A model generated the notes under the pieces. It saw only the letters and a program-made list of their open reading frames with translations, was not told where the DNA came from and ran no database searches. Made by a program: the position numbers and the translations under genes. A stretch of 32,000 bases of DNA, taken from assembly GCA_015256915.3 (NCBI GenBank), contig CP076101.2, positions 210,001 through 242,000 of the forward strand. Reading direction: 5' to 3'. This document shows, in pieces, positions 1 through 32,000 of this stretch. This DNA comes from Candidatus Saccharimonas sp. (GTDB taxonomy: Bacteria > Patescibacteriota > Saccharimonadia > Saccharimonadales > Saccharimonadaceae). Position 1 is the stretch's first letter, and each line of letters starts with the position of its first letter.

Positions 1-1028
1 ACTGGATTTTTTCGAAATCATTACAATTCTTTATCTTTTCTCTAATTTTATGTGTAGCTCTTGCAGGTTTAGCGTTGTTTAATCTTCCTCCTGTAATTTG
101 TGAAAATGGAGCTTGTCGCTGGTTTGGCTTTTCTGGTTTCAGTTTTCAGCAAGCTGAGTTTTTAAAGATTGGCGTGATTTTGCTTCTTTCAACTTTCCTT
201 GGCGCTCAAGCTTCGAATGGAAAAATCAACAGTTATAAAGAAACGATTCTACCGGCTTCAGTTGTGATTATTGCGGTGCTTTTGGTGATTGCTGGTTTTC
301 AAAAAGATCTTGGAACGGCAACGACAATTATTATCGCAATTGCATTTCAGTTTATTATTGCAGGAATGAAGTCTAAAAAATTAATTCCAATTGGTGTGTT
401 GGTTTTGGTTGGGGTTGTTCTTCTGATTGTTTTCGAACCTCATCGAATTTCTCGAATTTTAACTTTTTCGAGTGGCGATTGTAGCAACATTTTAACTGAA
501 AGTGGTAAAGATCAATACCATATTTGTAATGCAAAGCTCGCAATTGGCTCGGGCGGAGTTTTGGGCTTAGGGATTGGAAATTCAGTTCAATCTGCTGGCT
601 ATTTGCCTGAAACCATTAATGACTCAATTTTTGCCGTAATGGGAGAAATGTTTGGTTTTGTCGGTTTAATTTTTATTATTGCAATTTATTTCGGGCTGTT
701 TTATCAGCTTCTTGTAATTATTTCAAAAATGGAAAACCCCGCGAGCCGCCTTTTTGTGGCCGGTGTTGCTGGGTGGCTAGCTTCGCAAACAATTATTAAT
801 ATTGCAGCGATGGTTGGGCTATTTCCACTTAAAGGTATTACAATTCCGTTAATTTCTTATGGTGGAACGAGTTTGGTTGTTATTTTGACAGTTCTTGGTG
901 TTGTGTTTAATATTTCGAATTACACATCATTTACTCAAGTTGAAGATTTTAAGGAGGAAGGCAATGAAAATATTGGCAGTCGGCGGCGGGTCAGGCGGTC
1001 ACGTAGTTCCAATCGTGGCAGTTTTTAA
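1..1028 (+). CDS. ftsW: FtsW/RodA-type SEDS peptidoglycan polymerase, 5' end outside the window
   Basis: The frame is open from base 3, with no stop before the TTG at 75 used by the ORF track. Multi-TM protein with SEDS C-terminal motifs (GSGGVLGLGIGNS, YLPETINDSIFAVMGE, PLKGITIPLISYGGTS). Lies directly upstream of murG, as in dcw clusters. Confidence 0.85.
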   Translation, partial: WIFSKSLQFFIFSLILCVALAGLALFNLPPVICENGACRWFGFSGFSFQQAEFLKIGVILLLSTFLGAQASNGKINSYKETILPASVVIIAVLLVIAGFQKDLGTATTIIIAIAFQFIIAGMKSKKLIPIGVLVLVGVVLLIVFEPHRISRILTFSSGDCSNILTESGKDQYHICNAKLAIGSGGVLGLGIGNSVQSAGYLPETINDSIFAVMGEMFGFVGLIFIIAIYFGLFYQLLVIISKMENPASRLFVAGVAGWLASQTIINIAAMVGLFPLKGITIPLISYGGTSLVVILTVLGVVFNISNYTSFTQVEDFKEEGNENIGSRRRVRRSRSSNRGSF

Positions 1029-2121
1029 AGAAATTTTAAAGAAAAATCCAAAAGTAGAATTACATTTTTGGTGTGATAAAAAATTTGCACCACAGGCTAA
1101 AAAAATAATGACTGATTCTTTTGGTGAAAGAGTTAAAATTTCAAAAATTTCAAGTGGGAAATTTCGCCGCTACAATCACTTAACTTTTTGGCAGCATCTT
1201 ACAATTCCAAGTGTTGTTTTTGGTAATCTTATAGATATTTTTCGAAATATTGCCGGTATTTTTCAGTCTTTTTTCAAACTATTTTTTTGGCAACCAGATG
1301 TTATTTTCTGCAAAGGCGGGTTTGTTTGTGTTCCTGTTGGAATAAGCGCTTGGATTTTGAGAATTCCAATTGTAATTCATGATTCTGATGCTCACCCAGG
1401 TTTAGCTAATCGTATTATTTCAAAATTTGCTAAAAGAATTGCAACAGGCGCACCGCTCGAATTTTATAATTATCCAAAAGAAATTTCAAAATATGTTGGA
1501 ATTCCAGTACTTGAAAATTTTAAAAAATATAGCAAAAAAGAACAAGATAATTTTAAGGTTGAGCTCGGGTTTTCGAAAGATAAGCCTCTTGTTTTAGTTA
1601 CTGGTGGCGGTCTTGGTGCAGCTCGGCTTAATAATGCGGTAGTTTCGAAGGGTGAGGAACTTTCAAAATCTGCTCAAATTGTTCTAATCTCTGGCGTATC
1701 TCAATTTGATGAACTTAAGAGAAAAACTGAGGGATTTTCGAAGGATTTTTACTTGTTAAGTTTTGTATCAAAAGATATGTGGAAGTTTTTAGCTGCTGCA
1801 GATTTGGTTGTTGCTCGGGCTGGTGCAACTTCCAACCTTGAACTTGCCGCGCTTCACAAGCCAACAATCCTTGTTCCAAATGCAAGATTAACGGGCGGGC
1901 ATCAATTAAAAAATGCGCAGGTTTATCAAAAATCTAATGCTGTTAAGATTGTTTCTGACGATGAAATTGAAAAAAATCCAGAAATTCTTTCAGATGAAAT
2001 TTTGAGAACTTTAGAGAATCCAGAAGAAATGCTTAAGCTTGGTAAAGAATTTAGTAAATTTGCTAAGCCTAATGCTGCTAAAGATGTTACGGAAATGATT
2101 TTTGAAGCCGCAAAGCTATAA
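964..2121 (+). CDS. murG: UDP-N-acetylglucosamine:lipid I GlcNAc transferase MurG
   Basis: ATG at 964 lies 6 nt after AAGGAGG (951-957). N-terminal MKILAVGGGSGGHVVP loop, with TGGGLGA, ARAGATS.LE and GGHQ..NA motifs typical of MurG. The TTG at 895 in the ORF track lies upstream of the RBS and inside ftsW. Confidence 0.9.
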   Translation: MKILAVGGGSGGHVVPIVAVFKEILKKNPKVELHFWCDKKFAPQAKKIMTDSFGERVKISKISSGKFRRYNHLTFWQHLTIPSVVFGNLIDIFRNIAGIFQSFFKLFFWQPDVIFCKGGFVCVPVGISAWILRIPIVIHDSDAHPGLANRIISKFAKRIATGAPLEFYNYPKEISKYVGIPVLENFKKYSKKEQDNFKVELGFSKDKPLVLVTGGGLGAARLNNAVVSKGEELSKSAQIVLISGVSQFDELKRKTEGFSKDFYLLSFVSKDMWKFLAAADLVVARAGATSNLELAALHKPTILVPNARLTGGHQLKNAQVYQKSNAVKIVSDDEIEKNPEILSDEILRTLENPEEMLKLGKEFSKFAKPNAAKDVTEMIFEAAKL

Positions 2122-2136
2122 AAAATATTGAGCTTA

Positions 2137-2145
2137 TGATATAAT
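2137..2145 (+). promoter_or_regulatory. Extended -10 element TGATATAAT, 9 nt upstream of the ftsQ-like ATG
   Basis: TGnTATAAT at 2137-2145. The -35 is weak (TATAAA, 2117-2122). There is no Shine-Dalgarno sequence before ATG 2155, and an in-frame TAG at 2152-2154 excludes an earlier start. Confidence 0.4.
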
Positions 2146-2154
2146 TATAGTTAG

Positions 2155-3030
2155 ATGAAAGAAGAAAAAAACTTAACTCGACGCGAAATGCGCGAAAAAA
2201 TTTTAGAAGAACGCTCGAGAGAGAAGGGTGATTTTCGGCGTGGAAAAACAATTTCACGGCATCAAAAAGAGCATTCTGAGCGTTTAGAAAATCAAAAATT
2301 AGTTATTCGCCGAAGAAAGCTAGGCGCTTTTTTCGTGATTTTAGCTATTTTTATAAGTTTAATTTCTATATTTTTATTCCAGTTTATTTCTAAGGTTTCA
2401 GTAGTTTCAAATGAGTCGAAAAGTCAAAATTTAAGTAAATATGAAAAATCGGTTGAAGAATATTTAAATATAAATCCGAGTGAACGAATCTTATTAAATT
2501 TAAATAAAAACGCTTTACTTGAAAGCCTTCAAAAAGATTATCCAGAAGTATTATCTATTTCGGATATTAAATTTAATAGTTTAACCTCATATAAAATTTA
2601 TCTTGATTTTCGAAAACCTGTTGCTTCTTGGTTGGTTGATGGTAAAGAATTTTTCGTTGATTCTGAAGGTGTATCTTTTAATATTAATAATTTTGAAAAA
2701 CCGTCACTAAATATAATTGATGATAGCGGTGCTATAGTTTCTAACGGTAAAAATGTTGCAAGCAGTAGCTTTTTTAGCTTTATTGGAAAACTAGTTTCTG
2801 CTGCAAACAAACAGGGGCTAGAGATTTCGAAAATTCGTATTCCGCCCCTTAGTTTACGACAGGTTGAAGTTTCTGTAAAAGGTGTAAGTTACTTTGCGAG
2901 GATGTCGACAGCCGATTCTGCAGAAGGGCAAATTATTAACTTTAAAAAGGCTATTGAATATTTTGGAACTCATAAAATTTCACCAAATTACATAGATCTA
3001 AGGATTGAAGGAAAAGGTTATTATAAATAA
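2155..3030 (+). CDS. ftsQ: FtsQ/DivIB-like cell division protein
   Basis: Basic N-terminus, a single TM (LGAFFVILAIFISLISIFLFQFI), then a POTRA-like segment (ISDIKFNSLTSYKIYLDFRKPVASWLVDGKEFFVDSEGVSF). Position after murG matches dcw cluster order. Confidence 0.6.
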   Translation: MKEEKNLTRREMREKILEERSREKGDFRRGKTISRHQKEHSERLENQKLVIRRRKLGAFFVILAIFISLISIFLFQFISKVSVVSNESKSQNLSKYEKSVEEYLNINPSERILLNLNKNALLESLQKDYPEVLSISDIKFNSLTSYKIYLDFRKPVASWLVDGKEFFVDSEGVSFNINNFEKPSLNIIDDSGAIVSNGKNVASSSFFSFIGKLVSAANKQGLEISKIRIPPLSLRQVEVSVKGVSYFARMSTADSAEGQIINFKKAIEYFGTHKISPNYIDLRIEGKGYYK

Positions 3031-3049
3031 TAACAAAAAAGAGAAGAGG

Positions 3050-3066
3050 TTTGTTCGCTTTTTGTT
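3050..3066. repeat. Left arm of a 17-bp perfect inverted repeat (TTTGTTCGCTTTTTGTT)
   Basis: Exact reverse complement of 3805-3821. The two arms sit at the two edges of the AT-rich island between ftsQ and the DUF3048 gene. Confidence 0.6.
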
Positions 3067-3078
3067 CTATGCTATAAT
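3050..3078 (+). promoter_or_regulatory. Possible promoter firing into the AT-rich spacer
   Basis: TTGTTC (3051-3056), 16-nt spacer, extended -10 TGCTATAAT (3070-3078). No ORF follows for about 450 nt. Confidence 0.3.
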
Positions 3079-3452
3079 TAAGAATAAGAAGAGCAGGGAA
3101 AAATATAAAAAACATATTATAATATTAAAAAATAAAAAAGTCAAATTGTCAAAAAATAAATAAGGTAGGGGTGTGGAAAATTATTTTTTATCTGTCAGAA
3201 AAGATGAATATTTGAGAAATTAAGCTCAAAGAATTTTTAAATTATATAAGGAAAATATTTTTTGTAATTCCCGCTCTTTCCTTGTTAATAATTTACTTGA
3301 TTATAATCTATATGGATTTATTTTATATAAATTCTTTTTGTGGAATATAATAAAATAAGCCCTACGCAGTATAAATACAAATAGTAATATTTAAGTTTAT
3401 ATTTAAGAGTTATTTTTACATATAATGTCGTAAAAGATATATTGTGCGACCC

Positions 3453-3480
3453 TTGACATAAATTCTCTTTTTGATATAAT
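3453..3480 (+). promoter_or_regulatory. Near-consensus sigma70-type promoter of the 77-aa ORF
   Basis: TTGACA (3453-3458), 16-nt spacer, TGATATAAT (3472-3480). AAGGA sits about 9 nt before ATG 3531. Confidence 0.7.
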
Positions 3481-3530
3481 GTCCTTGTAAATATAAAATA
3501 ATTTTAATAAAATATAAGGAAAAAAATTTT

Positions 3531-3764
3531 ATGAACAAGAATCAATTAAATGAAGATAATATTATTTCAGCAGTTGCCCGCGTAGCTCTTAAAACCCAAG
3601 AATCACCAAAAACTGGTAATCTATATACTACTATAACTCTACATTTTAAAAACGGTCTTGAAATCCGTTATTTTGTAGATCCTAAAGATAAATTTGGTCT
3701 TAAAGATGCTATTTCTCGAATATCTCAATCAGATAAAATTGATAATTTTCTAAATGAGGACTAA
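3531..3764 (+). CDS. Hypothetical small soluble protein (77 aa)
   Basis: ATG with an AAGGA RBS, a consensus promoter upstream and a hairpin downstream. No TM segment, and I recognise no family. Confidence 0.55.
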   Translation: MNKNQLNEDNIISAVARVALKTQESPKTGNLYTTITLHFKNGLEIRYFVDPKDKFGLKDAISRISQSDKIDNFLNED

Positions 3765-3791
3765 CAGCTTATGTGAAACTTAAACTGTTAG
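3761..3791. terminator. Weak hairpin between the convergent 77-aa ORF and the DUF3048 gene
   Basis: CTAACAG (3761-3767) pairs with CTGTTAG (3785-3791). The loop is 17 nt and there is no clear U-run, so this is weak. Confidence 0.3.
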
Positions 3792-3804
3792 CCCAAAAAT
3801 CGCA

Positions 3805-3821
3805 AACAAAAAGCGAACAAA
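3805..3821. repeat. Right arm of the 17-bp inverted repeat (AACAAAAAGCGAACAAA)
   Basis: Exact reverse complement of 3050-3066. Confidence 0.6.
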
Positions 3822-3835
3822 AATAGAATACGTGT

Positions 3836-5014
3836 TTACTGCCAGCCTATTGAGCCCGTTGAATTTCCGACGGTAACAATCCAAGATTGGCCTCGATTTA
3901 TTTTAAAATTTGAACCATCATTATTTTGTAAAATCAATGGGGAGCCTTCGCTTAATTTTATCCATTTTACCTCTTGAGCTACTCCATCTTGAAATACAAT
4001 CGCTTCTCCACTACCAATATTTCTGTAGGTATTATGATATCGGTCTGCAGCTAGCTTGTTTTCCATTTTTAAAACAATTAGGGATTTAGTTGAGATTTGA
4101 GTTCCATTCGCATCTGTATGAGTAACTCCGGCCTGACTTCGCAAATAGCAATTACAGTTTTCTTGGTAAACATAGGTTGAATTATAAGAAAAACCTGAAA
4201 TATTAACCTGAATTTGGGTTGCATTTTTATCTTTTGCTGGTGAATCTTCTTTTCGACTAAAACCTTCAAAATTCGAAGAATTCCAACCCTTCGAAGAGCC
4301 TAATGCTGATAAATTTGTAAAATTCGTATAGACATTATGAGGTGCATAGCGATTTTTTGAACGCCAAAAGGTTTGCGTATTTAAGAATTCATCCATATCT
4401 TTATGTTTGCCGTCTCGCATTCTTGCCAAAGCGTCTCCCGGGCCACCAACATGAGCAATCGAGGCATCAAATCCTGAAGCCCAATCAATATAATAACCGC
4501 GAACGCTCCTAACGGGCCCTAATAGCTTAGGCTTATTTTGCTGATATAGAGCCAAGAAACGTGTAATTCCACCTTCAGCTATTGCTTCGAAAACGACTTC
4601 AGCTTGGCTTAGTCCAGATTGCGGTCTTGCTGGAATTGAGTTTTCAATCATAACACCAAAGACTGGTGCATTTTCGAGTGATTTTTCAGAAACCTCAACT
4701 CCAGATAATTTTGAATAAAATTTTTCTGGTTTAGCTTTCTTTTTTGGTTCGGTTTTTTGGCTTTTTGGGTCTAGATTTTTCACGGGTGCGCTTTCTGGTT
4801 TTCTAAAAAAGAACAAAAAGCTAAAAATAGTAACCAAAACTAAAAATATTATACCAATAATTAAACTAATTTTTTGTTTTTTTGATAATTTCGAAAGTAA
4901 AAAACGTGATTTTTTAGGATTCTCTAATAAAGCTTTCTCTTTTTGAGGATTTTTCTTTATTTTTTCAATATTTTTCTCGGCTTTATCTTGGCGAGTTCTC
5001 TTCATTTCAATCAT
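3836..5014 (-). CDS. DUF3048 (YerB-like) membrane-anchored protein
   Basis: N-terminal TM anchor, then the DUF3048 core (VFGVMIENSIPARPQSGLSQAEVVFEAIAEGGITRFLALYQ, GPVRSVRGYYIDWA). Confidence 0.8.
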   Translation of the reverse strand: MIEMKRTRQDKAEKNIEKIKKNPQKEKALLENPKKSRFLLSKLSKKQKISLIIGIIFLVLVTIFSFLFFFRKPESAPVKNLDPKSQKTEPKKKAKPEKFYSKLSGVEVSEKSLENAPVFGVMIENSIPARPQSGLSQAEVVFEAIAEGGITRFLALYQQNKPKLLGPVRSVRGYYIDWASGFDASIAHVGGPGDALARMRDGKHKDMDEFLNTQTFWRSKNRYAPHNVYTNFTNLSALGSSKGWNSSNFEGFSRKEDSPAKDKNATQIQVNISGFSYNSTYVYQENCNCYLRSQAGVTHTDANGTQISTKSLIVLKMENKLAADRYHNTYRNIGSGEAIVFQDGVAQEVKWIKLSEGSPLILQNNDGSNFKINRGQSWIVTVGNSTGSIGWQ

Positions 5015-5062
5015 AAAAATCTCGTATTATAAAATCAATTATAATACTTATGTTTTTAAAAA

Positions 5063-5869
5063 TCAAGATGAGATTGCTGTAATTGCAGCTTTTGACCTCT
5101 GGTTTTTATTCCAGATTTGCCAAACTGCAATTTTTGTTGGAATTTCACCCGACCAAATTTGGATAGGTGAAAGCTTGCCTAAGTTTAAAGTAGAATTTAG
5201 TGGAGATGAAAAAACTTCACCATTTTCAGAAATAATAAAATTTTCGTTATTTAAAGTTAAAATTTGTGCAGGATAAGAAAGTGTAAATTTATGAAGAACT
5301 TCAACAATATTCGAAAGATTCATCGAGAAAGTTAGAACTTTTGGGTAAAAAACTTTCGAAAAAATCTTTTGAAGTTGTGCAAAGCTTGCCAAGATACTTA
5401 TATTTTCTTTTAATAAAATCTCACTAAAAGAATCAAGTAAAATATCGACTGCATCACGAGTGATAAAAACAGGCTTCTCACTTTCAAGAATAAATTTTTC
5501 GAAAAGAATTGCCGTTTCGGAGTTTTTGTTTGTGTCGCCAATAAATAAAATAGAATCCGCCCACTTTTCACCAGCTTTAAAATCCTCCCAAGCTTCATTC
5601 GAAAATCCACCAGAAAGATTACTTTTTGTGAATATTAGCTCGCTTGAATTAATTTTAATGTCTTTTTTTAAACTATCTGGTAATAAAATTCGAACCTCCC
5701 CAACACCAGTCTTTAAAGCAGTTTGGTGGGAAGTTGCAAGTCCGCGAAAAGCCCCTGCCCCGCCACCGATAATCAAAAGTTTGCCCGCATGTGCTTTTTG
5801 CTCGGGTTTATTCCAGGCAATTTCAGGAAAAAGTAATTTCGAAGATTGAACTTGCCAAAAATCAAACAT
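5063..5869 (-). CDS. YjeF_C-like carbohydrate-kinase-fold protein (NAD(P)HX dehydratase-related, divergent)
   Basis: HAGKLLIIGGGAGAFRGLATSHQTALKTGVGEVRILLP resembles the YjeF C-terminal domain signature. Overlaps the xth stop by 8 nt, suggesting one operon. Confidence 0.5.
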   Translation of the reverse strand: MFDFWQVQSSKLLFPEIAWNKPEQKAHAGKLLIIGGGAGAFRGLATSHQTALKTGVGEVRILLPDSLKKDIKINSSELIFTKSNLSGGFSNEAWEDFKAGEKWADSILFIGDTNKNSETAILFEKFILESEKPVFITRDAVDILLDSFSEILLKENISILASFAQLQKIFSKVFYPKVLTFSMNLSNIVEVLHKFTLSYPAQILTLNNENFIISENGEVFSSPLNSTLNLGKLSPIQIWSGEIPTKIAVWQIWNKNQRSKAAITAISS

Positions 5870-6746
5870 CTTTAAGCTCCAGCGAAATTGGACAATGATC
5901 GCTCCCTATAATTTCGTTATGAATTTTGGCTTTATTTTTTTCTGAATTTAATGATTTTGAAACAACAAAATAGTCAATCCGCCAGCCAACATTTCGTTCG
6001 CGAGATTTTGCAAAATGACTCCACCAGGTGTAGATTTCAGCCTTTTCTGGGTTTTGATTTCGAAAAATATCAAATAAATCGGCTTTTAAGAAATTAGAAA
6101 ATCCAATTCGCTCTTCATCTGTGAAACCGTGTTTTCCGCGATTGGCTTTTGGGTTTGAAAGGTCAATTTCCTCATGCGCAACATTTAAGTCACCACAAAA
6201 GATAACCGAACTTGAATTAAAAATATCTTGTGGATTTTCTTCAATAATTTCTAAATTTTCTGCAAAATCTTCTCTTGAAAATTCGCCATTTTCTAGACCT
6301 TTCGAAAAAGCCAGAAAGGCTGCATCCCAATTTTCTCGCAATTTCAAGCGGCCTAAATCGTTTTTAGTATTTGGAGTATAAACTGTAATTAGCCAAAAAT
6401 TATTAAATTTTGCAGCACAAATTCGTCCTTCGGTTGTAGCATCGCCAAAATTATCGCTGAGTTCAAAATTTTCTAAAATTTTTTTTGGAAAATTTCGCAA
6501 AATTGCTTGCGGTTTTTGCTTTGACCAGATTGCCGTTCCCGCATAACCTTTTCGTTCGGCATGAGAGTAAAATTTAAAATATTCAGGATATTTTTCGTCA
6601 AAATTCTCTTTCGAAATTTGCGTTTCATCAATTTTAATTTCTTGAAAACATGCGATATCCGGATTTTTTACGCTTAAAAATTCAGCTAAATTGCCTTTTT
6701 TTTCGACCGCACGAATTCCATTAACATTCCAAGAAAAAATTTTCAT
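5862..6746 (-). CDS. xth: Exodeoxyribonuclease III / AP endonuclease
   Basis: MKIFSWNVNGIRA N-terminus, with CFQE, GDLNVAHEEID and SDHCPI motifs of the ExoIII/EEP family. Confidence 0.9.
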   Translation of the reverse strand: MKIFSWNVNGIRAVEKKGNLAEFLSVKNPDIACFQEIKIDETQISKENFDEKYPEYFKFYSHAERKGYAGTAIWSKQKPQAILRNFPKKILENFELSDNFGDATTEGRICAAKFNNFWLITVYTPNTKNDLGRLKLRENWDAAFLAFSKGLENGEFSREDFAENLEIIEENPQDIFNSSSVIFCGDLNVAHEEIDLSNPKANRGKHGFTDEERIGFSNFLKADLFDIFRNQNPEKAEIYTWWSHFAKSRERNVGWRIDYFVVSKSLNSEKNKAKIHNEIIGSDHCPISLELKDV

Positions 6747-7226
6747 CTAATACCTCTTTAACATTCTTGCATTTTCGCGTTCAGATTGGCGACGTTTTAA
6801 AGTTTCGCGCTTGTCATATTGTTTTTTACCTTTTCCGAGCGCAATCACGATTTTAATAAAGCGACCTTCGGCTAAAATTTTAACTGGCACAATTGTAAAG
6901 CCTGCCTTCTTTTGGCTCGAAAAATCCTCAATTTGTTTGCGAGTTGCGAGTAGCTTTTTTGGCGAAGTGTCAATTGCGTCGGCTTTCGAAATTCCCTCGC
7001 CCTGATTTTTGAGTGAAAAACTTGCATTATTGAGCCAAAGCTCTTCACCTTTTTGCCCATTTCGAAGAGTCACGAAAGCGCCCTTTAAACTAACGCGGCC
7101 ATCACGCACCGCACGAACTTCAACTCCACGCAAGCTCATTCCAGCAACAAGCTCGTCGCCAAGTTCATAATCGAATCGCGCTCGACGATTAACAATATTT
7201 TTAGCAGAAGTTTTTGGTTTTTTCAT
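6747..7226 (-). CDS. smpB: SsrA-binding protein SmpB
   Basis: NRRARFDYELGDELVAGMSLRGVEVRAVRDGRVSLKGAFV is the SmpB core. Start placed at the internal ATG 7226, because the promoter at 7234-7262 lies inside the longer ORF-track version (7262). Confidence 0.88.
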   Translation of the reverse strand: MKKPKTSAKNIVNRRARFDYELGDELVAGMSLRGVEVRAVRDGRVSLKGAFVTLRNGQKGEELWLNNASFSLKNQGEGISKADAIDTSPKKLLATRKQIEDFSSQKKAGFTIVPVKILAEGRFIKIVIALGKGKKQYDKRETLKRRQSERENARMLKRY

Positions 7227-7233
7227 CTTAAAA

Positions 7234-7262
7234 ATTATAACATTTTCAGCTATTTTTTTCAA
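7234..7262 (-). promoter_or_regulatory. Promoter of the smpB-xth operon, start codon 7 nt after the -10
   Basis: On the - strand: TTGAAA (7257-7262), 17-nt spacer, TGTTATAAT (7234-7242), then 7 nt to ATG 7226. Confidence 0.65.
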
Positions 7263-7315
7263 CCAAGCGTGTTAAAATAAGCTTAAGTATAAAATTTTAA
7301 GGAGAATAGCCTAAG

Positions 7316-8638
7316 TTATTTTTTCGATAAATCAATTAAAAATTTTACACCAATCTTACTCTTTTCTATTTTATATTTGATTTTGTAATTTGTTAAAATA
7401 TTTTTAACGATATAAAGTCCAAATCCACTACCCTTTTCTTTATTTAGGTCAAAATTTGTTTCAAAAATTTTAGCATTTCTGCTGTCTTTAATTTTCTGAT
7501 TTGAATTTTCAATATAAAACCAGTTATTCTTGACGCCAATATTTATTTGACCGTTTTGGTTGGAATGTTTTACGGCATTACTCACTAAATTTGAAAGAAT
7601 GATTTCTAATGCTGTTTCGCCAATATAAATTTCTTCTTGGCTCAGCTGGTTGTCTATTGAGATATTTTTTTGCTCGGCTAATAATTTATAGTTATCTAAA
7701 ACCTTTTGTAATACTTTATTGATATTGATAAGCTTCTCGTCATTTTTTATATTTTCGAATGAAGAGGTTGATAATATTTGAGCAATATTTTGAGTTAGCT
7801 GGTCAACGATATTAAGACAATCTTCAATAGATTTCTCTTTATTTTTATATTTACCAATGCCATATTTCATATTTTCGAGAATTATTTTGAGGCTTGCTAA
7901 TGGGGTTTTTAACTCGTGGGAAGTTCCTCTAAAAAACTCGCTTTTTAGTTTTTCGAGTTTAGTGATTTCTTGGTTTTTGATTTCTAGGCCATCAATTGAT
8001 TTTATAAGTGTTGAATATAAATCATTTATTTGGCTTTTTAGAGCGCCAACTTCATTTGTGGAATTAACTTTCAGCTTAGCATTTCGGTTAAGTTTCATCA
8101 TTTGAGCAGTTGTGGTTTTGATTTCATTGATATTCTTGGTTATAATTTTGGCGTATACTAAAGAAACGATAATTGAAAAAATGAAAGAAAATAAGATTGA
8201 AATTGGTAAGAACTGAAAAGTTAGCTCTTTTGCGTCTTTATTCATATCTGTTGTTGAGATAAATTTAACCAGTATTTTTTCGTTAGAAGCGGTCTGAACT
8301 TCTCTATCTTCAATAACTAAAGAGTTATTATTGCTGGTTAAATCTGCCTCAATCTGATTATCTATTTTAATTTCATTTAAATGTTCGTTATCTTTCACAA
8401 AAGCTTTAACTTTGCTACTTTTAGAATACAGCTCAAGTATTTGCTTGATACTTTCGATATTTTTTCCTTGGATATTCTTGGTGATTTGGTCTGCTTTTTG
8501 GGTGATTTCTTGCTTGCGGGTTTCAAGGTAGACTTTTGGAAAAATAAAATAAATTAATGCATGAATTAAAATAGCTAAAATACTCAATGTAGAAAATGTA
8601 TATAAAAACATCTTTGGAAAAATTTTCAAATTTCTCAT
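7316..8638 (-). CDS. Membrane sensor histidine kinase (two TM segments, roughly 110-aa extracytoplasmic loop)
   Basis: HisKA H-box FFRGTSHELKTPLASL, N-box LSNLVSNAVKHS, G-box GSGFGLYIVKNIL. The 4-nt overlap with the upstream response regulator indicates co-translation. Confidence 0.88.
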   Translation of the reverse strand: MRNLKIFPKMFLYTFSTLSILAILIHALIYFIFPKVYLETRKQEITQKADQITKNIQGKNIESIKQILELYSKSSKVKAFVKDNEHLNEIKIDNQIEADLTSNNNSLVIEDREVQTASNEKILVKFISTTDMNKDAKELTFQFLPISILFSFIFSIIVSLVYAKIITKNINEIKTTTAQMMKLNRNAKLKVNSTNEVGALKSQINDLYSTLIKSIDGLEIKNQEITKLEKLKSEFFRGTSHELKTPLASLKIILENMKYGIGKYKNKEKSIEDCLNIVDQLTQNIAQILSTSSFENIKNDEKLININKVLQKVLDNYKLLAEQKNISIDNQLSQEEIYIGETALEIILSNLVSNAVKHSNQNGQINIGVKNNWFYIENSNQKIKDSRNAKIFETNFDLNKEKGSGFGLYIVKNILTNYKIKYKIEKSKIGVKFLIDLSKK

Positions 8639-9297
8639 TGTTTCTCCAGTTTGTAGCCAATGTTACGGATGGTTTTAATGCAATCAAGCCCAAATTTTTT
8701 GCGCAGGTCTTTTATATAAACGTCAATTACTCGATCGAATGGTATGTTCTCACTTTCCTTCCAAACATTTTCTAAAATCTGTTTTCTAGTTAAAGCTCTG
8801 CCTTCGTTGAGTAATAAGTATTTTAAAACCTCAATTTCTTTTGCGCTAATTTCTACTGCGGAATTATTTATTTTTGCAGAAAAATTACTGAAATTAACTT
8901 CTAGATCTTTATAACTGAAAACTTCGAATTTTTCATAATTTTTTGTAATTAGTGCGTCAATTCGAGCTTTCAAAACTGGGAGCGAAAACGGTTTTTCAAT
9001 ATAGCCATCCGCCAGATTTGAAAAGGCAGTGATTTTAAATTCTTCATCGCTAAATGCAGTTAAAATAAGAACTGGTAGATTGCTTTTTTCTCTGATTCTT
9101 CGAAGGACATCTAGGCCGTTTATAAATGGAATTTGAATATCTAAAATCACCAAGTTGATTTTATTTGATTCGAATTTAGACAAAGCCTCTCGTCCGTCGC
9201 GCGCCTCGATTGTTTCATAATTAAATTCAGATAGATATGCGCAAATCCCTTCTCGTATTGTTGCGTCATCTTCGGTAATAAGTATTTTCATTGCCAT
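8635..9297 (-). CDS. OmpR/PhoB-family response regulator
   Basis: Receiver domain (KILITEDD, LVILDIQIP) plus a winged-helix output (LTRKQILENVW, IDVYIKDLRKKF, IRNIGYKLE). Confidence 0.9.
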   Translation of the reverse strand: MAMKILITEDDATIREGICAYLSEFNYETIEARDGREALSKFESNKINLVILDIQIPFINGLDVLRRIREKSNLPVLILTAFSDEEFKITAFSNLADGYIEKPFSLPVLKARIDALITKNYEKFEVFSYKDLEVNFSNFSAKINNSAVEISAKEIEVLKYLLLNEGRALTRKQILENVWKESENIPFDRVIDVYIKDLRKKFGLDCIKTIRNIGYKLEKQ

Positions 9298-9305
9298 CTT
9301 TTAAT

Positions 9306-9334
9306 ATTATATCACTTTATAGCGTCTACTTCAA
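9306..9334 (-). promoter_or_regulatory. Promoter of the response regulator/kinase operon, start codon 8 nt after the -10
   Basis: On the - strand: TTGAAG (9329-9334), 17-nt spacer, TGATATAAT (9306-9314), then 8 nt to ATG 9297. Confidence 0.6.
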
Positions 9335-9338
9335 AGAG

Positions 9339-9367
9339 AATATCAGTGCCATTGTGGCACTGATATT
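9339..9367 (-). terminator. 12-bp perfect hairpin between the ABC transporter genes and the two-component genes
   Basis: AATATCAGTGCC (9339-9350) pairs with GGCACTGATATT (9356-9367) around a 5-nt loop. It starts 6 nt after the permease stop. The U-run on the - strand is only moderate (UUCUCUUU). Confidence 0.5.
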
Positions 9368-9372
9368 GTTTT

Positions 9373-10749
9373 TTATTCTGTATCTGATAATAAATCTTTA
9401 GGGTTTTTCTTTAGAATACCAGATGAAGCGATATATAGCGAAATTGCGAGCACAATAGTCATGAATATAATTACCCAGACCAGCATATTTGGATTGATCG
9501 TCATATCAAGACTACTGAGAGTTTTATTAAATCCATCCACCTCGGCGCCACCACCTAGGCCTGTTGAAGCTGACTGTTTAGCAATTTGCTTAGCGATATT
9601 TCCGGTAACACTTTGCAAAATATTGTTTCCAATGTGTTTTCCGGCATAACTAGCTAAGAAATATGAACCAATAAAAGCTGGAATTGTTACGAAAGCTAAC
9701 TCTACCGTAAACTGAGCTAAAATTTGACCTTTCGAAATTCCTAATGAAAGTAGCACTGCAATTTCTTTTTTGCGGGCATTGATCCATAAGAACAATAGCA
9801 GCGAAACTATAATTCCGGCGAATAGCAATGACCCGATAAATAACTGGTTAGCTATAGAATAAACTCCTGAAATCGATTGCTGAAGCGCAGGATAGTTTGA
9901 AGAGCTTTTAATTAGACTGTATTCTTGCCAATTTATATCTAATTTTCCAAGATCTTTTATAACTTGGTCAAGATTTTTATTTCCTTTAACGGAAAAAGTT
10001 GCATCTTGGTAAGTTGCCGTGTCTTCGGTGTTTCCATAAACCTTTGCTGCAGTGTGAATATCTGTAACTAAGGTATTTTCGTAAAGTTCTTGTGCAGCAG
10101 TAACACCACCTTTATTATGCCCGTCAAAAAGGCCTTTTATTTCAACTTCTACCGTTTCGTTAGCGCCTTTTTCGTTATCTGCGTCAAATAAATTTGATTT
10201 TATCTTAATCTTATCGCCAACTTTGAGATTGTTCTTTTTGGCTAAATCTTTGTGAATTAAAACCTTATTTTTGTCTTGGCTGGTTAAATGCTTGCCTTCA
10301 ACTAATTTATATGTGCCTGAAACAAATTTAGTTTCCTTAGAAGAATCATTAACGCCAGTAAGCATAACGGCTCTTTTGAAATTCTTAGCTCGTTCGGGTG
10401 ATTGATTTGATGAAGTTTCTGATGTTTCGATGATGTCATATCCGTCTAAATCGGCAACGCTATTAATTCTTTTTACGTAGCTTTCTATATTTTCAGAATT
10501 GGCAATTTTTTTAATATCTTGGCCCTTGACGTTTCCTCCACCTCTTGGTGTACCAGGGTTAACTCGGCGGTTTATTTCCATTGAAAAGCTATTTGTGATA
10601 TTGCTAAAAGTTTTAGTTGAAGCTTTATCGGTAGCTTCTTTGATAGATAAACTAATTAAGCTCAAGGCCGACATTGTCAAGATGACTAGCAAAATCACTA
10701 GTGATTTTAAGCCTTTTCTCGTTACGTATGCAAAAGCATTTTTTAACAT
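9373..10749 (-). CDS. MacB/FtsX-type ABC transporter permease (458 aa)
   Basis: N-terminal TM, an extracytoplasmic domain of roughly 270 aa, and a C-terminal 3-TM FtsX module. N-terminus AYVTRKGLKS is paralogous to the 11412 gene. Confidence 0.85.
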   Translation of the reverse strand: MLKNAFAYVTRKGLKSLVILLVILTMSALSLISLSIKEATDKASTKTFSNITNSFSMEINRRVNPGTPRGGGNVKGQDIKKIANSENIESYVKRINSVADLDGYDIIETSETSSNQSPERAKNFKRAVMLTGVNDSSKETKFVSGTYKLVEGKHLTSQDKNKVLIHKDLAKKNNLKVGDKIKIKSNLFDADNEKGANETVEVEIKGLFDGHNKGGVTAAQELYENTLVTDIHTAAKVYGNTEDTATYQDATFSVKGNKNLDQVIKDLGKLDINWQEYSLIKSSSNYPALQQSISGVYSIANQLFIGSLLFAGIIVSLLLFLWINARKKEIAVLLSLGISKGQILAQFTVELAFVTIPAFIGSYFLASYAGKHIGNNILQSVTGNIAKQIAKQSASTGLGGGAEVDGFNKTLSSLDMTINPNMLVWVIIFMTIVLAISLYIASSGILKKNPKDLLSDTE

Positions 10750-10763
10750 TATTTTACTCCCTT

Positions 10764-11402
10764 CTACCCACGTTTATTGATTAATTTTTTATTGTTAAGT
10801 TCGAACACAATATCGGCAGCACGCGCAACTTCTTTACTGTGAGTTACGACAATTACGCATTTGTTCCTTTCTTTAGCTAGTTTTTTGAGAATCTCGATAA
10901 TCTCGCTAGCTGTATTTTCATCCAAATTTCCAGTTGGCTCATCAGCCAAAATAACTGGTGCGCTCGAAACTAGTGCGCGCGCAATCGCTACTCTTTGCTG
11001 CTGGCCGCCTGAAAGCTTCATCACGTTTCGTTTAATTTGGTGTTCACTAAGACCAAGTTCTAACAAAATATCCTGCTGGGCTTGATTATTCACTAGGCGG
11101 ATATTTTCGAGCGGTGAAAGGTAATCGATGAGATTATAATTTTGAAAAACCAGAGAGATGTTGTTTTTGCGGTGATTTGTGTAGCCAGTTTCTTGGATAT
11201 TCTCTCCATTGAAAAGTATTTTTCCGTTATCTGGCTCATCTAGGCCAGCTAGCAATGAGAGTAGTGTGGATTTTCCGGAGCCAGATTTACCGATAATCGC
11301 ATAGAATTTTCCCTCTTCGAAACTTTCATTAACATTTGCTAGAACTTTCTCTTTCGAATCTTTATAGCTATAAGTTAAATTTTTAATCTCTAATATTTTC
11401 AT
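10764..11402 (-). CDS. ABC transporter ATP-binding protein (MacB/LolD-like)
   Basis: Walker [10 protein letters not shown], signature [15 protein letters not shown], Walker [13 protein letters not shown]-loop VTHS. Confidence 0.92.
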
Positions 11403-11411
11403 AATATTCTC

Positions 11412-12701
11412 CTAACTAATTTTTGATAAAATTTCCTTTGGTTTTTTAACTAAAATCATCGTTGATGCAATAATTACAGACAGAATAATTATTGTGATTA
11501 ATATGCTATAGCTTTGCATAAAAACCGCTAAGCTGTCTAACCCAAAAATATTGTTTATGAAACTTGATGCTACAGATGAGGTTTCTTCGGCTTCACTGAG
11601 CCCTTTTGTGATTAAGCTGAAAACTAAATTTCCAAGAATGAAAGAGCTGATTATTGTAGGGATTGATATTAAAACTAGCTCTATAATAAATTGTGATATT
11701 ATCTGAAGTTTGCTTGCGCCGATTGATAGTAGAATTCCTATCTCATAAATCCTCTCGCGCAACCAAAGCATTAGAATTAAGCTAAGCACTACACTTCCAC
11801 CAATTATTATCAAATAAGTCATTAAATTGATAATATTTTTAATTCCAGCTATTGACTCTAAAGTGTCCTTGAAGGCGGCATTATTTTTTTCAATCTTATA
11901 TTTAGACCAGTCGATATTAAGTTTTTCAGTTTTTGCAATGGCTTTATCTAGCTGGTCCGCCGTTTCGGTGTATAGAGTTGTTTTGCTTAAAAGTCGTTCG
12001 TTTTCTGACAGATTAAGTGCTTGCATAGTTGTTTCGAAATCTGAAAATATTGTATTCTCACTAAAATCAGAAGATAAACCAGTATATTTTTCTTGCTTTT
12101 TACCGCTAAAAATCCCCACAATCTCAAACCTAGTTTTTTGAGATTTAGTTTTTTTGTCGCTTGTATTTATTAAATTAAGCTCAATTCTATCACCAATTTT
12201 TAGATTATTTTTTTGAGCGAAAGCTTCGTGGATTAAGGCTTTTCCTCTATCGTTTTGTTCTAGATGACGACCTTGTTTGAGCTTGAATACGCCACTGCTA
12301 AAGAGTGTATTTTTAGCGGTATTGTTGGTGCTGTAAATTGCAACTGTATTTTTTGAGTCTTCACCAAGATCATCTCGCTGAACTTGCTGATTAGAGGATA
12401 TAGCTTTAGCATTTTTAGGTTTGGCCAAGCCTTCGTATTCAAGCAATAACTCTTTGATTTCTTTAATATTTCGAATATTCTTAATATCTTTGTAGCTAAA
12501 ATAGCCCTGAGAATCTTTCTTAACTATCGAGAAAGATGAATTCGATGCTTTATATAGCGAATTTTCTAGATTAATGCTAGAATTAACTACGCTCAAACAT
12601 GCATATAGGCTTGAAAGCACCGCAGTAAGAATTAAAAAAACAATCGTAGTTCTTTTTTTCTTTCGCGTAACATAAGCCAGTGACTTTTGTATGATTCTCA
12701 A
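11412..12701 (-). CDS. MacB/FtsX-type ABC transporter permease (second paralogue)
   Basis: Same architecture as the 9373-10749 gene. I prefer the TTG at 12701, which is 5 nt after AAAGGAGA and gives MRIIQKSLAYVTRKK, parallel to the paralogue. The ORF track starts at GTG 12716. Confidence 0.82.
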   Translation of the reverse strand: MRIIQKSLAYVTRKKKRTTIVFLILTAVLSSLYACLSVVNSSINLENSLYKASNSSFSIVKKDSQGYFSYKDIKNIRNIKEIKELLLEYEGLAKPKNAKAISSNQQVQRDDLGEDSKNTVAIYSTNNTAKNTLFSSGVFKLKQGRHLEQNDRGKALIHEAFAQKNNLKIGDRIELNLINTSDKKTKSQKTRFEIVGIFSGKKQEKYTGLSSDFSENTIFSDFETTMQALNLSENERLLSKTTLYTETADQLDKAIAKTEKLNIDWSKYKIEKNNAAFKDTLESIAGIKNIINLMTYLIIIGGSVVLSLILMLWLRERIYEIGILLSIGASKLQIISQFIIELVLISIPTIISSFILGNLVFSLITKGLSEAEETSSVASSFINNIFGLDSLAVFMQSYSILITIIILSVIIASTMILVKKPKEILSKIS

Positions 12702-12752
12702 TCTATCTCCTTTCACTTTAGTTTCATACTTAACTACATTTTATGATAGTTT

Positions 12753-12769
12753 TATGAAGTGAATATGAA
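12753..12769 (-). promoter_or_regulatory. Direct repeat TATGAA-N5-TATGAA (TTCATA on the - strand), candidate response-regulator box upstream of the ABC operon
   Basis: Hexamers at 12753-12758 and 12764-12769 have an 11-bp period. They lie just upstream of a TAAAAT -10-like box (12738-12743) that has no recognisable -35. OmpR-family regulators typically bind direct repeats one helical turn apart. Confidence 0.25.
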
Positions 12770-12915
12770 ATTTGGTAGATTTTCTGCAGAAATTTCAATA
12801 AGTAAAAAATCTTCTAAATTTGAAGTGGTGTTTAATGAGATTAAGAAGCTGAGAGGTGTCATGACTACCCTATGGCTTTTTTATTATTTATATAAAAGCA
12901 AATAAGAATATTTTT

Positions 12916-13476
12916 TTAGATTGATCGCTTATCGTTTTTGAGTGAATCTTTCGCAAATTCTTCAATAAAATCTTCACAAACTCCAAAAATCTGGGGCAGT
13001 TTTTCGCTTTCACTTTTCGAAAATTTTGCAAGAACAAAATTCATTGCACCAATTTTGGGCAGAAATTTATTTTTGATACCGATTTTTATTCGTGCAAAAT
13101 CTTCACCAAAAACTGAAATTAAAGATTTCAAACCGTTATTTCCGGCTGAACTTCCACTTTTTCGAACACGAACCACGCCAAAATCCAAATCAAGATCATC
13201 GTGAACGGCTAAAAAATCTTTTCGAAAATCCACTTTATAAAAATCACAAATTGAACGAGCTGAAAAGCCAGTTTCGTTATAAAAAGTTGTTGGCTTAACA
13301 AGCAAAACTTTTTCACCAAAAAGTGTAATTTCAGCAATAAAAGCTTTAAATTTTGGCTTTTCTTGGAATTTTGCGTTTAACTTTTTCGCCAAAAAATCTG
13401 CAAATTCAAAGCCAATATTATGGCGCGTTCCATTATATTTTTCTGGAAAATTGCCTTGAAAAAGTATAATTTTCAT
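12916..13476 (-). CDS. pth: Peptidyl-tRNA hydrolase
   Basis: YNGTRHNIGFEFADFLA and DDLDL.FG..R motifs. RBS AAAGGA lies before ATG 13476, immediately downstream of der. Confidence 0.9.
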   Translation of the reverse strand: MKIILFQGNFPEKYNGTRHNIGFEFADFLAKKLNAKFQEKPKFKAFIAEITLFGEKVLLVKPTTFYNETGFSARSICDFYKVDFRKDFLAVHDDLDLDFGVVRVRKSGSSAGNNGLKSLISVFGEDFARIKIGIKNKFLPKIGAMNFVLAKFSKSESEKLPQIFGVCEDFIEEFAKDSLKNDKRSI

Positions 13477-13515
13477 TTTGTCCTTTCGAAAATCGCCCCA
13501 AGCGCGGGGCGAAAA

Positions 13516-14976
13516 TTATTGATTTTTTTGAATTCGAGCAAGTTTTTCGTCGCGTTTGCGTTCGCGTTTATTTTGTGTATCGGTAGCTTTTTTGAGCGCG
13601 CCAGAGTTTTTGTTGACTACTTTTTTACCAGCCGAAATTCTTGCACGGTTTTCTTTGATTTGTTTTTCATCTCTGAAAGAAAACTTAATCGGCGTGCCAG
13701 AATAATCGAAATTCTCGCGAATTAAGCGCTCCAAATATCGTTTATAGCTCCAATGAACAAATTTTAGATTTGATCCATGAATAATGAACCAAGGTGGGTT
13801 ACTATCACTTTGTGAAATGTAACGCAATTTTGGATGTGTATTCTTTAAACCTGCTGGCGGATGAGCTTGAGTTGCTTTTTGTAAAAGCTGATTTAAAATT
13901 GAAGTCTTTGCTTGTCTTGCACGGTTGCAGTGAACTTTCAAAATCAAATCATAAATTTTGGTCACATTCTGGCCAGTTTTCGAACTCGTAAAAATTAACG
14001 GAGCCCAAGGAGTAAATTTAAAATAATATGCGATTCGTGGCGCCAAAGCGTCGCGAGTGTAAGCATCTTTCCCTTCAACACTATCCCATTTCGAAACTAC
14101 GATAATCATCCCTTTTCCGGCATCATTAATTAAGCCAGCAATTCGTTGGTCAAGCTGAGTATTAAGTTCGTTTGCATCCATTAAAAGCAAACAAATATCG
14201 GCTTCGTCAATCGCATTTAAAGTTCGAAGCACACTGAATTTTTCAATTCCAACTTCTTGTTTGCCGGGTTTTCGCATTCCAGCTGTGTCGATAATTTCGA
14301 TAGTTTTTTCATTAAAGCGAATTTGCGTTTTGTTGGTATCACGCGTTGTTCCAGCAACATTTGCTACAATCGCCTGCTGTTTGCCCGCCATCGTATTGAA
14401 AAGATAGGATTTTCCAGCATTTGGGCGGCCGACTAAAGCCACACGAATTATATCTTTGTCGCGTTTTTCTTCTTTAACTTTTGGAATTTTTTCAGCAATT
14501 TCGGTCAAGAGTTCATCAACGCCAGCATTATGCTCGGCAGAAGTTCGAATAATCGGTTTAACACCAAGCCGCAAAAATTCTTCATTTGGTAAATTCCCTT
14601 TTAAGTCAGTTTTGTTCAAAACTAAAATTACTGGCTTTCGAGATTTTAAAGCCTTTTTTGCAATCAAGCGATCTTCATTTGAAAAAGGTTTAGTGCTATC
14701 AAGAACTACCAAAATCAATTCACTGGCGTCAACCGCGTCTTGAATTTGTTCTTGAATTGTAGCCTCAAACTCATCATTTGGGTCTTTTAAACCAGCTGTA
14801 TCGATCAGCCAAAAAGCCTGTTTTTTATAATTAACTTTACCAAGAACACTGTCGCGCGTCGTTCCGGCTTCTCGTGCAACAACGGCTTGCTGGGCACGAA
14901 TCATTCGGTTAAAAAGCGAAGATTTTCCAACATTCGCCTGACCAATAATTGCAACTTTAGGGAGATTTTTAGACAT
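13516..14976 (-). CDS. der: Ribosome-associated GTPase Der/EngA with a basic C-terminal tail
   Basis: Two GTPase domains (GQANVGKSSLFN and GRPNAGKSYLFN, each with DTAG and NK.D), then a KH-like domain. About 45 extra K/R-rich residues at the C-terminus. Confidence 0.92.
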   Translation of the reverse strand: MSKNLPKVAIIGQANVGKSSLFNRMIRAQQAVVAREAGTTRDSVLGKVNYKKQAFWLIDTAGLKDPNDEFEATIQEQIQDAVDASELILVVLDSTKPFSNEDRLIAKKALKSRKPVILVLNKTDLKGNLPNEEFLRLGVKPIIRTSAEHNAGVDELLTEIAEKIPKVKEEKRDKDIIRVALVGRPNAGKSYLFNTMAGKQQAIVANVAGTTRDTNKTQIRFNEKTIEIIDTAGMRKPGKQEVGIEKFSVLRTLNAIDEADICLLLMDANELNTQLDQRIAGLINDAGKGMIIVVSKWDSVEGKDAYTRDALAPRIAYYFKFTPWAPLIFTSSKTGQNVTKIYDLILKVHCNRARQAKTSILNQLLQKATQAHPPAGLKNTHPKLRYISQSDSNPPWFIIHGSNLKFVHWSYKRYLERLIRENFDYSGTPIKFSFRDEKQIKENRARISAGKKVVNKNSGALKKATDTQNKRERKRDEKLARIQKNQ

Positions 14977-14985
14977 AGTTTCTTA

Positions 14986-15014
14986 ATTATAACACAATAT
15001 GCCTAAAAATTCAA
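14986..15014 (-). promoter_or_regulatory. Promoter of der-pth, start codon 9 nt after the -10
   Basis: On the - strand: TTGAAT (15009-15014), 17-nt spacer, TGTTATAAT (14986-14994), then 9 nt to ATG 14976. No SD. Confidence 0.6.
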
Positions 15015-15025
15015 ACTTTTCGAAA

Positions 15026-16360
15026 TTAAAATCCAACTTTAATTTTTTGTTTTCGAAGATAAATTTCAGATAAAAAGAATTGCAAAAATCCAACAATTGC
15101 AGTGGTTAAAAATACGCCAGTCAAGCCAAGGTTTAGAGTTTTTAGAAAAATTAAAATTCCAATTGGGGTTAGAATACTGGTTGCTGCTGCATAAATAACT
15201 TGCATGGTGCCATTGTATTTTTTCAAAAATGAACGCGTAATTGAAAGCAGAATATAATAGCGAATTTTTGAACAAACTTCGATTGCAAATAAAATCAAAA
15301 TCATCGGATTGAGGATTGCGTTTTTTACCGCTGAATCATTTGAAATAATATTCACCCAAATTGGCGCCGAAAATCCAATCGAAACTGTAAGAATAAAGAA
15401 AAATTTTAAAGCTAACCGCCAAATAAATTTATTATTTTGATAAACTTCTTTTTGTGTTTTAAAGCCTAATTTTGAGTTGTAAGAAACGTCAACATTTGCA
15501 AGACTTGCGCTCGCATCAACTACGCCTTCAAGAAAAGCACCGATCGTATAAATCCAATATCGGGCTGAAACGAATGATGGTGAAAGATATAATAAAGATG
15601 ATGTTGTGAAAATAGCAACAATTCTTGGAGCTAATCTGCGGATAATTTCCCATTTTGTATTAAGCCAAAGTTTTTTAATCCATCTCTGATCAAATTCAAA
15701 ACCATTTTTAAAGAAGTTCGGGCAAGGTTTAGCAATTAAAAAATAAATCAATGGAATTGCGTTAGCCAAAAAACAGGCAATCATCATTCCATTCGCTCCC
15801 CAATTAAAAACCCAAAGTGCTATAAAAGAACCAATCGCCATAAACCAAGTTGTGGCGTGGTCGAGAATCATTGCTTCTCGTGTTCGAAAAGTTGCTTTCA
15901 GATAAGAAGTTATTAACATCTGGCTTGGACAAACTAAGAAAATTGTTGCTACACAAATTCGCCAATAAGGTACATACATTGAAAGCAATTCTTTCGAAAC
16001 TCCAAGGCTACCAAGAATTTCGCCCGCAAAAATAAAAGAAATAAGAGCGGCTGGTGTTAAAATTAAATAAACCAAATAAAATGCATTTTTTAAAGGTTTC
16101 GAAGCTTTTTCGGCACTTTTGCCCACCATGTAAGCTGGCAAATTTGCAACTAGAGCTGTTCGAACGGCATAATAAGCACACGAAAGTACCACCCACAGCG
16201 TATCTGATACTGCGAACATTGTTAATGATTTTTGAGCATAAGCTACATTTGGATACCAGGCCATTACTAGCGCCCAGTTTGCTTCGACAAGATTATCGGC
16301 AATCGTGCCGAGAAAATTATCGAAGAACATTTTTCGAAGTTCTTTTTTAGTTTTTAGCAT
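15026..16360 (-). CDS. Polytopic membrane protein, MATE/MOP-superfamily-like transporter
   Basis: About 12 predicted TM segments and a length typical of MATE/Wzx-type proteins. The family call is tentative. ATG 16360 is preferred over TTG 16366 because of the promoter geometry. Confidence 0.45.
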   Translation of the reverse strand: MLKTKKELRKMFFDNFLGTIADNLVEANWALVMAWYPNVAYAQKSLTMFAVSDTLWVVLSCAYYAVRTALVANLPAYMVGKSAEKASKPLKNAFYLVYLILTPAALISFIFAGEILGSLGVSKELLSMYVPYWRICVATIFLVCPSQMLITSYLKATFRTREAMILDHATTWFMAIGSFIALWVFNWGANGMMIACFLANAIPLIYFLIAKPCPNFFKNGFEFDQRWIKKLWLNTKWEIIRRLAPRIVAIFTTSSLLYLSPSFVSARYWIYTIGAFLEGVVDASASLANVDVSYNSKLGFKTQKEVYQNNKFIWRLALKFFFILTVSIGFSAPIWVNIISNDSAVKNAILNPMILILFAIEVCSKIRYYILLSITRSFLKKYNGTMQVIYAAATSILTPIGILIFLKTLNLGLTGVFLTTAIVGFLQFFLSEIYLRKQKIKVGF

Positions 16361-16368
16361 ATTCAATT

Positions 16369-16397
16369 ATTGTATAATTTTTCGAAATAAAAATCAA
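16369..16397 (-). promoter_or_regulatory. Promoter of the MATE-like gene, start codon 8 nt after the -10
   Basis: On the - strand: TTGATT (16392-16397), 17-nt spacer, TACAAT (16369-16374), then 8 nt to ATG 16360. Confidence 0.5.
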
Positions 16398-16408
16398 TAT
16401 TGAGAAAC

Positions 16409-16437
16409 TTGCTTAAGAACTTAAAAAATGATATAAT
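16409..16437 (+). promoter_or_regulatory. Promoter of the 164-aa orphan gene
   Basis: TTGCTT (16409-16414), 17-nt spacer, TGATATAAT (16429-16437). The leader carries GGAGG (16457-16461). Confidence 0.6.
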
Positions 16438-16469
16438 AAGAATCCAAGAAAATTTTGGAGGTGCATAAA

Positions 16470-16964
16470 ATGCAAGAACATTTCAAAACAGATACAACGG
16501 CTATTCCATTAGCGTCAATGAAAACTCGTCGAATAGTTGCAAAAGATACTCGAAAAATTATCGAACAGGCTTTTGTGAGTGGCGAGCCCTATATTAATTT
16601 TGAGATTTTTCGAAATCTTTTTGATGTTGAAAAAATCTTGGATGTTCGAAGTGAATTTGTCTTTAAGATTAATATTGAAAAATTCGGAAATCCAGTTGCG
16701 GCAGGACAACTTGTGCGAACTTATGCTACAGAAATTCACTATTTTAATTTTCCTGGAGAAAGTTTGACTGAAAAAATTGCTCGAGCTTGTGAGTTCGAGC
16801 ATAACTCTGGTAATAAAGATAAAATTCCGATTGAAATTAAAGAATATTTCGAAAAGATTTTGGATATTTTTTATCAAATTATGCTTGATGAAAGAGTTGA
16901 AATTTCGAGTGGTTATGTAATGAATTTATTGATTAACCTTGCTGATCTTGCTGAATTGCAGTAA
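16470..16964 (+). CDS. Hypothetical protein (164 aa)
   Basis: ATG 16470 is 8 nt after GGAGG, and the gene has its own promoter and terminator. I recognise no family. It is the only + strand gene inside the 26-kb - strand block. Confidence 0.6.
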   Translation: MQEHFKTDTTAIPLASMKTRRIVAKDTRKIIEQAFVSGEPYINFEIFRNLFDVEKILDVRSEFVFKINIEKFGNPVAAGQLVRTYATEIHYFNFPGESLTEKIARACEFEHNSGNKDKIPIEIKEYFEKILDIFYQIMLDERVEISSGYVMNLLINLADLAELQ

Positions 16965-16970
16965 TTAATA

Positions 16971-17000
16971 AAAAGGCCTCAATTGAGGTCTTTTCTTCTT
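16971..17000 (+). terminator. Intrinsic terminator between convergent genes (better folded on the + strand)
   Basis: AAAAGGCCTC (16971-16980), AATT loop, GAGGTCTTTT (16985-16994), followed by a T-rich run. Confidence 0.6.
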
Positions 17001-17005
17001 TTAAA

Positions 17006-17698
17006 TTACAGCTTTTCAACTTTTCGAAAATCACCAAAATTTAAATCTTTCGGTAAAATATATGAGCCAAAAACTGTTCTGTGTAGTTCTTCAACTTCGT
17101 AGCCTATAGCCGAAAATGTTCGGCGAATCTGGCGGTTGCGACCTTCACTCATGATAACTTTCCAGTTTTTTCGCGAATCATCAAGCCGTTCAAGCCCAAG
17201 CTGTGATTTTCCGTCTGGTAGGTTAATTCCAAAATCGGCAATCATCTGTTGATGGATTGGCTGAAGCGGCGTGTCAAGAGAAACTAGATATTCTTTTACC
17301 TTTCGAAATTTTGGGTGGGTCATTTGAAAAGCAAAATCGCCATCATTTGTTAAGAGTAAAATTCCACTTGAATCTTTATCGAGCCGACCAACTGGTTTTA
17401 GCACGCTAAATTCTTTTGGGAGAATAGCATAAATTGTTTCATTCTCACCCTGTTTTTTCCGCGAGCAAACATAGCCGCGAGGCTTATTAAAAATTACATA
17501 TTTTTTTTCTTCACGAGTTTTTGAGATTATTTTTTCGCCGAGCTTTATTTCATCGCCTGCTTTGAATCGTTCACCGAGTTGAGCAGTTTTTCCGTTGATA
17601 GAAATTCGCCCTTTTTCGATAAGTTCATCTGCTTGCCTACGCGAAATTCCTAGCTGTAATGCCAGGAATTTATTTAAGCGTTCTGTTTTTTGCTCCAC
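17006..17698 (-). CDS. RsuA/RluB-family pseudouridine synthase
   Basis: N-terminal S4 domain (RLNKFLALQLGISRRQADELIEKGRISING) and catalytic motif GRLDKDSSGILLLTNDG. Confidence 0.87.
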   Translation of the reverse strand: MEQKTERLNKFLALQLGISRRQADELIEKGRISINGKTAQLGERFKAGDEIKLGEKIISKTREEKKYVIFNKPRGYVCSRKKQGENETIYAILPKEFSVLKPVGRLDKDSSGILLLTNDGDFAFQMTHPKFRKVKEYLVSLDTPLQPIHQQMIADFGINLPDGKSQLGLERLDDSRKNWKVIMSEGRNRQIRRTFSAIGYEVEELHRTVFGSYILPKDLNFGDFRKVEKL

Positions 17699-17701
17699 AA
17701 C

Positions 17702-18670
17702 TTATTGGGCTCCAAAAGGAGGTTGAGAATTGTTATTTAAGGGGTTTTCGCCTGTTCCACCTCTTAGAATATCATTAATTTGAAAAGATAATATTTCCTC
17801 ATCACTTCGACTATTTTCGATTGGTTGAACTACTCGTTCGCCAGAAACAGTTGGTGTGGCTGGCTGATTATTTTGAGCGGCTGCTTGAGGCTGATTCACA
17901 AAATCACTAATTGGATGAGCTGGAGCTTCAATTGTAGGCGATTCTGGTGTTCTAAAATTTTGAACTGGCGCTACTTTAACATGGGGCTGTTCAAACTGCA
18001 CAGATTGAGGGGTTGATTGAGTTGGCTGGTTTGCAGAAAAAGATATCGTTTGTTCTCTTTCAAATTGAGCTAAACTTGGTGCTGCGGCACGTTCTGGAGA
18101 TTGAATAGGCTGAATTGGTCGAACTGGTGCTGGCGCTGGTTTTTCGAAATTTTGAATTGGCGCTTGGGCTGCCTGAGTTTGTGCGGTAGAGTATAATTCG
18201 GATGGTGCTTTAATTTCTTGCGATTGAATTGCAGGAGTTTCTTCGGTGGACATAGATATTGGCGCTTGTTTTTGTGCAGTTCGCTGTTCTACTGTTAAAT
18301 CGCCATCTTCAAGAACCTCGTGAACTGTTCGCACAACATCTTCGATTCCCACTTGAGATTTCACTAGATAGCGGTCAGCGCCAAGTGCTTCACCGCGACG
18401 GCGCTGCTCTTCACTTGAGAGAGCTGTCATCATAATAACTTTAATACCGCGCGTTTCAGTTGTTGAGCGCAAAATATCAAGCATGTCAAAGCCGGAAATC
18501 TTTGGCATCATTACATCACTTACAATTAGGTTTGGTCGTTCTTTAATCGCCATTGCGAGCGCTTCTTCTCCATCACCAGCCGAAACAATATCGTATCCTT
18601 CCGCCAATAACCGAACGCCATAAATCTCGCGCAAACTTTTATCATCTTCTACTAATAAAATCTTTGTCAT
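17702..18670 (-). CDS. Receiver-only response regulator with a P/Q/A-rich tail of roughly 200 aa
   Basis: Receiver domain in about aa 1-120 (KILLVEDD, LIVSDVMMP, MMTALS, KS). No DNA-binding or enzymatic output domain, and the rest is low-complexity. Confidence 0.85.
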   Translation of the reverse strand: MTKILLVEDDKSLREIYGVRLLAEGYDIVSAGDGEEALAMAIKERPNLIVSDVMMPKISGFDMLDILRSTTETRGIKVIMMTALSSEEQRRRGEALGADRYLVKSQVGIEDVVRTVHEVLEDGDLTVEQRTAQKQAPISMSTEETPAIQSQEIKAPSELYSTAQTQAAQAPIQNFEKPAPAPVRPIQPIQSPERAAAPSLAQFEREQTISFSANQPTQSTPQSVQFEQPHVKVAPVQNFRTPESPTIEAPAHPISDFVNQPQAAAQNNQPATPTVSGERVVQPIENSRSDEEILSFQINDILRGGTGENPLNNNSQPPFGAQ

Positions 18671-18720
18671 ATTGCTCCTATTATACTATTATTTTTCGAA
18701 AAAATCTATACTATTTATGC

Positions 18721-20625
18721 TTAATTTTTCCGATGATTCATCATTTTTTGAGCGTATTCAATTTTCATTCTTTCGATATCATTTAGAGTTGGCTGATTTG
18801 ATAGATACTGGGTCGGCTGAGGCGCTATATTCTGCGTAGTTTCCATTATCTGGGGCGGTTGAAATTGTTGATTTTTTGTATATATTGAACTTTGAGGCGA
18901 GTAATTATTTTGAACAGCTTGTGTATTTTGTTGTAAATTTTCATCCGCTATTTGAGCATCATAATTTTGTACTGTTTGAAGATTTGGTGCAGAATTTTGG
19001 CCATTCTGATTTTGTGCTCCCGCTAGAGGGCTAAAACCTTGAATTGCACCATATTTAGAAAAGTCTTGCTGTGCTTGAATTACCTTTTGTGCCGGTTGGT
19101 TTTGTTCAGTATTTACGATATTTGGTTGCGGAATTGGAGCTATATTTTGCGCAGAATTATCATAAATTTGTTGTTCTTGTTGTTGAGTTGATTCAGTAGT
19201 ATTTTGTGTATACGGAGCTTGTTGAGCTTGCGAATTCTCTGGTTGCGTATTTTGCGAAATAGTTTCAGGAATGCTAATTGAAGTTTCTGGCTGAATTTCT
19301 TGGGTAATTTCGAAAACTTCTTCGCTTGGATTTTCTATTTTAGGATCTTCAAGAATTGCTGTAATGTCGCGGTCGGCTTCGTCAATTTCACGTTGATTAT
19401 TTTTTTGTTCAATTTTTTGGTGTTCCTCAGCTTTTTTAGTGTCTTCAATAGCTTTTAATTTTTCGGCGTTTTCGCGCGTAATTCTTGGCAATTTTACAGT
19501 GAAAGTGCTACCTTTTTTATATTCGCTTTCAACATCCAAGAATCCGCCAATCGACTCGGTAAGTTTGCGCGACAAAAATAGCCCGAGCCCTGTACCATTA
19601 ATTTCTCGCGTTTCAGAATTATCTACACGATAAAATTTTTGAAACAAATGCGGAATATCTTCGGCCGGAATCCCAATTCCACTATCTTTAACAGAAATTT
19701 GAACATTGTTATTGTCACCCGTAACATTCACAGAAACCATTCCGCTCGGCGTATATTTTATGGCATTTTCGAAAAGGTTATTCAAAATTTCATGTAAGTG
19801 ATCGCGGTCGGCATGAATAAAAAATACTGGCGTTAGAGTTTTTTCGCCTGTTTTGTGGTCATCTGGTTCAAAAATATAATTCAAACCCTTTGCTTCAGCT
19901 TTTGGTTTTAGCCCTTCCCAAATGTTTCGTGAAAATTCAATTGCATCTAAAACAACAGGTTCATTTTTGAGCCGTCCGTCTTCTGCTTTTGTAATATCGA
20001 GTAAATCTTGAAAAAGTTGGCCTAAGTGCTTGGTGTTTTCGTGGGCTTTTTGAAGGTAAGATTTTGCGCGTGCGTCAATTGTTGCAGTAGCTGGGTTGAG
20101 GGCTAAGCCAATATATCCCTCGATGCTTGCAACTGGTGTTCTCATTTCGTGGCTCGCAGTTGATATAAACTCTGCTTGTTCACGGTTGTCTTTTAACTCT
20201 TTCGAAATATCCCTAAAAACTACAACTACGCCAGAATTTTGACTATCAATCGAGTTTACGGCCAAGAAAATCGGAACAATTTTCCCGCTTTGAGTTTTAA
20301 TAAATAAATCTCGTGTTGTGAAATTTTCACCAGTTCGTAAAACACGATTCACCGGGTTGGAAATTTCAATCATTTCGCCACCCTCATTATTCGTAATTTT
20401 TAAAACTGAATTAAAAACCAATCCAGCCGCATCACTACCATTCCAGCCCGTAATCTGCTCTGCTGCTGGGTTGATTGCTAAGATATTCCCTTTTGAATTA
20501 ACTGCCAAAACTCCATCATCAACGGCATCTAAAATTGCTTTCCCATCGCCTAAAAAGTTTCTCGAAGTATTTTTCGAATTTTTATTTTCTGAGTTTTCGC
20601 TAAAAATATTTTTTAAGTTAAACAT
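18721..20625 (-). CDS. Cytoplasmic PAS-domain histidine kinase with a Q/N/P-rich tail of roughly 250 aa
   Basis: ATG 20625 is 6 nt after AAGGAAG. No TM segment. PAS domain (ILDAVDDGVLAVNSKGNILAINPAAEQITGW), H-box STASHEMRTPVASI, N-box LNNLFENAIKYT, G-boxes DSGIGIP and GTGLGL. The tail occupies about 18721-19480. Confidence 0.87.
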   Translation of the reverse strand: MFNLKNIFSENSENKNSKNTSRNFLGDGKAILDAVDDGVLAVNSKGNILAINPAAEQITGWNGSDAAGLVFNSVLKITNNEGGEMIEISNPVNRVLRTGENFTTRDLFIKTQSGKIVPIFLAVNSIDSQNSGVVVVFRDISKELKDNREQAEFISTASHEMRTPVASIEGYIGLALNPATATIDARAKSYLQKAHENTKHLGQLFQDLLDITKAEDGRLKNEPVVLDAIEFSRNIWEGLKPKAEAKGLNYIFEPDDHKTGEKTLTPVFFIHADRDHLHEILNNLFENAIKYTPSGMVSVNVTGDNNNVQISVKDSGIGIPAEDIPHLFQKFYRVDNSETREINGTGLGLFLSRKLTESIGGFLDVESEYKKGSTFTVKLPRITRENAEKLKAIEDTKKAEEHQKIEQKNNQREIDEADRDITAILEDPKIENPSEEVFEITQEIQPETSISIPETISQNTQPENSQAQQAPYTQNTTESTQQQEQQIYDNSAQNIAPIPQPNIVNTEQNQPAQKVIQAQQDFSKYGAIQGFSPLAGAQNQNGQNSAPNLQTVQNYDAQIADENLQQNTQAVQNNYSPQSSIYTKNQQFQPPQIMETTQNIAPQPTQYLSNQPTLNDIERMKIEYAQKMMNHRKN

Positions 20626-20647
20626 TGCCCACTTCCTTGATGTAAAT

Positions 20648-20676
20648 ATTTTACCATAATCAGTTTTGAAAAGCAA
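20648..20676 (-). promoter_or_regulatory. Promoter of the kinase/response regulator operon
   Basis: On the - strand: TTGCTT (20671-20676), 17-nt spacer, TGGTAAAAT (20648-20656), then a 22-nt leader with an SD. Confidence 0.6.
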
Positions 20677-20677
20677 G

Positions 20678-20700
20678 AAAAAAGCGAGCATTTAGCTCAC
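20678..20700 (-). terminator. Intrinsic terminator after the GNAT gene
   Basis: On the - strand: GTGAGC, loop, GCTCGC (one G-U pair), followed by UUUUUU. Confidence 0.6.
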
Positions 20701-20706
20701 TCTGTT

Positions 20707-21549
20707 TTAGAATAATTTTGCAACTACTACATCACAACAGTGCAAGTTATTTTTTAAATTATCGTGGTAAAAATCGATAATTTTACGATGTGTTTCGATA
20801 TCTTGTTTAGCATTTAAGTCTTTGCTATATGAAAGCCTGTAAATCTTAGTCTTATTTTCATAGATTAATTTTTCGAAACGAATCCACCGTTCGAATTTTG
20901 CGTAATCAAGCTCATCGCGAATCTGGATTAATTCTTCTGAACTTTCCATTTCAGCTCTCTCCTCTAGAGCTTTTTTTCGAAGCTCCAGATCCATTAGATG
21001 CATTGCTTTTTCATCTCGGCAAATCGTTCTGCAAAGATTAAATGCATAAGCCGGAACGATTTCTGCAGCATTCAAAATTTTCCCATCTTTTTCAATTTCA
21101 CCGCTATAGCCGTTCACCGCAAATGAACGCGGAGATTTCGAGTTCAAAAAAGCGTATGCACCGTGAATATCGTCTTGCGCTTTTGCCCATTCATCAATTT
21201 GCTGAACCAAAAAGCTCGCTGCTCCTTGTCGCTGATATCCTTCAATGGTAAACATTGAGCCAATTTCACCCAATCTTTGACCAAAAGAATTGATTTGCGG
21301 TTGCATCATTGAAGCGGAAGCAATTACTTCGCCCGTTTCTTCGTCAAAAAGCAATGCAACACAGGATTTCTCCATAATGTCATCTGGCGACATATTCAAG
21401 ACCGTATCATCTTGATAAGTTAGATTTGAAAGCCAAACCGAAATCTCACCTTGCTGATCCATCCCGAGCTCATGCAGAAAACAAAATGACCATTCGTCAT
21501 TTTCGATTTTATTCATAACATTTAAGATGCCTCTATCCTTAATTTCCAT
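20707..21549 (-). CDS. GNAT-family acetyltransferase domain fused to an unknown C-terminal region of roughly 115 aa
   Basis: ATG 21549 is 8 nt after GGAGG. Acetyl-CoA motif-A-like segment FTIEGYQRQGAASFLVQQIDEWAK. The C-terminal part is charged and helical, with CxxxC and CC pairs (CRTICRDE, HCCD). Confidence 0.6.
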   Translation of the reverse strand: MEIKDRGILNVMNKIENDEWSFCFLHELGMDQQGEISVWLSNLTYQDDTVLNMSPDDIMEKSCVALLFDEETGEVIASASMMQPQINSFGQRLGEIGSMFTIEGYQRQGAASFLVQQIDEWAKAQDDIHGAYAFLNSKSPRSFAVNGYSGEIEKDGKILNAAEIVPAYAFNLCRTICRDEKAMHLMDLELRKKALEERAEMESSEELIQIRDELDYAKFERWIRFEKLIYENKTKIYRLSYSKDLNAKQDIETHRKIIDFYHDNLKNNLHCCDVVVAKLF

Positions 21550-21600
21550 TTCTTCCACCTCCAAAGCGTTTTTTCTTTCGAAAATTCGATAGATTTTATA

Positions 21601-21628
21601 ATTATATCATAAAATCAATAAAAAGCAA
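21601..21628 (-). promoter_or_regulatory. Promoter of the GNAT gene
   Basis: On the - strand: TTGCTT (21623-21628), 16-nt spacer, TGATATAAT (21601-21609). Confidence 0.55.
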
Positions 21629-21645
21629 TAATCTAAAAAAATATT

Positions 21646-21677
21646 AAAATAAAAACCGCCCTTCTTTAAGAAAAGCG
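21646..21677 (-). terminator. Strand-specific intrinsic terminator after the 41-aa ORF
   Basis: On the - strand: CGCUUUUC, loop, GAAGGGCG (two G-U pairs), followed by a U-run. On the + strand the same positions give C:A mismatches, so it folds only in the - sense. Confidence 0.6.
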
Positions 21678-21697
21678 ATTTTTTAAAATTTTTAAAA

Positions 21698-21823
21698 TTA
21701 TTTTGCGGCCAAAGCAGCTGCGATTCGTTCACGGCGTTTTGCTTCGCGGCGTTTTTCAATTTTTAGTTTTGCACGCAAAGCTCGTTTGCGGTCTGCTCCA
21801 TGCCAACTTTTATGTTTAGCCAT
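21698..21823 (-). CDS. Small, highly basic protein (41 aa: MAKHKSWHGADRKRALRAKLKIEKRREAKRRERIAAALAAK), absent from the ORF track
   Basis: ATG 21823 follows GAAAGGAAAG. It has its own near-consensus promoter (21862-21890) and terminator (21646-21677). The composition resembles a ribosomal or nucleic-acid-binding protein. Confidence 0.6.
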   Translation of the reverse strand: MAKHKSWHGADRKRALRAKLKIEKRREAKRRERIAAALAAK

Positions 21824-21861
21824 TTCTTTCCTTTCGTTAAAAAATAAAACAATTCTGAACA

Positions 21862-21890
21862 ATTATAGCACACTTTTTTAAGAATTTCAA
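21862..21890 (-). promoter_or_regulatory. Promoter of the 41-aa ORF
   Basis: On the - strand: TTGAAA (21885-21890), 17-nt spacer, TGCTATAAT (21862-21870). Confidence 0.65.
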
Positions 21891-21891
21891 A

Positions 21892-22566
21892 CTATCTGCC
21901 ATAAACCAATCGTGAGACATTCTGGTAATAAACTTGCACTGCATGGTGAAAATTTTGAAGTTCTGTTCCTTTTAAATCAAAATAGTGTGGCCCAGCTTCA
22001 ATTTTAATCACTTGGTCTTTTCGAAGCTCATATCTGGTTGTATTTTGGTGAACTTTTCGCTTGCCGTCAATCCATTCTTCATGATAAATCCAAGAATTGT
22101 GGTCAAGCACGAAAAATTCTCGCCGAATACCGTTCGTTGTTGGCCCAAAAATTTGTGCGCCAACTTTGCTTTCAAGATTGATTAATGCTCGCGAAATATC
22201 TTGCGGATTTTTCTTGAATTTTGCAAAAAGATATTTATAATAGAGTTGATTGCTCTCGTGTTTTTTTGAATTTTTCAAAAAAGATTTTCTAGTATATTTT
22301 AAGTGCGAAAGACGAATTTCTTCTTCGGCGATATTTCGAAATTGCAAAATTTGAGCGCTCTTCGCAAGCATTTCACCAAAAATATCAATTTGATTATTTT
22401 TCAATATTGGCTGGAATGCGGGCTTTTTAACCTGTTGAATAGGTTTTAAGGGCATTTGTTTTGGCGTGTCGTAAGCAATCTGGGTTTTTGGTTTTTTGAA
22501 ATCTGGCTCTTTTTGAGCTCCTGAAAAATATGGAATTTGATATAAACTTTTGTCAGAATTGTTCAT
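21892..22566 (-). CDS. Hypothetical protein (224 aa)
   Basis: Long ORF with its own promoter and an AAGG RBS. The N-terminal third is K/P/Q-rich and the C-terminal part looks globular. I recognise no family. Confidence 0.6.
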   Translation of the reverse strand: MNNSDKSLYQIPYFSGAQKEPDFKKPKTQIAYDTPKQMPLKPIQQVKKPAFQPILKNNQIDIFGEMLAKSAQILQFRNIAEEEIRLSHLKYTRKSFLKNSKKHESNQLYYKYLFAKFKKNPQDISRALINLESKVGAQIFGPTTNGIRREFFVLDHNSWIYHEEWIDGKRKVHQNTTRYELRKDQVIKIEAGPHYFDLKGTELQNFHHAVQVYYQNVSRLVYGR

Positions 22567-22589
22567 TTTTAAACCTTAAATATGATTAA

Positions 22590-22618
22590 ATTGTATCATA
22601 TTTTAATATTTTTGTCAA
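22590..22618 (-). promoter_or_regulatory. Near-consensus promoter of the 224-aa gene
   Basis: On the - strand: TTGACA (22613-22618), 17-nt spacer, TGATACAAT (22590-22598), then a 23-nt leader. Confidence 0.65.
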
Positions 22619-22629
22619 TATTTGGTAAA

Positions 22630-23412
22630 TTAAATTTTAAATAGTTTTTCGCAATTTTCGGTTGTGATTTTAGCAACTTCTTCGGCTGAAATTTGCCGTT
22701 TTTCTGCTAAATCTTCAATAATTAACTTTGAGAAAGCTGGTTGGTTTGGCTTTCCGCGCTTGCCTTTTGGTGCTAAAAATGGTGAATCTGTTTCGATTAA
22801 TATTCTTGAAAGTGGAATACTTGCAAACACTTCAAGATCTTCGGGCTTTTTTGTAAAAGTTGAAATTCCATTTACGCCAATAAATAAATCGCGCTTTAAA
22901 GCTTTGCTTAAATTATCTTTCGAATCTGTAAAAGAATGCAAAACTCCACGAATTTTACCGAATTTTGAAATTTCATCAAAAATTGGCCAAAAATCTTCGA
23001 AAGCATTTCGAACATGAAAACTTACGGGCAGATTTAGCTTTTGAGCAAGCTTGAGCTGAGCTTTTAGAATTTGTTTCTGTGCCTCACGGTTGAAATTTTC
23101 ATAAAAATAATCAAGACCAATTTCACCAATGGCCACCACTTTTGGAGCTTTCGAAAGCTGCTCAAGTTCATGAACTAACTCTTCTGGGCTATATTTTTCG
23201 GCTTCATGTGGATGAACGCCAATCGCTGCAAAAAGTTCAATTTTGCTAGAATTTTCTTCAGCAAATTTAACGCCAATTTTAGAATTTTCAAGATTTTCGC
23301 CAATACAAATTGCTTTTGAGATTTTAGAATTTTGCATATTCTCAAAAACTTCTTCTTGCGGAATTGGAAAATTTACATCGTGAATGTGGCAATGTGAATC
23401 AATAATTTTCAT
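22630..23412 (-). CDS. tatD: TatD-family metal-dependent hydrolase/DNase
   Basis: MKIIDSHCHIHD, GEIGLDY, SFHVR, HSF and ETDSPFL motifs. RBS AAAGGA lies before ATG 23412. Confidence 0.9.
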   Translation of the reverse strand: MKIIDSHCHIHDVNFPIPQEEVFENMQNSKISKAICIGENLENSKIGVKFAEENSSKIELFAAIGVHPHEAEKYSPEELVHELEQLSKAPKVVAIGEIGLDYFYENFNREAQKQILKAQLKLAQKLNLPVSFHVRNAFEDFWPIFDEISKFGKIRGVLHSFTDSKDNLSKALKRDLFIGVNGISTFTKKPEDLEVFASIPLSRILIETDSPFLAPKGKRGKPNQPAFSKLIIEDLAEKRQISAEEVAKITTENCEKLFKI

Positions 23413-23460
23413 TTTATCCTTTCGAAAGTTGAAACCTCAGCATTAAAGCCGAGGTTCTGG

Positions 23461-24981
23461 TTATTTTTTAGCTTGATTATTTTGTGCGGCTGCGATTTTT
23501 GCGGCACGCGGATCTTCAGTTTTAAGATAAATTTTTGGGAAAAGTAAGCCGATTTCTTCGTCGCGAATTACGCCACTACTAAAAATCGTTTGAAGCTTTT
23601 CGGCCGTATCTGGCATAAACGGTTCAAGCATTTTGCTGATTTGTAATAAACCTGACACAGAGTGCGCAAGAACTTCTGCTAGATGATTTTCTTCATCTTT
23701 ATTTTCTTTTGCTTTCTTGGCAATTTCCCAAGGTTTTACACCTTCAATATATTGATTATGGGCGCGAACCAATCCCCAAATTTCATCAATCGCTTTATTG
23801 AATTCTAGAGATTTCATATACTCGTTGTAAGTATGGCGATCGTGCTCATCGCTAGGAATTTCACCAACCACGCCAGATTGATAACGCTTAACCATATTAG
23901 CTACGCGTGAAGCCAAATTGCCGAGGTCGTTACCAAGTTCGTTGTTGTAGGCATTTTCGAACTTCTCCCAGGTAAAATCTCCATCATCTTGAGTTGCAAC
24001 GTGCCGTGAGAAATAATACCTAAAAGCATCTAGTCCGTAATTATTGATAATTTCGTTCGGATCAACCACATTGCCGATCGATTTACTCATTTTCACACCG
24101 TTGCTTGAAATGTGGCCATGAACAAGCAGAGTTTTTGGTAAAGCTAAATCAAGCCCAAGTAGCATTGCTGGCCAGATTCCCGCATGAAAACGTAAAATAT
24201 CTTTTCCAATAACTTGAACATTTGCTGGCCAAAATTCTTGCCAACCTGCAACATCTGGGTATCCGATCACGGTTAAATAGTTTGCAAGTGCATCAATCCA
24301 AACATACATTACTTGTTCCGGATCGCCAGGAACAGGTACACCCCAAGTTAAATTCTTTTTTGGTCGTGAAATTGAAACATCTTCAAGCCCGCCTTTCAAG
24401 AAGTTTAAAAATTCTTTCTTGCGATATTCTGGCACGATTTTCATTCGGTCAGTTTCAATGGCTTCAATGATTTTTGGTGTAAATTCTGAAATTCGCAAGT
24501 AATAATTCTCTTCTGAAAGCCTTTCGAAAGGTTTTTGATGGTTTGGGCAAACGCCATGAAATTCAGTTACTTCTTTTTCAGTGTAAAAACTCTCACAACC
24601 TGTACAATACCATCCTTCGTAAGTATTTTTATAAATATATGGCTGAAGTTTCATCCAAATATATTGTGATGCTCCGACATGGTGTAAATCTGTTGTTCGA
24701 ACAAAATCGGTGTAAGTTGTTTTCATTTTGTCCATCAAATTTTTGAAATTCTGAACAGTTCCGTCAACATATTCTTGTGGAGTTAAACCATTTTCGGCGG
24801 CTTTTTCAGCAATTTTATTACCGTGCTCATCTGTTCCAACCTGAAAACGTACTTCATTTCCTTGCTGGCGCTGGTATCTCGCCCAAATATCGGCAATTAA
24901 GTAATCAAGAGCGTTTCCAATATGAGGCGCTCCATTTGCATAAGGAATTGCAGTTGTTATATAAAGTTTTTTCTTCGTCAT
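23461..24981 (-). CDS. metG: Methionyl-tRNA synthetase
   Basis: HIGH-type motif (PYANGAPHIGNA) and KMSKS. Start placed at ATG 24981 (MTKKKLYITT), because the promoter lies within the longer ORF-track version. Confidence 0.92.
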   Translation of the reverse strand: MTKKKLYITTAIPYANGAPHIGNALDYLIADIWARYQRQQGNEVRFQVGTDEHGNKIAEKAAENGLTPQEYVDGTVQNFKNLMDKMKTTYTDFVRTTDLHHVGASQYIWMKLQPYIYKNTYEGWYCTGCESFYTEKEVTEFHGVCPNHQKPFERLSEENYYLRISEFTPKIIEAIETDRMKIVPEYRKKEFLNFLKGGLEDVSISRPKKNLTWGVPVPGDPEQVMYVWIDALANYLTVIGYPDVAGWQEFWPANVQVIGKDILRFHAGIWPAMLLGLDLALPKTLLVHGHISSNGVKMSKSIGNVVDPNEIINNYGLDAFRYYFSRHVATQDDGDFTWEKFENAYNNELGNDLGNLASRVANMVKRYQSGVVGEIPSDEHDRHTYNEYMKSLEFNKAIDEIWGLVRAHNQYIEGVKPWEIAKKAKENKDEENHLAEVLAHSVSGLLQISKMLEPFMPDTAEKLQTIFSSGVIRDEEIGLLFPKIYLKTEDPRAAKIAAAQNNQAKK

Positions 24982-24991
24982 ACTGCTTATA

Positions 24992-25020
24992 ATTATATCA
25001 TAAAATTCAAATAAAAACAA
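24992..25020 (-). promoter_or_regulatory. Promoter of metG-tatD, start codon 10 nt after the -10
   Basis: On the - strand: TTGTTT (25015-25020), 17-nt spacer, TGATATAAT (24992-25000), then 10 nt to ATG 24981. Confidence 0.5.
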
Positions 25021-25033
25021 AAGCCCAAGAGTT

Positions 25034-25658
25034 TTAGGCTTCCTGACAATAAGCTCCGCCGGATTCTAGTAAATATACAACTGCGGCCGCTCCTTTTTTT
25101 ATGTTTCTCAGTACAACTGATCTATTTGATGCTAGTTCTATATTATCACACCCCATACCAACTACTACTGCAATTCTTTCGTGATCCCTAAAACTAGGAC
25201 TATCTATTCTAAAGAGTGTAACATTATTGTTGACTGATGTTGTGACAATTTTAGTATTTAAACTTAAGCTCGAAGAACTATCGTTTTTATTTTTACCACT
25301 CTTAAGATCAAAACTAATATAGCTATTTAAAGGGCTATTCTCTATTGGTTCAATACTGTTATTTACTCCGTATTTTTTCTGTTCTTCATTTAGATCTGCT
25401 AGCGGTGTTAATACACTATTCCCCATACTTGCATATCCTCGCCCTTTATTATTAGCTTTCCAATTGTGCAGGGCTGTCACGACCATTGCGACATCTTGCT
25501 TTCGCTGCACGTCTCTCTGTGATCGTTGAAGTGCTGGTAAAGCCAAAAATACCATTAAAAATATTAGACCAGCTATAGCCAATACTAAAACAACTTCAAT
25601 GATTGTAAATCCCTTTTTTGGTTAAGTTTTGATTTTTGTTGAGTTTGATTGCTTTCAT
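25034..25658 (-). pseudogene. Type IV pilin (PilA-like) whose leader and mature parts are in different frames at an A6 run
   Basis: ATG 25658 opens MKAIKLNKNQNLTKK, then reaches a stop after the A6 run (T6 at 25614-25619 on the + strand). Removing one A gives MKAIKLNKNQNLTKK-G/FTIIEVVLVLAIAGL, a canonical prepilin. The C-terminus has a Cys pair (GMGC...YC). Confidence 0.7.
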
Positions 25659-25664
25659 AACTCA

Positions 25665-25692
25665 ATTATATTACTAATATTGTAAAAAGCAG
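25665..25692 (-). promoter_or_regulatory. Possible promoter of the frameshifted pilin, start codon 6 nt after the -10
   Basis: On the - strand: CTGCTT (25687-25692), 16-nt spacer, TATAAT (25665-25670), then 6 nt to ATG 25658. Confidence 0.35.
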
Positions 25693-25699
25693 TAGCGCT

Positions 25700-26593
25700 T
25701 TATTTACTATAGAATATTTTTGAAATTTTAAGCCATTCTTCTATTTTAAGGTCTTGTGCTCGCAAATCTGGCGAAATCTCGCATTTTTCTAAAATTTCAG
25801 TTGTTCGCTCTTTCGAAATTGCAAGATTAGCACTCAAACTTTTGGCAATTTTTTTGCGTTTTGCGGCAAAGCCAGCTTTTACAATTCGAAAAAATTCCCT
25901 TTCAGAAATTTTACAATTATTTTTCGAATTAAAAATTTCAATCAGATTTTGTTCGCGACTTTTCAAAACTACCACTTGCGAATCCACTTTTGGCGGCGGT
26001 GTAAATAACTCTCGTGGTACAAATTGGCCAAGTTCGCAATTCGCATAGATCTGTGAGGCGATTGATAAAACACTTAAATCGCCAGATTTCGCACAAATTC
26101 TCTCAGCAACTTCTTTTTGTACCAAAAGTGCGGCAATACTTGGTTTATTATCGCTAGTAAGTAATTTTTCAACAATTTTTGAAGTAATATAATACGGTAC
26201 GTTTGCGGCAACTTTATAATTTTTTGGCAATTTTGAAAGATCGAAATCCAAAAAATCCGTATTTTTTACGGTTAAATTTTTCCCTGGGAATTGCGCTGGT
26301 AGTTTTTTTGCCAAATTTTCATCAAACTCGATTGAGAGAACTTCACCATCTTTACCTGCAAATTTTAAAAGTGAAGAAGTTAAAGTTCCGAGCCCAGGGC
26401 CGATTTCAAGTACAAAATCACCATTTTTAATTTCAGCTTCTTCTGCAATCCCATCTAGAACAATCCTATCTCGCAACCAGTGCTGACCAAGTGATTTATT
26501 ATTTTTTAAGTTTAAATTTTCGCTATTTTTAGCTTTTTTCGAAAACTTTTTACCAGATTTTTGATTAAATTTCAAATTTGCCACTAATACCAA
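25700..26593 (-). CDS. rsmA: 16S rRNA (adenine1518/1519-N6)-dimethyltransferase RsmA/KsgA
   Basis: LGQHWL, SAM motif VLEIGPGLGTLT, and NVPYYITS. It has a basic N-terminal extension of roughly 35 aa. The start is uncertain (TTG 26593 or GTG 26584) and overlaps the upstream gene. Confidence 0.9.
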   Translation of the reverse strand: MVLVANLKFNQKSGKKFSKKAKNSENLNLKNNKSLGQHWLRDRIVLDGIAEEAEIKNGDFVLEIGPGLGTLTSSLLKFAGKDGEVLSIEFDENLAKKLPAQFPGKNLTVKNTDFLDFDLSKLPKNYKVAANVPYYITSKIVEKLLTSDNKPSIAALLVQKEVAERICAKSGDLSVLSIASQIYANCELGQFVPRELFTPPPKVDSQVVVLKSREQNLIEIFNSKNNCKISEREFFRIVKAGFAAKRKKIAKSLSANLAISKERTTEILEKCEISPDLRAQDLKIEEWLKISKIFYSK

Positions 26594-27777
26594 CCCTTTG
26601 CTTTTTTATGGGCGTAAGCATTTTGCCAGCTTCCATAGCGACCAAGCACATAAGAATTCATCCACTTAAGCTGCGTAATTGGGTTTGTTTGCCAGTCAGC
26701 TCCGGCTGAAGCCATTTTCGAACCAGGTAAAGCTTGCGGAATGCCATAAGCTCCGCTTGATCTGTTTGTTGCGTTAACTCGCCAACCAGATTCTTGACCG
26801 ATAATTGCATTTGCAATTCCGTGGTCGCTTGAAGAAATTCCTGCGGCACTCAACCAATCACTGTGCGAGCCAGCTGGTAAGTTCACTTTTGTGCCGATAA
26901 TCTCAACTTGTTTTTTAGCCGGTTTAATTTCTGTCTCATTAATTTTTTTGCGTGAAACTTCTTTTCCATTTTGCATTTCAATTTCATAAGTTACGCTTTT
27001 CGAGCCTTTTTCTCCAGCTTCTTTTATTTCTTTGTAGCTAGAATCTTTATTCGCATCTTTAATTATTTCGGTTGAGAAAGCAACTTCTTCTTCGGTTGTA
27101 ATTGTTTGCTTACCGTTTCGCCAAATTCGAAAACTCAAACCATTCGAAATTACGGTTTTTTTATCAATTGAAATTCCGTCATCTTTTGTGAGCGATATAC
27201 TCTTTTCTTTTAAGAAATCTTCTACGGTTTTGCTCTGTGTTCGAAAACTTTCGATTTTGCCAAAAAGTTCAACCGAAATCTCTTTTGCTCGTGTAATTTT
27301 TAATGAGTTTGTTGTTCCATCTTCAAGAATGCTGCTGGATTGTTCGAAGGCAACTTTATCTTCATCATGAATTTTAATTCCAGATTTTTGAACAATCTGC
27401 CGTGAGGTTTGTGCGGCGGTCATTACTTTTATTTTTGAATCACCATCTTCAATGATTACTGGTTTTGCGCGATAAATATTTACGCTATATTCCGCGCCTG
27501 TTAGTTCGCCATCAAGGCTTGGCTCAACTGTATCATCTTTCGAAAAACTAATTTTTTGCGCATTTAATGCTTCTCGAACTGTTTTCGCATTAGTTTTAAA
27601 AGAAAATTTTTGGCCATTTTCGAAAACAGTTAAAATTTTGTTTCCCTCGCCGCTGGCTTTGGCGGAATTTCGCCCAGCAACTGCAAAAATGTTTAATAAA
27701 AGTAAAAATCCAAGCGAAGCAAATCCCGCGATTAGAAGTTGTTTTTTATAAAAATAAATTGGTTGTAAAACTCGCAT
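26584..27777 (-). CDS. YabE-like cell-wall protein: TM anchor, DUF348 repeats, G5 domain, C-terminal transglycosylase-like domain
   Basis: Repeated segments of about 50 aa (TVREALNAQKISFSKDD, TSRQIVQKSGIKIHDED, TVEDFLKEKSISLTKDD), then a G5-like segment, then IIGQESGWRVNATNRSSGAYGIPQALP (IsaA/SceD-like). ATG 27777 is supported by the promoter at 27788-27816. Confidence 0.75.
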   Translation of the reverse strand: MRVLQPIYFYKKQLLIAGFASLGFLLLLNIFAVAGRNSAKASGEGNKILTVFENGQKFSFKTNAKTVREALNAQKISFSKDDTVEPSLDGELTGAEYSVNIYRAKPVIIEDGDSKIKVMTAAQTSRQIVQKSGIKIHDEDKVAFEQSSSILEDGTTNSLKITRAKEISVELFGKIESFRTQSKTVEDFLKEKSISLTKDDGISIDKKTVISNGLSFRIWRNGKQTITTEEEVAFSTEIIKDANKDSSYKEIKEAGEKGSKSVTYEIEMQNGKEVSRKKINETEIKPAKKQVEIIGTKVNLPAGSHSDWLSAAGISSSDHGIANAIIGQESGWRVNATNRSSGAYGIPQALPGSKMASAGADWQTNPITQLKWMNSYVLGRYGSWQNAYAHKKAKGWY

Positions 27778-27787
27778 TATTAAATCT

Positions 27788-27816
27788 ATTTTAGCAAATA
27801 AAATTCGAAAGGTCAA
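27788..27816 (-). promoter_or_regulatory. Promoter of yabE-like/rsmA, embedded in the 3' end region of pcrA
   Basis: On the - strand: TTGACC (27811-27816), 17-nt spacer, TGCTAAAAT (27788-27796), then 10 nt to ATG 27777. Confidence 0.65.
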
Positions 27817-27820
27817 ATTT

Positions 27821-29962
27821 TTAGAGCTTTTCAAGGCGTGCAAATTCAGCATTTAATTTGCGAATTTTGCCATTTTCGAACTGAATCTCAATTGCCATTC
27901 CATCGATTTCGAGCACTTTCCCTACACCGAAAGCTGGACTTTTTACGCGGTCGCCAATTTGTAATCCTGCTTCATCATAATAAAAATCATCAAAAGAAAC
28001 TTCTTGGCTAAAATCATCTTCGTAATCATCTGAAAAATTATTCCATCCGCTAAAATCTTTTTTCGGCAATTCCAGCTCAGCATCTGTAATGAATCGGCTC
28101 GGGCTTGAATAATTCCTTTGCCCAAAAACTGCTCGCGATTCGGCGTAGCTTAAAATTAATTCTTCTCTAGCGCGTGTCATTCCCACGTAGCAAAGGCGGC
28201 GTTCCTCTTCTAGATCATCTTCGCCTGCATCAAAAACTCGGCTGTGTGGAAAGATTCCTTCTTCCATTCCAGCAAGAAATACAACTGGAAATTCCAAACC
28301 TTTTGCTGAGTGAAGTGTCATTAAGTTTACTTCGTCGCCACTTTGCGCATCGCTTGAACTCATCAGTGCTGCATCCTCCAAAAAACTTGCTAAATCTGCG
28401 TAGTTTTTTGCTTCACTCACTAATGTGGAAAGATATTCACTGCGTTCGGTTGCTTCGTTTTCGGTTAGTTTTTCGTTCTTACCATAATTTGTCCGCTCTA
28501 AAATTCGTTCGATAATTTCGCTCGGGTTTGAAGAATTTTCGCTTAAAATTTGACATTCTCTAAAAATTTCACCCAAATTTTCTAAAGATTTTCGCGCCCG
28601 CGTTGCTAAAGTTGAAAGTTCGCTTGCTTGAAGTAGGCTTGAAATCAAATCTAAACCATTCGAACTTTGCCAGTCCAAGAATTTCGAAAGGCTCACCGCG
28701 CCCAAACCGCGTGCCGGTACGTTCACAATTCGCTCAAAAGCCACACGATCGAGTGGATTATAAATCACTCGCAAATAAGCTAAAATATCTTTAATTTCCT
28801 TGCGGTCATAAAAACGTGTTCCGCCAAAAATTTTATACGGAATTTGAAAACGAATCATCGCTTTTTCGAAATTATAACTTTGTGCATTTGTGCGATAAAG
28901 AATTGCAAAATCGCTAAATTTTCGTGCGCCAACAGTTTTGAAACTAAAAATCTGGCCTGCGATTTTTGCTGCTTCCTCGCTTTCATCTCGTGCACTTTGT
29001 ACTAAAACTGGCTCACCTTTGCCGAGTTCGGTAAAGAGTTTTTTATCGGTTCGGTTGTGGTTTTTTGAAATCACATTGTGTGCGGCGTTTAAGATATTTT
29101 CAGTTGAGCGATAATTTTGTTCTAATTTTATCACTTTTGCACCTTTGTAATCGCGTTCAAAATTTAAAATATTCGTAAAATCTGCCCCACGCCAAGAATA
29201 AATACTCTGCCAATCATCGCCGACCACGCAAATATTTTGATCAGTATTTACAATCATTTTAATAATTGCATATTGCGCGGCGTTAGTATCTTGATACTCG
29301 TCAATCAAAATATGCTTAAATTTATTTTGCCAAAATTCACGAACTTCTTTATTTTGTTGAAGTAGTTTTACCGTTTCGAAAAGTAAATCATCAAAATCTA
29401 AAGCGTTAGCTTTGTTTCGTTCTTCTTCATAACGCAAGAAAATTTCAGCCACTTTTTGTTCAAAACCCCAATTTGCACCATTCGAAAATTCTTCGGCCGT
29501 TAAAAGCTGGTTTTTAGCGTTCGAAATTGCGCTTGAAACACTTTGTGGCTTTAAGCTTTTTTCATCGATTTTCAGATCTTTCATTATTTTTTTAATTAAA
29601 TTCCGGCGGTCGTCTTCGTCATAAATTACGAAATTATTTGCAACGCCAATCGCCTCGCCTTTGAGCCGCAAAATCTTCACACAAATTCCATGAAAAGTTC
29701 CCATCCAAGGCATAAAAAAACGGTCATTCGCATCACGTTCGAGTAATTCAGCTAGGCGCTCTCGCATTTCACGTGCGGCTTTGTTAGTAAAAGTTACCGC
29801 CAAAATTGCCTCGCTCGGTGTTCCGTGCGCAATTATATTCGCAATTCGGTGCGTTAAGGTTTTGGTTTTTCCACTTCCCGCACCTGCCAAAATTAGCATT
29901 GGCCCACTTAATGTCTCCACCGCTTCTTTTTGGTTTTTATTTAATCCTGCCGTAATTTCCAT
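27821..29962 (-). CDS. pcrA: ATP-dependent DNA helicase PcrA/UvrD (SF1)
   Basis: LNKNQKEAV, Walker A AGAGSGKTKTL, DEYQDTN, YRS, VNLMTLHSAKGLEF, and VGMTRAREEL. Confidence 0.92.
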   Translation of the reverse strand: MEITAGLNKNQKEAVETLSGPMLILAGAGSGKTKTLTHRIANIIAHGTPSEAILAVTFTNKAAREMRERLAELLERDANDRFFMPWMGTFHGICVKILRLKGEAIGVANNFVIYDEDDRRNLIKKIMKDLKIDEKSLKPQSVSSAISNAKNQLLTAEEFSNGANWGFEQKVAEIFLRYEEERNKANALDFDDLLFETVKLLQQNKEVREFWQNKFKHILIDEYQDTNAAQYAIIKMIVNTDQNICVVGDDWQSIYSWRGADFTNILNFERDYKGAKVIKLEQNYRSTENILNAAHNVISKNHNRTDKKLFTELGKGEPVLVQSARDESEEAAKIAGQIFSFKTVGARKFSDFAILYRTNAQSYNFEKAMIRFQIPYKIFGGTRFYDRKEIKDILAYLRVIYNPLDRVAFERIVNVPARGLGAVSLSKFLDWQSSNGLDLISSLLQASELSTLATRARKSLENLGEIFRECQILSENSSNPSEIIERILERTNYGKNEKLTENEATERSEYLSTLVSEAKNYADLASFLEDAALMSSSDAQSGDEVNLMTLHSAKGLEFPVVFLAGMEEGIFPHSRVFDAGEDDLEEERRLCYVGMTRAREELILSYAESRAVFGQRNYSSPSRFITDAELELPKKDFSGWNNFSDDYEDDFSQEVSFDDFYYDEAGLQIGDRVKSPAFGVGKVLEIDGMAIEIQFENGKIRKLNAEFARLEKL

Positions 29963-29968
29963 TTTTTG

Positions 29969-29997
29969 ATTATAGCAAATTTTCTTTTAAATTTCCA
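29969..29997 (-). promoter_or_regulatory. Promoter of pcrA, start codon 6 nt after the -10
   Basis: On the - strand: TGGAAA (29992-29997), 17-nt spacer, TGCTATAAT (29969-29977), then 6 nt to ATG 29962. No SD. Confidence 0.5.
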
Positions 29998-30012
29998 TTT
30001 TTTTCGAAAATA

Positions 30013-30021
30013 TGCTAAAAT
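30013..30021 (+). promoter_or_regulatory. Extended -10 TGCTAAAAT, 6 nt upstream of ATG 30028
   Basis: TGnTAAAAT at 30013-30021. The -35 is poor and there is no SD. It is divergent from the pcrA promoter within a 65-bp spacer. Confidence 0.45.
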
Positions 30022-30027
30022 ATCTTT

Positions 30028-30516
30028 ATGAAAAATCACGCTTATTCTGATAAAAATCTTGAAGAATTTTTGCAAAAACATTTTGGTGTTAATTTTGGAA
30101 TTGAAGAAGTTATTTTGCGTAATCTTTCGGTTGGATATTCAGCCGAAGCTACAATTTTCAAAAGCAAAAAAGGTCGTGTTTATGCTTTTATTTCGCTTGA
30201 AGCTCGTGCAACTTTGGGCGATATTCAATATATTCTTTCAAAAATGAACTTAAAACCAGCTTTTTTCTTTCCGCCAAGCGGTTTCGAAAACTATTTTTAT
30301 GACCGTGCTAAGGTGCAATTCTTAGAAGTATTTCCGGGGCGCCACGATGTAAAAGATGAAGAGCTGCGATATTACAAAAAACGCGTGCTTTATAACCCCG
30401 CCCTTGTTGAAATTTCTGAAATTCGCGATGGTGAAATTCGCTGTTTTAATGCTGATTCTATTGGTTCGTGGCGAACAGCTCAAAGGTATTCGTACAAAAA
30501 AATTTTAATGAAATAA
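30028..30516 (+). CDS. Hypothetical protein (162 aa)
   Basis: Clean ORF filling the gap between pcrA and the pilin locus. I recognise no family. Confidence 0.6.
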   Translation: MKNHAYSDKNLEEFLQKHFGVNFGIEEVILRNLSVGYSAEATIFKSKKGRVYAFISLEARATLGDIQYILSKMNLKPAFFFPPSGFENYFYDRAKVQFLEVFPGRHDVKDEELRYYKKRVLYNPALVEISEIRDGEIRCFNADSIGSWRTAQRYSYKKILMK

Positions 30517-30556
30517 ATTAAAATTGTGGAAAACTAAAAAATCCTCAAAAAAATGC

Positions 30557-30585
30557 TTGCAAAATTATTATGCTTATGTTTTAAT
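30557..30585 (+). promoter_or_regulatory. Promoter of pilin A
   Basis: TTGCAA (30557-30562), 17-nt spacer, TGTTTTAAT (30577-30585). The -10 box lies inside the inverted repeat and the -35 lies outside it. Confidence 0.55.
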
Positions 30586-30804
30586 GGTTGCATACGGACA
30601 GACCGTAAATAAAAATAACAATAATAATCGTTCATTAGAAAGGTGGATTTTCAGTATGAACTCAATTAATAAAAATAATAAAAAAGGTTTCACAATCATC
30701 GAAGTTGTGCTTGTGCTTGCCATTGCCGGACTTATCTTCTTGATGGTATTCCTAGCGCTACCTGCTCTACAACGAAGCCAACGAGATACGCAACGAAAGA
30801 ATGA
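30571..30804. repeat. Left arm of the 234-bp inverted repeat (pilin -10 box, 5' UTR, codons 1-49)
   Basis: Reverse complement of 31684-31917. My base-by-base comparison gives 231/234 identical, with mismatches at 30597, 30599 and 30602. Confidence 0.9.
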
Positions 30805-31126
30805 TGCTTCACGATTGCGCGCAGCAGTAACAGACTACACTTCAAACAACCGAGGAAAATTGCCTTGGGATGGAGCAGCTCCAAAGCCTGATTTTATTAG
30901 TAAATATATCACAACAAATAATACAACAACATTTAATGATCCTTCAACAAACTCTCAATATACAATTGCAACTGCTACTGGAGCTACAGATGCTCCAACT
31001 GCACTTGGACAAATGAAGGTTTCCAACAACGCTAAATGTGGTACAGACGGAGCTATCGTAGCTGGTAATGGAATCGCTGTTTCTGTAAAAACTGAAAATG
31101 GCGTTGCAAACTGCGTTGAAGGTTAG
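30656..31126 (+). CDS. Type IV pilin (PilA-like), paralogue A
   Basis: MNSINKNNKK-G/FTIIEVVLVLAIAGLIFLMVF is a class III signal peptide with Gly-1, Phe+1 and Glu+5. RBS GAAAGGTGGA. C-terminal Cys pair (KCGTDG...NCVEG). The ORF-track start at 30524 lies upstream of the promoter. Confidence 0.88.
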   Translation: MNSINKNNKKGFTIIEVVLVLAIAGLIFLMVFLALPALQRSQRDTQRKNDASRLRAAVTDYTSNNRGKLPWDGAAPKPDFISKYITTNNTTTFNDPSTNSQYTIATATGATDAPTALGQMKVSNNAKCGTDGAIVAGNGIAVSVKTENGVANCVEG

Positions 31127-31147
31127 TATTTAATCTATAAAACTTAA

Positions 31148-31181
31148 TTAAATAACTCTCTTCGGGGAGTTATTTAATTTT
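31148..31181 (+). terminator. Intrinsic terminator of pilin A
   Basis: TTAAATAACTC (31148-31158) pairs with GAGTTATTTAA (31167-31177). Two further pairs close a TTCG tetraloop, and TTTT follows. Confidence 0.75.
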
Positions 31182-31257
31182 GCGAAAGTATTCTATTGGC
31201 TTAATAGTAAGTTTGTTTTAGCACTATTGGATGCTGAGAAGTATTTTACACCACAAT

Positions 31258-31294
31258 AAAAAAACGGCTTCCTTAACGAAAAGCTGTTTTTTTT
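31258..31294 (-). terminator. Bidirectional A7-hairpin-T8 terminator downstream of pilin B
   Basis: ACGGCTT (31264-31270) pairs with AAGCTGT (31281-31287), flanked by an A-run and a T-run. One position is G-U on the + strand and A:C on the - strand. Confidence 0.5.
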
Positions 31295-31307
31295 ATTAAG
31301 ATTATAT

Positions 31308-31832
31308 CTAGTTATTTACGCAGTAGGATCCACCAGCTTCTAGAATTATTCGAAGGGCTACTTTACCATTGCTTCCTTCTTCTATTCTTACTCCATTTGG
31401 CTGTGATGGATCACATATTCCATTTGCTGACCATTCAATAGCTATAACTTCTGCATAGTCATCATATTCCATTTTTTGTGGAGTTCTGTCGAACACTGCA
31501 TAGTTTCGTCCGCTTGGATCCTTCATCTCCTCGCCATCTTTGAATAAATAATTTTTTATAAATCCTGTTGCACCACTATCTTTATTTGGGAAATCTCCTA
31601 AAGTTCTTTCTCCGTGATTAGATGGTAACTTTCCTTTATTAGCGGCTCTATATTCATTTACTGCTGCTAGTATTTTACTTAGGTCATTCTTTCGTTGCGT
31701 ATCTCGTTGGCTTCGTTGTAGAGCAGGTAGCGCTAGGAATACCATCAAGAAGATAAGTCCGGCAATGGCAAGCACAAGCACAACTTCGATGATTGTGAAA
31801 CCTTTTTTATTATTTTTATTAATTGAGTTCAT
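31308..31832 (-). CDS. Type IV pilin (PilA-like), paralogue B
   Basis: The first 50 aa are identical to paralogue A, and the C-terminal domain is unrelated, with a Cys pair (GICDPS...SYCVNN). Confidence 0.9.
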   Translation of the reverse strand: MNSINKNNKKGFTIIEVVLVLAIAGLIFLMVFLALPALQRSQRDTQRKNDLSKILAAVNEYRAANKGKLPSNHGERTLGDFPNKDSGATGFIKNYLFKDGEEMKDPSGRNYAVFDRTPQKMEYDDYAEVIAIEWSANGICDPSQPNGVRIEEGSNGKVALRIILEAGGSYCVNN

Positions 31833-31917
31833 ACTGAAAATCCACCTTTCTAATGAACGATTATTATTGTTATTTTTATTTACGGCCTATACGTATGCAA
31901 CCATTAAAACATAAGCA
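31684..31917. repeat. Right arm of the 234-bp inverted repeat
   Basis: Reverse complement of 30571-30804. Confidence 0.9.
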
Positions 31918-31931
31918 AGATAAAAAATCAA
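31903..31931 (-). promoter_or_regulatory. Promoter of pilin B
   Basis: On the - strand: TTGATT (31926-31931), 17-nt spacer, TGTTTTAAT (31903-31911). The -35 lies outside the repeat and differs from that of pilin A. Confidence 0.55.
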
Positions 31932-32000
31932 TATCTTTAAATATTTTATTGATTTTTAATTTCTAGAATAATTAAGTTTTCAATATGTGGCGTTCGTGGA

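Follow-up and report, generated by a model that had tools for sequence, protein, structure and literature searches.

TTCGAA as a candidate highly iterated palindrome of a G6 clade of Saccharibacteria

Introduction

The palindrome TTCGAA recurs with unusual frequency in a 32000-nt stretch of chromosome (the window) from a member of the Saccharibacteria (TM7), clade G6, family Nanogingivalaceae, a group of tiny parasites living in the mouth and gut, and this raises the question of whether this excess is real and, if so, what sustains it. An earlier note on the same DNA had counted about 100 sites by eye, put the excess at ten-fold and offered four mechanisms, namely an uptake signal, the target of an orphan methyltransferase, a nucleoid-protein site and a mutational bias. 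The exact count is 98 sites, or 3.06 per kb (Table 1).

Size and origin of the excess

The size of the excess depends on the null model. Base composition predicts 10.7 sites, a 9.1-fold excess, and it is only against this null that the ten-fold figure stands. Dinucleotide shuffles give 24.8 sites (sd 5.2, maximum 34), which makes the excess 4-fold, and a synonymous-codon shuffle within genes, which holds both protein sequence and codon usage fixed, gives 27.6 (sd 4.5) against the 87 sites found in genes, or 3.1-fold (z 13). Under this codon null TTCGAA ranks first among all 4096 hexamers, far from the ratio near 1 that the earlier note had named as fatal to its claim. The excess is therefore genuine, at 3-4 times the level explained by dinucleotides, codon usage or the encoded proteins. 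A fourth-order Markov model of the window, also suggested there, gives an observed/expected ratio (O/E) of 1.14, which does not count as a refutation because the building blocks of such a model, the pentamers TTCGA and TCGAA, are mostly the motif itself.

With regard to reading frame, the examples given earlier are correctly placed (432 in phase 0, 1241 in phase 1, 212 and 914 in phase 2), and tabulation by codon phase shows an approximately 3-fold excess in each of the three (23 observed vs 8.0 expected, 27 vs 9.9 and 37 vs 9.6). The seven spacer sites reported before are all confirmed in position, and density is equal in spacers and genes. The suspected recruitment of TCG and CGA is confirmed and depends on context: arginine in the context xTT_Axx takes CGA in 27 of 33 codons vs 23% elsewhere, serine in xxT_AAx takes TCG in 37 of 91 vs 7% elsewhere, and TTC-GAA encodes 23 of 40 Phe-Glu pairs, compared with 21% TTC elsewhere. 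Taken together, the codon-preserving shuffles, the equal excess in three frames, the equal spacer density and the context-dependent codons place the cause at the DNA rather than the protein level, in agreement with the earlier view. An artefact of amino-acid or codon usage, in which a handful of frequent dipeptides in a single frame would produce the excess, can draw on the genome's heavy use of GAA (81% of Glu) and CGA (33% of Arg); it is nonetheless practically untenable, being refuted by the synonymous-codon shuffle (27.6 vs 87) and contradicted by the equally enriched phases and by spacers as dense as genes.

At the flanks, TTTCGAAA is mildly favoured. A T precedes the motif (position -1) in 64-69% of sites vs 43-52% of matched contexts, and both flanks are present in 45 of the 98 sites, so that the description of this form as the usual one was overstated. 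Conservation does not extend past position +/-1, leaving 6-8 bp specified, which argues against a repeat element.

Table 1. Coordinates of TTCGAA sites and associated features in the window
Feature	Position	Strand	Remarks
TTCGAA enrichment domain	1..32000	.	98 palindromic sites, in 26/29 called genes and in spacers
TTCGAA site starts 1-50	11, 212, 432, 914, 1241, 1572, 1644, 1737, 2609, 2826, 4272, 4290, 4586, 4890, 5310, 5355, 5498, 5598, 5689, 5838, 6059, 6301, 6610, 6985, 7061, 7754, 8923, 9099, 9169, 9731, 10800, 11316, 11353, 12033, 12470, 13016, 13161, 13221, 13485, 13979, 14090, 14223, 14544, 15019, 15052, 15883, 15993, 16098, 16159, 16333		
TTCGAA site starts 51-98	16381, 16609, 16645, 16848, 17023, 17302, 18143, 18695, 19309, 19768, 20201, 20573, 20872, 20890, 20976, 21577, 22020, 22335, 22919, 22996, 23007, 23150, 23421, 23956, 24523, 24696, 25812, 25885, 25923, 26538, 26717, 27126, 27143, 27240, 27343, 27539, 27619, 27804, 27875, 28659, 28683, 28865, 29375, 29481, 29520, 30003, 30283, 31349		
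AT-rich motif-free island	3031..3835	.	GC 24.5%; empty attachment site of inovirus-like integrative element
att-like repeat core (GAGGACTAACAGCTTATGTGAAA)	3756..3778	+	Duplicated either side of the element in L063
Spacer TTCGAA	13485..13490	.	Abuts pth Shine-Dalgarno sequence (TTTCGAAAGGACAAAATG); just after terminator-like hairpin
Deeply conserved der site	14223..14228	.	Alignment column 763; TGCGCA, TAAGAA or TTCGGA in avoiding lineages
Deeply conserved der site, TT-CGA-A phase	14544..14549	.	Alignment column 439; common to most motif-rich lineages sampled at der; TGCGAA in L023, TCCGAA or TTAGAA in avoiding lineages
Spacer TTCGAA	15019..15024	.	Upstream of der promoter-like region
Spacer TTCGAA	16381..16386	.	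14 nt upstream of MatE-like gene start
Deeply conserved site, RluB-like gene	17302..17307	.	rlu column 397; common to L023, L024, L026 and L012; missing in all avoiding lineages
Spacer TTCGAA	18695..18700	.	Between PAS histidine kinase and response regulator
Spacer TTCGAA	21577..21582	.	5' leader of GNAT gene, downstream of TATAAT box
Spacer TTCGAA	23421..23426	.	Abuts tatD Shine-Dalgarno sequence (TTTCGAAAGGATAAAATG); just after hairpin
Motif-free gap	24702..25811	.	metG 5' end, frameshifted pilin-like gene, ksgA 3' end; compatible with chance
Spacer TTCGAA	30003..30008	.	Divergent region, pcrA / pilin operon
Low-density stretch over pilin pair	30289..32000	.	Single site 31349; compatible with chance

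Spacing, gaps and the integrated element

The spacing of the sites is Poisson-like: the gaps between them have a CV of 0.91 and follow an exponential distribution (KS p 0.96), the variance/mean ratio over 1-kb bins is 1.05, and genes are not heterogeneous (chi2 27.8, df 28, p 0.48). No periodic or regular spacing is visible on the scale of the 32 kb. The earlier note had described holes with no site at 2832-4270 and 24711-25810 and a single one (31349) in 30290-32000, next to about 10 sites in 7316-12716. The coordinates are accurate and the last count is exactly 10, but the holes are without statistical support, as simulations give a largest gap of 1665 bp on average, against 1446 bp here (P 0.69). 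Their reading as recently acquired DNA holds for the AT-rich island only, the pilin holes being compatible with random spacing.

At the position of the island, the relatives L063 and L064 carry a 5.15-kb inovirus-like element encoding a rolling-circle Rep (PF23343) and a DUF2726 protein. There are 1-2 TTCGAA in 5.95 kb of the element vs 3.5-3.95 per kb in its flanks. The element may simply be young.

Distribution among relatives

Mapping of the density in related genomes, as had been proposed, revealed rich, neutral and avoiding lineages. Motif-rich relatives, down to ~75% DNA identity, hold 2.2-4.2 TTCGAA per kb, and the L012 group, at ~0.67 per kb once an imported segment is set aside, is neutral. 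In four sister lineages (L027, L028, L029 and L051) only 4 sites are seen vs ~20 expected (p 2.4e-5), and TTCGAA is the most under-represented of the 64 palindromic hexamers; these lineages thus avoid exactly this word, as genomes under restriction do. Their orthologous positions carry single site-killing changes, such as CGA to AGA or CGG, and TT to TC.

Many independent lineage-specific gains are also observed among the relatives, with 7 private sites in pth alone in L023. In L012, L015 and L020 the Der-Pth segment shares 88-90% identity with the window and its flanks 71-80%, which points to recombination between divergent lineages and to the import of a motif-rich segment into neutral L012.

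Turnover of sites

At 92% identity, 78-87% of TTCGAA sites are conserved vs 59-68% of all hexamers, and polarised loss amounts to 0.1-0.65 of expectation. Sites are kept above matched controls mainly via their outer T and A letters, where third-codon positions changed in 4 of 87 cases in sites vs 481 of 2676 in controls; this retention is weaker with tighter context-matched controls (p 0.086). The central CG is lost at the same rate as other CpGs, synonymous CpG transitions being found in 15 of 41 cases in sites vs 113 of 361 elsewhere, and hence shows no protection. Selection on the whole site would consequently need an added assumption, that of a hypermutable CpG.

Turnover goes both ways, mainly between TTCGAA and TTTGAA or TTCAAA, with gains roughly equal to losses. 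Gains from these pre-sites are ~3-fold above controls; the excess is only suggestive (5/16 vs 31/238, p 0.058). The two words have an O/E of 0.88 under a first-order Markov model, and of 0.77 (TTTGAA) and 1.45 (TTCAAA) under the codon null.

Comparison with known systems

TTCGAA appears to add a new case to the unexplained highly iterated palindromes (HIPs) known from cyanobacteria, since it stands 3-4 times above chance in the sampled chromosome while the closest cousins avoid it. Like HIP1 (GCGATCGC) and the alternate HIPs (Elhai 2015, PMC4390886; Xu et al. 2018, PMC5861425), it is a short palindromic word that far exceeds expectation and occurs in every frame as well as in spacers, is conserved above background between related genomes, is restricted to certain lineages and absent from others, and has the shape of a target for a type II methyltransferase. 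Conversely, it belongs to another phylum (CPR/Saccharibacteria), is AT-rich with 6-8 specified letters where HIP1 is a GC-rich 8-mer, and is enriched 3-4 fold (9-fold vs base composition) compared with 15-300 fold for HIP1. Avoidance by sister lineages, the lack of any periodicity visible on a 32-kb scale and the failure to find a cognate methyltransferase in the searched loci also set it apart.

A second likeness is to RAATTY, the very frequent, palindromic AT-rich hexamer of natural transformation in Campylobacter jejuni, summarised in a preprint as the target of the orphan methyltransferase CtsM, tied to pilus-type competence, and as occurring ~every 60 bp, a frequency which that summary does not set against chance (bioRxiv 10.1101/2024.09.10.611283). 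RAATTY is degenerate, whereas TTCGAA is specific, clearly above a codon-aware expectation and known here from sequence alone.

The Neisseria DUS and Pasteurellaceae USS likewise reach ~1 per kb or more across coding and spacer regions of the core genome, are missing from foreign DNA and have a family-level distribution. Unlike TTCGAA, they are non-palindromic 9-12-mers with an extended consensus and very large enrichment, more evenly spaced or placed in terminators, and not avoided by relatives. Restriction-modification of the BstBI/AsuII type (TT^CGAA) shares the recognition word, and the avoiding sister lineages behave as enzyme-exposed genomes, but the motif-rich clade has an excess of the word, the reverse of avoidance, and no enzyme gene was found in the searched loci. 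Finally, in the very-short-patch repair bias of Dcm/Vsr in E. coli (CCWGG), a methyltransferase target also lies above expectation and exchanges with its deamination products; in TTCGAA, both tested features differ, the central C being unprotected and the T-containing source words not depleted.

Possible explanations

The reading favoured here, with a probability of about 0.4, is that TTCGAA is a highly iterated palindrome of one G6 clade and the word of a solitary methyltransferase of BstBI/AsuII type. The search that the earlier note had advised for such a methyltransferase or a BstBI-like nuclease found neither in the window, ~18 kb of flanks and ~1.2 Mb of further loci, which are mostly redundant copies of the same syntenic region, the whole genome being ~0.66 Mb. 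The sole match in these loci is a type III Mod, of an enzyme class whose recognition sites are asymmetric. Methylation of TTCGAA (m6A) is known from a metagenomic methylome, and HIP analogues have cognate orphan methyltransferases with a methylation-dependent effect on transformation. Also in favour of this reading are the excess over the composition, dinucleotide and codon nulls in all frames, the context-dependent codons, the clade distribution with its avoiding lineages and independent gains, the retention of sites and the motif-poor mobile element. Besides the empty search, the modest enrichment next to HIP1, the random spacing, the unprotected central CG, the weaker retention under tighter controls and the merely suggestive gain excess weigh against it. 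It is by their match to HIP1 with DmtA/DmtC and RAATTY with CtsM that the orphan-methyltransferase and uptake-signal readings appear the best two of the four mechanisms offered earlier.

That TTCGAA is a self-recognition signal in DNA uptake, preferred by a type IV pilus or competence component whether methylated or not and spread through the resident genome by uptake bias, recombination and molecular drive, is rather unlikely, though it would overlap with the favoured reading if the signal were read in methylated form. It accords with a density on the order of known uptake sequences in genes and spacers, mobile DNA devoid of the motif, the recombined Der-Pth segment, pilin genes within the window, and the palindromic, methylation-dependent precedents of RAATTY and of HIP1 in PCC 7002. 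Yet classical uptake sequences are longer, non-palindromic and far more strongly enriched than this word of 6-8 bp; the sister lineages actively avoid it rather than merely lacking it, which is a signature of restriction and not of an uptake dialect; neutral L012 took in a motif-rich segment with no bias of its own; and none of the papers searched links Saccharibacteria to an uptake sequence.

A functionless by-product of context-specific mutation or repair is unlikely, either as Vsr-like correction of T:G to C:G inside TT(T/C)GAA, tied to a cytosine methyltransferase, or as Elhai's model for HIP words, in which methyl-directed mismatch repair acts as a ratchet. The balanced turnover with TTTGAA and TTCAAA, the suggestive excess of pre-site gains, and the random spacing and uniform gene density expected of a genome-wide process all fit. 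The unprotected central CG argues against Vsr-type repair, the form of the proposed mutational bias that is most clearly disfavoured, as the outer letters are protected instead and the source words are not depleted; moreover, the integrated element, its possible youth aside, sits in the same cells with no enrichment. Quite improbable is a binding site (TTTCGAAA) of an abundant nucleoid-associated or chromosome-organising protein, selected for its chromosomal density. The whole-hexamer constraint in a T-tract/A-tract context, the chromosome-wide presence with absence from mobile DNA, and the nucleoid-structure role proposed for HIP1 speak for it, but it leaves the avoidance by sister lineages unexplained, neither a period nor regularity shows in the spacing over the 32 kb, and it has no candidate protein.

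Under the methyltransferase reading, a type II recognition protein of BstBI/AsuII specificity would circulate in the family and read TTCGAA, being coupled with a nuclease in the avoiding lineages and solitary in the motif-rich clade. As a mark of the resident genome, methylated TTCGAA may have gained a use or come to propagate itself, and it would serve some DNA transaction such as transformation and recombination or the choice of strand in repair, as proposed for HIP1 and RAATTY/CtsM. Its density would then reflect a balance between CpG decay to TTTGAA and TTCAAA and favoured re-creation from these abundant neighbours.

Size and placement of the TTCGAA excess

The palindrome TTCGAA occurs exactly 98 times in the window, in 45 cases in the form TTTCGAAA, and the DNA on either side is likewise rich in it, with 33 sites in 10 kb and 30 sites in 8 kb. 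All coordinates in the earlier note proved right, including its frame examples, its seven spacer sites, three empty or near-empty stretches and 10 sites in the two-component/ABC block. The roughly ten-fold excess that it had claimed holds against base composition (10.7 expected, observed/expected ratio (O/E) 9.1), but the size of the excess varies with the null, since dinucleotide-preserving shuffles give 24.8 (sd 5.2, max 34; O/E 4.0) and Markov models of order 2, 3 and 4 give 38 (O/E 2.6), 53 (O/E 1.8) and 86 (O/E 1.14), respectively. The order-4 model, which the note had proposed as a check, is circular because its pentamers TTCGA and TCGAA are mostly the motif itself, and its ratio was thus dropped as a refutation in favour of codon-preserving shuffles. 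When synonymous codons were shuffled 1000 times inside each of the 29 called genes, leaving protein and codon usage unchanged, 27.6 ± 4.5 sites were expected (max 45), against the 87 of the 98 sites that lie within these genes (O/E 3.15, z 13). Under this null TTCGAA ranks first among the 4096 hexamers (z 13.3), followed by the overlapping words TCGAAA and TTTCGA, with the best unrelated word at z 5.4. The TCGA core, as in a TaqI-like site, does not account for the excess, as TCGA outside TTCGAA is not raised (87 observed, about 100 expected). The enrichment is genuine and strong under proper nulls, and is explained neither by proteins nor by codons. It is also modest; the word lies far above Markov and codon-aware expectation, as in palindromes of the HIP type, but the cyanobacterial highly iterated palindrome HIP1 shows a stronger over-representation (Elhai 2015, PMC4390886; Xu et al. 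2018, PMC5861425).

With regard to placement, the three codon phases hold 23, 27 and 37 sites against 8.0, 9.9 and 9.6 expected from the codon null, each about three-fold enriched, and density is 3.5/kb in non-genic and 3.0/kb in genic DNA, in agreement with the claim that the motif sits in every frame and in spacers, which is also a property of HIP-type palindromes. The recruitment of TCG and CGA codons noticed from the sequence turns out to depend on context. Phe-Glu pairs are written TTC-GAA in 23 of 40 cases, with TTC making up 21% of Phe codons elsewhere; Arg between xTT and Axx is CGA in 27 of 33 cases, compared with 23% elsewhere; and Ser between xxT and AAx is TCG in 37 of 91, compared with 7%. 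The codon-null excess, the equal phases and the context-bound codon choice together place the cause at the DNA level, and the codon-preserving shuffles and the all-phase excess exclude a codon or dipeptide artefact.

The sequence logo consists of the hexamer with a partial T at position -1 and a partial A at +1, the flanks being background beyond ±1; T precedes 64-69% of the sites, against 43-52% in matched contexts. An interspersed repeat element of the REP or MITE kind is ruled out by the lack of flank conservation and by the 87 of 98 sites that are genic. A promoter, terminator or Shine-Dalgarno role of the spacer sites was also rejected, as their position is inconsistent and the motif abuts AGGA at three starts only. 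These are translation starts with a common module, TTTCGAAAGGA(N)AAAA(T)ATG, in which the palindrome abuts the Shine-Dalgarno AGGA, and a terminator-like hairpin precedes two of the three.

Spacing of the sites and the AT-rich island

The spacing of the sites is Poisson-like and indistinguishable from random within the 32 kb. Gaps between sites have a coefficient of variation of 0.91 (KS against exponential, p 0.96), the longest gap is 1446 bp where simulations give 1665 bp as the average maximum (P 0.69), the variance/mean ratio in 1-kb bins is 1.05, and density is uniform from gene to gene (chi2 27.8, 28 df, p 0.48). HIP1 is periodic along the chromosome, with periods of 10-90 kb, a scale for which a 32-kb window is too short. 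Given this random spacing, neither the gaps over the pilin genes nor the lower density of the two-component/ABC block needs a special cause. The "holes" described earlier do exist, but they do not exceed chance; only the AT-rich island, a prophage attachment site, has an explanation of its own, and the reading as acquired DNA applies to that island and not to the pilin gaps, for which chance spacing suffices.

In two strains of the same species (loci L063 and L064), a 5.15-kb element is inserted exactly at the AT-rich island. Its borders are a direct repeat of roughly 30-48 nt, of which the window has one copy, and the window carries the empty site together with a 77-aa ORF. The element resembles a filamentous-phage (inovirus-like) prophage of Saccharibacteria. 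The element region of 5.95 kb holds only 1-2 TTCGAA sites (0.17-0.34/kb), compared with about 21 expected at the density of its flanks (3.5-3.95/kb), and the eight related elements found in IMG/VR (L066-L073) have about 0.2-0.7 sites/kb, near dinucleotide expectation. Restriction avoidance by these elements was set aside, since site numbers lie close to neutrality and elements of this size offer little power. The presence of a motif-poor element in motif-rich flanks indicates that the enrichment is a trait of the resident chromosome and not of mobile DNA.

Conservation and turnover of sites

Across 21 kb of synteny aligned between the window and nine relatives, 78-87% of window sites are kept at about 92% identity, compared with 59-68% of all hexamers and 48-61% of other NNCGNN words, and at 73-79% identity 47-58% are kept, compared with 24-33%; conditioning on the window's own state can raise such apparent conservation, and three-taxon polarisation was used for this reason. 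Most differences exchange TTCGAA with TTTGAA or TTCAAA; they run both ways, and sites are gained about as often as they are lost. The loss rate of sites that polarisation marks as ancestral was 0.1-0.65 of that predicted by controls of the same codon position and base, the samples in the 21-kb block being small (16-87 informative positions per class). The outer letters at third-codon positions changed in 4 of 87 cases, compared with 481 of 2676 controls (p 5e-4), or in 3 of 82 compared with 37 of 386 under tighter, context-matched controls (p 0.086). Synonymous transitions of the central CG affected 15 of 41 positions in sites and 113 of 361 at other CpGs (p 0.48), and new sites arose from the pre-sites TTT|GAA and T|TCA|AA at about three times the control rate (5/16 vs 31/238, p 0.058). 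Site conservation above background, a further property of HIP-type palindromes, thus sits in the outer T/A positions. A Vsr-type very-short-patch drive is not supported, as the central C is unprotected (15/41 vs 113/361) and the neighbour words TTTGAA and TTCAAA are not depleted (O/E 0.88, and 1.45 for TTCAAA under the codon null). Turnover of this kind is compatible with a force that recognises all six letters, in combination with a CpG that either lacks protection or, like a methylated cytosine, mutates unusually often.

Motif-rich, neutral and avoiding lineages

Mapping of the density in related genomes, another check proposed in the earlier note, revealed rich, neutral and avoiding lineages. 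The Der query returned 57 loci, nearly all from Saccharibacteria, the closest being labelled Candidatus Saccharimonas, Nanogingivalaceae or Nanogingivalis (clade G6). Measured over loci of roughly 20 kb, density is 2.2-3.7/kb in the closest group (about 92% DNA identity to the window), 2.5-3.4/kb in a second tier at 79-86% identity (L010, L013, L018, L021, L025 and L030), and, at about 75% identity, 3.7-4.2/kb in L023 and L024 and 2.0/kb in L026. The loci L012, L015 and L020, whose RluB-like protein is 75% identical, are neutral, with about 0.67/kb outside one imported segment, and L027, L028 (N. gingivitcus), L029 and L051, at 72-75% identity, fall to 0.05-0.11/kb. Together these last four contain 4 of the roughly 20 sites expected (p 2.4e-5), and in them TTCGAA is the most under-represented of the 64 palindromic hexamers. 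The under-representation expected of a restriction target is thus seen in these four and not in the clade of the window, and density differs 40-60 fold inside one family. The word that leads all hexamers in excess in one clade is therefore, among palindromes, the one that its sister lineages avoid most strongly; more distant Saccharibacteria are roughly neutral (O/E 0.83).

When der, pth and the rluB-like gene are aligned by codon, a few sites are common to most of the motif-rich lineages sampled and many gains are private to a lineage, with seven in pth alone in L023. The avoiding lineages show, at orthologous positions, single site-killing variants such as TCCGAA, TTAGAA, TTCGGA and TTCAAA.

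Exchange between lineages is suggested at two places. The der-pth segment of L012, L015 and L020 is 88-90% identical to the window and TTCGAA-rich within a motif-neutral genome, with the genes flanking it only 71-80% identical (RluB-like protein 75%), as if recombination had recently carried it from one divergent lineage into another. Because of this exchange, the Der protein tree is misleading for lineage placement, and RluB-like identities were used in its place. The two-component/ABC cassette is 91-95% identical to L030, the neighbouring genes being 74-89% identical, and is barely alignable to L025 (47-57%), which suggests that it may have been exchanged whole and recently.

Single genomes of distant Saccharibacteria (L036, L040, L034 and L044) show a mild to clear excess of other palindromic hexamers over dinucleotide expectation, for instance GCCGGC in L036 (GC 51%; 29 observed, 8.4 expected) and GTCGAC in L040 (19 vs 4.8). 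These may be further iterated palindromes in the phylum, as judged from the dinucleotide expectation only. Over the distant GC-rich Saccharibacteria, GTCGAC is mildly high, at 135 observed against 65 (first-order) or 107 (second-order Markov) expected.

Genes of the window and its neighbourhood

The window genes are housekeeping genes and include ftsW, murG, smpB, pth, der, metG, ksgA, pcrA, two-component systems, ABC/FtsX transporters and pilins. When the window and some 18 kb of flanking DNA were scanned with Pfam and NCBIfam, no gene for a DNA methyltransferase or a BstBI-like nuclease was found, the methyltransferases there being of the rRNA type only (KsgA, an Erm-like protein, RlmD and RsmH). 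A catalytic-motif regex scan of all fetched loci returned only a type III Mod. In the literature searched, we found no paper linking TTCGAA with Saccharibacteria, and the G6 genome papers are silent on methylation and restriction. The type III restriction-modification pair consists of a Mod of about 650 aa, with N6_N4_Mtase and EcoP15I C-terminal domains, and, next to it, a 955-aa ORF that presumably encodes Res; the pair is a variable defence island, for which the window has the empty site.

In the window, one pilin-like gene carries a frameshift in or beside an A run (…ACCAAAAAAGGG…), and this shift parts the leader MKAIKLNKNQNLT from KKGFTIIEVVLV…. The gene is intact (207 aa) in the strains L059 and L061 and has a short form in L058 and L060, and the frameshift could reflect homopolymer phase variation or an assembly error. 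The neighbourhood, as covered by L058 and L062, encodes a 930-aa VirD4/TraD-like coupling ATPase (DUF87, TrwB), a second, Erm-like rRNA adenine methyltransferase, and KwaB of the Kiwa defence system, whose gene adjoins a PIF1 helicase.

Positions of features in the window and in related loci
Feature	Sequence	Position	Remarks
AT-rich island	window	3031-3835	
att core	window	3756-3778	
Integrated element	L063	about 11640-16790	also in L064; rolling-circle Rep (PF23343 REP_ORF2-G2P), DUF2726 protein, about eight small ORFs
Two-component/ABC cassette	window	7316-12716	histidine kinase, OmpR-type regulator, FtsX/ABC/FtsX
Type III pair	L002	12133-16952	between pth and ABC/FtsX block; also in L001, L010, L025
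Empty site of type III pair	window	12717-12915	
der-pth	window	12946-14994	
der-pth, imported	L012, L015, L020	about 9983-12028	
Start module	window	13477-13490	
Start module	window	23413-23426	
Start module	L058	about 6523	
Gap and low-density stretch over pilin genes	window	24702-25811; 30289-32000	
Frameshifted pilin-like gene	window	25034-25699 (-)	
Counterpart of pilin-like gene	L059	16202-16825	
Counterpart of pilin-like gene	L058	16277-16798	
Neighbourhood genes	L058	3000-5792; 7825-8565	just past right end of window
Neighbourhood genes	L062	1-1892	past left end of window

Possible origin and function of the palindrome

TTCGAA is a case of a known but unexplained kind, the highly iterated palindrome. 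Over-represented palindromes are rare, and HIP1 itself has, to our knowledge, gone without explanation for about 30 years. TTCGAA differs from HIP1 in the word itself, in the phylum that carries it and in the much smaller genome, and what is new here is that motif-rich, neutral and avoiding lineages stand side by side. The excess is chromosome-wide, specific to a clade and of the DNA level, its sites are retained, independent gains are ongoing, and it is absent from a mobile element, with the same word avoided in sister lineages. Avoidance of a word is the classic footprint of restriction. A type II methyltransferase or nuclease-type recognition protein would be a likely reader of TTCGAA because the word is a 6-bp palindrome, has the BstBI/AsuII specificity, has turned up with m6A in a metagenomic methylome and is avoided in the sister lineages. 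In the motif-rich clade the word would be harmless and somehow favoured, and, being harmless, would presumably be without its cognate nuclease there. In cyanobacterial highly iterated palindromes the enriched word is the target of a resident orphan methyltransferase, and site conservation has been read as evidence of selection. In the reading that we prefer, with a probability of roughly 0.4, TTCGAA would mark resident DNA through methylation, much as HIP words may do, and its density would reflect a balance in which favoured re-creation offsets CpG decay; the link to methylation is inferred.

One rival, a drive through uptake or transformation, may be the function of this same resident-DNA mark. 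Methylated HIP1 raises natural transformation efficiency according to a recent preprint that likens it to RAATTY/CtsM of C. jejuni, a palindromic signal that also depends on methylation (bioRxiv 10.1101/2024.09.10.611283), and TTCGAA shows the distribution of an uptake sequence, dense in the core genome (about 3/kb of chromosome) and scarce in mobile DNA (0.17-0.34/kb in the element), but not its form, being a palindromic hexamer with a partial T/A and not a non-palindromic core of 9-12 bp with an extended consensus. In a specific version, G6 would use methylation-tagged TTCGAA to recognise its own DNA during pilus-dependent uptake or recombination; a BstBI-type restriction-modification system, still the cause of avoidance in the sisters, would have lost its nuclease, and its methyltransferase would have been co-opted. 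This version seems improbable. A repair ratchet devoid of function and a site for a nucleoid protein are the other rivals. The mechanisms listed in the earlier note already included the two best candidates.

TTCGAA adds an independent case of an over-represented palindrome, in bacteria with genomes of roughly 0.66 Mb. Rich, neutral and avoiding lineages in one family amount to a natural comparative experiment, in which a contrast of gene presence and absence should name the reader protein, and complete G6 genomes with nanopore reads are available (JB001-JB003, for example run SRX10387815 for CP072208; JB001 has 662 kb and GC 36.4%), so that methylation of the sites is directly checkable in existing reads. 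Motif density is furthermore a clean marker of resident versus recently acquired DNA, having picked out both the prophage attachment site and the recombination import. If methylation of TTCGAA affects transformation, it would be relevant to the genetic manipulation of Saccharibacteria, and, should the self-recognition role prove true, the Candidate Phyla Radiation would have in TTCGAA its first signal for uptake or transformation.
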